Positions 1 to 64,000 of a stretch of DNA of 64,000 bases are shown here, in pieces. Source of the stretch: Bacillota bacterium (GTDB taxonomy: Bacteria > Bacillota > Sulfobacillia > Fermentithermobacillales > Fermentithermobacillaceae). The stretch is from positions 8,790 to 72,789 of the forward strand of contig JAXGQX010000002.1 of NCBI GenBank assembly GCA_040766225.1, in the 5' to 3' direction. The first letter of the stretch is position 1; each line of letters opens with the position of its first letter. The notes below the pieces were generated by a model. That model was given only the letters and a program-made list of their open reading frames with translations, was not told the origin of the DNA and made no database searches. The position numbers were made by a program, and so were the translations under genes.

Positions 1-93
1 TTCATGACCCGCTGATGTATGTTCTCGTACTCCGTTAGCAGGGCGGTAATGACCAGGTCAGCTTTCAGGTCAGTCGCGGTTTTGTCTTGGACC
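1..93 (-). CDS. N-terminal 31 codons of a gene running off the window start (MVQDKTATDLKADLVITALLTEYENIHQRVMN); hypothetical
   Basis: Reverse-strand ATG at 93 preceded by GGAGGAGGAAGG ribosome-binding site; open to the window edge. Confidence 0.35.
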
Positions 94-396
94 ATTAACC
101 TTCCTCCTCCAACGCTGCGGGCGCAAAAGGCTCGCATTCACTTCTTCAGCGCGCCCCTCTTTGGTTCCTCTTTGTGAGCGACTATGCTTAGAGCCCGTAC
201 GAGGCACTTTCCGTGTATGAGTTAGTACTAGTTAGTGAATTGGCTGCCCTTTCTGACAGGATGTCGGCTTCGGTGCGTCGAACCAGAATGCCATGGGAAT
301 CAGGAAGATGTCGGTCATCTCGCCACAATTAACCTGCTAGCCGAGAACCATATCCATGGCCCTTTTGGGCCGATAACGGAGAGGAGTGCTTCGTCA

Positions 397-1985
397 GTGA
401 GAGCAGTTCTGAGAGGCTCAACTGGAAGGTTTTTTGTCGCCTTTTTGGCCTTGCTCATGCTCATTACCCTGTTCCCCGCATGCGCGCCCCAGCCCGTAGC
501 GAAAGAACCCGACCCTCCCGACGACCCGGAATTCCCGGAAGAACCGAAAGGAGATCCGCCAGTGTATCTGCCAATCTCTTTGTCTTTACCTCAGTTGAGG
601 ATTTTGAAAACGGCGAGCATGAGAACACAGAGGTCATCCGTTGGGCAATGGCGCTGTCTCTCTCAAGGACGGAGCAGCCAAGTGGGAAGCTACACCTCGC
701 CTGTGTACGGTACCGATCCTTTCGAGTACATGATTCTCTCGTGGAACGCCGACACGCCGAAAGGAACCTACATAGAAATCGAAGGCCGCGTCTACGCGGG
801 CCCAGGCGACAACAGACAGTGGTCTAACTGGCTATCTTGGGGTTGTTGGAGCACCTCGGAGTTCACCGACGAGACGGGGAAGGTGAGGTTGGCCGGGTCC
901 GCTTCGGGGTCCAAGGCCGGCGATGCCATAGCCAGCGTCGATACCGACGAGTTGTATGTCAAAGGCAACTCAGGCGAAACCGCCGACAGGTTCCAGTATC
1001 GTGTAACTCTGCATGCCTTCGAAGGGACCGCACCGAAGGTCGCCCTCGTGGCAAGCACTATCAGGAACACACTGGCCGGGCAGGCGGTCGCTAGGGTATA
1101 CCCGGACGACGCGCCAGACCTCTCTACCTTGACAAGGACCTTGACGTGCTGATGTATTCCCAGATGCAGAGGTACATGAAGATCGCCAGTTCCATTTGCA
1201 GCCCGACGAGCGTGGCAATGGCGGTGAGTTATCACGGTGTGGATGTATCACCCGACGAGATGGCCTGGAGCGTCAACGACTACGGGGCCGATATGTTCGG
1301 CAACTGGCCGTTCAACACCGCCGCAGCCGCGAGCCACGGGTTCATGTCTACGTCGCTCTGTGGCGCGCCAAAGGACGGCGATCCATACGCGGTTAAGCAG
1401 GAAATCAACGACGGCAACCCCGTCGTGGTGAGCGTAAGGTACAGAAGGCCTACCTCCACGGCCAGCTATCCCGCTGTGGAGAGAACGTCCCCATTGACTA
1501 ACCGAGGCCACTTGGTCTTGGTCAGGGGCTTCACCTGGCAAGACGGCAGGGAGTACGTCATCGTTAACGACGCAGCCGCATCAAGGGGACGAGGATGTAA
1601 GGCGCCTTTACCCTGCTGATCAGTTTAATGACGCTTGGGTTAAGAAAGTGTATTACGTGATTCGCCCGGATGGGGCGAGATCTCCGAGCCGTGTGTGCAG
1701 CCCTACATCCCGGGAGTCCTAGTCAAGGTGGGGAGCCCGACAGCCGACGGCTACCAGAAGTTCGAGCTTCAGATTGACGGCACTCCCATCGATCTCAGCA
1801 CGGGGACTATGCGCAGCGCGGTCGTATCCTATAACGGTGAGAAAACCAAACCGCACAATCCGCGGGAGAAAGCTATGGCGGAATCCAACTATCTGTGGTT
1901 CAAGACCAACAACAAGCCGGGTGAGTACACATTCTGGTTTTTTGACATGAACAGGAATACGTACACGGCTGAACTAGAGTGGTAA
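397..1985 (+). pseudogene. Secreted C39-like (BtrH/YvpB-type, Peptidase_C39_2) cysteine peptidase; split into ORF pieces 235-1152, 1146-1619 and 1695-1985 by at least 2 frameshifts and one in-frame TGA at 1617
   Basis: N-terminal signal/lipoprotein-like segment FFVAFLALLMLITLFPAC. Middle piece has catalytic Cys context IASSICSPTSVAMAV and His context GHLVLVRGF, typical of C39-like peptidases. Adjacent frames carry protein-like sequence in the same orientation. Confidence 0.5.
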
Positions 1986-2263
1986 TCTGACGGTTGCAGG
2001 GCGAGACGGGGTATCGCCGCCGGAGTGAGGGCCGAAACCAAAACGGGCTAGGCTCCTTCGGGCGAATGCGATTTGGGCCGGTCAATTAGCCGGCCCTCAT
2101 CTTTGCGCCTTCGGCCCAGATCAGATCGGCGCAGCAGGCATCAACGCTTCCGTGGAGCTCAGGAACATGAGTCCAGATCCGGGAGTCTCATAAATGGAGA
2201 GGAAATCGAGAGTGATAGCCGCCCAACGGCCGCCAGAGATTCCCCGTAAGGAGGTTTGACTAG

Positions 2264-3241
2264 GTGACCAGCGATAACGGGTCGCTTGAAGCGTGCAGGT
2301 TCAAGGACATCGAACTCAGGCTCGCTGACGTGATAGCGAGAGCAGAGAACAAGAAGAGCCTGGAAAGGAAGCTACACCTCGCTCACAAGGAGCTGGAGTC
2401 GGAGAGGGCCAGGCTCGCGGGGTTGGCCGTGGAGATGGAACGCGAGCGAAAGGATGTCGCCCGTCTCGAGGGCATAAGCCTTGCAGGGCTTTTCCATGCG
2501 GTGCTCGGTGACCGGTCCGCTCGCATCGACAAGGACCGCGAGGAGTACCTGATTGCGAAGCTACACCATGACCAAGCCGAACAAGCGGTGACGCAGCTTG
2601 AGTCCGATGTCCGAAGCCTATCCGGCAGGGTGACCGCCTGCGGTAACCCTGACGCGGAGCTCAGTGGCCTTGTTAGGGAAAAAGAAGAGCTCCTTGTCGC
2701 GGAGGGAAGCCCAATCGCCTCAGCGCTGCTTGACATAGAGGAAGAGAAAGGCCGCGCTCAGGCCCTAAAACAGGAACTACACGAGGCCATCGCGGCCGGT
2801 GAGAACGTATGTGCCGGGCTCAAGGAAGTCCTCAACTCCCTGGGCAGCGCCCGCAATTGGGGGGTGTGGGATATGCTCGGAGGCGGCCTGATTGCCACGG
2901 CTGCGAAGCACTCTAGCTTGGATAGAGCCCGTGACCAAGTCCACCACGTCCAGGACCTCATGAACCGCTTCAGGAGAGAACTATCTGACGTGGCCGGCTC
3001 TTTGCCCAACTTGGAGATTGGAGGATTCGCCAGATTCGCCGACTACTTCTTTGACGGGCTTCTCGTCGATTGGATGGTGCAATCCAGGATCAACGAGAGC
3101 ACTGATAGGGTTCGTCAGCAACTTTCCAGCGTTGAGGCGGTGCTGAACTCTCTGCGAGCGAGATTGCGAGGGGCCGATTCGGTCCTTGCAGGGCTGGACG
3201 CCAAAAAACAGGCCATGCTATTGAAGCCAAGCGGGGAGTAG
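2264..3241 (+). CDS. Hypothetical coiled-coil protein, 325 aa
   Basis: Intact ORF with a Glu/Arg/Leu-rich heptad-like N-terminal half. No recognised family. Confidence 0.55.
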   Translation: MTSDNGSLEACRFKDIELRLADVIARAENKKSLERKLHLAHKELESERARLAGLAVEMERERKDVARLEGISLAGLFHAVLGDRSARIDKDREEYLIAKLHHDQAEQAVTQLESDVRSLSGRVTACGNPDAELSGLVREKEELLVAEGSPIASALLDIEEEKGRAQALKQELHEAIAAGENVCAGLKEVLNSLGSARNWGVWDMLGGGLIATAAKHSSLDRARDQVHHVQDLMNRFRRELSDVAGSLPNLEIGGFARFADYFFDGLLVDWMVQSRINESTDRVRQQLSSVEAVLNSLRARLRGADSVLAGLDAKKQAMLLKPSGE

Positions 3242-3252
3242 GTCCGACAACC

Positions 3253-4241
3253 TCAAAATAGCACTCTTACCGCCATCCCCAATCTGGACGCGCAAGACCA
3301 AACCGTGTCTCTCAGCCTGTCCAGGTATTCCGCCTGGCTTCTCGTGTACTCGCGCAACGCGCCGGCTGCCTCTGGAGGTGCGGTCTTCGAGAATCGGCTG
3401 ACCGACGCCGGATATGGGTTGAACCTGTCGACCATGACCCTCGACGCACCGGTGTCCTGGATGGCGCGCAGGATCCCAAGCATCGCCGGCTCCGAATCAG
3501 AGTGATGGGGGAGGACCGGGCTTACGAAAGCCCACGTCCTGATGCCTGCTTCCGAGAGCGCATTTAGCGCTGCAAGCCTCTGGTAGCGTTAGCTCCCGTT
3601 CGCAGAGTCTGCTGACTGGTCATCGGTTGATGTGATTGATAGTCCTACTTCGACAGACGGTATGTTCTGAAGCACATCGATGTCGCGTACAACCAAGTCC
3701 GACTTAGTCGGGACGGAATGGCTAAGATGGGGCAGGATACGGTCATCCAGAGTCAGGAAGAGCCCGGCATGCGAATCGGAAAGCTCGCTCGCCAAGACCT
3801 CCAGACATGCCCGAAGTGATCCGGTACTTTCGTTCCAGAGGTTGATGAGGGTCAGTGACGCTGGACATCACGATTTCAAAGGAAGCGTTGTCAGGTCGAG
3901 TCCTTCGCGGGGCACTCCGACGGGTGTTATTGTCGATGTTGTTGTCGGTGATGGTGTCGCTGGCCGGGTTGCCGGGACCCACGTCGGTCCGCGGTCTTGG
4001 TCAGTGCCTGTGGTTTCTTAGCCGCCCGTCGAAGGTCGGCCGCTAACGCGTCAGGGGCATTGACTTTCACATCCACCCATTGGCCCCAGGGCCTGTCGTG
4101 ACAGAGGAATTCTCGCCATGAAAGACGCATAGCAGTAGACGCAGTTGTGGGCACAACCGACGTATGGGTTTATGGCGTAGTCGGTAATCCCGGACTTGGT
4201 CAAAGCCGACTTGCACGATATCTCTGGACCGCCGGTTCCAT
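3253..4241 (-). pseudogene. SplB-like radical SAM protein (spore photoproduct lyase/DNA repair photolyase family, COG1533-like), at least 4 frameshifts
   Basis: Reverse-strand translation gives ...LTKSGITDYAINPYVGCAHNCVYCYASFMARIPLS, the family N-terminal CxxxCxxC signature, and a C-terminal piece LAALNALSEAGIRTWAFVSPVLP...MLGILRAIQDTGASRVMVDRFNPYP. ATG at 4241 with GGAAGGTG ribosome-binding site. Pieces lie in three frames. Confidence 0.55.
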
Positions 4242-5435
4242 GGGGTTCACACCTTCCGCTTCTTGATCTAACCCAAGTATACAGGGAACCGCGCGCAGTC
4301 GCTGAAGTCTACACCCGCGGCCAGGAGAGAGCGCGAGAACATCGTGGCTAAGCGCGGCGATAGGGCGGGTCTGATTGCTCTGTGTAGATAAGTGTAGGTG
4401 GGGGAAAGAACGTGAGTAGTAATGAGCCTCAACCCAAAGCACCGGCTCCCTCCGCATGCCCTGCTAGATAAAACTCCGACGACTGACTCGCTGGATGGTA
4501 GTACGCCTATTTTGGCAACTGTGTGCGATAGCATCAGCGCCGTCGCGATGTGGTTAGCCATGGGGTCATCACCCGGTCTCACCTGCCCGATGGTGGACGC
4601 AACTTCGGCAACAACTGGCGGTATGGTCTTCTCTTGATGCTGTTGCCCGCGTGCCAACGCTGTTTCCAACTTTATCGAAGGGCTGCGCCGCCCTCTCACA
4701 CTCTCTCTGGCAACTGTCATTGTCATGCTGACAGCCGGAGAATTGGACACTCTCGCTGCCATTTGGCGGGTATGACTTCTATGCGAAAATCGGACTCTAC
4801 TGGGTCTCGTTTCTTTCGGGCGTCGTTTTCGCGGTGGTGGTTCGCTTAGTGAGCGATAAGGAGCATGGAAGAGAAGCGTCGGCTCAGTGGCACGAAGCTT
4901 GCTGACTATAGTCTTCATCGTCCTCAGCGTGACGTTTGCGGGGGCGCAGCCGGGAGGGGTGATATCCTCGGTGAGGCGTGGCCTTCCCATTCCGCGAGCG
5001 CTGTGGACATGGAGCCTCTGGGGGTCAAAGTGCCTGTATGAGGCGACCGCTCCGGGCAGCTACGTTGCCGTGCAGCCAGCATCCTCAGCTAACGGCAAGG
5101 CTCACTACGATCCTCCTGCTAGCTTCCTTCAGCGACCGGTGGGCTATCATCGATCAATAGCGGGACCGCGCATGAGTTCAGCCTTCTGCCGGCGATCACA
5201 GGGGCTCTTCCCGAATCCGATCGCCCTCGGGGTGAGGCTGTGAAAGGCAGATTCCAGGACATGCGAATTCCAGTGATCTGAATGGTTCGGATAGCCAGAT
5301 GCCGAAACCTCCGTCACCGCCCTCGGACTAGCGGCGCTTACGTTCCCTGAACGCATAGATCTGCGTGGGGTCGAGTTTGTAGTTGACATCAGTCTCGGCG
5401 AAAGACGAGCAAACGTCGTCGCCAGAAGCGCGCAC

Positions 5436-5765
5436 GTGGGATATGAGGTGTTCGGGAGCAACAAAATGGTGATCGAGGGGCTGCTGACTCTGGATGACAT
5501 AATGCTTGAAGTCCCGGGGAAAGAACTCCGGCTCATCGGGGACAGGAAAGGGGTCAGTCTACTGCAATCTGACCTGACTGTCTGGCGGCTGAAGATCGCG
5601 GTATCCCCGGTTGGGCTGAACCGAAGGTTCATCGCGTGGGCAAGGCCAACCGGCACCGGAGGCGTCGTGTTCGCGGTCGAACGTATGGAATGGAAGGACA
5701 TTAGCCGCCGCGGTTCCGGTCCCGGATATCAGGTCTATACCGTGTACTATGTAGGCCCTGTCTAG
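5436..5765 (+). CDS. Hypothetical protein, 109 aa, GTG start
   Basis: Strong G/C preference at codon third positions in this frame, unlike neighbouring S/T/R-rich shadow ORFs. No family recognised. Confidence 0.3.
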   Translation: MGYEVFGSNKMVIEGLLTLDDIMLEVPGKELRLIGDRKGVSLLQSDLTVWRLKIAVSPVGLNRRFIAWARPTGTGGVVFAVERMEWKDISRRGSGPGYQVYTVYYVGPV

Positions 5766-6599
5766 ATTGGGCGGCCTGAGATAGCTGCCTTGCTAAGACA
5801 AGAGCAATGGGAGGAGATACCCTTGGAACCTAACGAGTTGCTGATAAGGTTCAAGCAGTTCCGAAGTGCGTCATGGTATTGCTGCTACGCTCCTGGTTTT
5901 GGGAGTCGTCGCCTCGGTCGCGGTTTTGTGAAACTGCGTGCCCTCGAAAACCGACCGGTCTACGTGAGCTGTTCGGGCTCTTCATATAGCGGTCCGCGGG
6001 CAGACGGGATCGCGAGTTCGGACTTGGACCCCGCTTTGGATCTCGCGGGAGCAAGGCCTCGCCAGCGTCAGTTTCACGTTCAGACTTGCCAGCAAGATCG
6101 GGCTCAGGAGTTGAAGCTGCCTATAAAGGCTCGAAGGACAGGACGTGTGGCAGACTGCCCCCATGAAGGCCGACCGGGATGAGCCTCTTACGCCTGCAGC
6201 ATCTGTCCCCATGGACGTCAACAGTTCGAGTACAGGCTTGAGCAGGTAATCGGAGGCGAGATAGTACGCGTCCCGTAGGGACTCAGGTGGCAGCTCTGGT
6301 CGGCAACGGGGACGGCTACGTCCATCTCTTCCCGCAAAGCGACAAATCCGGGGAGTTGCGGAGTGTCGCAGCACCCGTATTCCAAGATCAATGCTCTCCA
6401 AATCGACCGGGGTCCGGCTTAAAGGTCAACAGGGCGGGACAGAAGCAGCCGAAGAACATGTTCTCAAGGATGAAGACGGGAAAGGGCAGTCAAATGCTCA
6501 GGCTATACCTGAACCCTGACGGGATTAGGGATGTGGATGTGACGGTGGTTTACAAAGACAGGGTGTCCCCGCGAGCTGCCTGTGATGTGAAGCTTGGTG

Positions 6600-6937
6600 C
6601 CATGATTATCCTCACATGCACCGGATTCTCGCCATAGTTTTCTTGGCGTTTACCCACTCGACTATGTCGTGCACCAGGTTTGAGCCGCCTCCCATGAAGA
6701 GGCCTGTGATGGCCGGGCCCACCGGGCGCCACTGGGCTGATGCCGAACATCGCGAAGAAGTCCAATCCGGAGCCGTAGGCGAGGAATAGGGAAAGCGCCA
6801 TCGCCAAGAGCGTCGGGACCTGGATCCCTAAGACTCTCTTTTTGTCCAGTGCGGGCAGGACGTTCATGACAAGTTCGACTAGGCGCTCGACCGCGAGGCC
6901 AGACCCATGTAGCCAGTAATCCACTGGCGGTGTTCAT
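6600..6937 (-). pseudogene. Small membrane protein, frameshifted (at least 2x); weak resemblance to the DUF378 family
   Basis: GGAAAGGAGGG ribosome-binding site then ATG at 6937. Hydrophobic segments ALDKKRVLGIQVPTLLAMALSLFLAYGSGLDFFAMFGIS and FMGGGSNLVHDIVEWVNAKK lie in different frames. Confidence 0.3.
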
Positions 6938-7199
6938 AGAGATGCCCTCCTTTCCGGGTAACTGCGCCTCAGGCCTATTGCCGTGGAGGTAGGGAGCGGA
7001 CTTAGGAACCGCCTAAGAACCGCCAAACTTCAGCCTAGCGAAACCGCCGTGTAGCGATTCGATTAACGTAATGTATGACTTGGATGGGCAAAACGTGATG
7101 TCAAGAGGTGGTAATTGGCAGGATTTCAGCCTATCTCGGCATATGTAATCCGGTGTGCTTCTACAGAACGCTTTCGAGAACGAAAGGGAGTACTGAGAA

Positions 7200-8830
7200 G
7201 TGGAGCAGGAGATGAGGGATTCCGGCATCGAGCAGCTGGGCGGCGTGCCGTGGGGCTTCACGTTTGCCACTTTTATGAGTCAAAGACGGAACTGCTTGAA
7301 TCCTCGTGCCCTATACGGAGCGGGGCTCAAGAACAACGAGTGCTGCGTATGGGTTTGCTCTGAGCCGGTTTGCGAAGGGAAGCGCTCGCAGCTCTGCGTG
7401 AGGCAGTGCCCGGCCTCGATCCTTCATAGAAACCGGGCAACTGGAGGTACTTCAGTTCGATGGTTGGTATCTCCGGCCCGGCGGGGGCTTAGAGCCTGAA
7501 AACGTTCTCTGCAAATGGAAGCAGAAACTCGCCCAAGCCATCTCCGCAGGATACCAGGGTATTCGAGTAGCGGGGAACACGTCATGGGTGGAAAATGAGA
7601 TATGGAGGAGTTCACAGAGTACGAAGGGCGCATCTCCGGAGCGATAGGAAAAGACAACATCTTGGTCATGTGCTCTTACCCTTGCTCAATGAGAGAGGCT
7701 CCGCAGGTTGTAGATGTGGTCAAGAATCACCAAGCATGCTCTTGTTCGAAGCGAACTCGGCTGGGACCTCGTTGAATGCGGACGGTACTGGGAGCGCGAA
7801 TGGGGAGTCCCTTTCGACGAGATCGAAGAGGAATTCTGGTTAATGGGCGGCGAAGGGGAGATCCTGGCTGCTAACCGGGTCCTGCTGGATTGCTTCCGCG
7901 TTAAGGGCATGCGAGACCTTGGTAAGGACCTTGACGAAGCCTTTGCAGCCAAATTCGAAGTTGCGTCCCGACATTCTGACGACCGTCTCTCCCTGTTGGA
8001 AGTATTGGGGGCCGGCAATGGCCGCAGCAATTGGCTCGCCACCATACCCGAGGTGCGAGAAAGCATCGAATTGTCTATCCGCGCTCGCACTGTCCGTGCC
8101 ACCTCATACGTCTCCACTCGCTACCTTCTGCTGATCCACGACGTAAGCGGAGATCCGCCGCTTGGGCGGATGAAAGACCGGTTTGTGCAAGTCATGGGGC
8201 ACGAGTTGAAGAACCCTATTCAGGTGATGAAGGCCCTGGTGCCTCTCCTAAATATGATGGAGTCCCCCGAGATTTCAACCATCCGTCGCTACGCCAAGAT
8301 GCTGAACGCGCAGATCACGCAGCTTTCATCCCTCATCGAGGACCTGCTGACGGCTTTGCGCGTCGGAAGGCAGCCAACTACTTACTTTGAAGTCCGACCG
8401 ATCTCGTGAATCTGGTCAGCGAGCGGGGCCAATTCCCAGGTGTCGACGAAGGGTCACGAGGTTATCCAGCTGTTCACCACAAATGAAGAGCTCCCGTATT
8501 TGTGGACGGGAGGCGCGCCCGTGGGATTCTCGCCAACGTGTTCCGGGAACGCGGTGAAGTACTCTCCCGAGCACGGATTTGGATAGACATTAGGGTGCAA
8601 TCAGGTTCTGCGCTGGTCATCATCGAGGACGAAGGCGTCGGCATTCCGGATAGTGAACTGGAACTGGTTTTCAGGCGTTCTACCGCGGATCAAATACCGA
8701 TCAGACTGACGTCGACGGTGTGGGAATTGGGCTATTCATCAGCAAGAAAGTGGCTCGTCAACACGGAGGCGACCTTTGGGCGGAGCAGCGAGAAGGCGGC
8801 GGCACACGAACCATCTTGAGGCTTCCTCTC
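7200..8830 (+). pseudogene. MEDS-domain sensor histidine kinase, at least 4 frameshifts
   Basis: MEDS-like N-terminus (HVCHFYESKTELLESS...GLKNNECCVWV...NILVMCSYP). HisKA H-box VMGHELKNPIQVM in frame of 7714-8409. HATPase N/G1 box IEDEGVGIPDSELELVFRR in the 8502 frame. G2 box GIGLFISKKVARQHGGDLWAE in the 8720 frame. Confidence 0.6.
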
Positions 8831-9020
8831 TTGGAGGACCCAGCCGACCTGGCTCCGCGACTTTGGGGGGCTAGTCTATCGACGTGGGAAGTCTTGGCGT
8901 CTTATTGCCGGGAAAATGCCAAGGACAGGGTATCGAGAGGGAACACAGCGCCGCCATCGTCGTCTATACGGGTGGCGCGGCTCCTTGCGCCGTAAGTTCT
9001 GACACAAGGAGGTTTCTACC

Positions 9021-10290
9021 ATGCCGACGTCTCTTAGCCGGAATCTCGGTGATCGCGCTATCACGCGTATTGCTCTGCATTCTCGTCTGCGCCCTCAGTG
9101 TCCTCGCGCTCGCAGGCTGCGCGACGAAGCCCAACCCTGTCAATGCTACCCCAGCTAAGAACACGGTCTCTTTCGCAAAGAGGAGCGCTTCCTTTGGAAT
9201 TGACCTGTTCAAGTCCATCTACGACCCCGCCGACTCCATGAATATCGTTATGTCGCCGTTCAGCGTAACCGAAGCGCTGGCGATGGCCCTAAACGGCGCG
9301 TCAGGCGAGACATTGGAGGACATGAGCCGCGTCCTCAACTTCGGAGACTTGACGATCCCGGAGATGAACGCCGCCAGTGAGGAACTCTGCGCCATATTGA
9401 TGGGTTCTGACCCTACAAGGCAACTCCTCTTAGCCAACTCAGTCTGGCTTCGGGATGGCTACCCTTTTGATAAGGACTTCATCAATTCAGTGGAAGAGGC
9501 GTTCGAGGCGGAGGCACGCGTCCTGGATTTCACTTCTCCCAACTCTGTCCGAAAGGTCAACGATTGGGTGAAACAAAAGACCAAGGGCAAGATCGAATCC
9601 ATCCTGGACAGCATTGGCGTAAATGACCTGGCATACCTGGTAAACGCCATTTACCTGAAAGCCGATTGGTCAGACGAGTTTGACCCGAACAAGACAAGCG
9701 ACGCGCGCTTCTCCACGCCAACTTCGCAGGTGACGGTCAAGATGATGCGCAGAAAGGCTGAGTACGCGTATCTCTCTGGAGACGGGTTCCAGTCGGTTCG
9801 AATACCCTATGGCGGGGGCAGCACGGCCATGTACGTTTTCTTGCCTGACGAGGATGTGGGACTTGAAGGTTTCATTGAAGACATGGCCTCCCAGAACTGG
9901 GAGCGCTGGATGGAGAGCTACCAGAAAAAGACGGTCTCCTTGGGGATGCCGCGGTTCACCGGGAAATATGAGACGCTCATGAACGACGCTCTGAAATCTA
10001 TGGGAATGGATATCGCTTTCGACTGTGATCGGGCTGATTTCCGGGGAATGTCCTCAACGAAAGATCGGAACCCCGGCATATTCATCGGTAGGGTCATCCA
10101 CAAGGGTTTCATCTCCGTAGGGGAGAAAGGCACAGAGGCTGCCGCCGCGACCGGGGTGGTCATGGAAACTAAATCAATGCCCTTAGAACCTGAGTTGTCG
10201 GTGGTCTTGAACCGGCCGTTTTTCTACGTCATAAGAGACGATGTCACCGGAGCTGCGCTATTCATGGGGACGGTCGTGGATCCGAGTTAG
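9021..10290 (+). CDS. Serpin (serine protease inhibitor), predicted lipoprotein; 1-nt indel right after the start codon
   Basis: Serpin core motifs (NIVMSPFSVTEALAMALNGA, hinge GTEAAAATGVVME, C-terminal PFFYVIRD). AAGGAGG ribosome-binding site plus ATG at 9021 is in frame 0, while the signal peptide RRLLAGISVIALSRVLLCILVCALSVLALAGC (lipobox LAGC) is in frame 1 (ORF 8884-10290). Confidence 0.8.
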
Positions 10291-10367
10291 ACGGGGATTT
10301 GCTGTCGCAACCCCGTGACACTTGCCCAGGTGTGGATCCGAGCACGTGAAGGGAGGGCAGCCTTAAA

Positions 10368-11198
10368 ATGGGAGGAAACCCGGATACCGAGTCGAAACAC
10401 GCGGGCGAATCAACGCGCGGGCGCATCCTCAAGATGAGGCTGGGCGTGAACCCGAACTCGAGCGGCCACGGAATGCTTTTTGGATCCATGTTTTTCATCC
10501 CTTACTCAGTGCTGTCTTCAATCTTGGCCAATGCGGTGATCTCCAACCTCGATGATGCGCTGGTTTCCTACCGCGATGCCCGATCTCTGCCGTCACGCGG
10601 AGACCGCGCCCTTACGACGGCCGTATGGACTTTGGCGTGGGCGGGCTTTGTCGCGATCTGGGCTGTGCTCCTGTCGTCGATGATCTTGATTAAGGCTCCG
10701 ATATGGGGTTGGGTACTGCTAGGCGCTGCCGCGACGCTTCCCATCGCCTTCTTGGCTTACCGCGCCGCGGTCAATCCGGCTGTGGTCCTTCTGGCCAAGC
10801 GCTCTCTAAAGCCGTGTCTCTGGGGTCTCGTCCTTGGCATTTTCACGGTGCAGGTGTTTGACCCGAGCGCGAGAGATGATCTGTTGGCCGTGATTCTACC
10901 GTACGGCTACGCTGCGCCGCTTGCTATTGTGCTCGCTGCGGGTGCAGCCAGAGCGGCAGGGATTATCCGCCGAGTCGCAAACCTGTCGATTGCCTGCATA
11001 GCCTACGTGATGGTTGGACTCGTCTTGGTTTTCCCGATGCCGCCAATCTCCAGGACTGCCTATAATCCCGTTAGCTTGTTCTTCCCGTTCTGGGGTCTCG
11101 GTGTTCCCTGGGCCGTGGCGATATTATCCCTCATGAGGTTAACGATGACCGTTGCTGTCGGCCCTGATGCGTCCGAGACCGTAGACCCCCTGCCGTGA
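10368..11198 (+). CDS. Polytopic integral membrane protein (about 7 TM), unknown family
   Basis: GAAGGGAGGG ribosome-binding site; hydrophobic helices throughout; stop overlaps the start of the next gene (GTGA), indicating translational coupling. Confidence 0.6.
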   Translation: MGGNPDTESKHAGESTRGRILKMRLGVNPNSSGHGMLFGSMFFIPYSVLSSILANAVISNLDDALVSYRDARSLPSRGDRALTTAVWTLAWAGFVAIWAVLLSSMILIKAPIWGWVLLGAAATLPIAFLAYRAAVNPAVVLLAKRSLKPCLWGLVLGIFTVQVFDPSARDDLLAVILPYGYAAPLAIVLAAGAARAAGIIRRVANLSIACIAYVMVGLVLVFPMPPISRTAYNPVSLFFPFWGLGVPWAVAILSLMRLTMTVAVGPDASETVDPLP

Positions 11199-12337
11199 AG
11201 GTCCATAGGATACGCTTTGAGCATTTCGGCGGCATCATAGCCACCGACGAACCCGCGACGTTGCTGTGGGTGGATAGGGATTACTTGCGAGCCAGAGGGT
11301 TTGACGGTGGCACGGTATGGGAGGGAACAGATCCGGGCTTCCTATCGGGACCTGTCGAGGTAGAGATCGCGATCACGGCTCGCTGCAACCTCAGGTGTCC
11401 CTGCTGCTACACCTCGGCGGAACGGGGGGGACCGGACGTGTCGCTTAGGGCCGTCATCAGGGCTCTCGACGCCGCCGCCCGCGCAGGCGCTTTCCACGTC
11501 GCTTTCGGCGGCGGGGAACCCCTTATCCATCCGGACTTACTACGCATGGGCCGCGCTGCCCGCGAGCGAGCGTTGCTGCCATCGCTTACGACCAACGGAC
11601 GTTTGGTTACTCCCAGGTGGGCGAAGCAAGCGAAGGGTCTGTTTCCCCGCGTGAATGTCAGCATCGACTTGCCAGGCGGTCCACGGGATCCGGCGATGAC
11701 GCTGGACGAGTCGCTCGGTGCTGTCAGGACTCTTGTCGATAGCGGCATTACGTGTGGCTGCAACCTCATTCTGACGGAGGACATCATCCCCCAACTCGAC
11801 CGCGCGTTTTCCGAGGTCTCTAAGGCTGGGGCAGACAGCTTGATGCTCCTTAGGGCGAAACCTTCCGGGCGGGGCAGGGACGAATACGAGAGGATGCGCT
11901 TGTCCGGCCCGACCCAGTCCGCTTTAGTACCGCGCTTACTAGAGTTGTCCGAGGGCCACAAACTTCCCTTTCACCTTGACTGCGCTTTCGCGCCACTTCT
12001 TATGACCTCGCAAGTGTCACGCCGGCGCCTGGAGGACCTGGGCGCGTACGGCTGTATCGCGGGGGACTTGCTGGCTACCGTCGATCCCGATGGCCTGGTC
12101 CACCCTTGCAGTCACCTAGACTTCACCGTGGGCCGGATTGAGGACCTGCCAAGTTCGTGGACGGACGGGTCCGCCTGGGGCGCTTTCCGTGACCGCGACT
12201 CTCGCCTGACAGGGAAATGCTCTAGATGCGGCGTTAAGGACCTCTGCCGCGGCGGATGCGCTGTCGTCAACGCACATTACGGCCTCGGGCTCGACCAACC
12301 AGATCCCGGTCTAGCTTGCAGCCCGCGCTCGGTGTAG
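11195..12337 (+). CDS. Radical SAM/SPASM-domain protein with an N-terminal RRE-like element of peptide-modifying rSAMs
   Basis: CNLRCPCCY CxxxCxxC cluster. N-terminal IRFEHFGGIIATDEP...LLWVDRD resembles the leader-binding N-terminus of SuiB/streptide-type maturases. Cys-rich C-terminus (CSRCGVKDLCRGGCAV) is consistent with SPASM/twitch auxiliary clusters. Confidence 0.8.
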   Translation: MKVHRIRFEHFGGIIATDEPATLLWVDRDYLRARGFDGGTVWEGTDPGFLSGPVEVEIAITARCNLRCPCCYTSAERGGPDVSLRAVIRALDAAARAGAFHVAFGGGEPLIHPDLLRMGRAARERALLPSLTTNGRLVTPRWAKQAKGLFPRVNVSIDLPGGPRDPAMTLDESLGAVRTLVDSGITCGCNLILTEDIIPQLDRAFSEVSKAGADSLMLLRAKPSGRGRDEYERMRLSGPTQSALVPRLLELSEGHKLPFHLDCAFAPLLMTSQVSRRRLEDLGAYGCIAGDLLATVDPDGLVHPCSHLDFTVGRIEDLPSSWTDGSAWGAFRDRDSRLTGKCSRCGVKDLCRGGCAVVNAHYGLGLDQPDPGLACSPRSV

Positions 12338-12490
12338 ACCAACCTGATCCTGGCCTGGCTTGCAGCCCGTGCGCGATCTAGACCAACCAGACCCTAGCCT
12401 GGCTTGCAGCCCGGGCGCAGTGCAGACCAACTTGATCCTGGCCTGGCTTGCAGCCCGGGCGCGATCTAGACCAACCAGATCTTGGCCTAG
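12293..12490. repeat. Tandem repeat, 44-bp unit x about 4.5 (GACCAACCAGATCCTGGCCTGGCTTGCAGCCCGGGCGCGATCTA), begins inside the last codons of the rSAM gene
   Basis: Direct reading: units at 12293, 12337, 12381, 12425 and a degenerate fifth. Confidence 0.85.
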
Positions 12491-12621
12491 ATAGACTGCA
12501 GCCCGCACGCTCTTCGCACCGACAAGATCCCGGCCCTAAGCCGAATCCAAGTTCGATCTCGGCTCGATGCGCCGTCCGACCCCGTGCCGTAGTTGCCGAC
12601 GCCTTCATTCTCCCACTCCGA

Positions 12622-13020
12622 GTCATCAGAAACTGACACCTCTGGCACTAGGTCGTCAGCCATTGACGACTTCCTACCGCGGAGTCATCAGCCCGTGACG
12701 CCTTGCCGGCGCCGAGTCATCAACCACTGACACCTCTGGCGCCGAGAGTCGTCAGCCATTGACGACTTCCTATCGAGGAGTAGTCAGCCGGTGACACCGC
12801 CTGCGGCTAGTCGTCAACCACTAACACCTCTGGCACTAGGTCGTCAGCCATTGACGACCTTCCTACCGCGGAGTCATCAGCCCGTGACGCCTTGCCGGCG
12901 CGGAGTCGTCAACCACTGACACCTCCGGCGCTGGGTCGTCAGCCATTGACGACTTCCTACCGCGGAGTCGTCAGCCCGTGACACCTTGCCGGCGCCGAGT
13001 CGTCAACCACTGACACCTCG
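12622..13020. repeat. Higher-order tandem array of about 12.7 units of 30-33 bp in three alternating variants A-B-C (96-bp super-unit x about 4.2). Each unit starts GTC[G/A]TCA and carries a short inverted repeat; the B unit is GTCGTCA-GCCAT-TGACGAC.
   Basis: Units located at 12622, 12652, 12684, 12716, 12748, 12780, 12810, 12840, 12873, 12905, 12935, 12967, 12999. Stop codons in all six frames. No ORF of 60 aa or more between 12637 and 12956. Confidence 0.85.
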
Positions 13021-13149
13021 ACACCGCTTGCCCAAAATTCGGCACAAAGCATATGCGAAGTCATCTTGCGAACAGGCGCGACGTCTTGTACTATTGAGGC
13101 GTGGAGGTGACGGTTCCATGACAACGAGATTGCCCGGCAGGGCAGGCCT

Positions 13150-13316
13150 CCTAGAGCCCCAGCCACCGGCACTCCTAAGCCCCAGCCACCGGCACTCCTA
13201 GAGCCCCAGCCACCGGCACACCTAGAGCCTCAGCTATCGGCGTTCCTACGGCTCCTGTCAATCGCATTCCCACGGCCCCTGCCACGAGTATGCCCACCGC
13301 TTCAGTGGCCGCGTCG
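13150..13316. repeat. Tandem repeat, 24-bp unit x about 7 (CCTAGAGCCCCAGCCACCGGCACT, progressively degenerate), running into the 5' end of the antitoxin ORF
   Basis: Direct reading. Confidence 0.8.
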
Positions 13317-13616
13317 CCTGGGACTCCGACAAGCCTTCAACCTGCCTCTTCAGCGGGCCCGGCGGATACCGCGGCAACTGTCTACACCACAGTTAGCAGC
13401 CGGTTTCAAACCGTCATTCCGTCCGAGATCCGAGAGAAGTTTGATGTGCGAGAAGGTTCCCGGCTTATGTGGCTCGACAGGGGAGATTCCATCGAGGTGG
13501 TGCCTGTCCCGGTTAAGCCCTGGAAGGCGTTTCGTGGGGCTGCGCGGAGAAGCAAGATGTTGCTCAAAGGCGATGGTGAACAGGAAACTCTACTTGATGG
13601 AGACGATAACCCATGA
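13290..13616 (+). CDS. AbrB/MazE/SpoVT-fold antitoxin (VapB-like) with a Pro/Ala/Thr-rich N-terminal extension of about 30 aa
   Basis: TVSSRFQTVIPSEIREKFDVREGSRLMWLDRGDSIEVVPV matches the SpoVT_AbrB swapped-hairpin domain. 4-bp overlap with the downstream PIN gene. Confidence 0.7.
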   Translation: MPTASVAASPGTPTSLQPASSAGPADTAATVYTTVSSRFQTVIPSEIREKFDVREGSRLMWLDRGDSIEVVPVPVKPWKAFRGAARRSKMLLKGDGEQETLLDGDDNP

Positions 13617-14052
13617 GCGAGGCGTACCTTCTCGACACCACCTCCATTCTCGCGTTGTACCGCGATGAGGCGGGAGCCGATACCGTCGAGGAGCTTTTCG
13701 AAAAGCGAGAACGCGATGGGACAGAGTTGCTCGTTGCCTCAGTCACCCTCTTTGGGATCATGTGGATGGCCATGTCGGAGCAAGGTGAGGACAAAGCCTT
13801 TCGACTTCTACTAGACATCCGAGGTCTCAACATGCTGGAAGTTTGGCCTGACGAATCGATTCTTTGACGGCTGCCCGGCTGAAGCAGACGGGCCTCAGCG
13901 ACTCAGGGGCGTTGATAGCATCTTCAGCTTTGGCCAAGGGAGCCGTGCTTGTGCACAAGCGTCCAGAGTACAGAAGACTCGCCGAAGCCGACCGTGGGCT
14001 ACGCGTCAAAGCGTTGGACATCTCGTCGAGAGGCTCTTCTACTGGCTCTTAG
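13613..14052 (+). CDS. PIN-domain toxin (VapC-like), one frameshift near 13860
   Basis: N-terminal YLLDTTSILALYRDEAGADTVEELF plus LLVASVTLFGIMW. The C-terminal part SGALIASSALAKGAVLVHKRPEYRRL is in the next frame (ORF 13864-14052). Confidence 0.65.
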
Positions 14053-14058
14053 CCCTAT

Positions 14059-14150
14059 TCAGCCGCAGGTCGCCCGCCCGCCGCAGGTCGCCCGCCAGCC
14101 GCAGGTCGCCCGCCCGCCGCAGGGCACTCGCCCGCCGCAGGCGGTAAGAG
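14059..14150. repeat. Tandem repeat, 18-bp unit x 5 (CCGCAGGTCGCCCGCCCG)
   Basis: Direct reading. Confidence 0.8.
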
Positions 14151-14328
14151 CTAAGACGACGCCTGCGACCGCGGACAAAGCCTGCGTGTCCCTAGCAAGT
14201 TTTAGGCGAGGACTTCGCCTGCCTTGCGCTTTTTGACGCAGAGATCGCCTGATCCCAGGTTCTATGCGCCTTTTTCCTTGAATTTCCGCCAAAACGCCGA
14301 AGGCATACTACTGCCGGAGGTGCGGTCA

Positions 14329-15212
14329 ATGAACAGCTTTTCCGTAGCCTCAGGAAGAGCCCTCAAGTCCATAAGGCACCTCGTCAGTCAGGAAATCGGT
14401 GCCTGGGAGGCCCGAGGCGTTAGGATCAGCGTCAAAGAAAGTCAGGCAGGAGAGCTTCTGGTCTTGCGTTGTGAGGTCCCAAAAACCCGAGAGGTTGAGC
14501 CGCACGGAAATACTTCAGACGATAAAAGCTTCCGTAGCCAACGGATTGTCCCATATCATCGTCGACGAGTACGAGAAACTCCTGGTGGTCCGCCTGATCG
14601 ACGATAATTACGCGTACCTGTCCTCCATGACCGGGAGATCTAAAACGCAAGGCCATGTCAAAACTGGCCGGGCGGGACGGAGCTACGAGCATCGGGCACT
14701 CGGGACAGAGGAAGAGCCGGGTTTGGGCTAAACTGGCTGAATACCTGGAGCGAGAAGACGAAATCGTGCTGGAAGGCTTCATAACCTTTCGACTGAAGGA
14801 ATACCTGGAGGACCTGTTCGACACAGTTGAGGAGACCGTCGAGGATTACCTGACCGAACGTGAGTACAGGGAATTCCTAAAGCTTCTGAGACATTTCATG
14901 TCGCGACAGAAAGAGTCAACCTATCAGGTAAACATCGTGAGAGACGGGGTCCGGTACCAGGTGCTTGACGAGAAACTGAAACCTGTGTCCGGCGAGGTGG
15001 GAAGATTCTTGGATAGACCGCCTAGGGGGATCGACCTGGGTGTGGACGACCTAATCGTGAGCGCGGTGGTGACACTGGCTCCGGAACTGGTGGTTTGGCA
15101 CGGCAAGGTTGACGGTTCGCCGTGTTACGATCTCATACATGACCTCTTTGAAGGACGATTGCACGTCTGCCCCGGTTGTGCTCTGGACTCAGGCGGATCG
15201 CCGGTGGTATAA
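14329..15212 (+). CDS. ytxC: YtxC-like sporulation protein, 2 frameshifts (pieces in ORFs 14224-, 14399- and 14655-)
   Basis: GGAGGTG ribosome-binding site plus ATG at 14329. Lies immediately upstream of thrS as in Bacillus and Clostridia. C-terminal piece EYLEDLFDTVEETVEDYLTEREYREFLKLLRHF is typical of YtxC. Confidence 0.55.
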
Positions 15213-15224
15213 TGCCCAAAACAT

Positions 15225-15497
15225 ATAACGGCTGTGAAGAGGAAAGTACCTGAAGGTCTCGCAGAAGAGAGGGAAGGCCAAGGCTGAGAGCCTTCCTGCA
15301 GGCGACCGGAAGTGAACACCACCTCGGAGCCTCCGGCAGAAGCTCGCCCCGGACAGGGCAATCGAGATAATGCCGGCGCCAAGAGCGCGATACAGCAAGA
15401 CGAGGGCCGGCTAGCCTGATTCCTGATTATTGAGGGTAGCCTGGCCGTTAAGGGTGGAACCGCGGAAACCCCCGCCCCTTTTGGGACGGGGTTTTTT
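15225..15497 (+). promoter_or_regulatory. T-box riboswitch leader of thrS with terminator
   Basis: T-box sequence AAGGGTGGAACCGCGG at 15449-15465, followed by a GC hairpin and U-tract CCCCGCCCCTTTTGGGACGGGGTTTTTT at 15468-15497. Confidence 0.65.
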
Positions 15498-15586
15498 GTA
15501 TGTCCAACGGCTGTGAGTCGGCTGTGAATCGGTGGTGAATCGGTGGCGAATGTGGTGAATGCGGGGAATCAAAGGAGGCTATTGAT

Positions 15587-17540
15587 ATGTCTTTGGATGA
15601 AGTGCGAGTATCTTGCGGCGGAGCCGTCTGTGAGCGTCCCCAAAGACGGGACGTTCCTCGACGCCAAGAAGGCTTTGTCGTGGAAGAACGACGTGCTAAT
15701 GGTGTTGTCTGGAGGGGAACCCAAGGAGCTTAGGAGCAAGGTCCAGGGGAGTGTGACGTCGTCCCGTTGACCTTCGAAGACGAGCGAGCCGCTGGGCGCT
15801 CCGCACACCGCCGCTCACGTGCTCGCTCAAGCCGTAAAGCGGCTCTATCCGGGAGTACGATTGGGCATAGGCCCGGCGATTGACGAGGGCTTCTACTACG
15901 ACTTTGATCTAAAGAGCCCGTTCGTGCCGGAGGACCTGGAGAAAATAGAGGCCGAGATGAAGAAGATAGTCTCGGAGAACATCCCTGTCGTTCGCCAGGA
16001 AGTGGACAGGGAGACGGCAAGGAAGATGTTCTCCGACATGGGTGAGGACTACAAGGTCGAGTTGATAGACGACCTGCCTGAGGACTCGGTCATCTCCCTT
16101 TACAGGCAAGGCGAGTTCGTAGACCTGTGCGCCGGCCCTCACGTCCCGTCCACCGGCTACCTTAAAGCCGTGAAACTGCTGAACTTCGCGGGCGCGTACT
16201 GGCGCGGAGACGAGAAACGGCCTATGCTGCAGCGGATCTACGGTACGGCCTTCATGAGCCAGGACGACCTGAAGCAGTACCTCGACAAGCTGGAGGAAGT
16301 CAAGAAGAGGGACCACCGCAGGCTGGCCAAGGAACTGGACCTGTTCAGCATCCAAGAAGAAGGCGGCCCCGGCTTGGTCTATTGGCATGCCAAGGGCGCT
16401 CTGATTCGGGAGATAATCGAGGACTTCTGGCGCAAGGAGCACCGCAAGAGAGGCTACGATATCGTCTACTCGCCGCACATCGCCAAACTTGACCTCTGGA
16501 AGACGTCCGGGCACTGGAACTGGTACAGAGAGAGCATGTACGCTCCAATGGCCATTGAAGAAGTCGAGTACATGCTGAAGCCGATGAACTGCCCCTTCCA
16601 TATCCTGATGTTCAAGAACCAGACCAGGAGCTACAGGGACCTGCCAATGCGCATGGGCGAGCTTGGGACGGTCTACAGATACGAGCGTTCGGGCGTGCTC
16701 CACGGAGCCTTGCGCGTAAGGGGCTTTACGCAGGATGACGCTCACGTCTTCTGCACCCGGGAGCAGCTGGAAGACGAGCTGATAGGGGTCTTGGAACTGG
16801 CTCAGTTCATGCTGACGACGTTCGGCTACGCCGAGTACGAGTGTATGCTGTCGGTGAGAGACCCTGAGAACAAGGCCAAGTACGTCGGCGACGATGAGAG
16901 CTGGGCGTTGGCCCAGAACGCTTTGGAGCAGGCTCTCTTAAGAAAGAACCTTCCGTATACGGTCGAGGAAGGCGAAGCCAAATTCTACGGACCCGCCATC
17001 GACATCAAGGTTAAGGACGCTTTGGGGCGGCGCTGGCAGGGGCCCACCATCCAGGTGGACTTCAACAACCCCGAGAGGTTCGACGTCACCTATGTCGGAG
17101 AAGATGGGTTAAGGCACCGGCCCGTCATGATCCATAGGACCGTCTTAGGCAGCATGGAACGCTTTGTGGCAGGGCTGGTGGAACACTACGCCGGAGCTTT
17201 CCCGTTGTGGCTGTCTCCCACCCAAGTCACGGTCATTCCTATCGCCGACAAGATGGCGGGCTACGCAGAGAAGGTAGCTGCCGCGCTTCGAGAAGAAGGG
17301 TTCCGCGTGAACTGCGACCTCGGACACGAGAAGATGGGTTTCAAGATTCGGCAGGCCCAGATGCAGAAAGTCCCGTACATGCTCGTGGTCGGAGCCAGAG
17401 AAGAGGAGAGCGGGACGGTCTCTGTTCGTCACCGGGCGGGTGGCGACATGGGGGCCATGCCCCTGGATGCCTTCATCAGGGGGGCCAAGGAGGAACTGGC
17501 GACCAAGTCCCTTGAGATGCTGGTGAAGTCGCAAACGTAG
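15587..17540 (+). CDS. thrS: Threonyl-tRNA synthetase; N-terminal TGS region (15587-15820) carries at least 2 frameshifts, remainder intact (ORF 15819-17540)
   Basis: Class II aaRS motifs. HTAAHVLAQAVKRLYPGVRLGIGPAIDEGFYYDFD matches the ThrRS editing-domain start. Upstream frames give GTFLDAKKAL and VVPLTFEDE, matching the ThrRS N-terminus. Confidence 0.9.
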
Positions 17541-17599
17541 CGAAGCGTAGTCCAACCGAAAGCGCGGGGCGGCTCATCCGCCCCAAAGGCTAGACCTAG

Positions 17600-17830
17600 A
17601 CCTTGTCTTGGTGACAGGCAATATGCCTTGTGTTATACTGTGCCATGGACGAAGTAGAAGCCATCCGCTTCTCACCTTACGGCCAAAGCCAGTAAGGTTC
17701 AGAGTGACAACCGAGACTGTCTCCTTTTTTGGAGAGCATGACGTGTTGTGGGCGGGTGGTTCAACCCGCCCACTTTGTTTTCACAATACTGATCACCGGA
17801 AGGAAGGTGGAACGCGATAAGTCAGGACCA
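17600..17830 (+). promoter_or_regulatory. infC-rpmI-rplT operon leader: sigma-A-like promoter and intrinsic terminator/attenuator, consistent with an L20-responsive leader
   Basis: GTGACA-N17-TGtTATACT around 17608-17640. Hairpin GTGGGCGGG-TGGTTCAA-CCCGCCCAC plus TTTGTTTTC at 17748-17782, just upstream of infC. Confidence 0.45.
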
Positions 17831-17834
17831 AAGA

Positions 17835-18452
17835 GTGAATGAAGCGATAAGGGTCCGCGAAGTAAGGCTCGTATCCCAAGATGGCGAGCAACTCGGCATT
17901 AAGTCGACGTATGAGGCGCTCCGGATGGCGAGAGATCTGGGACTGGACTTGGTTGAAGTCGCAGCTCAGGCCAGGCCTCCCGTATGCCGGATTATGGACT
18001 ACTCAAGGTGGAAATACGAGCAGTCCAAGCGCATGAAAGAAACGCGGAAGAAGCAGAAGGTCCAAGACGTAAAGGAACTGAAGATGCGTCCGACCATTGA
18101 CGACCACGATTTTGAAGTCAAGGTGCGGTCGTGCCAAAAGTTTCTATCGGAAGGCGACAAGGTGAAGGCGACCATCATGTTTCGTGGCCGAGAGATGGCC
18201 CACTTGGAGAACGGTCAGCGGGTCCTAGAGGCACTCCTGGAGAGGGTCAAGGGTTTTTGTATAGTGGAGCGACCTCCAAGGATCGAAGGTCGGAACATGA
18301 TCATGGTGCTGTCTCCCAGGCCTCAACCCCAGCAACAGCAGAGCGCGCAGCAATCCGGGGCATCCGAGGGTACAAAGATAAGGCCCAGGCGACCAACGAG
18401 CCCAAGAGTGAAGAATGACGCGTCAACTGGCGCGTTAGAGGAGATGTTCTAA
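17835..18452 (+). CDS. infC: Translation initiation factor IF-3 with an unusual Q/P-rich C-terminal extension of about 45 aa
   Basis: CRIMDYSRWKYEQSKRMKE and MFRGREMAH signature regions. Confidence 0.9.
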   Translation: MNEAIRVREVRLVSQDGEQLGIKSTYEALRMARDLGLDLVEVAAQARPPVCRIMDYSRWKYEQSKRMKETRKKQKVQDVKELKMRPTIDDHDFEVKVRSCQKFLSEGDKVKATIMFRGREMAHLENGQRVLEALLERVKGFCIVERPPRIEGRNMIMVLSPRPQPQQQQSAQQSGASEGTKIRPRRPTSPRVKNDASTGALEEMF

Positions 18453-18619
18453 TGCCCAAGAACAAGATGAAGACACAGCGGGGCGAAAAAGCGCTTTTTT
18501 CGTAACCGGTACCGGGAAAGTCCGACACTACCATTCCGGCCACAGCCACAGGCTGTCGGGTAAGGATGCCGCCTGCAGGCGGAGACTAAAGAAGGACTCC
18601 GGTATCAGCGTGGCCCGAT
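18452..18619 (+). CDS. rpmI: 50S ribosomal protein L35, frameshifted (at least 2 indels)
   Basis: MPKNKMKTQRG then TGTGKVRHYHSGHSHRLSGKDAACRRRLKKD in shifted frames; TAATG overlap with infC. Confidence 0.6.
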
Positions 18620-18702
18620 GAAGAGAGGATCGTGAGAGTTGATCCCCTACAAGTAAGCTACAAGTAAGGAACGACAGCGCTTAGAGAAAGAGGGTATCCA
18701 TC

Positions 18703-19061
18703 ATGCTCGCGTAAAAACCGGCTTAACCAACCGACATCGTCATAAGAAGATCCTGAAGCTCGCCAAGGGCTATTGGGGCAAGCGTTCAAAGTCCTTCAGG
18801 ATGGCCAACGAGACCGTTATGAAGGCGCTCCACTACGCCAGAAGGCACTGCCGGGAGAAGAAGAGAGAGTTTCGAAGCCTCTGGATTTCCAGGATTAACG
18901 CGGCCGCCCGGGTCAACGGTATGAACCACATAACATCTTCATTAACGGCCTTAAGAAAGCCGGGTCCAGATTAATAGCAGATAAGCCAGCCGACCTTAGC
19001 GGTTTCCGATGGCAAGGCTTTTACGGAACTGGTTACCATGGCAAGGAGCCAGCAAGCGTAG
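18703..19061 (+). CDS. rplT: 50S ribosomal protein L20, frameshifted right after the ATG (atgctcgcg in place of atgGctcgcg)
   Basis: Shifted frame reads [42 protein letters not shown]...[19 protein letters not shown]. Confidence 0.7.
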
Positions 19062-19087
19062 CGTGTCATCTAGATCGGGAGGGAGGA

Positions 19088-20411
19088 GTGTGGGCGACGC
19101 CGACCAGGCTGGTCGTGCTGTCCTTCGGTGCGGTTATCTCAAGTTGGGGACACTGCTCCTGCTTCTCCCGGTATCTACGGCGGATGGGGTTACACCCGGC
19201 GAAGTTGATGCCTTGTTTACGGCGACGGCGGTGTGCGTGACCGGGCTCGTAGTGCGGAACACGGCGACTTTTTGAGCACCGCTGAAAGGTCATCATAATA
19301 GCCCTGATTCAGATAGCGGTCCAGTTTCGATGACCTTCTCCACAGCCCATGCCCTGGTTGTGGGAAGACGTATCGGGCTGCGTGAGCGGTTGGTTATCCA
19401 AGAGCAGACAGGGCAGTGGAGACTGGCCGGGGTCGTCAATCTCATTAAGCGAATCATACTGGTTACCCTGGATTTGAGATAGCGGGCACTCGGGGTTTTT
19501 GGCTCAGCGTTTTGATGACCAGGGGGCTAAGGGGCATTCAGGCGGTATGGAACGGCCTGTTCCACGCCGCTTCGGGCAAGCCTTGTAACGCCGGATTCGA
19601 TATCCTGGGGAACTCCCTCATGGACTATCCGTCAAACGCGCTGGTTACCCTCACCATAGGGTTTCTCATCGTACTTAGCGGGCTGGGTTTTCATGTTATA
19701 GCGGATATCATCGTCCATCGCGGCAAATGGTCGGGCATGAGCCTTCACTGGAGGCTGGCCATCAAGGTCACTGTGACGTTGATAGCCATAGGGATCTCCT
19801 GGCTAATTTCCTGCCGGCGGAGCTGGGAACCTGGGCACCCTGGGTCCGCTCGACCCAGCGAAGGCTGCTCGCTTCATGGTTTCAGGCTGTTAGCCCGCGC
19901 ACGGCAGGGTTCAACAGCAATGCTGTGGAGAATCTGCTGCCCCCAACCGTCTTAGTGACAATGGCGCTCATGTTCATCGGAGCCTCTCCCGGAAGTACGG
20001 GGCGGCGGAGTGAAGACGACTACTTTCGCGGTAGCCGTCAAGTCCGTAGTGGCCACAATCCGCGGCGAGGAAGATGTGAATATAGGCAACAGGAGGGTAT
20101 CTCGACATCGTCTCCAAGGCCTTTGCCATTCTGATGCTGGCGGTGTTGATAGTCTTGGTGCAGGCACCCTAATCCTTACCTGGACCGAGTCTAGGCCCTT
20201 TATCGACCTCCTTCGAGGTCGTCTCCGCGTTCGGCACGGTGGGATTGACCAGGGGGATCACACCCTCCTTGTCTGTGGTGGGCAACCACGACTATCGCGT
20301 TCATCATGTTTGTGGACGGGCCGGCCCCGTCAGCCTGGCGTTGGCCCTTACAGGCAGCGGGTCGAAGGCGGAACCATCCGCTATCCCGAAGAGAAAAATC
20401 GGTGTCGGATA
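19088..20411 (+). CDS. ktrB: Ktr/Trk potassium uptake membrane subunit, multiple frameshifts
   Basis: Fragments LFTATAVCVTGLVV, FHAASGKPCNAGFD, MALMFIGASPGSTGGG and KTTTFAVAVKSVVATIRGEED across three frames. Confidence 0.7.
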
Positions 20412-20428
20412 AGGCAGGTGAAACACTG

Positions 20429-21076
20429 ATGGCAAAGCAGATAGCCGTCATAGGGTTGGGGCGTTTCGGCCATAGCCTGGCCGTTACCCTGTCCAGGCTG
20501 AACGTTGAGGTCTTGGCTGCGGATATCGACGAGGACCGGGTGAAAGCGATCTCAACGAAGTCACTACCGCTGTGCAGGCCGACGCCACCGATATGTCTGT
20601 CCTCTGGAACTCGGTATGCGCAACTCGATGTGGTGGCTGTCGGGATGAGCGGATTTGAGGCCAGCCTCATGACAACACTCCACCTAAAGGAACTGGGAGT
20701 AAAGAAAAGTAGTCGTGAAGGTTCAGTGATGTCCACGGCAAGATCTTGAAGCAGTTAAATAGATACGGTGGTTTTCCCGGAAAAGACATGGGAGAGAGAG
20801 TCGGTTTTTCCTTGTTTCAGGGAGCGTCATCGACCACATTGAACTTGCCGACAACTACACAGTGGCAGAAATCGTCATTCCCAAACGAAGACAGTCACGC
20901 ACGCTTGAAACCTAAACCTCAGAAACCAGCAGCCTCGACCGTACGCCATCAAGCGAAACAACGCTGTGAACGTCTCATTCAGCTCCACGAGCTCCCCCCA
21001 AGAGGGTGACGTTCTTGTCGCTATCGGGGAAACCGAAGGGGTCCATAGGCTTAACGCCGCGTTTGAGAAGAGGTAG
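20429..21076 (+). CDS. ktrA: Ktr/Trk NAD-binding RCK subunit, frameshifted
   Basis: MAKQIAVIGLGRFGHSLAVTLSRLNVEVLAADIDEDRV (RCK_N). C-terminal VLVAIGETEGVHRLNAAFEKR (RCK_C) in another frame. Confidence 0.7.
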
Positions 21077-21081
21077 ATCTC

Positions 21082-21882
21082 GTGGTCGACGTCCCTTGGA
21101 GAATGGTCAAGAGCTCGTTCAATAAGAAGGAGCGGGAGCTTTCAGGGCTCACCGTGGCAGAGGGCCCTCCGTCGGTAATGGGGGCTCTTACATCTTTGGC
21201 CCGCATACAAGCCATCATCGTGACCGACGAGTTCGTATCGTCCCACAGGTGGGCCGGGTTTCAGGAGGCCTTAGCCAAACACCCGTCTCCCGGAGAGGCA
21301 TACACCGTTTCTTCCTCTTTGTACGAGAATATCGGCCAAAGTCCCGCAGGCATCCTTTGTGTATTGCCCTTCCCGTTTACTTTCCACGAACCGAAGAAGG
21401 GGTCTCCCTGGAAACGCAGGCTCCACGTGGTTGGAGTCGACATCCAGGACCCGGGGAACGTTGGCACGCTCACAAGGACGGCCGCGGCGGCCGGGGCTTC
21501 AGAAATGCTGTTTCTGGGCAACTCCGCGGACCCGTACTCGCCCAAGTGTATTCGCGCGTCGGCCGGAGAGGCTTTTGACGTGAACTTGAGAGCTGAGAGC
21601 GACCCGGTAGCGGCGGTATCGGCGCTGGTCAAGGAAGGTGTCACGGTATACGCGGCGGTACCTTCAGGCGGGGTGTATCCGTGGGAGGCCGACTTCTCCC
21701 GCGACTGCGGAGTATTGCTGGGAAATGAGGGGCAAGGACTGAGGCCCGAAATCATAGGGGCGATAGGCCAGGGACTTACCATACCCATGCCGGGCGGGAC
21801 CGAGTCCCTGAACGTCGCCGCAGCGTCAGCCATGATACTGTACGAAGTGGTAAGGCAGAGGTTGGAAACCCGCTTTCCTTGA
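21082..21882 (+). CDS. TrmH/SpoU-family RNA 2'-O-methyltransferase (B. subtilis YsgA/RlmB-like)
   Basis: SPOUT motifs VGVDIQDPGNVGTLTRTAAAAGA, LLGNEGQGL and SLNVAAASAMILYE; conserved position before pheS. Confidence 0.8.
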   Translation: MVDVPWRMVKSSFNKKERELSGLTVAEGPPSVMGALTSLARIQAIIVTDEFVSSHRWAGFQEALAKHPSPGEAYTVSSSLYENIGQSPAGILCVLPFPFTFHEPKKGSPWKRRLHVVGVDIQDPGNVGTLTRTAAAAGASEMLFLGNSADPYSPKCIRASAGEAFDVNLRAESDPVAAVSALVKEGVTVYAAVPSGGVYPWEADFSRDCGVLLGNEGQGLRPEIIGAIGQGLTIPMPGGTESLNVAAASAMILYEVVRQRLETRFP

Positions 21883-21894
21883 GCGTGCCGTCAG

Positions 21895-22335
21895 GCATGA
21901 TATAATACCTGAAAGGGAACCGAGGAAGCGGGGGGTAGCCAATGAAGCTTGCCAAAGCCTTCTGGTCTGTCTTTGAGAAGACCGGCTCAGTCTTGGCATA
22001 CCTGCTTTACCGTCACTACCTGAGCGCCTCCCACGTAAGCGATGTGGAGGCTTTTGAAGTCCAATAATACGGGTCTTATGAAAGTTTTGGGCAATGAAGG
22101 AGAACGTGGGCTGGGGGAAGCGGACAGAGAGGGGAAGAGGAGCTGGAAATTCCCTACGTGACAACCCGCCGGATTCGCTCTGGAGCCCCCGGGCTGAAAG
22201 TGTAGGCCAGGCGTGACCTTCGCGATAAGGGGGCCAAGGGGGCCGTATTCCGGCCAAGCCCGGTGGTACCGCGGAAGCGTGAGCTTTCGTCCTCATGGGA
22301 TGAAGGCTCGTTTTGTTTTTTAGAAGGAGGAGTGT
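21895..22335 (+). promoter_or_regulatory. T-box riboswitch leader of pheST
   Basis: T-box sequence CCGGTGGTACCGCGG at 22257-22274, followed by a hairpin and U-tract. Confidence 0.55.
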
Positions 22336-22341
22336 GTTCCC

Positions 22342-23376
22342 ATGGAAAGCACAGTGGACGTCTTGGCGAGGCAGGCGAGGGCTGAGGTCGACTCGGCAGG
22401 GAGCCTCGAGGCTCTGGAAGCTCTTCGCGTGAAGTACCTGGGCAAGAAAGGCGAGGTCACTTCGCTCCTAAAAGCCATCGGCTCCTTGTCGCCTGAAGAG
22501 CGCCCTAGCTTCGGCGCCAAAGTGAACTCTCTGCGGGTAGCGCTGGAAGAGGAGCTGGCAAGAAAGCAGGACGACATAAGGACGAGGGAGCTTACGGACA
22601 GGGTCCTCAAAGAGAAGGTAGATGTTACTTTGCCCGGGCTTAAGGCCGAGCCTGGTGGCCTTCACCCCTTGACCAAGGCTCTTCGCGAGATAACGTCCAT
22701 CTTTTACGGGATGGGGTTCACTGTCTATGAGAGCCGGGAGACAGAGACCGATGAAATGAACTTCGTCAAACTAAACCTCGCTCCCGGTCACCCTGCCAGG
22801 GACATGCAGGATACGTTCTACCTCACCGAGTCGACTTTGCTTCGAACCCACACTTCTCCGGGGCAGATTAGGGGGATGCTGGAACTGGAAGGCAAGTTGC
22901 CCGTGAGGTTCATCGTCCCGGGAAGGACTTACCGCAGAGACCCCGCGGACGCTTCCCACGCGCCTGTCTTCCACCAGGTAGAAGGCCTGGCCGTGGACAC
23001 CGACGTGACATTTCGGACACTTAGGGGTGTGTTTTCGTCTTTCGCCAGGAAGTTCTTCGGAGACTATACCGAGATCCGCATGAGGCCGAGCTTCTTCCCG
23101 TTTACCGAGCCTTCGGTCGAGATAGACGTCTCCTGCGTATTCTGCCGGGGCAAGGGTTGCTCCGTCTGTGGGCAGTCCGGGTGGCTGGAACTCTCGGGGG
23201 CCGGGATGGTCCACCCAAGGGTCATAAGGAACGGCGGGTACGACCCGTCCCAGGTTACGGGGTTCGCCTTCGGATTCGGTCTGGACCGCGCTGCCATGCT
23301 CAAGTACGGAATCGACGATCTTCGACTGCTTTTGCAGAACGACAAGAGGTTCCTGTCCCAGTGGCGAGGGCTGTAG
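22342..23376 (+). CDS. pheS: Phenylalanyl-tRNA synthetase alpha subunit
   Basis: AGGAGG ribosome-binding site; class II motifs FRTHTSPGQIR and GAGMVHP. Confidence 0.95.
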   Translation: MESTVDVLARQARAEVDSAGSLEALEALRVKYLGKKGEVTSLLKAIGSLSPEERPSFGAKVNSLRVALEEELARKQDDIRTRELTDRVLKEKVDVTLPGLKAEPGGLHPLTKALREITSIFYGMGFTVYESRETETDEMNFVKLNLAPGHPARDMQDTFYLTESTLLRTHTSPGQIRGMLELEGKLPVRFIVPGRTYRRDPADASHAPVFHQVEGLAVDTDVTFRTLRGVFSSFARKFFGDYTEIRMRPSFFPFTEPSVEIDVSCVFCRGKGCSVCGQSGWLELSGAGMVHPRVIRNGGYDPSQVTGFAFGFGLDRAAMLKYGIDDLRLLLQNDKRFLSQWRGL

Positions 23377-23441
23377 AGAATAGACCCGTAAGGAGGGAAA
23401 CGCCTTTCGCGGTCCTTCGGATTTGGCGGTAGGCGAAACAT

Positions 23442-25895
23442 ATGAACATAGTGTGGAACTGGCTTAAGGAATACGTGGAATTGCCTTGGGACCCTGAGGA
23501 GGCCGTCCGGCGCTTCACTATGGCCGGGTTGAAGGTCGAGAACTTGTCAAAGGAGACCCTGGACTTGGAGGGCGTAGTGTCCGCAAGGGTCCTGGACGTG
23601 GTGCCGCACCCTCAAAGAGCCGACCTAAGGGTGGGTACGCTCTACGACGGCAAAGACCGGTTTTCGGTGGTCAGCGGCGCTCCGGGGCTTCAGAAAGGCA
23701 ACACCGTGCTTTTGGCTGTGCCGGGAGCCCATATTCCCGGGCAAAAGCCCCTCGGTGCCATGGAAGTGGGAGGGGTCTTGTCCCAGGGTATGGTGGTATG
23801 CTCCAACGAGATTTTGGCCGGCGAACCTCACAGGCCGGGCGAGGACATCATTATCCTGGCCGAAGGGACCCCGCTCGGAAAGACTGCCCAAGAGTTGTTG
23901 GGCCTAGATGATTACGTGATTGAACTGGAACTGACGGTCAACTACTCACACTGTCTTTCGGTGTTGGGGGTCGCCATCGAGGCCTCGGCCTTGTCCGGCG
24001 TCCCGCTGAGGCTTCCCCCGTCTTTGGAGAAGTGGGGATGGGCGTCTACCGAAGGGAGCAGGCCGCCCAAGGGCGCCCGGCCATATCCGGGGCCCATCCG
24101 GATCGACTTGCCTGACAAGGACTTGTGTCCACGATACGCCGGAAAGGTCGTGGAAGGCGTCAGGTTTGCCTACTCGCCTGCCGTAATCGAAAGGCGTCTG
24201 CAATTGGCCGGTATGCGGCCCCTAAGCGCCATCGTTGACGCCACAAACTACGTCATGCTGGAGACCGGACAGCCACTCCACGCGTTCGACTTGGATAAAC
24301 TTGAGGGCAACGTCATAAGCGCAAGGCGGTCTCGGCCCGGAGAGTCCATCGTGACATTGGATGGCGAGACCCGTTCATTGGCCGAGGGTACTCTGGTCAT
24401 CGCGGACGCCCGCGGTCCCGTCGCGGTGGCCGGCGTCATGGGCAACCGAGACACGGAGGTGTCCGAATCTACCGAGAGGATCCTCATAGAGTCCGCCTAT
24501 TTCGCACCTTTGCCCGTGCGCAGGACGTACCGCAGCTTGAAACTTCGGACAGAGGCGGCCATCCGTTTTGAAAAGGGCATCGATCCAACCGCTCAAGGCG
24601 CCGTCGCCGAGCGCGCCGCCGAACTGATACTGAAGAATGCGGGCGGGGTGCCGGTGGATGGACTGGCGGAAACTGACCTTATCGAACACACCGTGAAGCG
24701 ATTAACGTTCCCGCTCAATGAAGTCAAGCGGACCTTAGGGGTAGAAGTGTCCTACGAGGAATGCAGGAGGCTCCTTTCGGGTTTGCGTTTCGGTGTGGAA
24801 AGCGCTCCCGGTTCAGAACCGGAAAAGGTCCTGGAGGTTACGGTGCCGCCCAGGCGCGTAGACATTGAGGAAGAGATTGACCTGACGGAGGAAATAGCCA
24901 GGTCTTACGGGGTCAACTACTTTGAACCCCAGGACTTGACCAGTGCGGTCCCCGGTGGTCCTCGAAACGAGGACTCGGTCCGCATGGAAAGGCTTCGCGA
25001 CGTGTTGGTCGCGTTGGGCGGGTTGGAAGCGATAACTACTTCGTTCTTGGCGCCGTCCGACTTGTCCGATATGGGATGGGAAGGGGACGACCCCAGGGCC
25101 AACCCGGTGATGCTCCTAAATCCCCTCACATCCAACGAGTCGTGCCTTAGAACCGGCCTTCTGCCGGGCCTACTGAAGGTGGCGGCCAATAATCAGAAGG
25201 CGAAGAACCCGGGAGGGCTTTTCTGGGAGATAGGCAGGGCGTTCTTCCGCTCCAAAGAAGAGTTGCCTTTGGAGATGACCCAGTTGGCGCTCATGTCGTA
25301 CGGGGCCTTGGAGCCCAAGACATGGGCAGGAGAGCGGCGTGACGCGGGGTTCTTCCATATGAAGGGCGTCTTGGAGCAACTCCTGTCCCTGATGGGGGTT
25401 CCCGAGGCTTCGTACCTGCCCGACGCGGGGCTGCCTTTCCATCCCGGCAAGTCCGCGCGGGTGGTCGTGCAGGGCTCCGCTGTTGGCGCCATAGGCGAAA
25501 TCCATCCGGTCGTTCAAGATAGACTCGACCTTTCGACCCCGGTGGTCATGGCGTACCTGTCCCTTGACGCGCTCTCTGTCTTCTATCGTCCCAAGCGGTA
25601 CGAGGAAGTCTCCAAGTTCATGCCCGTGGAGAGGGATATAGCGGTAGTGGTTAACGAGGAAACCCCCGCGGGCGACGTTTTGAGGCTGGTCAAGGACGTA
25701 GCCAAGGACTTGGTGTCTATCGAACTGTTCGACGTGTGGAGGAAGCCGCCGGTCCCGGAAGGAAGTAAGAGCCTTGCGCTTCGTTTGGTGTATCAAGCAT
25801 ACGACCGTACGCTTACCGAAGAGGAGCTTGCCCTGGACAGGAAGCGAATTCTGGACGCTTTGGGGGCCAAGTACGGAGCGCAACAAAGGCTCTAG
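23442..25895 (+). CDS. pheT: Phenylalanyl-tRNA synthetase beta subunit
   Basis: 817 aa with tRNA-binding, B3/B4, B5 and FDX-ACB-like regions. Confidence 0.95.
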   Translation: MNIVWNWLKEYVELPWDPEEAVRRFTMAGLKVENLSKETLDLEGVVSARVLDVVPHPQRADLRVGTLYDGKDRFSVVSGAPGLQKGNTVLLAVPGAHIPGQKPLGAMEVGGVLSQGMVVCSNEILAGEPHRPGEDIIILAEGTPLGKTAQELLGLDDYVIELELTVNYSHCLSVLGVAIEASALSGVPLRLPPSLEKWGWASTEGSRPPKGARPYPGPIRIDLPDKDLCPRYAGKVVEGVRFAYSPAVIERRLQLAGMRPLSAIVDATNYVMLETGQPLHAFDLDKLEGNVISARRSRPGESIVTLDGETRSLAEGTLVIADARGPVAVAGVMGNRDTEVSESTERILIESAYFAPLPVRRTYRSLKLRTEAAIRFEKGIDPTAQGAVAERAAELILKNAGGVPVDGLAETDLIEHTVKRLTFPLNEVKRTLGVEVSYEECRRLLSGLRFGVESAPGSEPEKVLEVTVPPRRVDIEEEIDLTEEIARSYGVNYFEPQDLTSAVPGGPRNEDSVRMERLRDVLVALGGLEAITTSFLAPSDLSDMGWEGDDPRANPVMLLNPLTSNESCLRTGLLPGLLKVAANNQKAKNPGGLFWEIGRAFFRSKEELPLEMTQLALMSYGALEPKTWAGERRDAGFFHMKGVLEQLLSLMGVPEASYLPDAGLPFHPGKSARVVVQGSAVGAIGEIHPVVQDRLDLSTPVVMAYLSLDALSVFYRPKRYEEVSKFMPVERDIAVVVNEETPAGDVLRLVKDVAKDLVSIELFDVWRKPPVPEGSKSLALRLVYQAYDRTLTEEELALDRKRILDALGAKYGAQQRL

Positions 25896-25913
25896 AGAAG
25901 GACCGGTGGGGCT

Positions 25914-27632
25914 ATGAACAAGCGGGAAGTTGCGCACCTTCTGAAGACTATCGGGGCTCTCCTTGAGGTCAAGGGCGAGGACTCGTTCAAGGTGCGCTCC
26001 TATAGTCGCGCCGCTGAAAGCATCGAGTACGGTGACTATGACCTGGACCGGCTAGCGGGTGAAGGTCGTCTCACGGACATCCCGGGAATCGGCAAGAACC
26101 TGGAACCCAAAATCCGCGAGATGATCCTCACCGGCTCCTCATCGTACCTTGAGAAACTGGTCATGGAGATTCCCCAGGGCGTGGTCGACCTTCTGCGGGT
26201 CCCTGGCATAGGCCCCAAGACCGCTAGGCTCCTGTACAACACGTTGGGAGTCGCCGGCCTGGATGACTTGGACGTGGCGCTTCGGGCCCACAAGATACAG
26301 GGTCTTCCCGGGATGGGCAGGAAGCGCGAAGAACTCATGCAGGAAGGCCTGGCCGAAATACGGCGGTACGCCGGTAGGGTCAGCATCGGGATGGCGTTCC
26401 CGGTGGTGGAAGGCGTAATCGATTCCCTGGGCAGGCATGGGATCACCGCGTTGCCGGTGGGAGAGGTCCGATGCGCGGAGGAGACCGCTTCCGGGCTGGA
26501 CGTTCTCTTGCTCCAAGGCCCGGACGAAAGCCCAGAGGACCTCGTAAGGCGTTCCCGCCTCTTGCCCCAGGTCGAGGATTCTGTTCTGCAGCAGGCCTGG
26601 GACGACGCCCACGGAAGATACTCCTTCGGGACAGGATTGGGTGTGCCGCTTAGGCTCTATTTCGAGGGCAGTTCGTCCTTTTGGGCAAGAGCCTTGCACC
26701 TCACAGGTCCGCGGCGGTTCGTCGAGTTTTTCTCCGAGATAGCCAAGAGCAAGGGCCTATCCTTTACGGAGGCCGGGCTTTTCAAAGACGGGGAGCCGGT
26801 GGAAGCGCCCGACGAGGAATCCCTGTTCAGGCAGGTTTGTCTTTCCCCGATCCCCCCGGAAGTTCGTCATAGGAAGGAGTTCTTGGAGAACTCTCTCGCG
26901 GGCTCCGTCCCCTCCCTGGTAGAACCCGAAGACCTTAAGGGCGACATCCACCTTCACACGGTGTGGTCCGACGGCGTCGCCGGAATAGAGGAAATGGTCC
27001 AGGCGGCCATCGGCGTCGGGTACTCCTATATCGCCATAACCGACCACGCCACGGACATGAAGATGATCCGCGGGATAACTAGGGAGCGCTTGGATGAGCA
27101 GCTCCAGGAAATCGAGCGGTTACAGGCGAAGTACCCGGATTTCCGCTTGTACTCGGGGGTCGAGGTCGACATCCTGAAAGACGGGAGGCTATACCTCCCC
27201 GACGAAGACCTCGCCAGACTGGACGTAGTGGTAGCATCGATCCACCATGACCTGGACTCCAAGGGCGAGGGCGTGAGACGCCTCATCAAAGCTGCCATGA
27301 ACCCGCATGTGGACATTCTCGGTCATCCCACCGGACGTCTCATCGGACGAAGGCCCGGCATCGGCACAGGCCTGGAGGACGTGCTGGACGTCGCCGGAAG
27401 GACGAACACGGCCGTCGAGATAAACGCTTCGCCTGACCGGCTGGACCTGCCGGAAGACCTGGTCGCCTTGGGTTACCGAAAGGGCGTCCGGTTTGCGGTC
27501 TGCAGCGATTCCCACAGCCCGGGAGGGCTCGGAAGCGTACGATACGGGCTACTGACCTGCGCCAAGAGAGCGGGCACCCCGCCGGAACACGTGGTCAACA
27601 CCCTGGCGGCCTTGCCCTGGGCGTCCCGTTAA
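25914..27632 (+). CDS. polX: DNA polymerase X family protein with C-terminal PHP domain
   Basis: HhH motifs and PHP-domain His/Asp clusters (HLHTVWSDG..., ITDHA). Confidence 0.9.
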   Translation: MNKREVAHLLKTIGALLEVKGEDSFKVRSYSRAAESIEYGDYDLDRLAGEGRLTDIPGIGKNLEPKIREMILTGSSSYLEKLVMEIPQGVVDLLRVPGIGPKTARLLYNTLGVAGLDDLDVALRAHKIQGLPGMGRKREELMQEGLAEIRRYAGRVSIGMAFPVVEGVIDSLGRHGITALPVGEVRCAEETASGLDVLLLQGPDESPEDLVRRSRLLPQVEDSVLQQAWDDAHGRYSFGTGLGVPLRLYFEGSSSFWARALHLTGPRRFVEFFSEIAKSKGLSFTEAGLFKDGEPVEAPDEESLFRQVCLSPIPPEVRHRKEFLENSLAGSVPSLVEPEDLKGDIHLHTVWSDGVAGIEEMVQAAIGVGYSYIAITDHATDMKMIRGITRERLDEQLQEIERLQAKYPDFRLYSGVEVDILKDGRLYLPDEDLARLDVVVASIHHDLDSKGEGVRRLIKAAMNPHVDILGHPTGRLIGRRPGIGTGLEDVLDVAGRTNTAVEINASPDRLDLPEDLVALGYRKGVRFAVCSDSHSPGGLGSVRYGLLTCAKRAGTPPEHVVNTLAALPWASR

Positions 27633-27697
27633 GTCGTCATAAAGCGCTTTTCCTTTTCATAATCTACCAACGTGATTATGGACTAGGGTGAGGTGCT

Positions 27698-28639
27698 GTG
27701 CTCTTGCGCGGGAAGCGGCCTTTCCTCCTGATCCTAGCTATCGCTCTCACGCTGGCTTCCTTTGCCGCGTCGTCCAAAACACCTGCCTTCTTAAAGACAC
27801 ATGAGACAGACGAACCCCTGATGCCGGCCGATCCTCCCGTTACCCGCCCTGATGTCCTGGAGCTTAAGATTCGCCTGGTTGAACTGGGCATATATGACGG
27901 TCCCATGGACGAGACCTACGAGGCCGCGGCGCAAGAAGCGGTGAAGAAGTTTCAGAAGGGGTTTTGGCTAGAGCCTACCGGAGTGGTTGACTTGGCTACA
28001 TGGCGGGCCCTAGGTTACGGAGTGCCTAGACCGGTTAAGACCGTTTCCGGTCCGCCGCCGGACGGCTTTGTGACTTTGGAAATCGATATGGACAGGTTAC
28101 AGATGACCGTTTTGATAGACGGAAACGAGTGGAAGAGCTACACGGTGGCCGGAGGCAAGTGGGTGTCGCTCACTCCCGTGGGAGAGTGGAAAATCGTCGA
28201 GAAGGGATACGAGCGCGGAGGAGCTTTCGGAAGCCGGTGGATGGCGCTGGACGTGCCGTGGGGTTCTTACGGGATCCACGGTACCAACCGTCCCTGGTCA
28301 ATAGGGTCCTATGCCTCGGCGGGCTGCGTGAGGATGTTCAACGAGGATGTGGAAGAGCTCTATGAAATCGTCCAAATCGGGACCCCGGTCACTATTCGCG
28401 GACCGAGGCCGGCGCTCAACTTCTCCAGACCCATGGAGAGGGGAGCCATGGGATCCGAAATCGTGCTGCTTCAGGAGCGCCTAAGAGCTTTTGGCTTCGA
28501 CCCTGGCCAGTGTGACGGCCAATTCGGTGGAAGAACCGAGACCAACGTGCAAGACATAAACGCGGTGTTCGGGGTAGGAGGGGGCCGAGCGGCAACCTTG
28601 GACCTGTACACCTTGCTTGGGATAAGGGGTAGATACTGA
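27698..28639 (+). CDS. Secreted L,D-transpeptidase (YkuD domain) flanked by peptidoglycan-binding domains
   Basis: Signal peptide; catalytic YGIHGTNRPWSIGSYASAGCVRM; PG_binding-like repeats at both ends. Confidence 0.85.
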   Translation: MLLRGKRPFLLILAIALTLASFAASSKTPAFLKTHETDEPLMPADPPVTRPDVLELKIRLVELGIYDGPMDETYEAAAQEAVKKFQKGFWLEPTGVVDLATWRALGYGVPRPVKTVSGPPPDGFVTLEIDMDRLQMTVLIDGNEWKSYTVAGGKWVSLTPVGEWKIVEKGYERGGAFGSRWMALDVPWGSYGIHGTNRPWSIGSYASAGCVRMFNEDVEELYEIVQIGTPVTIRGPRPALNFSRPMERGAMGSEIVLLQERLRAFGFDPGQCDGQFGGRTETNVQDINAVFGVGGGRAATLDLYTLLGIRGRY

Positions 28640-29858
28640 TGTCGGGACGGTACTTGCGTTCCATCGCCATCCTCGCACTGATTTGCCTCTTTGCGGGCGT
28701 TTGTTCAGCATGCCGGCACGGCGAGGGAGAGCCCGAACCTCTGAGCATACGCGGCGAGAAAATCGTGGTATGGGACGCGGTGGAGCCCAGTTTCCCCGAC
28801 TCCCCGTCCTACCAGGCATCGGTTACGGCCATAGTCGAGGCTTTTGAGCAGGAGCGGGGCGTGAAAGTGGACCTTCATTTCGTGAGCAGGCACGAGATCG
28901 ACCAGTACTTGGCGGACGGGAAAGTCGAGTCGGGAGAAGCCCCGTGCTTGATCCACTCCACAGAATGGCCCACTCTGCATGAAAAGTACCGAGACGTGGC
29001 TTTGGAAGCCGACCCGGACGGCTTTCTGGATGCCGCGACCCATTATTGGAGTCGCGATGGAAGACTGTACGGCATCCCCGCGTACATCCACTGGTTCGGA
29101 ACCGCCGTGGAATCGTCGTTGGTCCCGGGAGAGTTGGCCGATGTCGTGGCCGACGGGACGTGGGTCGCGGAAATTGCCGGGAAAACTGGCTATGGCACGA
29201 CTCCCAGGCGTTTCTGCCCTCCGCCTTGGACTGGGATGAGGCGGGATGGACCCCGGAAAACACAGTTGCATACTTGAAATGGGTGAAGGAGCGGTACGGC
29301 GACCCGTTGGAGGACCCGCTGGCTGCGTGGCAGGATGGCGTGGTCTCGGCTCTGTCACCGGTGACCCCGCACCTGTTTCGGTGGCTAAACTCGGCCGGCG
29401 GCGCGAAGATGAGGTTCCTGCCGGTCCCGCGGCCAGAAGTCTGGAGAGCCGACGGCGAGACCACCGGGCTGGAATGCGCCTTGTCGCAGTTCTTCTACAC
29501 CGTGCCCGGCTACGGTGTCTTGGGAGAAAGCCCTGCGCAGCAAAGATGCGCATCTCTATTGGGGCAGCTATTGGCAGAAAACCTCGGGCGGTGGGCGGCG
29601 CGGGTCTTAGGCTGCGTCCCGGCCAGCATACAGGACATATCCATATATCACCTCGAAAGCGGTTGGAGCTACTCGGAGAGGATGGCTTTCCTAGAGCAGC
29701 TGGAGGCCTGCTCCTTGGTTGCTCCGACACAAGAGGAATCGCTCATGCGGATGAAGGTGTCCCAGGTTTGCCGGGATTCGCTGAGCGGATTCTTCAGAGG
29801 CGACGTTTCTGAGCAAGAGCTCATGAGCAAAATCCGCGATATCCTGACTTCCGACTAA
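28639..29858 (+). CDS. Secreted/lipoprotein of about 406 aa, possibly solute-binding-protein-like; one homopolymer frameshift near 29190
   Basis: Signal peptide LALICLFAGVCSAC. ORFs 28639-29277 and 29046-29858 join across gggaaaactgg (AEIAGK to NWLWHDSQ). Confidence 0.55.
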
Positions 29859-30104
29859 CACCCCTTCCCTCTGGCAACCGGAACGATGCTAACCAATGTA
29901 TCGAATTAGACCCTTGGCGGTGGCCCTGTGGGTCTTTTGGTACACTGCGTCCGGCCAATGTACCGAACACGCGCTTGCTGCTCGCTTACGCTCCATCCTA
30001 CATAGGCATACTAAAACGTAACGCCTTTCTTTGGCGGGTCGACGTAGGTAAGCCTAGGTCGGCGGTGGGTAGGACAAAGTAGCAGCCATCGGAGGTCTCA
30101 GATC

Positions 30105-30735
30105 TTGGAGTGGTTTCTCGAGCTTTGGCCGGAAATTGTTATCATGACCTGGAGATCCGTAGTAATGTTTTTCCTCACGCTTGCCGCTGTACGGATTATG
30201 GGCAAGCGATCGATAGCCCAGCTTGCTCCCTTCGACCTGGTGGTGATCATCATAATAGGTTCCGCCGCGGCGCTGCCGTTGGAGGAGCAGGAAATCCATC
30301 AATCCACGGCGTCGTGCCGGTGATAGTCCTGTCCATGCTCCAATACTTGTTAGCCGTCATAAACATGCACTTTAGAACGGTCGAGAAGGTCACCCAGGGG
30401 ATGTCCACGCCGTTAGTGGTAAACGGACAGGTGCAGAAAGAGAATCTGAAGAAGGAGAAGGTTTCGGACGCGGACCTCACGTCCTTTTGAGACAGGCGGG
30501 AGCGGATAAAGTGGGGGATATTGCCCTGGCGGTGCTGGAACCGACCGGTCAAGTATCTATCATCAAGAAGCGGGAAGCGCAGCCATTGACGCTAAAGGAC
30601 GTTGAGCTCTCGACTATTCGAAGGATCGACGCACTTCAGGGTGAAGTCCGTTCCAGGCGAAAGACGCGCTATCGGGCAGTGCTGGACTCCTTGCCGGAGA
30701 GGTTTTCGCCTGGGAAAAGGCGAAACATGGTGTGA
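30105..30735 (+). CDS. DUF421 (YetF-like) membrane protein, frameshifted
   Basis: FFLTLAAVRIMGKRSIAQLAPFDLVVIIIIGSAAA. C-terminal AGADKVGDIALAVLEPTGQVSIIKK in another frame. Confidence 0.6.
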
Positions 30736-30786
30736 AACGCCGGACTCGCACCGGGATTCGGCCAGAACGCCAAACTTACACCGGAC

Positions 30787-31369
30787 TTGGGAGGAATCTT
30801 TGTGAGGAGCGATTACCTGGAGAGAGGCCTGGACTTCGACGCCTACTTGGCAGAGGCCGATATGAACGTGCCTACCATGAAGAGAACTACAAGGATACCG
30901 AGATTGCGCTCGAGGATGACGCGTACTTCCGGGCCCTTAGCGAGCGTCTTCCCGGTGGGACAATCTCCATCTTTGGTTTTAGCGAATCTTGGTGCGGCGA
31001 TTGCGTGGAGAACCTCCCGGTAGTCGCCAAGATGGCTTTCCTGTACCCGGTTTTTCGCCTCTATCTCTTCCCACGGGATGCTAACCTGGATATCATGGAC
31101 GAGTGCGTGGGGAGGGTTCTGGGACTATCCCGGTATTCGTCTTCTACGACGAAAGCGGTCAGGAGATCGGCAGATTCGTGGAGCGCCCTGCGGGAGCCCA
31201 CGCTTTTATGGCCAAAGCCAGGCAGGAGCTGGCGCACTTGAGCCCTGAAGAGCAAAAGCGCGGCATGTACAGGGCAAGGACGGAACTGCGGAAGCTATAC
31301 AGAGAAGGACTTCGAAACGAAACCGTATCAGAGATCCGGAGGATTATCGAGAAGAGATATGGACCATAA
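30787..31369 (+). CDS. Thioredoxin-fold protein (WCGDC), 2 frameshifts
   Basis: ISIFGFSESWCGDCVENLPVVAKMAFLYP; RIPVFVFYDESGQEIGRFVERPA in the next frame. Confidence 0.5.
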
Positions 31370-33731
31370 GACGCTGGAACTCCTAGAATTCAGGAAGGTC
31401 CAAGAGATGCTGGCTAAAGAAGCCGGCACTTCTTTGGGTAGGGCTAGGGCCTTTGAGTTGGTCCCGGCTACGCCCGCGGAAGCTCGGGCATCCCAACGGT
31501 TGGGGCGCGAGATTATGTCCCTTCTGGGGCGCCTCACAGCCCCGGGCCTATACGCCGTCACAGACGTTAGGCCCAAGATCCTTTCCGCCCGCCAGGGAGT
31601 TGTCTTGTCTCCCGCGGACCTAAAGAAGGTCCTAGACGCGCTCCTGGCCATGGATTCTTTGTCCCGCTGGCTGGACCAGACCGATGGCGAGTACCCGGCA
31701 TTGGCCTCGGTGAAAGCCAGGATCCCCAAGATTCCCGGGCTTAGAGCCCGTCTCGATTCGACTGTTGACGAAAACGGGGAAATACGGGATTCGGCCAGCC
31801 CCAAACTGAACTCCATCAGGCGGTCCCACCGCGAGTTTCAGGAGAGGCTCCGGCGGAGGGCCGAGGAGATCAGCCGGCACGGCCACGTATCCCAGTACCT
31901 TCAGGAGCCAATAGTCTCCATGAGGAACGGGCGGTATGTTTTGCCTGTTAAGCAGGAGCACGCTTCAAAGATACAGGGACTCATCCACGACCAGTCCGCC
32001 TCGGGACAGACCGTGTTCCTGGAGCCTACCGAGCTCTTGGAGATGGGCAACCAGCTGAGGCGCCTGGAACTTATGGAGCGCGACGAGATCGAGCGCATCC
32101 TCATGGAGGTCTCCGCCCTCATAGGTGAGTCCGCTTCCTTCTTGGTCTTGGGCATAGAGGCTTTAGCCGACTTCGATCTCGGCTTGGCCAAAGCCAGGCT
32201 TGCCATCAGGTGGAAGGGCGAGTTTCCCAAGTTGGTGGACGAGCACTTAATCTTGCTTTCCAAGGCATGGCATCCTTTGCTCACAGGGAAGCCCGTGCCT
32301 TTGGACATTGAAATCAACGAGAAGGGATTTCGGACAGTCGTAATAACAGGTCCAAATATGGGCGGCAAGACAGTCGCTCTGAAGACGTGCGGACTCCTGT
32401 CGGCCATGGCGCTATCGGGGATGCCATGTCCTTGCGGGCCCGAAACGACCATCGGAGACATCTCCGACGTCCTCTCGGATATCGGCGATGAGCAGTCCAT
32501 CGAGGAGAACCTGAGCACCTTCTCGGCTCACGTATCCAACGTGATCAAGATTCTGCGTCAAGCGGGACCCGGCAAGCTGGTCCTCATAGATGAGTTGGGA
32601 GCAGGCACCGATCCGAAGGAAGGTGCGGCCTTGGCCCTTGCCATCTTGAAGCGTTTGAACTCGTCGGGGGCACTGTGCCTGATAACCAGCCACTTCAGCG
32701 AGCTCAAGCTGGCGGCCCAGACGCACCCGGGCATGCAGAATGCCTCCATGGAATGGGACGCGGTCAACATGGCCCCTACCTATAGGCTCCTTACAGGTAG
32801 GCCCGGACGCTCCAACGCCTTCGTGGTGGCCGCCAAACTTGGCATGGACAAGGATATTTTGGACGAAGCTAGGGGCAGCATGAACGAAGAACTCGTCCAG
32901 ATGGAGGACATAATCGCCGACCTGGAGGTCTCGTCTCAGGAGGCCCGTGAGCAAGCCGCTATAGCCAAACGAGACAGGGAGCTGGCCGAAGCTTTCCGCA
33001 GGGAGTACGAGAGGAAACTGGAAGAACTCGAAAGGTCACGGCGCGAGGCGATAAACGCGGCCAAACACGAAGCCGCCCTGATCGTTAGTAGGGCAAGAGT
33101 CGAGTTCGAGAAGACGGTGAAGGAGCTCCGCGAGAAGGAGAAGCAGGGACAAAGAGCCACTCCCGCTGACATAGCTGCGTTTAGAGAGAGACTGAACGAG
33201 GCCAGAGAGCGATTCGTGCCAGAGGAATCGGCTCCTGTCGAGGGCGCACCGCTGGACCCGGAAGATGTGGAAGTGGGGAAGGCCGTGGCGGTCTCGGGTT
33301 TCCAAGAGATAGGCATCGTCCTTAGCGCGCCGGCGGCGGATGGAACCGTCCAAGTGAGGATCGGCTCCTTTACCTTGCGCGCGTCTCTCAAGGACCTGAG
33401 AACGGCCACTCTGGTTCCAGAAGATAAAGGCAGCAAAGTACGCCCGAAGATGGAGCAAAGCATCTCAGTGGAGAAAGCGAAAAACGTCTCTTACGAAGTG
33501 GACCTTCGGGGGATGACCTCTGACGAAGCCTTCGCGGTTTTGGACAAGTATTTGGACGACGCGGCGCTGGCAGGACTTTCAGAAGTGCGGATAATCCACG
33601 GGAAAGGGACAGGCGCCCTAAGGAGAGCGGTAGCCGGGTACTTGTCGTCCCACCGCTTGGTGAGTGAGCACAGGCTGGGGGAGACAGGAGAAGGCGGGTC
33701 GGGTGTTACCGTTGCCCGCCTTGTCGTGTAG
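31359..33731 (+). CDS. mutS2: Endonuclease MutS2 (MutS ATPase plus C-terminal Smr domain)
   Basis: Walker A GPNMGGKT; Smr domain DLRGMTSDEAFAVLDKYLDDA...IIHGKGTG. Confidence 0.95.
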   Translation: MDHKTLELLEFRKVQEMLAKEAGTSLGRARAFELVPATPAEARASQRLGREIMSLLGRLTAPGLYAVTDVRPKILSARQGVVLSPADLKKVLDALLAMDSLSRWLDQTDGEYPALASVKARIPKIPGLRARLDSTVDENGEIRDSASPKLNSIRRSHREFQERLRRRAEEISRHGHVSQYLQEPIVSMRNGRYVLPVKQEHASKIQGLIHDQSASGQTVFLEPTELLEMGNQLRRLELMERDEIERILMEVSALIGESASFLVLGIEALADFDLGLAKARLAIRWKGEFPKLVDEHLILLSKAWHPLLTGKPVPLDIEINEKGFRTVVITGPNMGGKTVALKTCGLLSAMALSGMPCPCGPETTIGDISDVLSDIGDEQSIEENLSTFSAHVSNVIKILRQAGPGKLVLIDELGAGTDPKEGAALALAILKRLNSSGALCLITSHFSELKLAAQTHPGMQNASMEWDAVNMAPTYRLLTGRPGRSNAFVVAAKLGMDKDILDEARGSMNEELVQMEDIIADLEVSSQEAREQAAIAKRDRELAEAFRREYERKLEELERSRREAINAAKHEAALIVSRARVEFEKTVKELREKEKQGQRATPADIAAFRERLNEARERFVPEESAPVEGAPLDPEDVEVGKAVAVSGFQEIGIVLSAPAADGTVQVRIGSFTLRASLKDLRTATLVPEDKGSKVRPKMEQSISVEKAKNVSYEVDLRGMTSDEAFAVLDKYLDDAALAGLSEVRIIHGKGTGALRRAVAGYLSSHRLVSEHRLGETGEGGSGVTVARLVV

Positions 33732-33833
33732 TCCTGTGATGTGACCCTTGTGCCACGTGACCCTCATACGTAACGCGTATGCGACTGTAATTGGCGGCCG
33801 GTCCCGTCCGCTTTTCTTTCAGCGTCCCCGCGG

Positions 33834-36063
33834 TTAGGGAGTGCGCGGAGGGTTCTGTCCGCCAGGATTCTGTCCGCCAGGATTCTGTCCGCCAGGATTC
33901 TGTCCGCCAGGATTCTGTCCGCCAGGATTCTGCCCGCCAGGATTTCGCCCTCCCGGATTCTGTCCTCCGGGGTTCCATTCACCGGGCTCCAACCCCGGGA
34001 TCTCGATGGGGAACTCCATATCCGGGAACTGCGGCACGTGATAAGTGCACATGGAACTGGGCTGCCTCTCTTTGACGAACATCTCTTCCACGATTTCTTC
34101 CGGTGGGCAGAGCGGGCCAGGAAGCAAGCCCGACTTCTCACAGATCATGCTCGTTACGATGGTGCTAGGTTTGACGAAATCCTCGGGCGCGTGCTTAGCC
34201 GTGATAGTCGTCATCATTTCCTTCCAAATCCTCGCAGGGTAGGTTCCGCCTGTGATCTTCCATTGCTCCATGGTCTTCTCTTGGTCGAAGCCCATCCAGA
34301 CCACTCCGACGGTGTTGGGGGTGTAGCCGCAGAACCACGCGTCTTTCCAGTCGGAGGTGGTCCCCGTCTTTCCGGCGCACGGTATGCCGATGTCAGCTGC
34401 CCGCCCGGTTCCGTACTGCTCCTTAACGGCGCCTTGAGCATGCTTGTCATGAGATAGGCCGACTCTTCCGAGATAACCAGTTCTCTCTTGGGAACATGTT
34501 CCTCAAGCACGTTGCCGTTCTTGTCTTCTACCCGAATGATGCTTATGGGCTCAACTTTGATGCCCCTGTTGGCGAGAACGCCGAAGGCACCGTCATGTCC
34601 AAGGGCGACGCGCCGTAAGTGAGGCCGCCCAGCGCCAAAGATCTGGTGAGATCCGACCGCCCATCCGGCGTGTGACCCTTGACCAGCGAAGTGATACCTA
34701 GTCTTTCAGCCATTTCTAGGCTCTTGGGCAGGCCGATGATGTCTTGGACCTTGGCCGCCACGACGTTCAGGGATTCCCTGACGGCAAGCCGCATCGTTAC
34801 TAGGCCTTGGAACGAATAGGTGTAGTTTCTCGGAGAGAACGCCTCTTTGGTTATCGGGTCTACCCAGGTAACCGGCGCATCGTCTATGACCGTGGCCGGT
34901 CCCATTCCTTCCTCAAGAGCCGCGACGTACACCGCCAGCGGCTTGAACGATGAGCCGGGCTGCCTCTTGGCGTCGATCGCCCTGTTCCACCCGAGAGCAC
35001 CTTCCCGGTTCCGCCCGCCCACGATGGCCAATAGATGCCCCGTCTTGGCGTCCATAACGATGGAGGCCGCCTGAATGCTGTCGGTTCCCTCGTAAGGGAA
35101 CTCCTTGTCCAATACGGTGGCTATGGCTTTCTCGGCGGCTTCCTGGTCCGCCGGACTATAGGCGGTGTAGATCTTCATGCCGCCTCCGTATACCATCTCC
35201 GCGGGATACCTGGACAAGAGCTGTTTCAGTACGTAGTCCAGGTAATAACCGCCGGTGGAAACGACCTCCTGCCCGCCGGACTTGGCGTTTATGGGCGTCT
35301 TCTTGTACTCCTCGCATTCGGCTAAGGTAATGTAGCCGTACTCCGCCATTTGCTCCAAGACGGTGTTCCGCCTGGCCAAAGCGTTGTCCGGATGATCTGT
35401 CGGGTCGTAGTAGGAGGGTCCTTTCAGGAGTCCCGCCATCATAGCGGCTTCCGGGACGGTCAGTTCGGAAGCCGGCTTGCCGAAGAACGTCCTTGCTCCC
35501 GCTTCGATCCCGTAGGCGCCGCGACCGAACGGAACCTGGTTCATGTACATTTCCAGGATTTCGTTCTTCGTGTACTTCCTTTCAAGCATTATCGCGGCGG
35601 TAGCGTCCTGGACTTTTCTCTTGTAACTTTGAGCGTCGGTGAGGAATGCCTTCTTGGCTAGCTGCTGCGTGATGGTGCTTCCACCTTGAGGGGTGGAGCT
35701 GTCTCCGGTCAAGTTGACGACGAACGCCCGAATGATTGCCCTTAGGTCGACGCCGATATGGTCGTAGAAGCGGCAGTCCTCGGCGGCCAGAATAGCGTCC
35801 TTGACATGTTGGGGCAACTCATCGACGTCGATTAGCACCCTGTTCTCGGTGGAATGGAGTTCGGTCCAGACCCGCCCATCCTTGTCGTAGACAAACGAGG
35901 TCTGGCTCGGTTTCGGCTCCAGGTCAGCCAATGCGGGAAGCACTTCCTTGATGGCGGAAAACACAAAGGCCGCGGTGATCCCTCCGGTAATCAGGATTCC
36001 CGCGAGCAGAACGTACAGGATGATGTGAAAGACGTTGACCCGTCTGGTTTTCGTCTTGGCCAT
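33834..36063 (-). CDS. Class A penicillin-binding protein (PBP1A: transglycosylase plus transpeptidase) with a C-terminal (NPGGQ)x8 repeat tail; one frameshift around 34300-34540
   Basis: GT51 motifs (EDxRFYxH-like AAEDCRFYDHIGVD); TP motifs SSFKP and KTG. The C-terminal piece (ORF 33834-34304) ends in NPGGQ repeats encoded by 15-bp DNA repeats at 33851-33985. Confidence 0.85.
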
Positions 36064-36207
36064 ACTCTCATACCCCCAGGGACAGGACTCAAAATGGCAG
36101 CATAGCTACCGTTTTCGTGTTCGAACTGCATTGATCATCGGTCCCATCATTATACCATCTATAGGACGACCATAGCCCAACCCAAGGTTCCCGACGGAAA
36201 GCCAGTC

Positions 36208-36238
36208 TTTGGAGCAAACCAAACCCGGTGATATAATC
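36208..36238 (+). promoter_or_regulatory. Sigma-A-type promoter for tyrS (TTGGAG-N17-TGaTATAAT)
   Basis: -35 element at 36209-36214; extended -10 element at 36229-36237. Confidence 0.45.
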
Positions 36239-36269
36239 TTTGGCAAAGAAAAGTAGGGGAAATCGGGCG

Positions 36270-37518
36270 TGGAACATCACATGGATAAGGGCGTGTCCGC
36301 GAGGTAGAAAGGCAGGTCCAGGTAATCGCGGACCGTGCCGCGGACGTAGTCACTCTCGACGAACTGAGGCAGAAGATTTCCCGCTCTATAGCCTCCAAGA
36401 AACCTCTCATAGTAAAACTCGGCGTGGATCCGAGCGCTCCCGACCTTCATCTTGGGCACGTCGTGGTCATGAAGAAACTAAGGGAGTTTCAGGACCTAGG
36501 TCACGAAATCTACTTCATCATAGGCGACTTCACAGCCATGATCGGAGACCCGAGCGGGAAGTCCCAGACTAGGCCGCAGCTTAGCAGGGAAGAGGTCCAA
36601 GTCAACGCCGAAACCTATAGGGAGCAGGCTACGGTCATTCTTGATTCCGAAAAGACCCATACGGTGTTCAACTCATCATGGCTATCTCCCATGTCTTTCG
36701 TGGACGTGGTGCGACTGGGATCCCGGTTCACCGTCGCGAGAATGCTTGAGCGAGATGACTTCAAGAACAGGTACTCCAAGGGGCTTCCCATCAGCGTGCA
36801 CGAGTTCCTGTATCCTTTGGCTCAAGCTTACGATTCCGTGGCGATAGAGGCGGACGTAGAGATGGGCGGCACCGACCAGACTTTCAACCTCCTGGTAGGC
36901 CGGACCATACAGAAGGAGTACGGGCAGGAGTCCCAAGTGGCTCTGACCATGCCGATATTGGTCGGACTGGACGGCGTGGACAAGATGAGCAAGAGCTTGG
37001 GCAACTACATAGGCGTGAAAGAACCTCCCAATGATATGTTCGGCAAGGTGATGTCCATCCCCGATTCGGTCATGGGCTCATACTTCAGGCTGGTCCTTCT
37101 GGATACCGCGGAGTCTGTGAAGAAGATGACCCAGGATATCCAAGAGGGAAGGCTGCACCCCATGGACGTTAAGATGGATTTGGGGTCAAGGCTGGTTAAG
37201 GAGTTCCACGGACAGACCGCCGCAGAGGAAGCCAAGACCGAGTTCCTCCGGGTCTTCCGTGAGCGCGAACTTCCCACCGAGATAGACGAGGTACGTCTCG
37301 CCGACGTGAAACCGGGCGATACGGTGGGTTTGGCGTCCCTCGTCGCTAAGGCCGGCCTTGCCTCGTCCTCGTCTGAGGCCAGGAGGCTCATCAAGAGCGG
37401 CGCGGTTAGAGTTGACGGGGTGAAGGTAGCGCTGGAGTCCGCTTCGTGCACCGTGAAGAGCGGGATGCTGTTGCAGGTCGGGAAGCGACGGGTCTGCCGG
37501 GTTTTGGCCGAGGGGTAA
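36270..37518 (+). CDS. tyrS: Tyrosyl-tRNA synthetase (short TyrZ-like type, C-terminal S4 domain); frameshift about 35 nt after the start
   Basis: LGVDPSAPDLHLGHVV (HIGH) and KMSKS in KMSKSLGNYIGV. N-terminal RQVQVIADRAADVVTLDEL is in a different frame from the start codon. Confidence 0.9.
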
Positions 37519-37531
37519 CCGCAAGCGTCTC

Positions 37532-38244
37532 TTGAACATCGGCGCTAGATCACGCATAAGAATGAGAAGCGTAAACCATCTGGGGGAGGGCTTCTCATTT
37601 TTCGTAAGAGGGCCTTTAAGCTGGGTAGATTTCGCGCGCGACCTCTCTTTTGGGTTGGCGGCGTCCTGTTGGTTTTGGTTTGGGCTTTTAACGCCATCGA
37701 AAAAGCTGCGGTGCCCACACTCATCGCTATCGCCGAAACCCAGATCACCAGGGTAGCCAACCGTGCCATGATCGACGCTATCAACGACGATATCTCGCGG
37801 CTCCTCGACGGCAAAGAGCTCCTTCACTTCGAGACGGGTCCCACAGGCGAACTTCTCTACGTGCGAACAAACGCGGGCGAACTTAACCGCATCCAAGCCG
37901 ATGCCTTGGCGGTACTCGAAGACGCCTTTCAGGAACTGGATGGTTTCACGGTCTCGGTGCCTTTGGGACAAGCGCTGGGGTCCGAGATGCTTGCGCCGTA
38001 CGGGCCCAAAATCAAGGTGAGGATGTATCCCTACGGTTCGGTGTCTGCGGAGGTACGAGACTCCTTCGACGTGACGGGCATCAACCAGACCCGTTACAAT
38101 CTGCGCTTGACAGTGACCTGCATGGTGAGGGTAGTGATCCCGCTAATCGCCGCAAGGGTAGAGGTGACGACAGAGGTACCTCTGGCGACGATACTGATAC
38201 CGGGCAAGGTGCCGAACACGTACCTCACGTTGCCTACGCCGTAA
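37532..38244 (+). CDS. yunB: Sporulation protein YunB, one frameshift
   Basis: GPKIKVRMYPYGSVSAEV...YNLRLTVTCMVRVVIPLIAARVEVTTEVPLATILIPGKVPNTY aligns to B. subtilis YunB. N-terminal TM piece in ORF 37532-37756. Confidence 0.65.
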
Positions 38245-38301
38245 AGACGGTGTTTCCGCGAGACTGGTATAATAAGTGAAACTGAGGGTGGGGGTATCTT
38301 C

Positions 38302-39030
38302 ATGGGCAGGAGCATCGAGGACAAGGCCGCCTACATAATCCAGTGGATGAGCGAAAGAGTAGAGGAAGCCGGCGCCAAAGGTGGCGTGTTTGGGGTGTCC
38401 GGAGGCATCGAGTCCGCGCTTGTCTTGGCTCTGGCCAAAAGGGCTTGGGGAGACAACTGCATGGGGCTGGTGCTTCCGTGCCACTCGCTTCCGGAAGACG
38501 TGGAGGACGCCCTTATGCTCCTAGACCTCTTCAACTGCGCTCACAAGACTATAGACTTGACAGGTCCCTACGATGCCATGGTAGAAGTGCTTAAGGGATT
38601 AGGGGAGCCCAGCGGTCTGGCGCTGGCGAACCTCAAGCCGCGCCTTAGAATGATTACTTTGTATTACCAGGCCGCTCTGTCCAACTACCTGGTCGTCGGG
38701 ACCGGAAATTACGACGAGTACTACATCGGGTACTTCACAAAGTATGGGGATGGAGGATCCGATATGGCCCCTCTCGCCCGCCTGACCAAGGGAGAAGTCC
38801 GGGAAATGGCCCGGTTCTTGGGGGTCCCCCAACGCATAGTGGATCGCGTCCCGTCAGCGGGGTTGTGGAGGGGACAGACAGACGAAGCCGAGATAGGCCT
38901 CACTTACCGCGAACTGGATGACTACCTCTTGGGGAAGGAAGTGTCCTTGGAAGTGAAGGCCTTAATTGAAAAGAAACACAAGTTGACGGAGCACAAGAGG
39001 AGAACCCCACCCATCCCAGACGAGATTTAG
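38302..39030 (+). CDS. nadE: NH3-dependent NAD+ synthetase
   Basis: PP-loop GVSGGIESALVLALA; overall NadE alignment. Confidence 0.9.
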   Translation: MGRSIEDKAAYIIQWMSERVEEAGAKGGVFGVSGGIESALVLALAKRAWGDNCMGLVLPCHSLPEDVEDALMLLDLFNCAHKTIDLTGPYDAMVEVLKGLGEPSGLALANLKPRLRMITLYYQAALSNYLVVGTGNYDEYYIGYFTKYGDGGSDMAPLARLTKGEVREMARFLGVPQRIVDRVPSAGLWRGQTDEAEIGLTYRELDDYLLGKEVSLEVKALIEKKHKLTEHKRRTPPIPDEI

Positions 39031-39047
39031 CCAGGGAGGTGTAACCC

Positions 39048-39797
39048 ATGTCAGGGCATTCAAAGTGGGCTACAATCAAAAGGCACAAGGCTAAAATGGA
39101 CGCCGCCCGTTCGGGAGTGATATCCAAAGCGCTCAGGGATATCACGTTGGCGGCCAGGCACGGAGGAGGAAACCCCGACGGCAACCTCAGGCTCAAGATA
39201 GCCATCGAGCGGGCCCGGAGCTCAAACGTGAGCGTAGACAGCATAAACAGGGCGATCAAGAGGGGGACCGGAGAGGGAGAAGGAGGTCCCATCGAGGAAC
39301 TGACCTATGAATGCTACGGACCGGGCGGAACGGCTCTTCTTGTCGAAGCGGCGACCGATAACCGTAACCGGACCGCGGGAGAAGTCCGTTACATTTTGTC
39401 GAAGCATGGCGGAAAACTGGCGGAAATGGGCGCTGTGGCGTGGATGTTCGACCAGAGGGGCCTCATTACCGTGGATAAGGAAGGCCTGTCAGAGGATGAC
39501 GCGCTGGCCATGGCCATCGACGCGGGAGCCGAAGATATGGAGACCGAGGACGATGTGTACGAGATCTACACCGCCCCGTCCGATGTCTTTGAAGTCAGCC
39601 AGCGCTTGGAGCGATCGGGAGCGAAGATCCAGAACGCGGAGCTAACCCAAGTCCCCAAGACAAGCGTATCTTTGGAGGGTGACGACGCGGGCAAGATGCT
39701 CCGCCTAATGGAGGCTTTGGAGGAGCACGATGACGTCTCCAAGGTGCATTCAAACTTTGATATCTCAGATGAGACTATGGCGGGTATGCCCGAATAA
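39048..39797 (+). CDS. yebC: YebC/PmpR-family transcriptional regulator
   Basis: MSGHSKWATIKRHKAKMDAARSG... canonical N-terminus. Confidence 0.9.
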   Translation: MSGHSKWATIKRHKAKMDAARSGVISKALRDITLAARHGGGNPDGNLRLKIAIERARSSNVSVDSINRAIKRGTGEGEGGPIEELTYECYGPGGTALLVEAATDNRNRTAGEVRYILSKHGGKLAEMGAVAWMFDQRGLITVDKEGLSEDDALAMAIDAGAEDMETEDDVYEIYTAPSDVFEVSQRLERSGAKIQNAELTQVPKTSVSLEGDDAGKMLRLMEALEEHDDVSKVHSNFDISDETMAGMPE

Positions 39798-39842
39798 CCA
39801 ATCTGCTCCAGGGGAAGAATATCCCTCCTGGAGTGAGGGATT

Positions 39843-40394
39843 GTGCGAAAACTTGTATCGTCCGCTTACGGAAAGGTCTTCTGGGCTCTATGCGTGTTTT
39901 GCGTGGCCATGGCCGCCCTGGTGCTAGGGAAGCTCTATTCCGGCGGCCGGTTCGGCGAGGGCCTGCCTTGGTTCAATCCAAAGACGGCGACCCACTCTCT
40001 GGTGACCTACCGTACCGAATACAAGTGCAAAGACGTGATCGTGAGTACGGTGGAGGTGCCGGAGGTGGGTCTGGACGCCTACTTGGCCGCGGTAAACCCT
40101 GAGTGGGGGAAGCCGGCGTCCGGTGTCACCGGGCATCAGTTCACGCGGCTTGACCCCGGTTACTGCCCCGACCACGCCCGGTTCCGGCTGATCTGCCTGT
40201 CCGGAGGTCATGTGGCCGTGTACCGGGGCAAGACGCCCGACCCGGCGTTCCTTGTAAAGGAGTACAAAGACCTCCCCGAATCATCGCTGCACCCCCGGGA
40301 CAGGGATGTCCTTAGGGAGGGGCTAGTCATCGAGGACGATCCTGACGAAGTTGACGCCTTGGTGGCGAAGCACCTGGAAGGCATCAAAGAATAA
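39843..40394 (+). CDS. Secreted protein, BofC-like by position (immediately upstream of ruv genes as bofC in B. subtilis)
   Basis: Signal peptide; about 180 aa; synteny only. Confidence 0.4.
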   Translation: MRKLVSSAYGKVFWALCVFCVAMAALVLGKLYSGGRFGEGLPWFNPKTATHSLVTYRTEYKCKDVIVSTVEVPEVGLDAYLAAVNPEWGKPASGVTGHQFTRLDPGYCPDHARFRLICLSGGHVAVYRGKTPDPAFLVKEYKDLPESSLHPRDRDVLREGLVIEDDPDEVDALVAKHLEGIKE

Positions 40395-40456
40395 CCGCGA
40401 CACTGCGAAGGTAGCCGGGGGATGCGCGTCGAAAACCCCGTCATGGGGGTATTTTC

Positions 40457-40984
40457 GTGCGCATCTTAGGTATTGACCCGGGCATCGAGAGGACCGGATG
40501 GGGTGTCGTCGATACCACCGGTCGCGACTTTACGGCTGTCGACTACGGGTGCATCGTTACGTCCAAGAACCTCACCTTGTCACAGAGGCTTCTTGAAATA
40601 CATAAGGCCGTGACGTCGATAATGGACAAGTACCTGCCGGAAGTCCTCGCTGTGGAACAAGTCTTTTTCGCCAAGAACGCCAAGTCCGCCATAGACGTCG
40701 GCCATGCGAGAGGCGTCTTATTGCTATCCGCGGCGTCTAGAGGCATGCCGGTGGAGGAAGTTACGCCCTGCAAGTCAAGTCCTTGGTGGTAGGCTACGGG
40801 AACGCGACCAAAGACCAGGTCGGCAAGATGGTATCAAGCCTATTGGGGCTTTCTAGAATCCCCCGGCCAGACGATGTGCGACGCCCTTGGAGTGGCGGTG
40901 ACAGCGGCGTCCAAGCGATCGTTCAGCGCCAGGCTGGTCGGCTCCAAAAGGGACGAGCGACCGGGAAGGGAGACATCCAAATGA
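40457..40984 (+). CDS. ruvC: Holliday junction resolvase RuvC, one frameshift near 40790
   Basis: [19 protein letters not shown]...[24 protein letters not shown]; C-terminal YGNATKDQV...[17 protein letters not shown] in the adjacent frame. Confidence 0.8.
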
Positions 40985-41550
40985 TATCCGAACTAAGGGG
41001 GACCGTGTCCGGGATTGCCGCGGACTCGGTCACTCTGGACATACACGGGGTCGGGCTTCAGGTCTACGTCACTCCGGGCCTCTTGGGAGGTCTCTCCGAG
41101 GGGATGGAGGTCCACCTTTTTACGCGCCTCATGGTCAAAGAGGACGGGTGGAACCTCTACGGTTTTCGCCTCCACGAGGAACGGGCATGTTTTGAACTGC
41201 TCTTGAACGTCAAGGGTATCGTAAGCTCGCTTTGGGGATCATGTCCAGGATTAAGCCGGAGGACTTCTATAGGGCCGTCCTCCACCAGGATGAGCGGGCG
41301 CTAATAGGGCTTCCGGGTGTCGGCAGAAAAACGGCGGCCAGAATCATAGGAGCTTCGCGACCGCATCGGTCTAGGTGTGACCAAAGAAAAGGGACAAGCC
41401 CTGCGGCAGATCCGGCGACAGAGGCCGGCGAAGCCCTGCGGGCCCTGGGTATTCCTGGCAGGAAGCGCGGGACGCTGTAGAGAAAGCCATGGAAGAGCAT
41501 TCGGGCTGTGATCTTGAGACCTTGCTCCGGAAGCTTCCGAGACGACTTGC
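40981..41550 (+). CDS. ruvA: Holliday junction branch migration protein RuvA, frameshifted
   Basis: [30 protein letters not shown]...[21 protein letters not shown]. Middle piece [16 protein letters not shown] and domain [19 protein letters not shown] lie in other frames. Confidence 0.8.
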
Positions 41551-41554
41551 CAGA

Positions 41555-42587
41555 ACCTAGAGATTTGATATCCAAAGTACGCCAAGTAGAGGACGAACTG
41601 GTCGAGGAGACCTTATTGCAAATACCTGCCCGACTACATAGGCCAGGAACGGATCAAGGAAAATCTTCGGTTAGCATCGAAGCCGCGAGGCAAGAGATGA
41701 GGCTTTGACCACATCCTTCTCTCCAGCCCGCCGGGGTTAGGCAAGACCACTTTGGCCCACGTCATAGCCAACGAGATAGGGGTGGGCATACGGGTTACCG
41801 TCCGGGCCGGCCATCGAGCGTGCCGGAGACCTGTGGCCATCCTGACCAACCTGGAGGACCGGGACGTTCTGTTCATTGACGAAATCCACCGGCTGAACCA
41901 TCAGCGAGGAAGCCTTGTATCCCGCCATGGAGGACTTCAGCTTCGACTGGATCGCCGGTAAGGGCCCTCAAGCCAGGACCTACCGGATAAAGCTGCCCAA
42001 GTTCACTCTGATCGCCGCCACTACCAGGAGCGGACTACTGACGTCACCGCTTCGGGACCGTTTCTGGTATCGCGTTCCGGCTGGAGTACTATGATCATCA
42101 AGAATTGTGCCAGGTGATTAAGAGGTCGGCCCGCATCTTGGACATCTCAATCGATTCCGGCGGGGCAGAGGAGGTCGCCAGACGGGCAAGGGGACTCCAG
42201 GATCGCCAACAGACTTCTGCGAAGGGTCCGAGATTTTGCCCAGGTGCGAGCGGACGGAGAGATCACGCTGGAAGTGGCCAAAGAAGCGTTATCTCTTTTG
42301 ACGTGGACGAAATGGGCTTGGACAACCCCAGACAGGCAACTCTTGTCCGCGGTTGTCGGCAAGTACGGCGGCGGACCGGTCGGGATTGGCTCATTGGCCG
42401 CTTGCTTAAGCGAAGATCCCGGGACCATAGAAGACGTGTATGAACCGTATCTTCTCCAGATAGGCTTCTTGGAGAGGACTCAGCGGGGCAGAAGCGCCAC
42501 GCCCCGGGGATCGAGTATGTCCAGAGGGGAAGCGCGACCGGACAGGCGACGAGAACCCAACAGGGGAGGCTGTTTGATCGACCTTGA
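41555..42587 (+). CDS. ruvB: Holliday junction ATPase RuvB, heavily frameshifted (at least 5 indels)
   Basis: [76 protein letters not shown] and [33 protein letters not shown] spread over all three frames. Confidence 0.8.
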
Positions 42588-43108
42588 AGGTCCTCCTGCA
42601 TTCGTGCTGCGCGCCATGTGCCACTTTCCCGCTGCACCTTCTGCGGTGCGGGGGCCACTCGGTGGAAGGGCTGTTCCTGAACCCGAACATCTATCCGGAA
42701 GAAGAACATGAGAAGAGGTACCGGGTCTATAGGGATTGGGCCGATAAGGCCCGCCTCACGGTACACCGTGCCGACGTATCCCACCAAGAGTGGCTGGAAG
42801 CCATCCGCGCGAACCCCCAAAAACCCGGGCGGTGCCGCCTGTGTTATGGGTTTCGGATGCTAAAGGCGGCCCTTCTTGCCAAAGAAGCGGGATGCGATTC
42901 CTTTACCACTAGCCTTTTGGTTAGCCCTTACCAGGACCATGACGCCATCGTTTTGGCGATGAGGGAGGCTTCCGAAGAGACGGGGGTGCCTTTCCTGTAT
43001 CAGGACTTTCGCCCCGGATACCGAAGGAGCAGGGAATTGGCGCGGGGAGCGCACCTTTACATGCAGAAGTATTGCGGATGCGAGTTCAGCCAGAAGGAGG
43101 GCTCGTGA
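42584..43108 (+). CDS. queH: Epoxyqueuosine reductase QueH (DUF208)
   Basis: [14 protein letters not shown]... family N-terminus; conserved Cys pattern. Confidence 0.8.
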
Positions 43109-43111
43109 AAG

Positions 43112-43333
43112 ATGGAACCCGGTGATATGGGCCGCCTGCTCATGACCGTGGGCATCGTCATAGCGATCATAGGGGCTGTTTTCTACTTCGGGGGCAGGTT
43201 CACAAGGCTGGGGCGGTTGCCCGGCGACATCAGCATAAGGCGCGGCAACTTCACGTTCTACTTCCCGCTGGCTACGAGCGTGATCATCAGCCTTTTGCTA
43301 TCGGCCATCCTTTGGCTTGTGAGGCGGCGATGA
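43112..43333 (+). CDS. Small membrane protein, DUF2905-like
   Basis: 73 aa with two TM helices. Confidence 0.5.
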   Translation: MEPGDMGRLLMTVGIVIAIIGAVFYFGGRFTRLGRLPGDISIRRGNFTFYFPLATSVIISLLLSAILWLVRRR

Positions 43334-44739
43334 GACGGTCCGTCGCTCTCTCGGTGTTAGTGGTTCTACTGGCGGTGAGTCTGAACGCGGCCGTATCTTA
43401 CGCCGACGCTTTGACACCTCCCGAGACCATGGCCCCGGTGGTCTTGGTGGGTCTGTTCAGGGCCGACGAGGTGACGCTCACGTGCCAAAGCCAGTTTCAG
43501 GTGGACTCACTAGGCGCGACGCTCACGTTTCCCGCCGGTTCCAAGGTGAGGTTTAAGGCGAGCGGGAACAGGGTCCTCCGCGAGGCCGGGACGGGCGGTG
43601 CGGAGGCCGTCCTGGAGGGGACAGTCCAAGTCAAGCCGGCATCGGAGTCAACCGCCGCCTTCATGATCGTAGAAAGCCACTCGGGCGCCGACTGCCCAAC
43701 AGCGGGGAATTCCTTTGCCGGATCGATGTTGATCATGGCGGAAGACGGTCGGCTGTGTGTCGCCAACCTAGTGGACGTCGAGAGCTACGTCAGATCGGTG
43801 GTCTCCTGCGAGATGCCAGACGGTTGGCCCGCCGAAGCGCTTAAGGCCCAGGCCGTGGCCGTCCGGTCGTACCTTGCCTACAAGACCCGGATGACGAAAA
43901 CTCCGGGCTTCAATCTTCCCGACTACGCCAGTTACTCGCGCCTTACGCCCGGAAACATCGGCATATGGGCCAACGACCAGGTGTACAAAGGCGTCTCTGC
44001 CCAAAAGGCTAACGCGGTGGAAGCGGCCAACCGGACGAGAGGGCAGATCCTTACCTATAATGGGCTTCCGGCCGCCGCCTATTTCCATTCGGCGGCGGAA
44101 GGGATGACCGAGGACGTAAGAAACGTATGGGGTGGGAACGTTCCCTACCTGGTCTCCGTCGTCGAGGATCCGTACGAATCCCCTTATCACTCGTGGACGG
44201 TCGCCCTTTCGGGAGAGGACCTCTCTTCGCGCCTGGCGCCTTTGGGAGTAAGCGGCCCATGCGTCTCCTTGGAAGGCTGCGACCCCGGTCAATCGGGCAG
44301 GTGGAGCCGCGTGATAGTTAGCGGCAGGTCCGGAGAGGTGTATCTCAAGGGCACCGATTTCCGAAACGCCTTGGGCCAGCCCCTGAGAAGCCTCTTGTTT
44401 TCCATATACACGCTGGGCGGGGGCGAGAGCTCTACTGCTTGCGTGAATCCATCCATGCCGGTCTACGTGGCGGGAGAGGGCAAGACTAGAAAAGATACTG
44501 CCAAAGACCTGTTTGTGGAAGGCGGCGGAGGCATGATAGAGAGGACCCCATCGGGGCTCCATGTCCTTTCGGGCTCAGTGGAAGAGGGGCCCCTTACCTT
44601 CATCATTGAAGGCATGGGGTGGGGGCACGGAGTGGGCCTATCTCAGTGGGGAGCCCGCGCGTCGGCTCTATCGGGAGAAGACCATCCTTCCATACTGTCC
44701 CGCTACTACCCCGGATGCGCTCTGGAGCTTTGGTGGTGA
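43312..44739 (+). CDS. spoIID: SpoIID/LytB-family lytic transglycosylase (stage II sporulation protein D-like)
   Basis: VESYVRSVVSCEMPDGWPAEALKAQAVAVRSYLAY... SpoIID domain; signal peptide. Confidence 0.8.
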   Translation: MACEAAMRRSVALSVLVVLLAVSLNAAVSYADALTPPETMAPVVLVGLFRADEVTLTCQSQFQVDSLGATLTFPAGSKVRFKASGNRVLREAGTGGAEAVLEGTVQVKPASESTAAFMIVESHSGADCPTAGNSFAGSMLIMAEDGRLCVANLVDVESYVRSVVSCEMPDGWPAEALKAQAVAVRSYLAYKTRMTKTPGFNLPDYASYSRLTPGNIGIWANDQVYKGVSAQKANAVEAANRTRGQILTYNGLPAAAYFHSAAEGMTEDVRNVWGGNVPYLVSVVEDPYESPYHSWTVALSGEDLSSRLAPLGVSGPCVSLEGCDPGQSGRWSRVIVSGRSGEVYLKGTDFRNALGQPLRSLLFSIYTLGGGESSTACVNPSMPVYVAGEGKTRKDTAKDLFVEGGGGMIERTPSGLHVLSGSVEEGPLTFIIEGMGWGHGVGLSQWGARASALSGEDHPSILSRYYPGCALELWW

Positions 44740-44740
44740 C

Positions 44741-45775
44741 GCAGGATTGAGAGTAGACGAGTTTGACTACTATTTGCCGCCTGAATTGATCGCACAGACT
44801 CCCCTCCAAAAGAGGGACGAGTCAAGGCTTCTGGTCTTGGATCGCCGGAATGGAAGCATATCCCATAGGGCTTTCAAGGATATCCTGGACTACGTGAATC
44901 CCGGCGACCTAATGGTGGTTAACGACACCAGGGTGATCCCTGCCCGGCTTCTAGGACGCAGGGAAACCGGAGGCAAAGTCGAGGTCCTGCTCCTAAAGGA
45001 AGTAGGACATGACCTGTGGGAGTGCCTGGTTAAGCCCGGGCACAAAACCAGGATAGGCGACAAGTTGTATTTCGGTGACGAGGGTACGAAGCTGCTTGGG
45101 ACGGTTGTCTCCAGGACCGGCTACGGAGGCCGCGTTGTGTCCTGGGCGTACGACGGCAAATGGCAGGACGTCATCGGGGTCTTGGGGGCAACACCGTTGC
45201 CTCCTTACATAAAGGCTCCTCTAGTCGATCCGGAGCGGTATCAAACCGTCTACGCCAAGGTCCCGGGCTCGTCAGCGGCTCCAACGGCGGGCCTTCATTT
45301 CACCCCGTCCCTCCTAGACCAAGTGAGGGACAAGGGTTGTCAAGTCAAAGCGGTTACCCTCAACGTGGGCCTCGCCACTTTCCGGCCCGTTAAGGAACAA
45401 GACGTTGAGGAGCATCAGATACACGAAGAGTACGTTGTGGTGGACAAAGGTACGGTGGAAGCCGTCGGTGACCTAAGGGCGAGAGGGGGTAGCCTCTTCG
45501 CGGTTGGCACAACCGTGGTGAGGTCTCTGGAAAGCGCCGCGGAAGGCGACGGTACAGTGAGAGAGATGGCCGGCGACACAAGGCTTTTCATCTTTCCCGG
45601 CTTCCGATACACAGTGGTTGACCACTTGATCACCAACTTCCACTTGCCCAAGTCCACACTTCTTATGCTGGTGTCGGCATTCGCCGGTAAAGAGATGATC
45701 ATGCAGGCGTACCGCGAAGCCGTGAAGGAACGCTACAGGTTTTTTTCCTTCGGCGACGCCATGCTCATCCTCTAG
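44741..45775 (+). CDS. queA: S-adenosylmethionine:tRNA ribosyltransferase-isomerase (ORF 44561 extends upstream; TTG at 44741 fits family length)
   Basis: RVDEFDYYLPPELIAQTPL... canonical QueA N-terminus. Confidence 0.9.
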   Translation, partial: AGLRVDEFDYYLPPELIAQTPLQKRDESRLLVLDRRNGSISHRAFKDILDYVNPGDLMVVNDTRVIPARLLGRRETGGKVEVLLLKEVGHDLWECLVKPGHKTRIGDKLYFGDEGTKLLGTVVSRTGYGGRVVSWAYDGKWQDVIGVLGATPLPPYIKAPLVDPERYQTVYAKVPGSSAAPTAGLHFTPSLLDQVRDKGCQVKAVTLNVGLATFRPVKEQDVEEHQIHEEYVVVDKGTVEAVGDLRARGGSLFAVGTTVVRSLESAAEGDGTVREMAGDTRLFIFPGFRYTVVDHLITNFHLPKSTLLMLVSAFAGKEMIMQAYREAVKERYRFFSFGDAMLIL

Positions 45776-45819
45776 GTTCTTAAACAGTTGCCGGATAACG
45801 AAAGCGAGGTCTTTTCGTC

Positions 45820-46962
45820 TTGCCTCTTCTACGGTTTGAAGTCACCCACGAAGACAAAGCTGCGCGGCTGGGCCGCATGTGGACTCCGCACGGGGTCATT
45901 GAGACTCCCGTCTTCATGCCTGTCGGGACTCAAGCTACGTTGAAGTCCGTGCTTCCAAAAGATGTCTGGGATACCGGCACAAGGATCATGCTGTCCAACG
46001 CCTATCATCTGTATCTGCGTCCGGGCACTAACGTGGTCAAAGCGGGAGGCGGGCTCCACAAGTTCATGAACTGGCCGGGAGCGACCCTTACGGACAGCGG
46101 AGGCTTCCAGGTCATGAGTTTGGGACATATGGTGTCCCTGAACGACGACGGAGCGGTCTTCCGGTCGCACATAGATGGAAGCCTCGTGAAGTTCGGCCCC
46201 ATGAGTCAATACAGGCCCAGGTGGACATAGGGGCGGACATCATCATGTGTTTCGACGAGTGCCTCCTTACCCCGTGAGCCGAGAGGGTGCGATAGAATCA
46301 GCACGCCGGACGCTTTTGTGGGCAAAGAAGGCCAGGGCAATGGATGTACCCGAATCCCAGGCGCTCTTTGGGATCGTTCAAGGCTCCACCTTCTTGACCT
46401 CAGGAAGCAGTGCGCGCTGGACCTAGCTGAGCTGGACTTTCCCGGGTACGCTTTGGGAGGACTCGCTGTGGGCGAACCCAAGAGGGAGTTCTACGACGTC
46501 CTGAACCATACCGCCTCGTACCTGCCCAAGGATAAGCCTCGCTACCTAATGGGAGTGGGGCACCCGTACGATCTGGTGGAGGGCGTGTTGGCCGGGGTGG
46601 ACATGTTCGATTGTGTCCTTCCCAGCCGAAACGCCAGGCACGGCAGGGCTTTTACCTTCCAGGGCCCGCTGAACCTAAGGAACGCCAAGCACGTGTCGGA
46701 CCGGTCGCCCATTGAAGAGGGCTGCGATTGCCTGGCATGCCGCGGCTTTTCCCGGGCGTATATCCGGCACCTTTTCATATCCGGGGAAAGCTTGGCGTGG
46801 ACTTTGGTGACGCTTCACAACCTTCGGTTCTTTCAAAGGCTCATGGCAAACCTATCTTCGCACGTTAGAGCGGGTAGCGCCGGGAGTTACAAGGAAGAAA
46901 TCAGGAGAATCTATCCAGTGGAAGTGTCAGATGATGCGGATGGTGAAAGGTTATGGCAGTAA
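45820..46962 (+). CDS. tgt: Queuine tRNA-ribosyltransferase, one frameshift about 46230-46320
   Basis: PVFMPVGTQATLKSV...TDSGGFQVMSL; zinc site CDCLACRGFSRAYIRHL in the second piece. Confidence 0.85.
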
Positions 46963-47025
46963 AGGCGTCGAAGGTTACGCTTACACGTTAAGGCTTTATG
47001 AAGGAGCCTAAGGAGGTTCACCAAG

Positions 47026-47307
47026 TTGCCCGGTCTAGACCTATCTAACCCCATTATGGGGCAAATTCTATGGTTTGGTTTGCTGTTCGTGATAATGTAC
47101 TTTTTCATGATCCGGCCCCAGCAGAAGGAACAGAAGGCAAGGGCCGAGATGATGCGGTCCCTGAAACCGGGCGACAAGATCGTCACTTACGGGGGTATCG
47201 CGGGGGTCATAACCAAAGTGGACGACGTCACCGTAAAGGTCCGTATCGCCGAAAAGGTTGAAGTGGACGTATTCAAGACCGGGGTAGGCAGGGTCTTGAA
47301 AGACTAA
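47026..47307 (+). CDS. yajC: Preprotein translocase subunit YajC
   Basis: FMIRPQQKEQKARAEMMRSLKPGDKIVTYGGIAGVIT. Confidence 0.85.
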   Translation: MPGLDLSNPIMGQILWFGLLFVIMYFFMIRPQQKEQKARAEMMRSLKPGDKIVTYGGIAGVITKVDDVTVKVRIAEKVEVDVFKTGVGRVLKD

Positions 47308-47496
47308 CGTACATACGGTTCGGGGACCACTTGGACCTAATAAGCAGTCCAATCCGGGCGAGTGAGGCCCGGATTCTTTTTTGGGCAAAACGGCGTGTGA
47401 GGAAGGACTTCTCTTGGTTTTCGCAGAATATGTGCGGCTTGGAGAAGGAGATCCAATGGGCCCAAAGGAAAGATCCAATGTTGAGTCATCTCGCTG

Positions 47497-48549
47497 ATGG
47501 CTCATAAGGGAGTGGACCGCTTGGCAGACACAGACGCATTTGACCTGCAACGAAGAGGCGGGCTTCCAATTTACCTCCAAGTCAAGAGAAAGATCGAGTC
47601 CCTGATCGCCTCAGGCCACTGGGAGAAGGGACAGCGCCTTCCCACAGAACGTTCCCTGGCGTCAGAACTCGGGGTGAGCCGCAACACTGTCAGCTTGGCG
47701 TACCGCCAACTGGAGGCGGAAGGGCTCATCAGTTCCCGGCAGGGCCGGGGCACCTTCGTCGCTGAAGCCGACGACATTTTGAGGCTTGAGAACAAGCGCG
47801 AACGGCTGTCCCGGTTGATCGATTCATGCCTCGAAGATGCGATCACCTTAGGCGTCAGCCCCGAGGAGTTCCTGCTTGTAGCGGAAAAACGGGTCGAGGA
47901 GCGCCAGAAACTCTTAGCGGAGATCGAGATCGCTTTCGTGGAGTGCAACAGGGAGCAGCTGGACTACTTCAGTAAGGAACTGGAGTTGGGCACGGGAGTA
48001 AAGGTGGTGCCGGTGCTTACGGATGATCTGTCCTCAGGCGAACCGGCCTCTTGCGCTTCGATAGCCGATGCGGACCTTGTCGTGACTACCTTCTTCCATT
48101 TGGACGAGGTGAGAAACCTGTTTCCGGGCAGGACGGATGACATTTTGGGCATCGCGTTGGACCCGGCTATAGACTCAATTGTCCGCATCGCCCGGCTAAC
48201 GGCGGGCACTAGAGTCCTTTTGGTTTGCCTCTCGGAACGGTTTGCCGAAAGGATAAAGAAGTCCATGGAGCTGGCCGGAATCACTGAGCTTGACGTTGAA
48301 GTGACCACGGATAGAGACAGCGAGGCGATCCGTGGACGGCTAAGGGACAAGAAAGCGGTAATAGTTTCGCCGGGACGGCTAAAGGAAGTAGCGTCCATGG
48401 TGAAGCGCGGGACTCAGGTTATAGAGTTCATCTACAAACCTGACGCGGGTTCGGTCAATCTACTTAGATCGTCGGTGTTGGAGCACCGGCGTAAGAACAG
48501 GCAGGAGGGGGTCGAGCGTGGCTTACGGGTCGTGGGAAATAACCATTAA
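47497..48549 (+). CDS. GntR-family transcriptional regulator with an about 250-aa C-terminal domain of unknown type
   Basis: HTH: SERSLASELGVSRNTVSLAYRQLEAEGLISSRQGRGTFV. Confidence 0.7.
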   Translation: MAHKGVDRLADTDAFDLQRRGGLPIYLQVKRKIESLIASGHWEKGQRLPTERSLASELGVSRNTVSLAYRQLEAEGLISSRQGRGTFVAEADDILRLENKRERLSRLIDSCLEDAITLGVSPEEFLLVAEKRVEERQKLLAEIEIAFVECNREQLDYFSKELELGTGVKVVPVLTDDLSSGEPASCASIADADLVVTTFFHLDEVRNLFPGRTDDILGIALDPAIDSIVRIARLTAGTRVLLVCLSERFAERIKKSMELAGITELDVEVTTDRDSEAIRGRLRDKKAVIVSPGRLKEVASMVKRGTQVIEFIYKPDAGSVNLLRSSVLEHRRKNRQEGVERGLRVVGNNH

Positions 48550-48724
48550 CTCGAAGTGGTGCAAAAAGTGTGGGTTGTGCGTGGCGTTTTGTCCCAAGAA
48601 GGTCTTGGGCGAAGACTCGGGAGCGCCGAAAGTCCTGGATGAAAACTTGTGCATCGGTTGTCTTCTTTGCGAAATGCACTGCCCTGACTTTGCCATCGCC
48701 GTCAAGAGGAGAGATAGCAAATGA
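48518..48724 (+). CDS. 2-oxoacid:ferredoxin oxidoreductase delta subunit (2x[4Fe-4S] ferredoxin)
   Basis: CKKCGLCVAFCP and CIGCLLCEMHCP. Confidence 0.8.
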   Translation: MAYGSWEITINSKWCKKCGLCVAFCPKKVLGEDSGAPKVLDENLCIGCLLCEMHCPDFAIAVKRRDSK

Positions 48725-49898
48725 CTGAGACGGGACCTAGACTCCTGCAGGGCAACGAGGCGTGCGTTGAAGGGGCGCTGGCCGCGGGTCTACGGTTTTT
48801 CGCGGGGTATCCCATCACACCTTCAACTGAAATCGCGGAGATATGTTCTTTGAGGCTCCCCCGGGTGGGGGGCAAGTTTCTTCAGATGGAAGATGAGATC
48901 GCGAGCATGGCGGCTGTATGCGGGGCTTCTCTCGCGGGACTCAAAGCCATGACGGCTACGAGTGGTCCGGGTTTCTCTCTTAAGCAGGAAAACTTGGGAT
49001 TCGCCGCCGAGGCCGAGATCCCGTGCGTAGTGGTTAACGTGCAGCGCGTCGGTCCCTCCACCGGAATGCCCACTTCTCCCGCTCAAGGAGATGTCATGCA
49101 GGCCCGTTGGGGCACCCACGGGGACCACGAAATAGTGGCCTTGTGCCCCTCTTCGGTCCGGGAAGTGTATACGCTCACTATATCCGCCTTTAACATCGCG
49201 GAAGAACTCAGGACTCCCGTCGTGTTGCTCATGGACGAGATAGTGGGTCACCTGCGCGAAAGGTGGCGCTTGTACGCCGCTTGAGTTGAAAGTGATAGAT
49301 AGAGAGGAGAAACCTACCGTTTAAAAGTCGCGCGCGCCTGAAGCCGTACGGGACCGGCCAGGGCAAGTATTTCTGACGTGCCGCCTTTGGCCGCCTTCGG
49401 CGACGGCTATCGTTTCCACGTTACCGGCCTAACTCACGGGGAGGACGGTTTCCCCACCAACAATCCGAAAGTCGGCGAAAAGCAGATACTACGGATGGCC
49501 CAAAAGATCAGGAGCCGTCGGGACCAGTTGTCCATGTTTGAGGAAATTCAGATGGACGATGCCGAGGTCGTGGTCGTATCCTACGGCGGGACCGCCCGTT
49601 CGGCCAAGAAGGCCGTCAAGGACGCCAGAGCCGAAGGGGTAAAGGCCGGTCTCTTGCGCGTCATCACTCTGTGGCCATTCCCGGAAAGGCGGGTATCCAG
49701 GCTGCGCGACATGGGCCTTAAGGCGGTCATTATCCCCGCGCTTGCCGAGATGAACCTGGGGGCGGTATGTCGCTAACGCGCCGGTTAAGAGGGTTATAGG
49801 TGACGCTTGCCCAGTCAAGCCCGTAAATAAGATAAGCGGGCCAGTTCATTACAGGCCCAAGAGATCCTGGAAATAGCCGCCAAAGGGGCGATGTAGGT
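48721..49898 (+). CDS. 2-oxoacid:ferredoxin oxidoreductase alpha subunit, at least 2 frameshifts
   Basis: GYPITPSTEIAE...VNVQRVGPSTGMPT...; second half in ORF 49378-49776; tail NLGQYVANAPVKRVIGDA in a third frame. Confidence 0.75.
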
Positions 49899-50725
49899 GG
49901 CCCATCCTCGATAAGTACTTGCGGACCGCAAAACTCCCTCCTGGCCAATTGCCCGGAGTTGCGGGCACAGGATCGTGACCCAAGCGATCTGAGGGCCATG
50001 AACGAACTACAGCTGGACACGGAGAAGACGGTGGTGGTTTCAGGTATCGGTTGCTCATCCAGGGCGCCCGGATATCTCCACTTTGACACCCTCCACACGA
50101 CGCATGGACAGGCTCTCTTCCCTTCGCCACGGGCATCAAAATGGCGAACCCCGAACTAAGGGTCATAGTGGTGACCGGAGACGGAGACGCGTCAGCCATA
50201 GGCGGCAACCACTTGATACACGCCGCAAGGAGGAACGCGGCCTTACCGTCGTGTGCTTCAACAACACAATCTACGGCATGACTTCGGGGGCGGTATTCCC
50301 GGTCACGCCAGGCGGCGGCTTCGCCTCCACGGCGCCTTACGGCATGGTTGAGCCCACCTTCGACCTCTGCGGTCTCGTATCGGGGGCGGGCGGGACGTTC
50401 GTCGCCCGGGGCACGACCTATCACACGAGGCCTTTAGTCCAACATCATCAAAGAAGCCCTGAAGCACGACGGTTTCAGTTTCGTGGAAGCCCTATCCCAG
50501 TGCCCGACCTACTACGGCAGGAGGAACAAGCTTCGCGCTCCCCTGGACATGATGTATTGGTACAGAGATAACGCCGTAACGCTTTCATCTTAAGGAGAAA
50601 CTCTCGGATGAGGAGAAAGCCAAGAAGTTTCCCATCGGCATACTCAGAAGATCGAGAACGCGCCTGAGTTCAGCCAGGTCTATTCGGACCTCATCGAGCG
50701 CGTCAGGGAAAGGAGCGAGGCCTAA
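49899..50725 (+). CDS. 2-oxoacid:ferredoxin oxidoreductase beta subunit (TPP-binding), multiply frameshifted
   Basis: [38 protein letters not shown] and [12 protein letters not shown] across frames. Confidence 0.7.
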
Positions 50726-51273
50726 TGCGTACCGAGCTTAGGCTTGCCGGAGAAGGCAGCCAGGGGCTTATGACGGCGGCCACTTCATCTTCGCCGGAGC
50801 CGCCGCCGAGCATATGTACTGACCTGAACGCGGTGCACAGACCCAGTCTTACGGTCCGGAGTCCAGAGGAGAGTTCGACAAGGCCGACATCATCATAGCC
50901 GACGAGGACATAGACTACCCCGAGGTTGATAGACCCCATTTTGTGGTGGTCATGGCTCAAGAAGCGTGCGACAGATTTGTCCCGACAGTCAGTCGCTAGG
51001 GGCGGTACCGTCATAGTAGACTCAACTTACGTTAGGTCCGTCCGGAAGTCGATGCGCGTGGTCAAGTTCCCCATCTCGGAAAAAGCCAGGGAACTCGGCA
51101 GGGAAGTAGTGGCTAACATCGTGGCTTTGGGACTTCTGCAGGTTTGGCAGGGGTGGTCCCGGAGGATGCGGTGGCAAAGTCGCTCCTTGCAATACCCAAA
51201 GGCACTGAAGAGGCTCCAACAAGAAGGCTTTTCAGGCCGGGTTGGAGGCATCGAGAGCAGTATCCTGATGTGA
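50724..51273 (+). CDS. 2-oxoacid:ferredoxin oxidoreductase gamma subunit, frameshifted
   Basis: [30 protein letters not shown] and GGTVIVDSTYV...VKFPISEKARELGREVVANIVALG. Confidence 0.7.
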
Positions 51274-51366
51274 CTACGACGTGAGGCGAGGGCATGGGCT
51301 GCCGCCTCCTAAGAAGAGGGAGCTTTTGATAGTGGCTCGAGACCAGAAGAGACGAGGAATTCCAAG

Positions 51367-53002
51367 GTGAAATGGGAACAAGGGCCGGTGGCCCAGGTTA
51401 TCGCCGTTTCCCGGAACGCAAGAAGAGTTTTTGACCGATTCCGGCATCCCCGTCAGCCGCCTGGATACACCGGCGGACCTTGGCGAGTGGGACTATCTCG
51501 ACAAACTGGGGTTCCCGGGCGAATACCCCTACACCCGGGGGGTTCAGCCCACCATGTACCGCGGCCGGCTTTGGACCATGCGCCAGTACGCCGGTTTTGG
51601 AGACGCCAAGGAGACAAACGAGAGATTTCGTTTCCTCTTGGGGCAGGGACAGACAGGGCTTTCGACCGCGTTTGACCTACCCACTCAAGTGGGATACGAC
51701 TCGGACCACCCCATGGCCGAAGGCGAAGTAGGTAGGGTAGGGGTGGCCATCGACTCTCTGGAAGACGTGGAGACCGTGTTTAGCGGAATTCCCCTGGACA
51801 AGGTGTCAACTTCCATGACCATCAACGCCCCCGCCTCGATTCTTCTAACCATGTATCAGGCGTTAGGCGAGAAACAGGGCGTTTTGGCATCAAAACTTCA
51901 GGGCACGATCCAGAACGATATCTTGAAGGAGTACGTGGCACGAGGCACATACATATTCCCGCCGGGTCCGTCCATGCGGCTGGTAACCGACATCTTCGAG
52001 TATTGCTCAAAAGTGATACCCGATTGGAACACCATCTCCATAAGCGGGTATCACATTAGGGAAGCGGGGGCTAGCGCGGTCCAGGAAGTCGCGTTTACTC
52101 TGGCCGACGGTATCGCGTACGTGCAGGCGGCAGTGGACAAAGGCCTGGATGTCGACGCTTTCGCGGGCAGGCTCTCGTTCTTCTTTAACAGCCAGATGGA
52201 CTTCTTTGAGGAGATCGCCAAGTTTAGGGCGGCCAGGAGGCTGTGGGCCCGCATCATGAAGGAAAGGTTCAAAGCCAAGAACCCGAAGTCGTGGATGCTA
52301 AGGTTCCACACCCAAACCGCGGGGTCGTCTTTGACGGCCCAGCAACCCGACAACAACATCATCCGGACCACTTTAGAGGCATTGGCCGCCGTGTTGGGCG
52401 GGACCCAGTCGCTGCATACAAACTCCAAGGATGAGGCCCTCGCCCTTCCGACGGAAGAGTCGGTAAGGATCGCCCTGCGCACTCAGCAGATAATCGGATT
52501 CGAGTCCGGAGTGGCGGACTCCGTAGACCCGTTGGCAGGTAGCTACTTCGTTGAGAGACTTACCGACGAAGTGGAGGCCAAAGCCATGGAGTACATCCAA
52601 AAGATCGACGACATGGGCGGCGCGGTCAGCGCCATCGAACGCGGGTATCTGCAACGGGAGATCCAGGACAGCGCGTACCGCCATCAGAGAGCGGTGGAGA
52701 CCAAGGAGAAAATGGTCGTAGGCGTGAACTGCTTCGAAGTTAAGGAGGAACCCCCGAAAGGCCTCCTAAAGGTGAACCCGGCTATCGCCGAATCCCAGAA
52801 GAAACGTCTTGCGGATCTCAGGAGGAGACGTGACGGAAGGGCAGTCGGATCCGCCCTGAAAGAGATCGAGGTCACCGCGAAAGGCGAAGACAACCTCGTT
52901 CCCAAGGTCTTTGAGGCGGTCAAGGCTTACGCTACCATCGGAGAGATCTGCGGCGTACTGAGAGATATCTTCGGCGTGTATCGCCCGGGTTCTTGGGTCT
53001 AG
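51367..53002 (+). CDS. Methylmalonyl-CoA mutase-family large (substrate-binding) subunit without B12-binding domain; frameshift near 51425
   Basis: [55 protein letters not shown]... Confidence 0.85.
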
Positions 53003-53032
53003 GCACTGCGGCTTTTTTGAGGAGGAGTTTCG

Positions 53033-53443
53033 ATGATTAGCAAGTTGAACCACCTTGGGATCGCTGTTGGAAACCTGGAGCAGGCCGCCAAAGCCCTTAA
53101 GGACGCGTTCGGGTTGGAGGTTACAAGCGTGGAGGAAGTGCCTTCGCAGAAGGTACGCGTGGCGTTTGTGCCGGTTGGGGAGACCCGGCTGGAGCTATTG
53201 GAGCCCACTTCCGAAGACAGCGCCGTGGCAAAGTTCCTTTCGGGGAGAGGAGAGGGGCTTCATCACATCGCCCTCCAAACCGACGATGTCGCCCAGGGGT
53301 TGAAGGACGCGGAAGCCAACGGAATGCGCTTGATTGACAAGGAGCCCAGGACAGGAGCTCACGGGACCAAAGTGGGGTTTGTGCACCCCAAGAGCACCTT
53401 TGGGGTCCTATTTGAGTTGGTTCAGGAGGATTCTCACCACTGA
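53033..53443 (+). CDS. Methylmalonyl-CoA epimerase (VOC/glyoxalase fold)
   Basis: LNHLGIAV...GEGLHHIAL...FVHPKSTFGVLFEL. Confidence 0.85.
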   Translation: MISKLNHLGIAVGNLEQAAKALKDAFGLEVTSVEEVPSQKVRVAFVPVGETRLELLEPTSEDSAVAKFLSGRGEGLHHIALQTDDVAQGLKDAEANGMRLIDKEPRTGAHGTKVGFVHPKSTFGVLFELVQEDSHH

Positions 53444-53451
53444 TAAAGGAC

Positions 53452-54306
53452 ATGATCGATTGCCATTGCCACGTGATGCCGGAGGAGGTCCTTAGGGACC
53501 TCCCCCGGTTCGCCTCTGTGGATAATCACTTCGGCGCTTTGGTCACGACCAAAGGCGCCAAGTTTTCTTCCGGCTTGGAGCTCCTGAAAGATATGGATGA
53601 GTCCGGCGTCGAACGCGCCGTGGTCTTCGGCTTTTCCTCCGAGGACCCGGGTTTTAACCGCGCTCAGAACGACTACGTGATGTCGTTGTCCGCTTTGCAT
53701 AGGGATAGGCTTATCCCCTTTGGAGTGCTTTGCCCTAAGGTCCGCGGCTACCTTCAGGAAGCCGAAAGGTGCTTAGCCTTTGGCGTGCGCGGTTTCGGGG
53801 AGCTTTTCCCGGCGGGACACGGCTTCTCCCTGGAGGGGGAGGAGATGACGCGCCTGGCCGGATTGTGCGAAGAGGCGGGAACGCCCCTACTTATACACGT
53901 CAACGAAGAAGTGGGCCACATCTACCCGGGCAAAGGAAACGTGGGCCCGGGTCCGGCCTATCGCTTCGCCGCTGCGCATCCCGGTCTCAAGGTGATTTTC
54001 GCCCATCTGGGCGGGGGATTGCCCTTCTACTGGGCGATGCCCGAGGTGAGAGCCCTAGAGAACGTGTATTACGATACCGCGGCTCAGCCCCTTCTGTACA
54101 AGCCCGACGTCTATATGCACCTTAAGACAAGTGGCGCGCTGGAAAAGATCATCCTGGGAAGCGATTATCCTTTGCTAAGTTGCGCAAGATACGTAAAGGA
54201 CATGGAGAGGTCGGGAATGGACAAGGATGACATCCAGAAAGTAGTTCGGGATAACGCGGTCTCCTTACTTGGGAGATTCTTCTTAAGGGGTCCGGAAGGA
54301 AACTAG
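53452..54306 (+). CDS. Metal-dependent amidohydrolase-2 family (TIM barrel) protein
   Basis: MIDCHCHV... HxH start; Asp/His pattern. Confidence 0.7.
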   Translation: MIDCHCHVMPEEVLRDLPRFASVDNHFGALVTTKGAKFSSGLELLKDMDESGVERAVVFGFSSEDPGFNRAQNDYVMSLSALHRDRLIPFGVLCPKVRGYLQEAERCLAFGVRGFGELFPAGHGFSLEGEEMTRLAGLCEEAGTPLLIHVNEEVGHIYPGKGNVGPGPAYRFAAAHPGLKVIFAHLGGGLPFYWAMPEVRALENVYYDTAAQPLLYKPDVYMHLKTSGALEKIILGSDYPLLSCARYVKDMERSGMDKDDIQKVVRDNAVSLLGRFFLRGPEGN

Positions 54307-54377
54307 AATCGCCAACAGAATATCTTAGGGTGAGAGGACGGGTGGTTATAATCAAAATACGATAGAGGGGGCTTTGA

Positions 54378-54581
54378 ATGGTGGAAAGGCCGCCCAGAAG
54401 CGTAGAGTACATCTGTCTTTCGTGCGGGGTTCAGGGCTTAATGCCCTTCCCGAGGGATGAGGAACTAGAAATGCAAGGCGACAATTCTCTGATATGCCCC
54501 AAATGCGGGGGTTCGGTGCTGTGCATCGAAAGAGAGGTCGCCTTCTGTGTTTCTATGCCTGCGTTAACAGCTAAGCCGTAG
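54378..54581 (+). CDS. Small zinc-ribbon protein (CxxC...CxxC), 67 aa
   Basis: YICLSCGV...ICPKCGG. Confidence 0.35.
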   Translation: MVERPPRSVEYICLSCGVQGLMPFPRDEELEMQGDNSLICPKCGGSVLCIEREVAFCVSMPALTAKP

Positions 54582-54786
54582 GAACCAACTTCATAACGTC
54601 TTAAGCTTCTTGACCGTCGTCCGGTCATTTGGCGAGTAGGAAGAGTCACTTCGCCAAGGCCGCCGGATAGGCGGTCTCTGTTTTTTCGAGAAGTCCCAAA
54701 AAAATAGGGCAAAACACCCGGACATGTGGAAGGAGTTTGGACAAGGGTGTAGAATAGGGGTGTCGAGTGGGGTGAAGTGGGGAAGC

Positions 54787-55227
54787 GTGTCACCGATAAC
54801 GGGGTTTACCGGAGAATACCAGTATAACGTGGACGTAAAGGGAAGGTTGGCCCTGCCCGTCAAGTTCAGGGACGCCCTAGGCCCACGATTCTTTATCGCC
54901 CGGGGGCTGGACAAGTGCCTGTTTGTGTACCCTAGCGAAGAATGGGCGCGAGTCCTAGAAAAAGTCAATGACATGCCCCTCAACCAAAAAGACGCCCGGG
55001 CGTACGCCAGGTACTTCTTGTCCGGAGCTTCCGAGGTGGAACCCGATAAGCAGGGCAGGATAAACCTGCCGGGCAACTTGCGGGAGTACGCCGGCCTCAC
55101 AAAAGACGTCTACGTCTTAGGCGTCGGCACCAGGGTAGAGATTTGGGACAAGGCGTTGTGGGATACCACTAAGGCTAGCATCGCCGAGAGTTTCACTAGC
55201 ATAGCGGAGGGCATAACAGGAGTATGA
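54787..55227 (+). CDS. mraZ: Transcriptional regulator MraZ (GTG start inside ORF 54724-55227)
   Basis: FTGEYQYNVDVKGRLALPVKFRD...; second MraZ repeat. Confidence 0.9.
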   Translation: MSPITGFTGEYQYNVDVKGRLALPVKFRDALGPRFFIARGLDKCLFVYPSEEWARVLEKVNDMPLNQKDARAYARYFLSGASEVEPDKQGRINLPGNLREYAGLTKDVYVLGVGTRVEIWDKALWDTTKASIAESFTSIAEGITGV

Positions 55228-56153
55228 CAGAGGGTTACCACGAGCCCGTAATGGTTTCGGAGGTCATGTCCTATCTCCTGAAAAGCCGTAGAGAAACTAT
55301 CGCTGACTGCACGGCCGGAGACGGTGGCCACTCGCTTGAGGTCCTAAGGAGGACGAAGGATACCTATCTGGTGGCGCTTGACGTGGATAACGACGCGGTC
55401 TCCACAGTTAGGCGCAGACTGGGAAACGAGTATCCGGGACGTTTTCAGGCGCGAAAAGGCGATTATCGCGAGTTAGGGCGGGTATTGGGCGAGATAGGAG
55501 TCCCTCGGATAGACGGTTCTCTTTTTGACCTTGGGGTGTCTTCCAGACAAGTCGACTCGCCGGAACGGGGCTTCACCTACTGGGGCAAAGCGCCCTTGGA
55601 CATGAGGATGAACCAGGACTCGCCGGTCACGGCCAAGGACGTGCTGTGGAGTAAGAGCGAGGAAGAGCTGGCCAGGGTCCTATGGGAGTACGGTGAGGAA
55701 CGTTTCTCCAGAGATATCGCCAGGAAGATCGTCGGCGCCCGCGAGGCGGGCGTCCTTGACACAGCGGAGGACCTGGTCGAGATCGTTAAGGCGGCGATAC
55801 CCCCAAAATACAGGCAAGGGGACATCCACCCGGCTAGGCGCACCTTTCAGGCCCTAAGGATAGCCACAAACGACGAGATATCCAGACTAGAGAAGGCACT
55901 TTGGGCAGCGTTTCGCTTGACTAGGCCGGGAGGAGTAGTGGTGGTCTTGTCCTACCACTCGCTTGAGGACAGGATAGTCAAATCGGTTTTTCGGAAGATA
56001 CATGACAGAGGGTTGGGCGAGAGGCTAACCAAGAAACCGGTCCGCCCGAGCGAAGCGGAAGTCAATGGGAATCCTCGAGCTCGAAGCGCCAAACTTAGAG
56101 CGGTCGAGAGAACAGACCAGAAGATTCAGAAGTACGGAGGGGTCCGGCAATGA
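55224..56153 (+). CDS. rsmH: 16S rRNA (cytosine1402-N4)-methyltransferase
   Basis: DCTAGDGGHS SAM motif; full-length alignment. Confidence 0.95.
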   Translation: MTEGYHEPVMVSEVMSYLLKSRRETIADCTAGDGGHSLEVLRRTKDTYLVALDVDNDAVSTVRRRLGNEYPGRFQARKGDYRELGRVLGEIGVPRIDGSLFDLGVSSRQVDSPERGFTYWGKAPLDMRMNQDSPVTAKDVLWSKSEEELARVLWEYGEERFSRDIARKIVGAREAGVLDTAEDLVEIVKAAIPPKYRQGDIHPARRTFQALRIATNDEISRLEKALWAAFRLTRPGGVVVVLSYHSLEDRIVKSVFRKIHDRGLGERLTKKPVRPSEAEVNGNPRARSAKLRAVERTDQKIQKYGGVRQ

Positions 56154-56623
56154 TCAGAAGTGCTGACGCATCGCTTGGGATGAGGGGAGCGGTCCTGCGC
56201 CGTCCCAGAAGGACGAGGTCCGTGGGCCTTCCGGTCGAGGTCTTGGGGCTCCTGTACTTTATGGTGATTTTGGGAGCGGGTCTGGTCTTAGTATGGCAGC
56301 CGGCTAGGGTCGCGCAGCATACCTCGGAAATTAACAAGCTGGAGGCCGTGCTCAAGGACCTAAAGCTCCGGAATGAGGACCTGAAGAAGACCGTGGCGGG
56401 TATGGAGTCCTTGAGCTACGTAGAGACACAGGCGAGAGAAAGGCTGGGAATGGTCGATCCCACTGATGTCAGGACGTGCCAAATCCTTGAAGTCGCCCCT
56501 CGGGAAGATTCGGGTATTACCATGGCATCTAGCGCGGAACCAAGGCAAACAGGCATAATGTCCGTGCTGGCCCGCATAGCTCAGATCTTTGGGAGCAAAG
56601 AAGCTATAGCCAAGGGGCAATAA
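56150..56623 (+). CDS. ftsL: Cell division protein FtsL/DivIC-like
   Basis: Single TM plus coiled coil; dcw position. Confidence 0.6.
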   Translation: MIRSADASLGMRGAVLRRPRRTRSVGLPVEVLGLLYFMVILGAGLVLVWQPARVAQHTSEINKLEAVLKDLKLRNEDLKKTVAGMESLSYVETQARERLGMVDPTDVRTCQILEVAPREDSGITMASSAEPRQTGIMSVLARIAQIFGSKEAIAKGQ

Positions 56624-56648
56624 TCACCTAGTTTCAAGGAGATCGACT

Positions 56649-58736
56649 ATGGGAGGAGTACTGGCCCGAAAGCGCGTTGGGCTGGTCCTGATAGGGACCA
56701 TTGTCGCGTTTACAGCGATTTTAGGGAGACTTCTGTATGTCCAGTTTGTGTGGGCAAACGACCTGGGCGAGATGGCGTTGGACATGCGTATGCAGGACAT
56801 CCCCATCCAGCCCAAGCGTGGGGTGATCTATGACAGAAACGGTCACGAACTGGCGTTCAGTATAGACGTCGAGTCAGTGTACGCTATACCGGCGCAGGTG
56901 AAGGACCCTGAGCTCACCGCCAGAAAACTATCGGACATCCTGGGTGTGAAGTACGACTCGGCGCTAAACGCCGTGACTCGCACTTCGGCTTTTGAGTGGA
57001 TAAAGCGGAAGATCCCAGATGACATCGCAAGAAGGCTCCGGGAGGAGAAGCTCCCGGGCATTGGCTTTACTCAGGAATCTATGCGCGTCTGGCCGAAAGG
57101 CACACTGCTCGCTCAAGTGCTGGGGATCGTAGGCATCGACAACGACGGCCTCGAGGGCATTGAATACGAGTACGACAGAGCCCTTCGGGGCATACCGGGC
57201 CGGTTTACCGTTGAGGTTGACGCGGTTGGCGATGCTTTGCCTCAATCTCAGAGGGGATACGTCCAGCCTCTCCAGGGCAAGAACTTGGTCTTGACCGTAG
57301 ATGAAGTGATCCAGTTCATCTGCGAGAGGGAATTGGACAACGCCGTTACCCAAAGCAACGCGGCGGGCGGCCTTGCCATAGCGATGGACCCCAGTAACGG
57401 GGAGATACTGGCTATGGCCCTAAGGCCGACGTACGATCCCAATAAATACGACGAGTACCCCATGGAGAACCGCAGGATTACGGCGGTTGCCGACTCATTC
57501 CCCCCGGGTTCCACCTTCAAACCCATCACGGCGGCTGCGGCTTTGGAGTGCGGCGCGGTCAGCATGAACGACACCTTCTACTGCGGGGGATCCACAAAAG
57601 TGCTCTCGGAGACCCTGTATTGTCACCTTGACTCCGGTCACGGCAGCCAGACCGTAGCCGAGGTCATCAAGAACTCGTGTAACGTCGGGTTCATTCAGAT
57701 CGCGCTAAGGGCGGGCATAGAGAACTTCTACAAGTACCTGGACCTTCTTGGAGTGAACACCACCACCGGCATTGACCTTCCGGGCGAGGTTTCCGGCATC
57801 ATGCCGGCGGAAGAAGTGGCGACCAAACTTGACTTGGCCTGTATGTCATACGGGCAGACATTGCAGTTAACCCCCATTCAGCTGCTAAGTTCCATATCGG
57901 CTATCGCTAACGGCGGATATACCGTACTTCCCCACGTAGTCAAGCAAATAACCGATACCGACGGGAACGTGGTCGAGGAAAAACCGTCATCTGTAGTACG
58001 CCGGGTTATTAGCCAGAAGACGTCGGAGGAGCTTAGGGAGGCCCTTGAACTTGTGGTGTCGGAAGGGACGGGAAAGCTTGCATACGTTCCCGGATACCGC
58101 TTGGCGGGCAAGACCGGAACCGCCAACAAGGTCATTGACGGCAGGCTGGTCCAAGGCAAGTATATGGCCTGGTTTATCGGTTTCGCGCCGGCCAACGACC
58201 CGCGTCTGGCGCTTTTGGTTATGGTTGATGAGCCTAAGGGGGCCTATTACGGCGGACAAATCGCGGCTCCGATTTTCTCGGGCGTCATGAGGGACGTCCT
58301 AAGATACCTGGAGGTGCCGCCTCAGACCGAGCCTACGGGGTCAGAGGAGGAATCGAAGGTGACTGTCCCGGATGTGGTCGGGAAGGATGTGGCCGCAGCT
58401 CAGACACAGCTCCGAGAGGGCTTTCTGTCAGGGAGAAAAGAAGGTCCCGGGGACAAAGTAAAACGGCAGTTCCCGGTGGCGGGGGTGAAGGTCCCCAAAG
58501 ACACGGTTGTGATACTATACACGGAAGATGATGCGGTTCCGCCGGAAGGCCTGGTCAAAGTCCCTACACTTTTGGGGTTGGGGCTCACTCAGGCAAGGCA
58601 GCGCCTAGCGGAGGTTGGGCTACCTCTAAGCGCTCAAGGCAGCGGGTTCTGCGTTCAGCAAGATCCGGAACCCGGAGCGATGGTGCCGCCGGGCACTTCG
58701 GTAAAGGCGACGTTCCGCATGGACGTCGGCCAGTGA
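56649..58736 (+). CDS. Class B penicillin-binding protein (FtsI/PBP2B/SpoVD family) with two C-terminal PASTA domains
   Basis: STFKP, SCNVG and KTGTA motifs; PASTA repeats. Confidence 0.9.
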   Translation: MGGVLARKRVGLVLIGTIVAFTAILGRLLYVQFVWANDLGEMALDMRMQDIPIQPKRGVIYDRNGHELAFSIDVESVYAIPAQVKDPELTARKLSDILGVKYDSALNAVTRTSAFEWIKRKIPDDIARRLREEKLPGIGFTQESMRVWPKGTLLAQVLGIVGIDNDGLEGIEYEYDRALRGIPGRFTVEVDAVGDALPQSQRGYVQPLQGKNLVLTVDEVIQFICERELDNAVTQSNAAGGLAIAMDPSNGEILAMALRPTYDPNKYDEYPMENRRITAVADSFPPGSTFKPITAAAALECGAVSMNDTFYCGGSTKVLSETLYCHLDSGHGSQTVAEVIKNSCNVGFIQIALRAGIENFYKYLDLLGVNTTTGIDLPGEVSGIMPAEEVATKLDLACMSYGQTLQLTPIQLLSSISAIANGGYTVLPHVVKQITDTDGNVVEEKPSSVVRRVISQKTSEELREALELVVSEGTGKLAYVPGYRLAGKTGTANKVIDGRLVQGKYMAWFIGFAPANDPRLALLVMVDEPKGAYYGGQIAAPIFSGVMRDVLRYLEVPPQTEPTGSEEESKVTVPDVVGKDVAAAQTQLREGFLSGRKEGPGDKVKRQFPVAGVKVPKDTVVILYTEDDAVPPEGLVKVPTLLGLGLTQARQRLAEVGLPLSAQGSGFCVQQDPEPGAMVPPGTSVKATFRMDVGQ

Positions 58737-58757
58737 GACTCTTATGGGGGAAGTCGG

Positions 58758-60251
58758 ATGAGACTTTCGGAATTGCTGCGAGAAGTATCAGGGGTTAGGT
58801 TCTTGGGCGACGCTCCTGTAACCGGTATATCCTACGATTCAAGGAGGGTCAGGCCGGGGCACGTCTTTGTAGCGGTAAAGGGCGAGCAAACCGACGGGCA
58901 CAAGTTCATCGGACAGGCGGTCCAAAACGGGGCTTCCGCAGTCATTGTGGAGGATGAATCCGCCGTAGAACCCGGCAAAGGGTACGCAATCGCCGTCGTT
59001 TCGGACAGCAGGACCGCTTTGGCAGCGGCGGGAAAGGCGTTCTTCGGGGATCCCAGCCGGGAGCTCCTAACGGTCGGCATTACCGGGACCAAGGGCAAGA
59101 CTACCGTGTGCCACCTGGTTAAGAGCGTCCTGGATGCTTGCGGCGAACGCACCGGTCTCATCGGCACGGTTCACAACATCGTGGGCGATGAAGTGCGGCC
59201 GGTCACCCACACGACGCCGGAGTCGTCGGACCTTCAGAGCCTTTTCCGGGACATGCTCTTGGCCGGATGCACTGCGGCGACCATGGAAGTTTCGTCACAC
59301 GCTTTGTCTTTGGGGCGTGTGAAGTACGTAAAGTTTGACTCGGCGGTCATAACCAACATTGGCAGGGACCACCTGGACTACCATGGCACCGTAGAACGGT
59401 ACATGGCTGCAAAAGCCCGTTTGTTCGAGGAACTTGGGCTTTCAGGCGAGAAAACGAGAGGGCTTCATCCCGTCTCGGTTCTTAACGCCGACGATGGCGC
59501 CTATGAGTATTTCCGGGGAAAGGTTAGGACCTCCCTCGTGACGTACGGCATGTCGCCTGAGGCAGACGTCCGGTGCTTGGACTTAGTTTCGGACAGGGAA
59601 GGGAGCAGCTTCGTTCTGGCACTGGGAGACTGGAAGAGGCGAACGCGTCTGGGCCTTCCGGGAAGATTCAACGTCATGAACGCCTTGGCGGCGGCCGCGG
59701 TATCTTACGGTTTCGAGATGGACAAAGAAGCCATCGTCCACGGCTTGGAGACCTGTCCGCCGGTTAGGGGAAGGGTTCAGACCGTGCCGGAGGCCGAGGA
59801 GTTTTCCATCTGGGTGGACTATGCCCACACGCCGGAGAGCCTTAGGGGCGTGTTGGAGACCGCCCGAGAGATGACGCAGGGAAGGGTAATTGCGGTTTTT
59901 GGTTGCGGCGGGGATAGGGATAAAGGGAAACGGCCCATAATGGGTCAGATAGCGGCCGAGTTGTGTGACCTGACTATTCTCACCAACGACAACCCGCGTA
60001 CCGAAGACCCGGAAGCCATCCTCGATCAGATAGAGGACGGTTTCCTGTCGGTGCCGGGAGACCACAGCCACCTGCGCCTTTCCGACAGGCGGGAAGCCAT
60101 TCGCGAAGCTGTGGGGAGGGCCGATAAGGGCGACATCGTGGTGCTCTCGGGCAAAGGGCATGAGACTTATCAGATCATAGGAGACCGCACAAACCACTTT
60201 GACGACGTCGAAGTGGCACGAAAGGCGGTCTTGGAGCGGAAGGAAGGGTAG
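58758..60251 (+). CDS. murE: UDP-MurNAc-L-Ala-D-Glu:meso-diaminopimelate ligase
   Basis: GTKGKTT P-loop; DNPR motif (TNDNPRTEDP) indicating meso-DAP specificity. Confidence 0.95.
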   Translation: MRLSELLREVSGVRFLGDAPVTGISYDSRRVRPGHVFVAVKGEQTDGHKFIGQAVQNGASAVIVEDESAVEPGKGYAIAVVSDSRTALAAAGKAFFGDPSRELLTVGITGTKGKTTVCHLVKSVLDACGERTGLIGTVHNIVGDEVRPVTHTTPESSDLQSLFRDMLLAGCTAATMEVSSHALSLGRVKYVKFDSAVITNIGRDHLDYHGTVERYMAAKARLFEELGLSGEKTRGLHPVSVLNADDGAYEYFRGKVRTSLVTYGMSPEADVRCLDLVSDREGSSFVLALGDWKRRTRLGLPGRFNVMNALAAAAVSYGFEMDKEAIVHGLETCPPVRGRVQTVPEAEEFSIWVDYAHTPESLRGVLETAREMTQGRVIAVFGCGGDRDKGKRPIMGQIAAELCDLTILTNDNPRTEDPEAILDQIEDGFLSVPGDHSHLRLSDRREAIREAVGRADKGDIVVLSGKGHETYQIIGDRTNHFDDVEVARKAVLERKEG

Positions 60252-60255
60252 ACCA

Positions 60256-61662
60256 GTGAGGCCTTACTCTCTATCGGAAATAGCCCAAATTGTCGGGGGG
60301 ACCGTTATCCGCGGGAATCCGGGCTCATCGTTCACCAAGGTGGAGATCGACTCCCGGAAGGTCCAACCCGGTGACCTTTTCTGGTGCATCCGGGGAGAGA
60401 GGGCGGACGGACACAGTTTCGTCGCCGACGTCGCCCTAAGAGGAGCGGGGGCAGCCGTAATCGAGCACCCCGTCTTGCTGCCTGAAGGGGATGTTGTCTC
60501 AAGCGACTTCGGTCTGGTGACCGTGGATTCAACGGTTAGGGCTATCGGCGCACTGGCTAAGGCTTACCGCAAGGAGCTCCCGGTTTCCGTCATCGGAGTC
60601 ACGGGGAGTGTCGGCAAGACAAGCACCAAAGACTTGGCCGGATCTGTTCTTGGCACGCGTTATTCGACCTATAGAAACCCCGGTAATCTGAACTCCCACA
60701 TCGGCCTTCCGTTGGCGGTGTTCGGGATGGACAGAAGTCACCGTTTCGCTTTCCTTGAAATGGCCATGAGGAAGAAAGGCGAGATCGCGGACCTATGCGA
60801 CATTGCCCGGCCGGGCATCGGCACACTAACCGATATCTCCGCCTCACATCTCGGAGAGCTTGGCAGCATCGAGAACATAGCGGAGGCCAAGTCCGAGATT
60901 TTGGAATGTCTCCCCGCGGATGGCCTTGCGGTCTTGTGCGGTGACAACTCGTGGGTGCGCAGGGTGAGCGACAGGGCCAAATGCAGGACAGTGTTTTACG
61001 GTTTGGGCGGAGACTCCGACTGCCGGGCGCATGATGTGAGGACCTTGGGAGCCGACGGTTCCGAGTTCGCGGTAACCTACAGGGGGGCCCAGTATCGCTT
61101 CTCTATTAGGGCGCCCGGGCTCCACCAAGTGCAGAACGCGCTGCCCGCTGTGGTCATCGGACTAGAGTTAGGGCTCTCCTACGAGGACATTAAGCGCGGG
61201 TTGGCTGAGGCGTCCCTTAGCCCCATGCGGCTGGAAGTGCTGAAACTCGGGAATCTGACCGTCATCAACGACGCCTACAACGCCAGTCCCAAGTCCATGC
61301 GCGCAGCCTTGGACCTTCTCTTGCAGATCGGACGAAACCGCAGGCTGGCGATCTTAGGCGATATGCTGGAGATGGGCGACGGCGGGCCGGAGGCGCACCG
61401 GGAAGCCGGCCGCTACGCGGCGACCAAAGCCACCCATCTGGTGGCCATAGGCCCACTTGGTAGAGAGATCAAGACCGGGTGGGACGAAGTCTCATGCAAC
61501 CCGTCGGCCCACTTCCAAGACAAGGAGAGTGCCTGGGACTACCTGTCTCGGATGGTTTCGGAAGGAGATACGTGCCTGGTGAAGGCCTCGCGCGGCATGG
61601 GCTTTGAGACTATCGTCGAAAGACTTAAGTCCCTCCAAGAGAAGACCGGAGCTGATGCGTAA
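60256..61662 (+). CDS. murF: UDP-MurNAc-tripeptide:D-Ala-D-Ala ligase (GTG start; ORF 60199 extends upstream)
   Basis: GVTGSVGKTSTK P-loop; Mur ligase C-terminal domain. Confidence 0.9.
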   Translation: MRPYSLSEIAQIVGGTVIRGNPGSSFTKVEIDSRKVQPGDLFWCIRGERADGHSFVADVALRGAGAAVIEHPVLLPEGDVVSSDFGLVTVDSTVRAIGALAKAYRKELPVSVIGVTGSVGKTSTKDLAGSVLGTRYSTYRNPGNLNSHIGLPLAVFGMDRSHRFAFLEMAMRKKGEIADLCDIARPGIGTLTDISASHLGELGSIENIAEAKSEILECLPADGLAVLCGDNSWVRRVSDRAKCRTVFYGLGGDSDCRAHDVRTLGADGSEFAVTYRGAQYRFSIRAPGLHQVQNALPAVVIGLELGLSYEDIKRGLAEASLSPMRLEVLKLGNLTVINDAYNASPKSMRAALDLLLQIGRNRRLAILGDMLEMGDGGPEAHREAGRYAATKATHLVAIGPLGREIKTGWDEVSCNPSAHFQDKESAWDYLSRMVSEGDTCLVKASRGMGFETIVERLKSLQEKTGADA

Positions 61663-62640
61663 TGGATTGGATGGACATTGTGCTTCCCCTTTGTGCGGGC
61701 TTCGTCTTTTCCGCGTTAGCGGGATTAGCCGTCATCCCGTATCTCAGACGCTTGAAGGTAGGCCAGAGCATCAGGGCGGAAGGGCCTAAGTCCCATCAGA
61801 AGAAGGCCGGCACTCCCACTATGGGGGGCTTCATCTTCATCATTGGAACCCTTTTGTCGGTAGCGCTCTACCGGGGCTTGACGAGAACGCCTCCACCTGT
61901 GGAGGAGCTCTTGATATTGGGCCTATTCGTAACGTACGGCGCCATCGGTTTCATCGACGACTACCGCAAGGTGCGGTTCGGACGGAACCTGGGGCTCAAG
62001 GCAAGAGAAAAGCTGGTCCTTCAAGTGCTGTTCGCGGCGTTGTTCACCTGGTTCTTCGCCGATAGGAAGGCGGTGTTGGTTCCCTTCCTGGGCCAGGAAC
62101 TGCGCTTAGGGTTCCTGTACCCGTTGTTCGCCATATTTGTCATTGTGGGTATAGGTAACGGGGTGAACCTGCTTGATGGTTTGGATGGCCTGGCCGGCGG
62201 CGTGGTCGCCATCGGGCTTGCGGCCTACGTGGTTGTGACCCGTCAAGGCCATGGCTGGGGCTGGACGTTTCGCCGCTAGCCCTGGGGGCGTTGGGGGCGG
62301 TGGGCGGGTTCTTGCTCACAACAAGCTCCGGCCCGGGTCATTATGGGGGACTTAGGTTCCCTCTCCTTGGCGTCTGCTTTCGGGTCTGGCGGTAACTACC
62401 CGTACTGAACTGGTCCTCCTGTTCTTCGCGGCCATGCCCGTCATCGAGAATTTGTCGGTTATCTTGCAGGTGGCTTCGTTTCAGCTTACGGGCAAAAGAA
62501 TATTCAAGATGAGCCCGCTTCACCACCACTTTGAGTTAAGCGGATGGAAAGAGACGGCGGTGGTCTACGCCTTTTGGCTCGCCGCGGCCGTCTTCGCGTT
62601 TCTCGGACTTCTTTTTAATGGCATACGTTTAGTAAGGGGA
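61662..62640 (+). CDS. mraY: Phospho-N-acetylmuramoyl-pentapeptide transferase, frameshifted (about 62280-62440); natural stop lost into ftsW
   Basis: N-terminal ORF 61662-62279 with DDxxD-like FIDDYRKV; C-terminal [20 protein letters not shown] inside ORF 62434-63327. Confidence 0.85.
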
Positions 62641-62650
62641 TGTGACGTTG

Positions 62651-63762
62651 CGCAGGCGGGGGAGACGGCCATTCGGCGCAAACAGCCGGACTTCATATTG
62701 CTTTTCGCCGTCCTTACGCTCTTGGCCATCGGCATCGTCATGGTCTTTTCAGCCAGCATGGTTCGCTCGGTCAGGTTCTACGGCCACCCCTACTACTTTC
62801 TCGTAAGGCAGTTGATGTGGGCCGGCTTGGGACTCTCCGCTATGTTTTTTCTTGCCAACTATGACTGCTGGCGTTACCGCAAGTTCATAACCGGCATTTA
62901 CGCCCTCTCTTTGTTGCTCTTGGTCCTGGTCCTCATCCCGGGAATCGGCCAAGTCAGAAACGACGCCAGACGGTGGATCGGCGTCGGCTCAATGGTGATC
63001 CAGCCGTCGGAGATAGCTAAGTTCACGACCGTCTTGTTCCTCGCTGACAGTCTCGCGAAAAGGCGCGAGAAAGTGGGAGACCTAATACGCGGTCTTGGCC
63101 CTTACCTGGTCCTTTTAGGGGTGACCTTTGTCTTGGTCTTGGCGGAACCGGACTTGGGAACCGCCGTCGCCATAGCGGCAGCCCGGTCGTGGTCATTTTC
63201 GCCGGCGGCGCGAAAGTGTGGCACCTTGTCGGCCTGGCGCTATGGCGTTGCCCGTTTTGTATTGGGCTATCATGGGCGAGGAGTACAGGCGGAACAGATT
63301 CTTGGCCTTCCTTCATCCTTGGGATGACCCGGCGGGCGACGGGTGGCAGATTATCCAAGCGTTGTACGCGTTGGGGACCGGGGACCTTTCGGGACCGGCA
63401 TCGGCTACTCACGACAGAAGTGGTTCTACTTGCCCTATCCGCATACTGACTTCATTTTCGCCGTCCTGGGAGAAGAGATGGGTTTTGTGGGCACCAGTCT
63501 TGTGGTCCTGTTGTTCTTCATCGTCGCCTGGCGAGGCTTTAGAGCTGCCATGGCCGCGCCGGACAGGTTCTCGTGCCTCTTAGCCGCCGGGCTCACTTCC
63601 CTCATCGTGATGCAGGCTCTGGTCAATATAGGGGTCGTTACCGGCTCACTCCCCATTACGGGCATACCGCTTCCTTTCATCAGTTCCGGCGGGTCGTCGC
63701 TTCTCACCAACTTGGCGGCCGCGGGCGTGATCCTCAACATATCAAGGTACGCGAATCGCTAG
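62651..63762 (+). CDS. ftsW: FtsW/SpoVE (SEDS family) cell-division/sporulation protein, multiple frameshifts
   Basis: [28 protein letters not shown]; C-terminal [23 protein letters not shown] in ORF 63343-63762; pieces in three frames. Confidence 0.85.
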
Positions 63763-63780
63763 AAGAGGGGGGCCCAACGA

Positions 63781-64000
63781 TGCGCTTGATCGTGACAGGA
63801 GGAGGGACAGGCGGTCACATATACCCGGCTTTGGCCGTCGCCAAGGAGACCCTGTCGCTCATGCCCGGCGCGAAGGTGCTGTATGTGGGGACCGCGCAGG
63901 GCATGGAGTCGGGGATCGTGCCCCGGGAAGGAATACCTTTTCAGCCGGTACGGTCTTCGGGGGTTATGGGAAAGAGGGCTTTGGTGGCCCTTCGAGGGCT
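63781..64000 (+). CDS. murG: UDP-GlcNAc:lipid I GlcNAc transferase, 5' part; runs off the window end
   Basis: MRLIVTGGGTGGHIYPALAVAKE. Confidence 0.85.

Follow-up and report, generated by a model that had tools for sequence, protein, structure and literature searches.

Frameshifted genes in a 64-kb window of a Bacillota contig very probably reflect clustered errors in the deposited consensus

Introduction

Homopolymer indels, gene fragmentation and their dependence on coverage are documented for metagenome-assembled genomes (MAGs) built from long reads (PMC9262707, PMC8103633), and the same effects of error and coverage are documented for assemblies generally (PMC11017572). The window analysed here, a stretch of 64,000 nt, had been described in an initial annotation as carrying pervasive and uneven 1-nt frameshifts, many of them in homopolymers, which were ascribed to indel error in a long-read or pyrosequencing assembly rather than to real pseudogenes. 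Comparison with independently assembled contigs supports indel error over real pseudogenes, based on private indels, intact orthologues, repair of reading frames and homopolymer enrichment of deletions. We put the probability that the frameshifts are errors of the deposited consensus, and not mutations in the organism, at about 0.93. The contig is a mosaic: of the sequence covered by references, about two thirds has essentially no errors and about one third lies in patches.

Results

Indels in the window are concentrated in kilobase-scale patches. The references were 16 independently assembled Logan contigs from eight public SRA runs, which were compared with the window by blastn and cover 49.2 kb of it. 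Identity is 99.3-99.9% over most of the 49.2 kb and about 91% over 18.8-21.7 kb; for whole contigs it ranges from 97.7 to 99.96%, with one contig, L034, at 95.0%. The references represent other samples and strains, 0.1-0.7% divergent, and are therefore no strict proof of what the source strain carries. The comparison yields 192 indel events, 123 of them outside 18755-21715, confirming that the frameshifts are pervasive, uneven and often in homopolymers. All but two fall inside nine patches of 0.2-4 kb that total 15.4 kb. The remaining 33.8 kb holds two events only, in T7/T6 runs between genes at 22315 and 53012, and none in genes. With an index of dispersion of 7.3, and with 58 empty bins among 96 of 500 nt where 13 would be expected, the clustering is far beyond chance. 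Per 100 nt of patch, the consensus shows some 0.2-2.6 indel events and as many as about 2.5 additional substitutions; the highest densities, at 18.8-21.4 kb, are inflated by true divergence of the only reference there. Intergenic and leader sequence is affected too (22315, 29861, 29934, 36255 and 17686-17735). The patches and clean blocks are as follows.

13148..15802, plus strand: error patch 1, with 15 indel events of which 13 are 1 nt long, by blastn against L034 and L035
17686..21400, plus strand: error patch 2, infC leader and C-terminus, rpmI, rplT, ktrB and ktrA
29192..31108, plus strand: error patch 3, sparse, seven single-base events, by blastn against L001
34435..36296, no strand assigned: error patch 4, sparse, four single-base deletions, by blastn against L004
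40765..42505, plus strand: error patch 5, dense, 23 events, by blastn against L004, L005 and L006 (three samples, all agreeing)
46196..46395, plus strand: error patch 6, three single-base deletions in tgt, by blastn against L005, L036 and L037
49258..51422, plus strand: error patch 7, the densest with a good reference, by blastn against L036, L037 and L007 (three samples agreeing)
62248..63379, plus strand: error patch 8, 13 events of which 12 are deletions, mraY and ftsW broken, by blastn against L038
22316..29191, plus strand: clean block, zero indels in 6.9 kb
31109-33371, 36297-40764, 42506-46195, 46396-49257, 51423-59743 and 60825-62247: further clean blocks

Patch 1 breaks the PIN and YtxC genes and the N-terminus of thrS and touches the thrS T-box leader; in L034 and L035 both YtxC (294 aa) and ThrS (651 aa) are intact. 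One of the events in this patch may be real, namely a 23-nt difference in copy number within a 24-nt tandem array. At Rfam gathering thresholds there was no match in the window or in the error-free contigs. The T-box upstream of thrS is sub-threshold at 69.9 bits in the window and 67.9 bits in L034, and because these scores are alike RNA detection is no useful test for errors.

In patch 2 the codon model gives no winning frame over 18312-20941, and L034 carries intact IF3 (193 aa), L35 (67 aa), L20 (118 aa), TrkH (441 aa) and TrkA (219 aa). From 18755 on, L034 is the only reference and represents a truly diverged allele: its mismatches there are third-position-biased, and both sequences have an intact SpoU, with about 89% amino-acid identity between them. 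Since true divergence is mixed with errors over 18.8-21.9 kb, there is no clean event count for this stretch, and its 69 events, an inflated number, were left out of the statistics.

Six of the seven events in patch 3 are deletions in runs of 2-5, and the genes for a 406-aa protein, a DUF421 protein and a Thioredoxin_9 protein that they break are intact in L001. Patch 4 has two of its deletions in a minus-strand gene for a 721-aa protein and the other two at tyrS, one upstream of the gene and one 27 nt inside it; TyrS is intact in L004 (416 aa). The events of patch 5, with 2-4 nt deletions among them, are distributed over ruvC (2), ruvA (6) and ruvB (15), and its references carry intact RuvC (176 aa), RuvA (196 aa) and RuvB (349 aa). 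The three deletions in tgt are located in runs of C5, C3 and G2 (intact Tgt of 381 aa in L036). Patch 7 combines 55 mismatches with 47 indel events, of which 31 are insertions of up to 9 nt, and breaks korA, korB, korC and the N-terminus of a methylmalonyl-CoA mutase. MraY, broken in patch 8, is intact at 325 aa in P0125/L038. The clean block at 22316..29191 contains pheS, pheT, polX and a gene encoding a YkuD-domain protein and reaches 554 nt into the gene for the 406-aa protein, and the block at 51423-59743 is clean apart from one polymorphic T6/T7 run at 53012.

Genes broken in the window are full-length in other assemblies. Among the genes compared, 24 are broken and 23 intact. The 24 genes with a near-identical intact reference, all full-length in the Logan contigs, include PIN, YtxC, thrS, infC, rpmI, rplT, ktrB, ktrA, the 406-aa, DUF421 and Thioredoxin_9 genes, the 721-aa minus-strand gene, tyrS, ruvC, ruvA, ruvB, tgt, korA, korB, korC, the methylmalonyl-CoA mutase gene, mraY and ftsW. 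With the additional split genes upstream of 12,940 (see below), the earlier figure of at least 30 split genes is therefore about right, and its warning that gene-loss calls from this window are unsafe was justified. Essential genes are not spared: thrS, tyrS, rplT, rpmI, infC, mraY and ftsW, normally single-copy and essential, are all broken. Individual genes are hit repeatedly, with 6 events in rplT and 15 in ruvB (blastn against three samples), the latter described earlier as shifted at least five times. The base missing after the rplT ATG had been read as G; relatives have ATGCCTCGC, so the missing base is C. Correction of indels alone restores open frames in 20 of 23 genes, with 96-100% amino-acid identity to the intact proteins, whereas korA, korB and ktrB retain 1-2 in-frame stops after indel removal (one in korA, one in korB). 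The view that the broken genes show no stop-codon accumulation or decay consequently fails in the densest patches, which carry these residual stops and extra non-synonymous substitutions. The genes listed as intact are so: pheS, pheT, polX, rsmH and the class B PBP gene have zero indels over their full length, and mutS2, murE and murF have none where references reach (to 33371, to 59743 and from 60826, respectively), each being one open frame in the window.

The indels are confined to a single record. At 89 of the 90 indel sites covered by at least two samples, every sample agrees against the window, the single exception being an intergenic T6/T7 run; at these multiply covered sites the lesions are not common to close relatives. 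The truncated products are found solely in the NCBI record of the window itself, whose 182,955-nt contig belongs to a Fermentithermobacillaceae-like Bacillota.

The error spectrum is error-like rather than selection-like. Statistics were computed on 123 events, with those at 18755-21715 excluded for the true divergence of the reference there. The description of the frameshifts as 1-nt changes applies to 95 of the 123 (60 deletions, 35 insertions) but not to the other 28 (23%), which span 2-23 nt. As a check of indel positions against homopolymer runs, single-base deletions proved strongly enriched in runs: 50 of 60 lie in runs of at least 2 (expected fraction 0.49, p = 2.5e-8), and runs of at least 5 hold 14 of 60 (expected fraction 0.012). 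Single-base insertions as a class show no homopolymer enrichment (p = 0.15). Outside any run lie 10 of the 60 deletions and 16 of the 35 insertions (26 of 95 together), and the multi-base events are mostly non-homopolymeric, for example +CCGCGCTTG, +AACGC, +TATG and -GCCC. The errors follow homopolymer context and not the function of the gene. Substitutions lying no more than 60 nt from an indel are spread over codon positions 31/21/29 (22 synonymous and 46 non-synonymous codons), while those farther away show 14/9/59 (60 synonymous, 21 non-synonymous); the two classes differ (Fisher p = 5e-7). Since substitutions are codon-blind near indels and favor third positions elsewhere, the patches represent random errors and the rest normal strain polymorphism.

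The first 12,940 nt probably contain a further error-rich stretch. This region and the ktrAB stretch are without a near-identical reference because exact-product look-ups failed, returning no match for the thrS fragment, the serpin, a 276-aa membrane protein, a 325-aa protein, P0002 or SpoU. The sole match in a scan of a genome-contig collection was L012, from a 68%-identical Candidatus Fermentithermobacillaceae MAG, and that in a metagenome-contig collection was L013, a 3.3-kb relative with 83% amino-acid identity; a protein search with the kinase fragment recovered only the window's own product. Upstream of 12,940 we instead used tblastn with a relative of about 80% identity, codon-model Viterbi decoding and Pfam, the last on six-frame translations with stops replaced by X (plus strand 1-9300, minus strand 3000-7400). 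Together this indirect evidence points to the following feature.

682..9030, no strand assigned: probable error-rich stretch, from codon model, tblastn and Pfam

Viterbi decoding finds no consistent frame over 3227-5297, 5700-6421, 6901-7598 and 8374-9156. A MEDS/HisKA/HATPase_c histidine kinase at 7115-8854 is spread over three frames: tblastn with the L012 ORFs gives frames 2/1/3/2 for the kinase (and -3/-2/-1 over 6615-6964), and Pfam finds MEDS divided between frames 3 and 1 and HATPase_c between frames 3 and 2, with HisKA in frame 1. Two further split genes lie at 5811-6964, and a split radical-SAM gene, with a weak Radical_SAM Pfam match, occupies about 3256-4200 on the minus strand; for 4200-7100 the Pfam scan returned nothing beyond the kinase and this weak match. 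A frame change at about 1112, adjoining a Peptidase_C39_2 domain, is probably another broken case. The serpin start is shifted as had been noted, its ATG at 9021 being one base out of frame; once a base after this ATG is removed, the translation has a lipoprotein signal peptide resembling the one in the L012 orthologue.

Discussion

Consensus error at about 0.93 probability leaves the sequencing platform and the cause of the patchiness, both of which we infer. Most likely, the window belongs to a metagenome-assembled contig from error-prone long reads of nanopore or PacBio CLR type. Locally, coverage may have dropped to a single read or a few, or stretches may have escaped correction during short-read polishing or gap-bridging, with strain heterogeneity as a possible contributor; gene callers would then break up each affected gene wherever the net frame changes. 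The nine patches, the non-homopolymer indels of 2-9 nt and the codon-blind substitutions argue for a long-read consensus that is locally poorly supported or unpolished. A plain long-read assembly would not usually place error-free stretches of 7 kb next to stretches with about 5% error, and a hybrid, polishing or depth effect is therefore assumed.

Co-existing strains may have been collapsed into one consensus, with haplotype switching by the consensus caller or polisher producing both indels and mixed substitutions. This is a sub-mechanism of artefact, compatible with consensus error, and we regard it as a possible but doubtful source of the patches. The patch at 18.4-21.9 kb coincides with the truly diverged allele in sample SRR32329120, and in several samples short-read contigs stop inside or close to patches (21860-21887, 46255-46257, 49934), the kind of place where strain variation breaks de Bruijn graphs. 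The ruvABC, kor and mraY/ftsW patches, however, show no second haplotype, two to three independent samples being mutually identical there, and their substitutions are codon-blind and not third-position.

Of the two platforms originally proposed, long reads are the likelier source and pyrosequencing fits poorly. Homopolymer miscalls of flow chemistry (454 pyrosequencing or Ion Torrent) would explain the enrichment of single-base deletions in runs and the sparse patches at 29192-31108, 34435-36296 and 46196-46395, which consist of single-base run-length changes only. They are an improbable source for the window as a whole, given the 28 of 123 events of 2-23 nt, the 26 of 95 single-base events outside runs, the insertions lacking enrichment and the dense, codon-blind substitution errors alongside the indels. 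Homopolymer error that is not uniform likewise fits pyrosequencing poorly, and a metagenomic contig of 183 kb would be atypical of 454 or Ion Torrent.

Real pseudogenisation, by massive genome decay or in a mismatch-repair-deficient hypermutator whose indels are true mutations, is very improbable. Loss of mismatch repair or Pol IV activity also typically gives -1 and +1 indels in homopolymers. Yet at 89 of the 90 sites covered more than once no other sample shares the window's indel, normally essential single-copy genes are struck again and again (ruvB 15 times, rplT 6 times), and selection on the broken genes is not relaxed away from indels, where 60 synonymous codons compare with 21 non-synonymous ones. 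Kilobase-scale patches with codon-blind substitutions beside 33.8 kb left untouched argue against it as well. Slightly less probable still are patches that are real, either as kilobase-scale tracts of error-prone repair (Pol IV-like -1 frameshifts with random substitutions) caught before purging or as non-viable or relic DNA. Rescue of functional frameshifts by programmed ribosomal frameshifting or transcriptional slippage, which has nothing window-specific in its favor beyond some events in A or T runs where slippage can occur, is effectively refuted by intact orthologues unshifted at every site in near-identical contigs, and up to 15 events per gene, many multi-base or outside slippery sequence, also speak against it.

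Gene breakage in the window is an ordinary data-quality warning and involves no real gene loss. Inferences on gene loss, pseudogene load, completeness or metabolism drawn from the record would be wrong for about half of the compared genes (24 versus 23), and truncated products already stand as separate protein-database entries, for example a 559-aa ThrS and a 231-aa kinase fragment. As the errors are local, a genome-wide average quality score would hide them. The value of the finding is practical only: the patch map and the intact reference contigs enable frameshift-aware correction.

Pseudogene-rich genomes such as those of Mycobacterium leprae, Sodalis glossinidius and recent endosymbionts resemble the window in their many frameshift-interrupted genes. 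In real decay of the M. leprae or Sodalis type, however, essential translation and cell-wall genes are spared, lesions are common to relatives and substitutions occur throughout, none of which is seen here. Homopolymer errors of 454 and Ion Torrent are alike in that run-length miscalls lead to +1/-1 frameshifts, whereas the window has multi-base non-homopolymer indels, clustered substitutions and insertions that are not run-enriched. Closer are the spurious pseudogenes that vary with assembler, platform and coverage (Cooley and Wright 2024, PMC11017572), where near-identical genomes differ greatly in apparent pseudogenes and internal stops accompany poor accuracy, as in korA, korB and ktrB; that study treated whole isolate genomes, while the errors here are localized at base level in one 64-kb window of a probable MAG. 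Long-read assemblies and MAGs (nanopore R9-type or PacBio CLR) share with the window deletion-biased single-base homopolymer indels and gene pieces in adjacent frames whose sequence is intact apart from the shifts (Sereika et al. 2022, PMC9262707; Cusco et al. 2021, PMC8103633; Kastor, PMC12007338), and their errors are worst at low coverage and are removed by comparison with accurate assemblies. In contrast to such assemblies, the window has its errors in sharp patches over about one third of the sequence, with the rest essentially perfect, and its total error rises to about 5% in the dense patches, which include multi-base indels. The sharpness of the patches together with the multi-base indels suggests support by single reads, polishing that failed or gaps filled with long reads, and not a uniform residual error.

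The window carries pervasive frameshifts relative to independent contigs

The 64-kb window has a G+C content of ~58% and holds almost all of its genes on the + strand. Its 5' part encodes, in order, a kinase, a serpin and a radical-SAM segment, followed by ytxC, thrS, infC-rpmI-rplT, ktrBA, pheST, polX, mutS2, tyrS, ruvCAB and queH, then by spoIID, queA, tgt, yajC, korDABC and methylmalonyl-CoA mutase, with an mraZ-rsmH-ftsL-PBP-murE-murF-mraY-ftsW cluster at the 3' end. The nearest named relatives are Candidatus Fermentithermobacillaceae, with one MAG at 68% amino-acid identity and the ThrS of Ca. Fermentithermobacillus carboniphilus 71% identical. Truncated products of the window itself, a 559-aa ThrS (P0002) and a 231-aa kinase fragment (P0140), are recorded solely in one 182,955-nt NCBI contig.

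Through exact-product look-ups using intact window proteins or full-length homologues at 99% identity as queries, we obtained 16 Logan contigs, assembled from 8 SRA runs, as references. These cover window positions 12940-33371, 33903-59743 and 60825-63743 (49.2 kb in total) and are 97.7-99.96% identical to the window, with one contig (L034) lower at 95.0%. Every gene is full-length in the Logan contigs, including ThrS (651 aa), IF3 (193), L35 (67), L20 (118), TyrS (416), TrkH (441), TrkA (219), RuvC (176), RuvA (196), RuvB (349), Tgt (381), KorA (382), KorB (275), KorC (178) and MraY (325).

Comparison of the window with these contigs yields 192 indel events, 123 of them outside 18755-21715, where the sole reference is itself a diverged allele; clean counts consequently rest on the 123 events elsewhere. 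Among the compared genes 24 are broken and 23, including SpoU, are intact, confirming the pervasive frameshifts described in the initial annotation. Every gene listed there as broken is broken, from ruvB with 15 events to tyrS with one deletion 27 nt past its start, and all genes listed as intact are free of indels over their reference-covered parts. A base is indeed lost after the ATG of rplT, but it is C in relatives (ATGCCTCGC) and not the G proposed.

Indels are confined to patches and deletions favor homopolymers

The events are strongly clustered, with an index of dispersion of 7.3 per 500 nt and 58 of 96 bins of that size lacking events, compared with 13 expected. Nine error-rich patches totaling 15.4 kb hold all events except two, at densities of 2 to 26 per kb; they span 13148-15802, 17686-21400, 29192-31108, 34435-36296, 40765-42505, 46196-46395, 49258-51422 and 62248-63379. 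The other 33.8 kb contains only intergenic T7/T6 run differences at 22315 and 53012. Both runs (22310-22315 and 53006-53012) are T6 in the window and T7 in other samples. Since independent samples differ at 53012 (T6 in L009, T7 in L007), this difference may be a real length polymorphism and not an error.

The 123 countable events comprise 60 1-nt deletions, 35 1-nt insertions and 28 events of 2-23 nt, such as +CCGCGCTTG, +AACGC, +TATG and -GCCC. Single-base deletions are enriched in runs of at least 2 (50/60; expected fraction 0.49, p = 2.5e-8), at least 3 (31/60; expected 0.17) and at least 5 (14/60; expected 0.012), while insertions show no enrichment in runs (19/35, p = 0.15). The initial interpretation needs one refinement, in that the errors are patchy and neither purely single-base nor purely homopolymeric.

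Four tests point to error and not mutation

Of the 90 sites that contigs from at least two samples cover, 89 show all samples concurring with one another and against the window. Substitutions lying no more than 60 nt from an indel are distributed 31/21/29 over codon positions (22 synonymous and 46 non-synonymous codons), compared with 14/9/59 for those farther away (60 synonymous and 21 non-synonymous codons; Fisher p = 5e-7). This contrast indicates codon-blind noise in the patches and ordinary strain polymorphism under purifying selection elsewhere in the window. Removal of the indels alone restores open frames in 20 of 23 genes at 96-100% amino-acid identity, with korA, korB and ktrB retaining 1-2 stops that stem from substitutions in the densest patches. 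Finally, indels recur in genes that are normally single-copy and well established as essential. Cross-sample agreement, codon-blind substitutions, frame restoration and damage to essential genes all point to error over mutation and support the initial view that these are not real pseudogenes. The frameshifts are an artefact of the deposited sequence, without biological novelty.

Similar damage probably extends upstream of 12,940

For window 1-12,940, none of the collections searched contained a near-identical counterpart. In tblastn searches with ORFs of L012, a contig of a Candidatus Fermentithermobacillaceae MAG and ~80% relative, a 604-aa kinase is spread over frames 2, 1, 3 and 2 and two more genes are split. 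The Pfam domains MEDS, HisKA and HATPase_c are spread over three frames, a minus-strand radical-SAM gene is split, and codon-usage Viterbi analysis finds no consistent frame across much of 3.2-9.2 kb. This indirect evidence suggests that indel damage of the same kind extends upstream of 12,940. Together with the 24 broken genes, it makes the earlier count of at least 30 split genes about right.

The serpin ATG at 9021 is preceded by a good ribosome-binding site and its frame is off by one base. Dropping one base after the ATG yields MRRLLAGISVIALSRVLLCILVCALSVLALAGC, a lipoprotein signal resembling that of the L012 orthologue, which agrees by inference with the frameshift proposed at the serpin start. 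The serpin (Pfam Serpin, 9021-10290) lies downstream of the MEDS-domain histidine kinase, carries a lipoprotein-type signal peptide with lipobox LAGC and is 83% identical in amino acids to its L012 counterpart.

Besides the kinase and serpin, window 1-12940 contains two radical-SAM genes and encodes a C39-like peptidase, a coiled-coil-like protein of 325 aa and a membrane protein. Its best matches are ~80% nucleotide relatives, in contrast to the downstream 49 kb, for which 8 samples have counterparts with an identity of about 99% or more (~91% over 18.8-21.7 kb). The region may belong to this strain only, or its errors may be too many for exact-product look-ups to succeed.

Tandem repeats and a T-box leader

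Three tandem arrays lie side by side in one intergenic region (12293-13248), and two further repeats are found downstream.

Tandem repeats in the window
12293-12488: 44-nt unit x4.5
12618-13019: 32/94-nt unit x11.5, unit with hairpin-like inverted repeat GTCGTCAGCC...TGACGAC
13148-13248: 24-nt unit x4.2
14062-14141: 18-nt unit x4.4, immediately 3' of the PIN gene
33849-33965: 15-nt unit x7.8 (AGGATTCTGTCCGCC), 3' end of a 721-aa minus-strand gene

The short-read contigs L034 and L035 begin within the 94-nt array and have one 24-nt copy fewer than the window, and L004 starts within the 15-nt repeat. A T-box leader precedes thrS (window 15225-15482; L034 2266-2523). Its scores of 69.9 bits in the window and 67.9 bits in error-free L034 fall far short of the Rfam gathering score of 93, so default thresholds do not report it. 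For tyrS, the upstream sequence in L004 gave no T-box at E-values up to 1.

Possible origin of the patches

We infer the platform and the cause of patchiness from the error pattern. Flow-chemistry homopolymer error, as in pyrosequencing, one of two sources suggested initially, is a misfit both with sharp kb-scale patches (to ~5% total error) beside error-free multi-kb stretches and with the deletion bias, multi-base indels and accompanying substitutions. The features do fit a long-read consensus that was backed locally by only a handful of reads or left unpolished, and equally long-read bridges joining accurate short-read contigs. In several samples, short-read contigs terminate in or close to patches (21860-21887, 46255-46257 and 49934).

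The ktrB-ktrA-SpoU methyltransferase segment (window 18750-21900, L034 5790-8942) is truly diverged in SRR32329120, with a nucleotide difference of ~8%, mismatches biased to the third position and SpoU intact in both. The diverged allele, its >99% identical flanks and the two SRR32329120 contigs ending at 21860-21887 suggest a segment recombined or hypervariable between strains. Because the 18.4-21.9 kb patch coincides with this allele from one sample, strain heterogeneity may have reduced the effective depth in this patch or made polishing fail.

These frameshifts are of use solely as a warning and as a map for correction. For nanopore MAGs, the literature describes indels in homopolymers, gene calls broken into fragments and a dependence on coverage (PMC9262707, PMC8103633), and spurious pseudogenes are a marker of poor assemblies (PMC11017572).

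Follow-up and report, generated by a model that had tools for sequence, protein, structure and literature searches.

The genes at 10368-11198 and 11195-12337 constitute a conserved, translationally coupled two-gene module which belongs to no curated family. The first codes for a membrane protein with an N-terminal tail carrying the motif NPNSS, the second for a radical SAM/SPASM enzyme. We rate the module as an uncharacterised, widespread variant of radical SAM-SPASM peptide maturation on a membrane-tethered substrate, and we lean towards the reading that the enzyme acts on the NPNSS tail and that the product stays in the membrane. Radical SAM-SPASM enzymes are a main source of new peptide chemistry. 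To our knowledge nearly all the cases studied concern soluble leader-core peptides which end up secreted or as free cofactors; the presumed substrate here is membrane-tethered and has a five-residue invariant motif without the usual cross-linking residues. The features are listed below, where the window is the whole stretch of 64,000 nucleotides that was analysed.

8884-10290, plus strand: lipoprotein serpin gene, 468 aa (ORF and Pfam Serpin)
10348-10357, plus strand: Shine-Dalgarno sequence GAAGGGAGGG of the membrane-protein gene, 10 nt 5' of the ATG, read from the sequence
10368-11198, plus strand: gene for the 276-aa membrane protein, N-terminal NPNSS tail and polytopic helical domain (ORF)
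10416-10472, plus strand: conserved tail motif RGRILKMRLGVNPNSSGHG, residues 17-35, which fits the family consensus; proposed recognition and modification site
10449-10463, plus strand: N-P-N-S-S codons, residues 28-32, the sole such motif in the six frames of the window
10473-10541, plus strand: first hydrophobic helix, residues ~36-58, directly after the motif (hydropathy scan and AF2 helix 33-71)
11040-11096, plus strand: PPISRTAYNPVSLFFPFWG, a motif conserved on the C-terminal side of the polytopic domain and specific to the fused family of Bacillota type
11195-11198, plus strand: GTGA overlap of the membrane-protein stop TGA and the radical SAM start GTG, junction CCGTGAAGG
11195-12337, plus strand: radical SAM/SPASM enzyme gene, 380 aa, unnamed family (ORF and Pfam Radical_SAM)
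11195-11329, plus strand: family-specific N-terminal domain of the enzyme, residues 1-45 (alignments and AF2 model)
11384-11407, plus strand: CX3CX2C radical SAM cluster motif, C64/C68/C71, invariant in 33 family members
12053-12319, plus strand: SPASM region, C287/C305/C342/C345/C351/C355/C375 with C263 upstream, predicted ligands for two auxiliary [4Fe-4S] clusters

The original prediction described these ORFs and the GTGA overlap correctly; all its statements at the level of the sequence hold. Inspection revealed no Shine-Dalgarno sequence ahead of the GTG of the radical SAM gene, which fits translational coupling to the membrane-protein gene. The same 4-nt overlap with the radical SAM gene is present in the related loci L001, L013 and L020, and in many distant loci the two genes overlap or are at most 100 nt apart.

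The membrane protein and its NPNSS tail

The membrane protein was described earlier as being of unknown family, and it has indeed no family match in Pfam, NCBIfam or PADLOC. It has about 7 hydrophobic segments in a hydropathy scan, and the AF2 model (pTM 0.76) has eight helices after residue 33 (33-71, 77-105, 112-133, 137-147, 151-164, 172-196, 203-221 and 234-263). Within the PPISRTAYNPVSLFFPFWG motif N233 and W242 are invariant and P226, V235 and F239 nearly so among 22 members of the fused family; the motif is found also in L001, L002 and L003. The fused form, with NPNSS tail and polytopic domain in one protein, is rare (43 representatives among 1.84 billion proteins), and L003 encodes it in two parts, as genes of 77 aa (with the tail) and 194 aa. 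The permease domains of ABC-2 and type V ABC exporters (PmtD, ABCG5/8, KpsM, NosY) count among the closest known systems.

In the tail motif a basic, strand-like segment leads up to the invariant NPNSS, and the motif as a whole is nearly invariant across the fused family. Residues 1-30 have a pLDDT below 50 in the AF2 model, yet they are the most conserved segment of the protein; a tail which is unstructured by prediction though most conserved behaves like a partner-binding segment. In the window the tail has a net charge of about +4 with zero acidic residues. Cys, Trp and an invariant Tyr, on which known SPASM cross-links usually rely, are all missing from it.

It was stated in the original prediction that no precursor peptide was found. 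The scan for small ORFs proposed there bears this out for a separate precursor: none is found between the three genes, and the small ORFs past 12337 are readings of the repeated 3' end of the radical SAM gene. The statement is misleading as regards the membrane protein itself, the first 35 residues of which are homologous to a very large family of peptides of 50-110 aa whose genes adjoin orthologues of the enzyme, and the precursor-like element of the window is most likely this N-terminal tail. In annotation a RiPP-like precursor can thus go unnoticed when it is joined to a larger membrane protein as N-terminal tail.

Of the 80 best related genome loci, 68, from more than 10 phyla, have near the radical SAM gene a gene for the motif (K/R)G(R/K)ILxVKxG(Y)NPNSS(S/G)xG with a hydrophobic helix after it; the other 12 have no motif peptide within the sequence available. 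The exact NPNSS lies upstream of the radical SAM gene on the same strand in 56 of the 80, while we estimate the chance expectation for NPN[ST][ST] to be ~0.006 per locus. Collection with this pattern gave 74 distinct motif windows, every one of which read NPNSS with an invariant G at +7 (74/74), and the fuller consensus from these peptides is (K/R)G(R/K)(I/V)L(R/K)(V/I)(K/R)xG(Y)NPNSS(S/G)xG. The variants NANSS and GANCS are rare. The reverse look-up placed 3 of 3 peptides directly upstream of a Radical_SAM gene, so a putative encoded precursor beside its presumed modifying enzyme, as in a RiPP cluster, is found from both sides.

The usual form of the partner is a single-helix protein of 50-110 aa which starts with a basic GRILKVK-like segment; distant loci have versions of 65 aa (L005) and 113 aa (L008) which overlap the start of the radical SAM gene. 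A profile search returned 1,636 peptide clusters, all unnamed and without Pfam domain, the family is not modelled in NCBIfam either, and we found no paper on it. In the small peptides a hydrophobic segment of ~26 residues follows the motif in the same register as the helix in the window. The N-terminal flank carries 4 Lys/Arg and 0 Asp/Glu (medians). The C-terminal tails vary, and because they also carry Lys/Arg (median 3) the topology of the partner is one which we infer. Some loci have two peptide paralogues and one enzyme; several precursor paralogues per enzyme are frequent in RiPP loci. Among the cultured carriers are Desulfobacter curvatus DSM 3379 and Geomesophilobacter sediminis Red875.

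The radical SAM/SPASM enzyme

The enzyme is a member of the radical SAM superfamily by its match to Pfam Radical_SAM (PF04055; E = 3e-16, 60.5 bits against a cutoff of 29.5) and by the match of its AF2 model (pLDDT 94) to radical SAM structures. The Cys-rich C-terminus noted in the original prediction contains the full SPASM cysteine set, seven cysteines of the pattern CX9-17GX4C ... CX2CX5CX3C ... C together with C263, invariant among the 33 family members except for C351, which is kept in at least 90%, and the region aligns with the SPASM domain of PqqE; this places the enzyme in the SPASM subfamily. The window enzyme scores 20.3 bits with Pfam SPASM (PF13186), marginally under the cutoff of 21.5, and the L065 orthologue scores 44.2 bits with TIGR04085 (cutoff 27).

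The enzyme belongs to a distinct, unnamed radical SAM/SPASM clade. Its best NCBIfam match, MftC (TIGR03962), gives 100.4 bits against a cutoff of 265, followed by NirJ (85 against 515), AhbD (81 against 500) and PqqE (TIGR02109; 53 against 381); the heme and heme d1 enzymes NirJ, AhbC and AhbD (TIGR04051, TIGR04546, TIGR04545) together span 56-85 bits against 500-650. The neighbourhood in the window contains no mftA/B, pqqA-D or heme d1 genes, and we assign the enzyme to none of these families. With the PADLOC models of known anti-phage defence systems only the generic radical SAM core (residues 57-158) matches, to pVip models; membrane protein, peptide and serpin have no match.

The N-terminal domain is modelled by AF2 as strands 3-9, 12-18 and 21-27 and a helix 28-33, and has R7, E9, F11, G12, P20, V26, D27, G35 and W42 conserved. 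Its sequence MKVHRIRFEHFGGIIATDEPATLLWVDRD, present as originally stated, falls outside the region homologous to PqqE and MftC. The original prediction called this N-terminus RRE-like, which stands as far as the three strands and SuiB as best structural match are concerned. The sheet occupies the position where peptide-modifying radical SAM-SPASM enzymes have the RRE, and the first strand contains R-x-E-x-F-G as does the PqqD-type N-terminus of a distant relative, P0083. An RRE proper, with a three-stranded sheet, three helices and a PqqD-like profile, was not found: the model has the sheet and one short helix but not helices 2 and 3, which make up the groove for the leader. Three N-termini gave no Pfam match to PqqD (PF05402) even at E <= 10 (the P0083 control gave 45 bits), hhalign with a genuine PqqD domain aligned 7 columns at 1% probability, and the PDB profile search with the N-terminal profile found no RRE. 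The RRE of SuiB is itself reportedly not holding the leader in the crystal structure.

The top Foldseek matches of the model are SuiB, SkfB, CteB, PqqE and anSME. The best of them are SuiB/StrB-type RiPP maturases (PDB 5v1q/5v1s/5v1t; E = 1.8e-17), with a TM of 0.72-0.74 normalised to the query over about 430 aligned columns and only 18-19% sequence identity. SuiB and the enzyme here have in common the radical SAM core, the SPASM domain and its two auxiliary clusters, an additional domain at the N-terminus and a neighbouring short ORF as presumed substrate. They differ in that the N-terminal domain here has ~45 residues instead of a full RRE of ~100, and in that the partner lacks a Lys-Trp pair, has a membrane helix after its NPNSS and is unlikely to be released. 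PqqE (PDB 6c8v) is closest by sequence (E = 6.8e-38, profile positions 48-378). PqqE and MftC turn a small ribosomal peptide into a peptide-derived product; they depend on a separate chaperone (PqqD or MftB), and their peptides have Glu/Tyr or end in Val-Tyr. Neither the chaperone genes nor these residues are present here, and both enzymes are without the N-terminal domain.

The anSME enzymes (PDB 4k36-4k39; E about 1e-11 to 1e-12) oxidise Ser or Cys in a short invariant motif of a full-length protein and are the best functional analogy for modification of the tail of a large protein. The analogy has its limits: there is no sulfatase motif (C/S)-x-(P/A)-x-R here, anSME has no N-terminal sheet domain, and its targets are soluble exported enzymes whereas here it would be a membrane-protein tail. 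The GDGT/MAS enzyme 7tol, which forms C-C bonds in lipids, scores in the same range as the peptide-modifying relatives.

Proposed modification of the tail and alternative readings

The model which we find somewhat easier to believe than not is as follows. The N-terminal tail would face the cytoplasm, and its basic segment would dock as an added strand on the three-stranded N-terminal sheet of the enzyme, bringing NPNSS, a few residues from the membrane surface, into the active site. [quoted passage not shown] The likely outcome would be an oxidation or an intramolecular cross-link within NPNSS, and the modified protein would be kept in the membrane rather than becoming a secreted natural product. 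We liken the enzyme to peptide modifiers because its closest solved relatives (SuiB, SkfB, CteB, PqqE, anSME) modify peptides or proteins, and we propose the motif as modification site because NPNSS and the G at +7 are invariant, the peptides form 1,636 clusters and paralogue pairs occur per enzyme. Several observations count against the model: the motif comes before the membrane helix, which inverts the common order of leader and core; the neighbouring genes include no conserved protease or exporter; the tail is without the residues usual in SPASM cross-links; and the N-terminal domain has neither the helices of the canonical RRE peptide groove nor a sequence match to PqqD. The report on the SuiB crystal structure, the 12 loci without motif peptide and the Lys/Arg of the C-terminal tails weigh in the same direction.

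More tentatively, NPNSS could be the site of a new post-translational modification installed by a dedicated radical SAM-SPASM enzyme at the cytoplasmic membrane interface. As part of this joint reading, and with equal reserve, the target may be a small membrane protein, or a polytopic one in the Bacillota lineage of the window. If so, the module would represent a widespread class of membrane-retained, RiPP-like protein maturation with 1,636 peptide clusters in more than 10 phyla. In its most far-reaching form the reading allows a peptide-derived cofactor anchored in the membrane, or a cross-link between peptide and lipid, as product; this would fit the recurring envelope, metal and redox genes (purple acid phosphatase-like proteins, HupE/UreJ-like permeases and a ResA-like thioredoxin). 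The substrate region is a peptide of roughly 25 residues which is open to synthesis, and the system is directly testable.

A rather unlikely alternative is that the NPNSS tail or peptide is no substrate but a subunit which docks the enzyme to the cytoplasmic face of the membrane or activates it, and that the enzyme acts there on a small molecule within the membrane (a lipid, quinone or tetrapyrrole, for example). The motif abuts the hydrophobic helix in a fixed register and the tail has none of the residues used in known SPASM cross-links, and the small-molecule enzymes NirJ, AhbD and 7tol score like the peptide-modifying ones. The genes which recur beside the module are of the membrane and envelope as well (HupE_UreJ_2, TPR-membrane proteins, metallophosphoesterases and a ResA-like thioredoxin), not proteases or exporters. 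A mere docking strand, however, rarely keeps five consecutive invariant residues across more than 10 phyla, and two peptide paralogues per enzyme suit substrates better than anchors. The best structural matches modify peptides, and no small-molecule biosynthesis genes are conserved among the 62 downstream and 68 upstream neighbours surveyed.

It is improbable that the module is a classical RiPP pathway in which the peptide is modified, cleaved and released, with the helix as temporary tether or export signal. The short coupled ORF adjoining a radical SAM-SPASM enzyme, the several peptide paralogues in some loci and the variable C-terminal tails, which RiPP regions under diversifying pressure can have, would agree with it. 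But the conserved N-terminus and variable C-terminus are the opposite of leader and core in most RiPPs, and in the same 62 downstream and 68 upstream neighbours no protease or (ABC) exporter family recurs. The motif is a covalent part of a membrane protein of ~7 helices both in the window and in its relatives, which is hard to reconcile with leader removal and export of a released product.

The original prediction had named a housekeeping family as best match of the enzyme, with no conserved neighbourhood, as an outcome that would speak against it, and that the enzyme is such a cofactor-biosynthesis enzyme (of the MftC, PqqE, NirJ/AhbD or anSME kind) in an incidental neighbourhood is hardly credible: MftC, NirJ and AhbD are the top NCBIfam matches and PqqE the top PDB sequence match, but all scores are far under the curated cutoffs, the companion genes are missing nearby and the peptide partner is conserved, so this candidate is already contradicted. 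The other outcome named there, a membrane protein of a known, unrelated transporter family, did not come about either.

The serpin gene and the downstream repeats

The secreted lipoprotein serpin reported directly upstream is confirmed as a bacterial lipoprotein serpin by a full-length domain (Pfam Serpin, PF00079; E = 1.1e-102, 344 bits, profile positions 3-370 of 370) and by a hydrophobic segment that ends in LAGC, a lipobox whose Cys codon is at 9118-9120. In L011 the homologue begins MTESTFTRVLVIALLCLIGVSGLTGC and has the lipobox LTGC; the true start of the window serpin is probably the in-frame GTG at 9049, not 8884.

The serpin is an unrelated neighbour outside the conserved module. The co-occurrence check suggested in the original prediction came out with membrane protein or motif and radical SAM gene conserved and the serpin not: among 93 related loci it stands beside the module in none but L011 and L012, which are the closest relatives, and it is absent from L001/L010, L002, L003, L013 and L014, the enzymes of which are 52-82% identical. 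The original idea that the enzyme might act on the membrane protein or on the serpin survives in its first half, the one favoured by the evidence, and the misleading link to the serpin is removed. A single three-gene system, in which the enzyme might modify the secreted serpin, is extremely improbable and already contradicted by the lack of co-occurrence, although the window, L011 and L012 all have the three genes side by side in one orientation. The serpin is a lipoprotein exported unfolded via Sec, whereas the enzyme, an Fe-S protein, is cytoplasmic; the 3' end of the serpin gene contains a terminator-like hairpin at 10197-10216, and the membrane-protein gene is served by a Shine-Dalgarno sequence of its own. 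The sole gap among the three genes is the 77 nt (10291-10367) between these two.

Directly downstream of the module there is, as originally noted, a repeat island. Tandem copies of the 3' end of the radical SAM gene follow 12337, the arrays have periods of 44, 94 and 24 bp, and a further 18-bp array is found at 14062-14141.

A conserved gene pair

The three open reading frames which the original prediction grouped together are all present in the ORF map and have the following order.

8884-10290, + strand, serpin
10368-11198, + strand, membrane protein of 276 aa
10416-10472, + strand, NPNSS motif in the membrane protein (residues 17-35, RGRILKMRLGVNPNSSGHG), matching the motif of a family of small peptides
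11195-12337, + strand, radical SAM/SPASM enzyme

The comparison of related loci showed a conserved pair, often translationally coupled, of a radical SAM-SPASM enzyme and a membrane-tethered NPNSS element. In the window the GTG start of the enzyme gene overlaps the TGA stop of the membrane-protein gene (CCGTGAAGG), which agrees with the predicted GTGA overlap. The sequence upstream of this start contains no ribosome-binding site of its own, and the Shine-Dalgarno sequence GAAGGGAGGG at 10348-10357 belongs to the membrane-protein gene. A hydropathy scan gives the membrane protein roughly seven hydrophobic segments. Neither this protein nor the small peptides found elsewhere match any Pfam, NCBIfam or PADLOC family, as had been anticipated for the membrane protein.

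In every relative whose enzyme is 52-82% identical, the gene upstream overlaps the enzyme gene and its product is without a Pfam domain. The upstream proteins of these relatives have two motifs in common with the window protein, an N-terminal one, G(R/K)ILKxRxGxNPNSSGHG, and a C-terminal one, PPxxxxxYNPVGLFFPxWG. In one related locus (L003) the membrane protein is split and its N-terminal part is a separate gene of 77 aa. Loci of other phyla whose enzymes are only 33-39% identical have in its place an upstream ORF of 65 or 113 aa which overlaps the enzyme start. These ORFs read ...GRILSIRFGYNPNSSSLG... and ...GRILRMRMGFNPNSSSVG..., and a single hydrophobic helix comes next.

A scan with one genome per species gave 438 enzyme relatives confirmed by tblastn, and the best 80 loci were examined. 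According to the record titles these span Bacillota, Myxococcota, Desulfobacterota, other "Deltaproteobacteria", Planctomycetota, Spirochaetales, Bacteroidota, Elusimicrobia, Fibrobacterota, Hydrogenedentota, Aminicenantes, Lentisphaeria and Anaerolineae; cultured carriers among them are Desulfobacter curvatus DSM 3379 and Geomesophilobacter sediminis Red875. An exact NPNSS peptide is found upstream on the same strand in 56 of the 80 loci, and an HMM search of the available flanks, which includes the rare NANSS and GANCS variants, finds a family member in 68. Of the 12 loci that gave no match, several are on very short contigs. By our own estimate such a five-residue pattern is expected by chance about 0.006 times per locus.

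The consensus of 74 distinct peptides is (K/R)-G-(R/K)-(I/V)-L-(R/K)-(V/I)-(K/R)-x-G-(Y)-N-P-N-S-S-(S/G)-x-G followed by hydrophobic residues. It should be noted that the peptides were gathered by the pattern NPN[ST][ST]; all of them read NPNSS, and the invariance of the second glycine does not depend on this selection. When 5.8 billion proteins were searched with a profile, the peptide family grew to 1,636 clusters. The best 120 of these are 49-74 aa long, have no Pfam domain and, when named at all, are called "hypothetical protein". The protein begins essentially at the motif (MKGRILKIKTGYNPNSSS...), with median counts of 4 Lys/Arg and 0 acidic residues in the N-flank, and the motif is followed by a hydrophobic segment of ~26 residues and a mixed-charge tail of ~20 residues at the C-terminal end. 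In a reverse look-up three of three peptides were located directly upstream of a Radical_SAM gene. The next enzyme clade out, which has a longer N-terminal domain (P0064 type), has no NPNSS peptide nearby, and the family boundary was therefore set there.

The window has the fused polytopic form, which is rare: among 1.84 billion representatives, searched exhaustively by HMM, there are 43 such proteins, of which about 20 are full-length. AlphaFold2 modelled the membrane protein with pTM 0.76 and gave residues 1-30 a pLDDT below 50, yet no stretch of the protein is better conserved; a segment that becomes ordered only on a partner would be expected to behave in this way. The absence of a precursor peptide, as originally predicted, holds for separate genes only: no small precursor ORF was found in 10200-13400, where the intergenic gap between the three genes is 77 nt, and the motif is present as residues 17-35 of the membrane protein, the one such motif in the window. 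Small ORFs 3' of the enzyme gene were considered as precursors and rejected, being readings of 44-bp tandem copies of the 3' end of that gene.

The enzyme and its N-terminal domain

The enzyme contains the CX3CX2C motif (C64, C68, C71), and the predicted Cys-rich C-terminus turned out to hold a complete set of SPASM cysteines (C287, C305, C342, C345, C351, C355 and C375, plus C263). Its top NCBIfam match is the mycofactocin maturase MftC, with 100 bits against a cutoff of 265, and the scores for NirJ, AhbD, PqqE and the sactipeptide and ranthipeptide maturases are far under their cutoffs. Judged by these profiles the enzyme belongs to no curated family.

The closest solved structure by sequence is PqqE (6c8v, E = 6.8e-38). 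This alignment begins at profile position 48, and the first ~47 residues are thus specific to the family. A confident AlphaFold2 model based on 33 family members (pLDDT 94, pTM 0.92) was compared with solved structures by Foldseek; SuiB is nearest (E = 1.8e-17, TM 0.72-0.74), followed by SkfB, CteB, PqqE and anSME, all of which modify peptides or proteins.

The N-terminus had been described as RRE-like and of the SuiB type. This impression has a structural basis, because the model places three strands (3-9, 12-18 and 21-27) and a short helix (28-33) before the barrel, and SuiB is the nearest structure. The helices forming the leader-binding groove are absent from the model, and a PqqD-type RRE was ruled out by sequence: Pfam PqqD gave no match to three family N-termini at E <= 10 (45 bits for the control protein P0083), hhalign against the genuine PqqD domain of P0083 aligned 7 columns (R-x-E-x-F-G) with 1% probability, and no RRE was among the PDB matches to the N-terminal profile. 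The model thus predicts a domain corresponding to part of an RRE only.

Both genes of the pair are intact in the window. In the related locus L011 the module (4481-6131) looks degraded; its membrane protein has an internal deletion leaving 181 aa, with the motif joined straight to later helices, and its enzyme has lost DLCRGG, including one SPASM cysteine. A related protein, P0040, is a membrane protein fused to a SPASM fragment.

Possible function of the pair

We favour, with some reservation, a model in which the tail or peptide is the substrate of the enzyme. The NPNSS tail, from its inferred topology, would be cytoplasmic, and its basic segment would join the N-terminal sheet of the enzyme as an extra strand, so that NPNSS is inserted into the active site. 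An invariant Asn or Ser would then lose a hydrogen to the 5'-deoxyadenosyl radical, the auxiliary clusters would complete an oxidation or an intramolecular cross-link, and the modified protein would be retained in the membrane. The presumed substrate region can be represented by the synthetic peptide MKGRILKIKTGYNPNSSSIGVDMVA.

The module as proposed resembles RiPP-type maturation by radical SAM-SPASM enzymes; it also resembles anSME, in that its target would be part of a large protein. It differs from the known kind in that the presumed substrate is tethered to the membrane, the motif is N-terminal to the helix, residues known to form cross-links are lacking and the recognition domain is truncated. 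It falls in no named family among those tested, and literature searches on the NPNSS motif and related term combinations gave nothing relevant.

The main alternative, to which we give perhaps half the credence of the substrate model, postulates that the NPNSS element is a membrane docking subunit and that the enzyme acts on a substrate in the lipid phase. The tethering would suit such a role; the nearest structures are those of enzymes with peptide or protein substrates. A classical released RiPP is improbable: among 68 upstream and 62 downstream neighbours no protease or exporter recurs. A housekeeping cofactor enzyme, with MftC as its nearest family, is hardly credible, since no housekeeping family reached its cutoff in the HMM searches. 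These two readings, and one centred on the serpin, are less likely or contradicted.

The accessory genes vary by lineage and none is universal. The most frequent upstream neighbours are purple acid phosphatase-like metallophosphoesterases (Metallophos) and TPR-membrane proteins (13 of 68 each), the most frequent downstream ones DUF2950 (7 of 62) and HupE_UreJ_2 permeases (4 of 62), and Desulfobacter-type loci carry a ResA-like thioredoxin and two peptide paralogues. Homology of the polytopic domain in the window to the TPR-membrane proteins was rejected for lack of BLASTP similarity, and these are thus regarded as lineage-specific accessories.

Larger locus types occur in other phyla (L065 96-6802 from Desulfobacter curvatus, L019, L022 and L090-L092). 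One has the order peptide 1, ResA-like thioredoxin, ~800-aa metallophosphoesterase with a membrane domain, peptide 2, TPR-membrane protein, radical SAM enzyme and DUF2950-like protein. The other has purple acid phosphatase, a protein of no assigned kind, peptide, radical SAM enzyme and HupE_UreJ_2 permease, with a TonB-dependent receptor in addition in L090. Such arrangements give a hint of a context connected with the envelope, metals or phosphate.

The serpin and the surrounding sequence

The ORF at 8884-10290 encodes a full-length serpin (Pfam E = 1.1e-102). The earlier assignment as a lipoprotein is sound, because the lipobox LAGC closes a hydrophobic segment and the homologue in L011 has the N-terminus MTESTFTRVLVIALLCLIGVSGLTGC. 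The proposal that the serpin is part of the system was not upheld: in a tblastn search of all loci the serpin turned up in no locus other than L011 and L012, which are the two closest relatives, and it is absent from the relatives with 52-82% identical enzymes. Its presence in L011 and L012 is shared synteny and not functional linkage, and a reading centred on the serpin can be given almost no weight. Translation probably begins at the in-frame GTG 9049, which is without a good Shine-Dalgarno sequence, rather than at 8884. A strong Shine-Dalgarno sequence, AAGGAGG (9006-9012), precedes an ATG at 9021 which is out of frame with the serpin ORF, and this suggests an indel in the 5' part of the serpin gene or a mis-assembled base.

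Upstream of the serpin, 7200-8995 encodes a sensor histidine kinase in at least three reading frames.

7200-7499, histidine-kinase piece
7714-8409, histidine-kinase piece with HisKA
8502-8819 (HATPase_c) / 8720-8995, histidine-kinase pieces

The same kinase is one intact ORF of 592 aa in L011, and the window copy is either a pseudogene or affected by assembly indel errors. As several genes near the module are broken, some of the local frameshifts may be sequencing artefacts.

The predicted repeat island downstream is real, and its tandem arrays were mapped; Rfam gave no credible match in it. A 44-bp repeat (12293-12488, 4.5 copies) begins with the last 42 nt of the enzyme gene and its TAG stop, encoding DQPDPGLACSPRSV* with the final SPASM cysteine C375. 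The same peptide can still be read from the later copies, in shifted frames; the 3' end of the gene has thus been tandemly duplicated. No other place in the window has the repeat, and it is not found in the related locus L010. A 94-bp array (12618-13019, 4.3 copies) consists of ~32-nt sub-units, four of which contain the exact palindrome GTCGTCAGCCATTGACGAC; L011 also has an array of 94-bp units, with 2.8 copies (6129-6389), directly 3' of its enzyme gene.

Two further arrays, of a 24-bp unit (13148-13248, 4.2 copies) and an 18-bp unit (14062-14141, 4.4 copies), sit either side of toxin-antitoxin genes. These are an AbrB/MazE-type antitoxin (13290-13616) and an overlapping PIN-domain toxin ORF (13613-13867, 84 aa) which matches the PIN profile (120 positions) from position 1 to 71; the remainder may be in another frame at 13864-14052. 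Then follow, at 14655-17540, a fragment of a YtxC-like sporulation protein (C-terminal two thirds of the profile only) and threonyl-tRNA synthetase. The ytxC-thrS arrangement is typical of Bacillota, and it fits the Bacillota relatives of the module.

Follow-up and report, generated by a model that had tools for sequence, protein, structure and literature searches.

Introduction

MIRU-type VNTRs and other bacterial minisatellites are intergenic tandem repeats of 40–100 bp, as found for example in Mycobacterium. The locus described here, which lies in a 64-kb stretch of chromosome (hereafter the window, meaning the whole of the DNA analysed), resembles them in several respects: units of tens of base pairs stand head-to-tail in the intergenic DNA of operons or between them, one repeat starts within the final codons of the gene before it with the stop codon inside the unit, and copy number depends on the lineage. 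MIRUs, however, are one family at dozens of loci, whereas here there are four unrelated families at this locus only. A second set of likenesses is to REP/BIME and BOX elements. One of the families consists of imperfectly palindromic units of about 30 bp clustered just 3′ of a gene, and its three-unit super-repeat recalls the modular sub-units of BOX elements. In contrast to REP/BIME and BOX, the units are direct rather than alternating, a RAYT-type transposase was not seen, and no other copy occurs in the 64 kb or in 140 fetched loci; MIRU, REP and BOX are dispersed families, and each unit here was found at this one locus across the same set.

Iteron or centromere-like repeat arrays are known from, for example, plasmid parC and tubC. 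The palindromic family shares with them ten or more direct repeats, a conserved core and a spacing that corresponds to integral helical turns (31.4 bp). It differs in its chromosomal location with no partition or replication genes nearby and in having been lost in close relatives that keep the neighbouring genes. Finally, the repeats surround a VapBC module of the kind carried as variable cargo: an AbrB/MazE antitoxin and a PIN toxin, coupled through ATGA, with their own promoter and variable presence, in a neighbourhood which in relatives holds HicAB, HEPN/NTase, RelBE-like and another VapBC. Unlike in such modules generally, the antitoxin tail is unusually long and built of 8-aa repeats, and both genes are frame-broken, probably through errors.

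Results

Four tandem-repeat families around a vapBC module

All four tandem-repeat families that the sequence-only reading had placed around a VapBC pair were recovered by TRF where that reading had put them, and a second repeat search agrees. The families are real and unrelated: the four units show no similarity to one another, and each is restricted to this locus within the 64-kb window and all 140 fetched loci. In both searches the units abut head-to-tail and fall in the 10–100-bp class that defines a VNTR or minisatellite. Their density had been called unusual, which is borne out by the finding that four of the five strong arrays of the window (TRF score at least 100) are packed into 1.9 kb (simulated P = 0.0006), while related loci totalling 185 kb hold just four arrays of that score. 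The clustering is not due to chance. GC is slightly raised over 12.2–13.4 kb, and GC skew is negative there. The only ORF of at least 100 aa in 12.34–14.3 kb is vapB, and the neighbours encode a serpin, a membrane protein, a radical SAM (rSAM) protein, YtxC and ThrRS. A CRISPR array was rejected, as the units are contiguous and have no unique spacers between them. All coordinates below refer to the forward strand of the window.

The 44-bp repeat at the end of the rSAM gene

The island begins at the 3′ end of a radical SAM/SPASM gene (11195..12337; an ORF of 380 aa; Pfam Radical_SAM, E=3e-16, and SPASM), whose C-terminal motif L-D/E-x-P-D-P-x-L-x-C is kept across 21 homologues. The 44-bp tandem repeat (12293..12540) consists of 4.5 clear copies (12293–12488) and about one or two degenerate ones. 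TRF gives 4.5 copies with 82% match and 0% indels, or 88 bp x2.1 under alternative scoring, and the second repeat search carries the family on to 12535. The array does begin in the last codons of the gene, as first read, for copy 1 overlaps the end of the ORF and equals its final 14 codons plus the TA of the stop (about 44–45 nt). DQPDPGLACSP is still readable in every copy, each in its own frame; within the first 33 nt, five of the seven variable sites are codon third positions, and four third-position differences are synonymous and private to the coding copy. The repeat arose from the 3′ end of rSAM by tandem duplication, and copy 1 would have stayed under protein-coding selection while the remaining copies drifted. 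A true period of 45 bp, giving an in-frame C-terminal extension masked by recurrent homopolymer error, was rejected because copy 1 reads CSPRSV and then a stop, like the orthologues (CSPRSF..., CSPRAA..., CSPRID...). An exact-protein look-up with the rSAM and VapB proteins of the window returned no record.

The substitution pattern bears on whether the repeats, or their copy numbers, were made by mis-assembly of noisy long reads. The assembly of the window does carry patchy 1-bp indel errors: compared with a strain-level short-read contig there are 5–14 gap events per 500 bp and few mismatches over 4066–9040, and ytxC, the 5′ end of thrS, vapB and vapC are all broken by 1-nt indels, while strain-level relatives hold an intact VapC. 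The independent sequence of the strain-level relative L142, a short-read contig, covers the edge of the island alone. This contig nevertheless crosses the junction between copies 1 and 2 of the 44-bp repeat and stops 6 nt into copy 2, in the way that a short-read assembly ends at a repeat, and the DNA directly upstream (10500–12343) aligns with it free of gaps. Moreover, the copies differ by substitutions and not by indels (0% in the 44-bp and 18-bp arrays), the substitutions follow codon position, and an array of homologous units is found in six independent Illumina assemblies of another species. We consider it highly improbable that mis-assembly produced the repeats. The local errors do make copy numbers and single-base details uncertain, and the broken vapB, vapC, ytxC and thrS frames are unreliable for the same reason; apparent pseudogenes in this window (vapB, vapC, ytxC, the thrS 5′ end, a histidine kinase and trkH/trkA) should be read with caution.

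The palindrome-cored array

Further downstream lies a palindrome-cored array of 13 units of 30–33 bp (12618..13029; TRF and second repeat search), to which TRF assigns 32 bp x11.5 or 94 bp x4.3 at 12618–13019 with a score of 602. A 32/96-bp array had been read at this locus; the array is there, but its higher-order period measures 94 bp, that is, three units at a mean spacing of 31.4 bp. The core motif is AGTnnTCA-N5-TGAnnnCT, and four units, termed type B, form hairpins that are all but perfect, with a 7-bp stem (GTCGTCA/TGACGAC) and one closing pair. The 3′ half of a type-B unit (GACGAC...ACCGCGGA) recurs as a remnant to the right of vapBC at 14155..14175, and a pattern search found it in three B units and at this site only, against a chance expectation of 0.02. 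One related locus, L002, holds an array of homologous units at the equivalent position (94-bp x2.8), carried by the six Illumina-based assemblies mentioned above, all of one other species. The core AG..TCA-N5-TGA..CT and the mean spacing of 31.4 bp are identical in the two species, which might reflect selection on an array that binds protein. That the three unit classes are orthologous across the two species was considered and dropped, since the pairwise identities do not support it and the 3′ half of type B alone is clearly common to both; units are 83–94% identical within a class in each genome versus 53–68% between genomes.

A conserved RNA helix or structured non-coding RNA is unsupported. 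Rfam returned no family, either for the whole window at gathering score or for the island at E<=5; minus-strand matches to C/D-box RNAs at chance level (12.7–15.3 bits against gathering scores of 37–38) arise because the units contain TGATGA/CTGA. Covariation in the hairpin gives no support over 21 units (20 distinct), with 76.3% of cells paired against 75.2% in shuffles, and the middle three of the eight hairpin pairs are unpaired in 9, 10 and 14 of the 20 distinct units. The folding z of about -6.5 on both strands is uninformative because such a value is expected of palindromic repeats. T-box and attenuator readings of the array were dismissed on anatomy.

The array might instead be a functional cis element, composed either of phased sites for a dimeric DNA-binding protein, all facing one side of the helix as in iterons and centromeres, or of REP-like hairpins that stabilise the 3′-UTR of the rSAM transcript, with the other three repeats incidental. 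It occupies the equivalent position in two species whose DNA is about 77–80% identical, and the constant spacing is about three helical turns in both genomes. The outer AG/CT and inner TCA/TGA are invariant while the middle positions vary uncompensated, a pattern that suits protein contacts better than a helix; for the hairpin version, the near-perfect type-B units lie directly 3′ of the rSAM stop. Yet L136 lacks the array and L141 retains about one degenerate unit of it, although the flanking genes are kept, and the array has neither a linked partition gene or obvious regulator gene nor a terminator-like T-run. It is also independent of VapB, because array and vapBC each occur without the other, the array in L002 and vapBC in L136. 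Homogenisation within genomes and divergence between them is what a drifting satellite would be expected to show, and related forms of the motif were not found in JGI metagenomes, where a scan for three consecutive units gave 42 matches, all to unrelated repeats. On balance, we judge a functional cis element to be unlikely.

The vapBC module and the 24-bp repeat

The VapBC call stands, with the AbrB/MazE antitoxin and PIN toxin confirmed by Pfam and NCBIfam. The antitoxin gene vapB (13118..13616; PF04014 MazE_antitoxin, E=5.5e-8; TIGR01439 AbrB, E=1.3e-11) encodes an N-terminal MTTRLPG..., a long repeat-expanded tail and an AbrB domain from about 13380. Its true start is the ATG at 13118 and not 13290, and the homologue P0121 begins MTTKLPG. 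The start and promoter-like region (13066..13120, from reading of the sequence, and conserved in L141 and L136) comprise TTGCGA (13066–13071), 17 nt, TACTAT (13089–13094), an SD GGAGGTG (13103–13109) and ATG 13118. This promoter matches 8/12 consensus positions and is unlisted in the promoter scan because the threshold was 9/12. A putative operator, the direct repeat C(A/G)TCTTG ... CGTCTTG, overlaps the promoter-like region.

The 24-bp repeat (13148..13314; TRF and second repeat search) had been described as seven copies running into the antitoxin start. The copy count is fair, with TRF finding 4.2 at 13148–13248 and about three further degenerate units, one of 23 bp, visible by eye; the array, however, sits inside vapB, in the N-terminal tail, where it codes for repeats of 8 aa (TPRAPATG when read in the AbrB frame). 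Tail length varies, at 63 nt (L141), 123 nt (L136) and, in this window, 262 nt, with start, SD and promoter conserved. The last value, from the ATG to the GTC at 13380, leaves vapB frame-broken as assembled.

Directly downstream and translationally coupled is the PIN-domain toxin gene vapC (13613..14052; PF01850, E=5.8e-9 on the frame-corrected product), whose start overlaps the vapB stop in ATGA at 13613–16. As assembled, the gene lacks one nucleotide near 13866 (GG reduced to G), and its TLFE position is occupied by Gly. Assembly error or a strain-private change probably accounts for both: strain-level Logan contigs hold an intact VapC (P0127, 146 aa) that is 99% identical and has TLFE.

The 18-bp repeat and the right flank

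An 18-bp repeat (GCCGCAGGTCGCCCGCCC) follows just after the toxin stop, as had been reported, and occupies 14062..14141 in the spacer between vapC and ytxC (TRF copy number 4.4, 0% indels; second repeat search). It was not found in the equivalent spacers of L136 and L141, and by blastn neither the 18-bp nor the 24-bp region has a counterpart in relatives. The right synteny anchor is a conserved ytxC leader with ytxC (14176..15212; L002 alignment, blastn and Pfam YtxC, E=1.3e-36), whose frame is interrupted by 1-nt indels in the present assembly.

Related loci

The comparison covered four orthologous loci, all from uncultured thermophilic relatives in the Bacillota (DTU015, Ca. Fermentithermobacillia). 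Flanks common to the related species are serpin, membrane-protein and rSAM genes on the left and ytxC, thrS and infC on the right, and what lies between is present in some species and absent from others. L002 has the hairpin array alone, without vapBC; L136 has vapBC and no tandem repeat whatever; L141 keeps vapBC, likewise without a tandem array, and has lost the membrane-protein and rSAM genes. Array super-units number 4.3 here, 2.8 in L002, about 1 in L141 and 0 in L136. Other relatives carry PRiA4_ORF3, HEPN/NTase, a transposase, HicAB or another VapBC as cargo 3′ of rSAM. The gene order without repeats in L136 is formally the pattern set beforehand as that of an artefact; DNA identity over the locus is only about 72–78%, and therefore the difference shows lineage-specific expansion, not assembly error.

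The sequence-only reading had offered either a hypervariable or recombinogenic locus or the remnant of an integrated element. The first part is supported, the flanks being alike and the contents different, but the second is not, for there is no integrase and no plasmid or phage similarity. In its fullest form the second part would have vapBC arriving on an element that targets the rSAM 3′ end or the array, with the repeats as stacked att-like duplications. The variable presence of vapBC and of the membrane-protein–rSAM cassette among relatives fits this, as do the compositional shift over 12.2–13.4 kb and, in L090, a second rSAM 3′ part fused to a membrane-protein copy (P0040) beyond a transposase and TA island. 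Array-unit sequence on either side of vapBC is the sole bracket-like feature. However, the island and its immediate neighbourhood hold no integrase, transposase or other mobility gene, housekeeping genes in synteny flank it, and three species have vapBC at the equivalent site, its promoter region conserved. The arrays run head-to-tail rather than as a pair bracketing an insert, and blastn of the island against plasmids and phages gave no match. A mobile-element scar is thus very unlikely.

Discussion

We favour, as probable though well short of certain, an explanation in which the spacer from rSAM to ytxC-thrS is dispensable and fast-evolving and has vapBC as a resident addiction module, and four short local sequences were amplified head-to-tail in this lineage. 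The island would then be an ordinary hypervariable spot between two conserved genes, and every family has a single-copy local seed. That of the 44-bp repeat is the final 14 codons of rSAM; that of the 32/94-bp array, a palindrome-cored unit of about 32 bp, one other species having units with an equal core motif and common 3′ half at the array position; that of the 24-bp (8-aa) repeat, a segment of the VapB tail, which is N-terminal and unstructured; and that of the 18-bp repeat, GC-rich sequence from between vapC and ytxC. Amplification may have proceeded by replication slippage or unequal recombination, possibly promoted by the hairpin-forming units, and would be tolerated because the sequence is nowhere under strong constraint. 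The repeats probably have no dedicated function of their own. The VNTR reading draws on copy differences between species. It counts against local amplification that it supplies no cause for the concentration of events: the rest of the window shows one amplification, versus four or five independent ones within 3 kb.

On this reading, the locus is mainly a well-documented case of dispensable bacterial spacer evolution, with four independent minisatellite expansions whose single-copy seeds are traceable and which surround a TA module present or absent among sister species. It is also a case of repeat expansion within a disordered antitoxin tail. For DTU015 (Ca. Fermentithermobacillia), an uncultured clade of thermophilic digester bacteria, the arrays are candidate VNTR markers.

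That array units flank vapBC makes it plausible that the module is gained or lost through unit-to-unit recombination. Taken further, the array could be a new chromosomal cis element, which might bind protein as a phased array or act as a recombination module in capture and loss of TA cassettes, with hairpin units that drive the neighbouring amplifications. The basis for this is that two species have the array by the rSAM stop codon and that units lie to the left and right of vapBC in this one; we regard it as an unlikely candidate. Were it true that the phased palindromic array binds a protein or mediates cassette exchange, the locus would be of wider interest. In L012, three arrays with a 31-bp period stand beside another TA pair downstream of the equivalent rSAM gene.

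Repeat arrays and gene order of the locus

Tandem Repeats Finder (TRF), run on the whole window, and a second, independent repeat finder returned the same four families: a 44-bp repeat (12293-12488, 4.5 copies), a 32-bp repeat (12618-13019, 11.5 copies, or equally 94 bp in 4.3 copies), a 24-bp repeat (13148-13248, 4.2 copies, with more degenerate units by eye to ~13314) and an 18-bp repeat (14062-14141, 4.4 copies). Five arrays in the 64-kb window have a TRF score of at least 100 and four of these fall inside 1.9 kb (P ~6e-4 by simulation), the sole other lying at 33849-33965. Related loci totalling 185 kb contain only four arrays of this score, and every one of the four units is restricted to this locus in the window and in the related loci compared. 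The cluster is real and statistically unusual, and the sequence-only reading was correct as to both the positions of the families and their density.

Gene assignments by Pfam and NCBIfam give the order serpin (8884-10290), membrane protein without a family match (10368-11198), radical SAM/SPASM protein (rSAM, 11195-12337), AbrB/MazE-type antitoxin (13290-13616 as an ORF), PIN-domain toxin (13613-14052, split by a frameshift), YtxC (fragments, up to 15212) and ThrRS (15819-17540), which also bears out the proposed VapBC module amid the repeats. The T-box leader upstream of thrS (15225-15482) scores 69.9 bits, below the Rfam gathering score of 93; the orthologue in L002, a locus from another species, scores similarly low (72.8 bits), so the T-box of this clade is simply divergent. 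The membrane-protein and rSAM genes overlap by 4 nt and make up a two-gene cassette (10368-12337), which stands behind the serpin in the window and L002, behind SbcCD in the related loci L088 and L089, is deleted in L141 and is partly duplicated in L090. A search of these loci for a precursor peptide gene was negative.

The same reading had also proposed the remnant of an integrated element, which was not supported: neither an integrase nor a transposase lies within the island or next to it, and it shows no plasmid or phage similarity. The island also matches no Rfam family. The slightly raised GC (0.60-0.645) and negative GC skew over 12.2-13.4 kb reflect the abundance of C in the repeat units and the high GC of the rSAM gene.

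Comparison with related loci

The host clade is DTU015, a class whose members are thermophilic fermenters (PMC10215811). The rSAM protein is matched at 100% on one NCBI contig, and MAGs of 'Candidatus Fermentithermobacillaceae' or of unclassified Bacillota supply its closest relatives (82-83% identity). In L002 the order is serpin, membrane protein, rSAM, 410 bp, ytxC, thrS, infC, without vapBC; the 410-bp spacer holds a 94-bp array of 2.8 copies that begins at the rSAM stop codon and has the unit core seen in the window. Five further assemblies (L003-L007) represent this organism, and L009 is the same MAG contig again. L136, whose arrangement is also represented by L137 and L138, has rSAM, 158 bp, vapB (155 aa), an intact vapC (144 aa), 308 bp and ytxC, with zero tandem repeats by TRF. 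L141, a third species, has lost the membrane and rSAM genes and runs from the serpin through a ~40-bp remnant of the rSAM 3' end and about one degenerate unit to vapB (92 aa), vapC (150 aa) and the ytxC leader, its sole reported repeat being a negligible 10-bp one. In other relatives the cargo after rSAM is unrelated and comprises PRiA4_ORF3, a HEPN/NTase pair, a UPF0236 transposase, HicAB or another VapBC, and L090 carries a second membrane-protein copy fused to the last 117 residues of rSAM (P0040). The DNA specific to the window by blastn (12328-13003, 13139-13380 and 14021-14155) is exactly the repeat-bearing segments. Together with the differing spacers, this marks the rSAM-ytxC interval as a rearrangement hot spot with lineage-specific repeats, and supports the suggestion of a hypervariable or recombinogenic locus, given that cargo, repeats and vapBC all differ among relatives. 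The island is a fresh example of an already known kind of feature. Its most likely mechanism, which we favour with some reserve, is recurrent slippage or unequal recombination acting on local seeds, within a spacer that is free of constraint and houses a TA module.

In L012, a related MAG (UBA3951), two arrays built from an unrelated 31-bp unit flank SLH-domain gene fragments, and a further array has a 15-16-bp unit scored by TRF at period 31. A RelBE-like TA pair lies directly upstream of these arrays (5660-5840, 6467-6625 and 6680-6850), within the island after the same rSAM gene, which suggests a clade-level tendency; a genome-wide look may be worthwhile. Separately, the serpin 3' half and membrane-gene 5' end (9500-10500) are 8-12% divergent from L142, a strain-level short-read contig, but the rSAM gene only ~1%, which suggests a recombination tract at 9500-10500.

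Origin of the individual repeats

The first 44-bp copy encodes the conserved C-terminus of the rSAM family, DQPDPGLACSPRSV and stop. Copies 2-4 retain the same 11 codons with shifted frames, because 44 is not divisible by 3, and older, degenerate copies extend to ~12540. Five of the seven variable sites in the first 33 nt of the unit are codon third positions, and at four of those five the change is synonymous and restricted to the coding copy. This pattern agrees with an old duplication, in tandem, of the rSAM 3' end, after which purifying selection acted on copy 1 alone.

The 32/94-bp array comprises 13 units with the palindromic core AGTnnTCA-N5-TGAnnnCT at a mean spacing of 31.4 bp, identical to the mean in L002. 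Units of the same class share 83-94% identity within a genome as against 53-68% between these two genomes, as is typical of concerted evolution or independent expansion. The main open alternative to slippage or recombination, a functional role in cis for the phased palindromic array, seems to us improbable. As a selected RNA helix the hairpin is unsupported: among 20 distinct units, pairing overall equals that of shuffled controls, and 9-14 units fail to pair at each of the three middle positions. A scan across metagenomes for three units in a row yielded zero related arrays. A remnant of half a type-B (hairpin-forming) unit, GACGAC...ACCGCGGA, persists at 14155-14175, to the right of vapBC; the pattern otherwise occurs only inside the array (chance expectation 0.02), so array sequence brackets vapBC. 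Unit-to-unit recombination could thus have been a route to the vapBC-less state of L002.

The nearest VapB homologue, P0121 (84% identity), begins MTTKLPG..., matching a start at ATG 13118 in the window (MTTRLPG...), preceded by GGAGGTG and a promoter-like TTGCGA-17-TACTAT, all kept in L141 and L136. This start places the 24-bp repeat, whose units read TPRAPATG in the AbrB frame, within the N-terminal tail of vapB; the tail spans 262 nt in the window, against 123 nt in L136 and 63 nt in L141. The 18-bp repeat occupies the spacer between vapC and ytxC, for which neither L136 nor L141 has repetitive sequence. A direct repeat, C(A/G)TCTTG ... CGTCTTG, ~20 bp apart (13062-13088), overlaps the vapB promoter-like hexamers. 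Its conservation extends to L141 and L136, and it is a candidate operator for VapB.

Assembly quality

L142 matches the window at 95.4% identity over 8.3 kb, with 5-14 gap events per 500 bp and few mismatches at 4066-9040 and zero gap events at 10500-12343. Dense, patchy 1-bp indels relative to L142 and L002 also occur at 14500-14650, 15750-15805 and ~19000-21000. These indels disrupt genes that are intact in L142 and L002, namely those for the histidine kinase and YtxC, the start of thrS (where 52 nt hold three 1-nt deletions) and, probably, trkH/trkA. The window thus looks like an unevenly polished long-read assembly. Strain-level contigs encode an intact 146-aa VapC (P0127, 99% identical, with Glu in the TLFE motif where the window has Gly), so the broken vapB and vapC frames, like a 23-bp unit in the 24-bp repeat, are most likely assembly errors or strain-private changes; we do not call vapBC a pseudogene. 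Assembly errors cannot have created the repeats themselves, because copies differ by substitutions (0% indels in two arrays), L142 independently runs 6 nt into the second 44-bp copy before stopping, as is typical of short-read contigs at repeats, and six independent assemblies of the L002 organism hold an array of homologous units.

Three further observations concern sequence outside the four arrays. A fifth lineage-specific tandem repeat, 11 bp in ~4-5 copies (CGGCTGTGAAT-like), separates the T-box terminator from the thrS start (15508-15569) and is absent from L002 in the alignment. The 15-bp repeat at 33849-33965 (7.8 copies, AGGATTCTGTCCGCC) may encode a 5-aa repeat, since it overlaps the 3' end of a minus-strand ORF (33834-34304). 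Finally, no other non-coding part of the locus is as well conserved as the ytxC leader (14176-14330; ~92% identity to L141 over 48 comparable nt), which contains TTGAAT ... CATACTA, which may be a sporulation-type promoter.

Follow-up and report, generated by a model that had tools for sequence, protein, structure and literature searches.

The question raised by this locus is what some 400 bp of non-coding, directly repeated sequence represents on the chromosome of an uncultured, thermophilic member of the Fermentithermobacillaceae. A first-pass annotation, made from the sequence alone, had described the repeats and named protein-binding sites, a structured RNA with repeated stem-loops and a recombination hotspot as candidate roles. 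Tandem mini-ORFs and a minisatellite devoid of function are further readings that have to be weighed against the same evidence.

Architecture of the array

Within the window, as the whole 64,000-nucleotide stretch of DNA analyzed here is called, the main array spans positions 12622-13030 of the forward strand and is composed of 13 head-to-tail units of 30-33 bp. These belong to three types that follow one another as A-B-C four times before a final A, the units starting at 12622, 12652, 12684, 12716, 12748, 12780, 12810, 12840, 12873, 12905, 12935, 12967 and 12999. TRF calls the array at 12618-13019 with a period of 94 bp (4.3 copies, 85% matches, score 602) and offers a second description with a period of 32 bp and 11.5 copies. 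The tandem array and the order of its units are real as first annotated, but the 12.7 units of 32 bp given there are 13 units of variable length, and the 96-bp periodicity gives way to measured block periods of 94, 94, 95 and 94 bp. Each unit is made up of a 19-bp core, GTCrTCA-N5-TGACrnC, and an 11-14-bp spacer, which in the last unit merges into unique sequence after 13019. The opening GTC[G/A]TCA, at first taken to be universal, is present in 12 of the 13 units, the sixth starting with GTAGTCA. All 13 units match the motif GTCRTCANCCNNTGACRNC with at most two mismatches, against 0.5 matches expected from shuffled sequence, and a single weak match lies outside the array within the window, at 4565. 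From a reading of the letters, the array is probably preceded by a leading degenerate unit, GTAGTTGCCGACGCCTTCATTCTCCCACTCCGA, at 12589-12621 on the same strand, which retains GACGCCTT as the C units do.

The cores of the four B units (12652-12670, 12748-12766, 12840-12858 and 12935-12953, located by motif match and unit read-out) are identical copies of a perfect 7+5+7 palindrome, GTCGTCA-GCCAT-TGACGAC, exactly as had been described. Read as RNA, the B units form a hairpin of -10.8 kcal/mol and are the only units with a strong one. The A and C units show mere 4-5-bp complementarity (-0.5 to -4.5 kcal/mol as RNA), so that the term "hairpin-bearing", initially applied to every unit, suits the B units and not the other two types.

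The array is confirmed independently by contig L076, assembled from short reads of a different sample and matching the window at ~99% identity, which starts within the array and carries its last 2.5 units in identical form. Comparison of positions 12941-19200 of the window with this contig yields ~30 one- or two-base indels, many of them in one-base runs, and 62 substitutions in 6.2 kb. The PIN toxin gene (13613-13867 / 13864-14052) and ytxC (~14224-15212), both downstream of the array, are split in the window and intact in the contig (146 and 294 aa). The window is probably a long-read assembly with residual indel errors, and small differences in unit length among the arrays therefore need to be read with caution.

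Several stops are present in each of the six frames of the array, because the conserved TCA/TGA falls in every frame by turns, and the description of the array as non-coding stands. The 32-nt unit can all the same be read as NTG...TGA, that is, as 10 codons with an overlapping stop and start, and this raises the alternative of tandem mini-ORFs, for instance precursor peptides for an rSAM/SPASM maturase. The neighboring gene does encode a radical SAM/SPASM (rSAM) enzyme, of an uncharacterized subfamily for which the named NCBIfam models all score far below cut-off, the nearest being peptide or cofactor maturases, and GGAG is found ten nt before GTG at B-to-C junctions. The supposed start, however, is CTG in the A units of the window and in most units of a related array described below, from which GGAG is absent; the 30-nt units disrupt the reading pattern, all frames are closed, and the conserved positions are symmetric between strands, which coding constraint would not predict. 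Mini-ORFs or RiPP precursors were rejected on the unconserved start codons and GGAG, the broken frame and the symmetric conservation, and are very improbable.

The rSAM-ytxC junction in the window and in related genomes

Upstream of the array, the window holds a serpin gene (8884-10290), a gene for a 276-aa membrane protein and the rSAM gene (11195-12337, forward strand). The latter is overlapped at its end by a 44-bp x 4.5 tandem array (TRF; 12293-12488, forward strand), which repeats the rSAM 3' end (DQPDPGLACSP codons) and sets the gene apart from the 32-bp array in the window's lineage only. The DQPDPGLACSP peptide recurs in three different frames past the true rSAM stop and is present in a single copy in four relatives' loci (L061, L062, L068 and L075). 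The downstream side is formed by a promoter-like piece (13031-13139, forward strand), a 24-bp x 4.2 tandem array (TRF; 13148-13248), an AbrB/MazE antitoxin gene followed by a PIN toxin gene, an 18-bp x 4.4 repeat (GCCGCAGGTCGCCCGCCC; 14062-14141) just 3' of the PIN stop codon, and the conserved ytxC upstream region with the start of that gene (14181-14400, forward strand; 88.7% identical to L062 7393-7613). The array had been placed between the rSAM gene and the toxin-antitoxin (TA) pair; the order is right, but neither is a direct neighbor, since the 44-bp and 24-bp arrays intervene. Beyond the 18-bp array, the gene order is ytxC, a T-box leader, thrS, infC and pheST, and the remaining window is housekeeping chromosome (PolX, MutS2, TyrRS, RuvA, SpoIID, QueA, Tgt, MraW and PBPs), in which genes for partition, replication initiation or recombinases were not seen. 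The T-box leader upstream of thrS (15225-15482) scores 69.9 bits (E=2.5e-14), under the Rfam gathering score of 93, possibly as a result of indel errors in the window.

The rSAM/SPASM gene is always preceded, in the window (10368-12337) as in L061, L062, L068 and L070, by an overlapping gene for an uncharacterized membrane protein (181-389 aa) that has no Pfam or NCBIfam match, and the gene pair is found in several different neighborhoods. At L071 5001-6170 (GCA_050952025.1), a fusion protein, P0040, resembles the membrane protein of the window over its first two thirds, by reading, and its C-terminal third aligns with the final third of rSAM/SPASM (85% identity across 31% of the query); a VapB-PIN pair follows. 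This looks like an internal deletion of the membrane protein-rSAM cassette.

Four of the five arrays with a TRF score above 100 in the window (44, 32/94, 24 and 18 bp), unrelated to one another, crowd into 2 kb, against one in the other 62 kb (a 15-bp x 7.8 repeat, AGGATTCTGTCCGCC, with 91% matches at 33849-33965). Such a sequence-duplicating locus favors a purely mutational origin and brings in the main rival to the binding of a protein: a functionless minisatellite, in which sequence from the 3' flank of the rSAM gene would have been duplicated by slippage or unequal crossing-over and would be in continual turnover, the core being a by-product of homogenization or of which units get copied. 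This explanation is a serious possibility, nearly as likely as the binding-site reading developed below. It is in keeping with the 44-bp array, which merely repeats the rSAM 3' end, and with the 24-bp array, which differs by one copy between near-identical strains. In L076, where the 24-bp repeat (200-270) has one copy fewer, it lies in frame within a 158-aa ORF (L076 179-655), the GTPRAPAT repeats that it specifies preceding the AbrB/MazE antitoxin domain on the N-terminal side; frameshifts cut the same ORF in the window, where only a 108-aa antitoxin ORF is left.

Homologs of the rSAM protein at ~82% identity are encoded by several uncultured Bacillota. In L062, which together with L063 comes from assembly GCA_012840345.1, a Candidatus Fermentithermobacillaceae genome from a biogas reactor, the rSAM is 83% identical to that of the window and the gene order is serpin, small protein, rSAM, ytxC and thrS, with the TA pair absent; serpin, membrane protein, rSAM gene, YtxC and ThrRS are neighbors shared with the window. 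A diverged array occupies the rSAM-ytxC junction of L062 at 7129-7389 (TRF period 94, 2.8 copies). Its 8-9 units run 32+32+30 bp, a pattern also seen in the window. This array begins at the rSAM stop, the first, degenerate unit overlapping the last codons and the stop codon of rSAM, and it ends 4 bp before the conserved ytxC leader. The two genomes are 43-64% identical at 4-fold degenerate sites, which is near saturation, and comparison of their sequences firmly supports a unit length, a 94-bp block and a core common to both. Support is weak for an orthologous relationship of types A, B and C across the two arrays, the mean identity being 0.65 for corresponding types and 0.63 in shifted registers.

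In a further relative (L075), the gene order is the same and only one or two degenerate units are present, and no array accompanies the rSAM cassette or ytxC in genomes that place them in other contexts; the array is therefore dispensable. Unit copy number thus stands at 13 in the window, 8-9 in L062 and at most 2 in L075, and the length variation for which the first-pass annotation had proposed to look is seen between relatives, the arrays of six assemblies of the L062 type being identical. Head-to-tail repeats whose copy number differs between related genomes are what defines a minisatellite or VNTR, and both the range of copy numbers and the absence of the array where the rSAM gene or ytxC lie elsewhere count in favor of a functionless minisatellite.

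The annotation had also pointed out that hundreds of dispersed, REP-like copies would turn the array into an ordinary repeat family. The 10-base degenerate core motif GTNNTCANNNNNTGANNNC occurs in the 64-kb window in the array only, plus one chance match, and in the relatives' loci L061-L075 (~150 kb) in the L062-type array only; one REP-like copy per 10 kb would give ~6 in the window. Sequence collections were scanned with a two-unit pattern, TGACRNC-N11-14-GTCRTCANCCNNTGACRNC, which is too strict for the L062 array and hence speaks to near-identical arrays only. It returned 11 single matches in 185,579 species genomes, against ~9 that we estimate by chance (4^18 x 8 possible patterns over 596 Gb), 49 single matches in a metagenome collection, for which no chance level was estimated, and none in viral contigs. 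None of the fetched loci with this pattern holds more than two units, and BLAST of the array against plasmids (PLSDB) and phages gave no match. Dispersed copies were accordingly seen neither in the window, nor in the ~150 kb of relatives' loci, nor, as near-identical arrays, in the collections. A dispersed family of the REP/BIME or MITE-like kind was rejected for want of further copies in the window, bar one weak and one chance match, or in L061-L075, and as far as can be seen from these sequences the array does not belong to a REP-like family. The array is a single-locus, lineage-specific intergenic element at the junction of rSAM and ytxC-thrS. A CRISPR array, which needs near-identical 23-47-bp repeats and unique spacers of similar length, was rejected as well: the conserved part is 19 bp long, and, in agreement with the initial description of the array as not CRISPR-like, the 11-14-bp spacers recur every three units and there is no cas domain in neighboring ORFs.

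The segment at 13020-14152 (forward strand), comprising the promoter-like piece, the 24-bp repeat, the AbrB/MazE antitoxin gene, the PIN toxin gene and the 18-bp repeat, is absent from L062. On its far side, 1.1 kb downstream of the array, lies a B-like half unit, GACGAC-N7-ACCGCGGA (14155-14175, forward strand), a sequence found only in the B units and at this position, with 0.02 occurrences expected by chance. The half unit is a relic of an array that once reached the ytxC upstream region, and the TA-bearing 1.1-kb segment is a secondary, later insertion into the array and not a part of it, because the segment is absent in L062 and has array sequence on both sides. The link between array and toxin-antitoxin pair implied by the annotation does not hold up, as L062 has the array and no TA pair there, and an origin of the array as operators of the AbrB-type antitoxin was rejected for the same reason; the antitoxin may also touch the array sites.

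The same insertion bears on the proposal that the locus is a recombination target, in which a site-specific recombinase, or another enzyme that processes DNA, would act on the dyad-symmetric cores and the locus would be a place where cassettes, for instance the TA module, can land. The TA-bearing segment, missing from L062, does sit between 13 units on the left and the B-like half unit on the right, the promoter-like piece recurs after the rSAM gene in the different context of L061, and the rSAM cassette is found in several different neighborhoods. Yet there is no recombinase or transposase gene in or beside the segment, reading of the junctions revealed neither terminal inverted repeats nor a duplicated target site, a role in recombination does not call for thirteen tandem sites, and a single insertion event is an anecdote. 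The recombination hotspot suggested at first retains some support in the variable copy number, the array-flanked TA segment and the four arrays in 2 kb, and a dedicated recombination target is improbable. The promoter-like piece itself consists of TTGCGA, 17 nt and TACTAT, with GGAGG and then an ATG (13118) further on. Its counterpart at L061 7204-7316 shares 71% identity and lies directly after the rSAM gene and before TadE-like genes, with no TA pair; the piece resembles a portable module, either promoter or leader.

Conservation of the core and the nature of the sites

Core conservation was evaluated on 17 distinct 19-bp cores from three genomes. The pattern GTnnTCA-N5-TGAnnnC is invariant or nearly so across this set, with G1, T2, T5, T13, A15 and C19 invariant and C6 and A7 at least 90% conserved. 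Information content amounts to 1.7-2.0 bits at positions 1, 2, 5-7, 13-15 and 19, compared with 0.1-0.5 bits at most spacer positions. Differences between unit types and between genomes come to 27-28% for cores and 47-48% for spacers, and differences from the consensus of a unit's own type to 22/361 for cores and 33/238 for spacers (Fisher p=0.002), the units counted being paralogous and non-independent, because concerted evolution can tie them together, and the full arrays coming from two genomes only. Spacers thus drift about twice as fast as cores, and roughly at the neutral rate. The symmetric pairs 1-19, 5-15, 6-14 and 7-13 are fixed, whereas pairs 2-18, 3-17 and 4-16 are unpaired in at least half of the units. 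Over the 7-bp stem as a whole, pairing reaches 70.6%, against 70.3% in shuffled sequences, with one compensatory cell among 119. Comparison of the units thus indicates that the core is more constrained than the spacers and that the constraint is on the symmetric bases, not on base-pairing; symmetric bases that are fixed without pairing fit the recognition of two half-sites better than a stem.

This pattern weighs on the possibility of an RNA function, in which the array would be transcribed within the rSAM operon as its 3' UTR, ahead of ytxC as a leader, or separately as an sRNA, with stem-loops that stabilize an mRNA or sequester an RNA-binding protein in the manner of a CsrB-type sponge. The array is co-directional between two forward-strand genes, nothing resembling a terminator separates it from rSAM, the B-unit hairpins are strong, and the folding energy of the array is below that of shuffled sequences, with z-scores of -5.4 (forward) and -7.8 (reverse) in the window and of -2.8 and -3.5 in L062. 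Low folding energy is, however, expected of any array of quasi-palindromes, and the energy of most units lies between 0 and -5 kcal/mol. For seven 94-nt blocks, RNAalifold returned weak consensus energies and, on either strand, covariation terms that were positive and hence penalizing, and the 7-bp stem is no more paired than in shuffles, as reported above. The array has no Rfam match at gathering score or E<=1, and no tRNA or tmRNA was found. Of the fold prediction recommended by the annotation, the single-sequence result holds, in that folds beat shuffles, and support from covariation does not follow; the structured RNA proposed there finds no backing in Rfam matches, pairing or covariation and is an unlikely explanation.

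The same contrast between core and spacer is the principal difficulty for the functionless minisatellite. Neutral decay or homogenization of whole units predicts equal change in core and spacer, in contrast to the roughly twofold difference in spacers (p=0.002), and leaves eight core positions, fixed or nearly so across otherwise randomized-looking units, without an explanation. The unit length and the 94-bp block have also been retained over near-saturated divergence. Copying driven by hairpins does not explain the core either, because most units form no hairpin. On the other side, the minisatellite explanation draws support from the searches for a partner, as neither a partner protein nor a known motif was found. 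No candidate gene for a DNA-binding protein adjoins the array in both the window and L062, and no ParA/ParB/SopB-type or Rep genes are present among the 39 window ORFs scanned with Pfam, which include all neighbors between 8.9 and 17.5 kb. Among the Spo0A box TGNCGAA, CtsR, CIRCE, FNR/CRP, LiaR/BceR and GntR-type operators, we know of none that fits the invariant positions.

Among the roles first proposed, protein-binding sites appear to fit best, with G1, T5-C6-A7, T13-G14-A15 and C19 fixed and the spacers drifting. The reading that we favor, with a probability of about 0.4, is that the cores are putative duplex-DNA sites for a dimeric sequence-specific protein, set three helical turns apart in an array that resizes in three-unit blocks. 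The half-site would be G-nnn-TCA, with the centers of the two half-sites about one turn apart. By simple arithmetic, 32 bp at 10.5 bp per turn correspond to 3.05 turns, and the sites would lie on one face of the helix, allowing many dimers to bind side by side. Binding would be strongest at the four perfect palindromes of the B type and weaker at the A and C units, and the array would expand and contract through unequal recombination or replication slippage in blocks of three units. Bound in this way, it might insulate the rSAM operon from ytxC-thrS or form a roadblock between them, or it might act as a titration site or as a nucleation site.

Known repeat systems and meaning for the family

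Among known architectures, the closest is the repeat-array type of centromere, exemplified by sopC of plasmid F, in which a 43-bp sequence is directly repeated 12 times and SopB binds a 16-bp inverted repeat within every copy (PMC3177203). As in sopC and similar low-copy plasmid centromeres, about a dozen repeats are arranged head to tail, each with a short dyad-symmetric site, and the repeat length is near a whole number of helical turns (~4 for the 43 bp of sopC and ~3 for the 32 bp found here). The direct repeats of the array contain an internal inverted repeat, symmetric at positions 1, 5-7, 13-15 and 19 and perfect in the four B units. Unlike sopC, the array is chromosomal and in a housekeeping setting, parA/parB-type genes were not found among the 39 ORFs scanned, there are three alternating unit variants with unconserved spacers, and no similarity to PLSDB plasmids was seen.

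Intergenic minisatellites or VNTRs of bacteria include the MIRU loci of mycobacteria. The array resembles such loci, as well as the intergenic minisatellites of Xanthomonas used in MLVA typing (PMC10174486), in consisting of intergenic head-to-tail repeats of tens of bp whose copy number varies between relatives and which probably arose by slippage or unequal recombination. It differs from minisatellites in the three-unit higher-order period kept in two deeply diverged genomes and in the contrast between core and spacer, which points to constraint, and from MIRU-type units, present at many loci, in being found at one locus only.

With REP and BIME elements, the array shares short imperfect palindromes that lie 3' of genes, sometimes in small clusters. 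REPs start with GTAG, as do some units of the array. They number hundreds of sites per genome, however, and alternate in orientation within clusters, whereas the units of the array all share one orientation and the 64-kb window holds no second locus.

Plasmid iterons are likewise direct and directional units, and the units of the array, which resemble protein-binding repeats with partial internal symmetry, are similar to them in this respect. Iterons are usually 17-22 bp long with a spacing of ~22 bp and lie beside a rep gene and an A+T-rich region; the array, in contrast, has a 32-bp period, lies in a 1-kb stretch with 63% G+C, and has no rep gene that could be found. An iteron identity was rejected because there is no rep gene among the 39 ORFs, GC skew is positive throughout, and neither origin features nor a plasmid match are present.

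Taken in full, our tentative proposal is a chromosomal array of putative dyad-symmetric sites, grouped in three-site blocks and placed three helical turns apart, for a DNA-binding protein of the Fermentithermobacillaceae. The array would have been kept for long at the rSAM-ytxC junction and would serve as a nucleoprotein platform (an insulator or roadblock, a titration sink or a centromere-like nucleation site) without linked partition genes.

Whichever reading is correct, what is reported here concerns a single small clade and does not open up any question of long standing. In practical terms, the array is a break point for short-read assemblies: L076 starts inside it, which shows why such assemblies miss the array, and L077, a contig from another sample, begins inside the 18-bp repeat. 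If it is a mere minisatellite, the array would provide a hypervariable marker. If the cores are real binding sites, the array would be to a chromosome what repeat-array centromeres or iterons are to plasmids, without linked partner genes and in a barely studied group of thermophilic Bacillota, and a 19-bp palindrome repeated 13 times would offer a handle for fishing out the protein that binds it.
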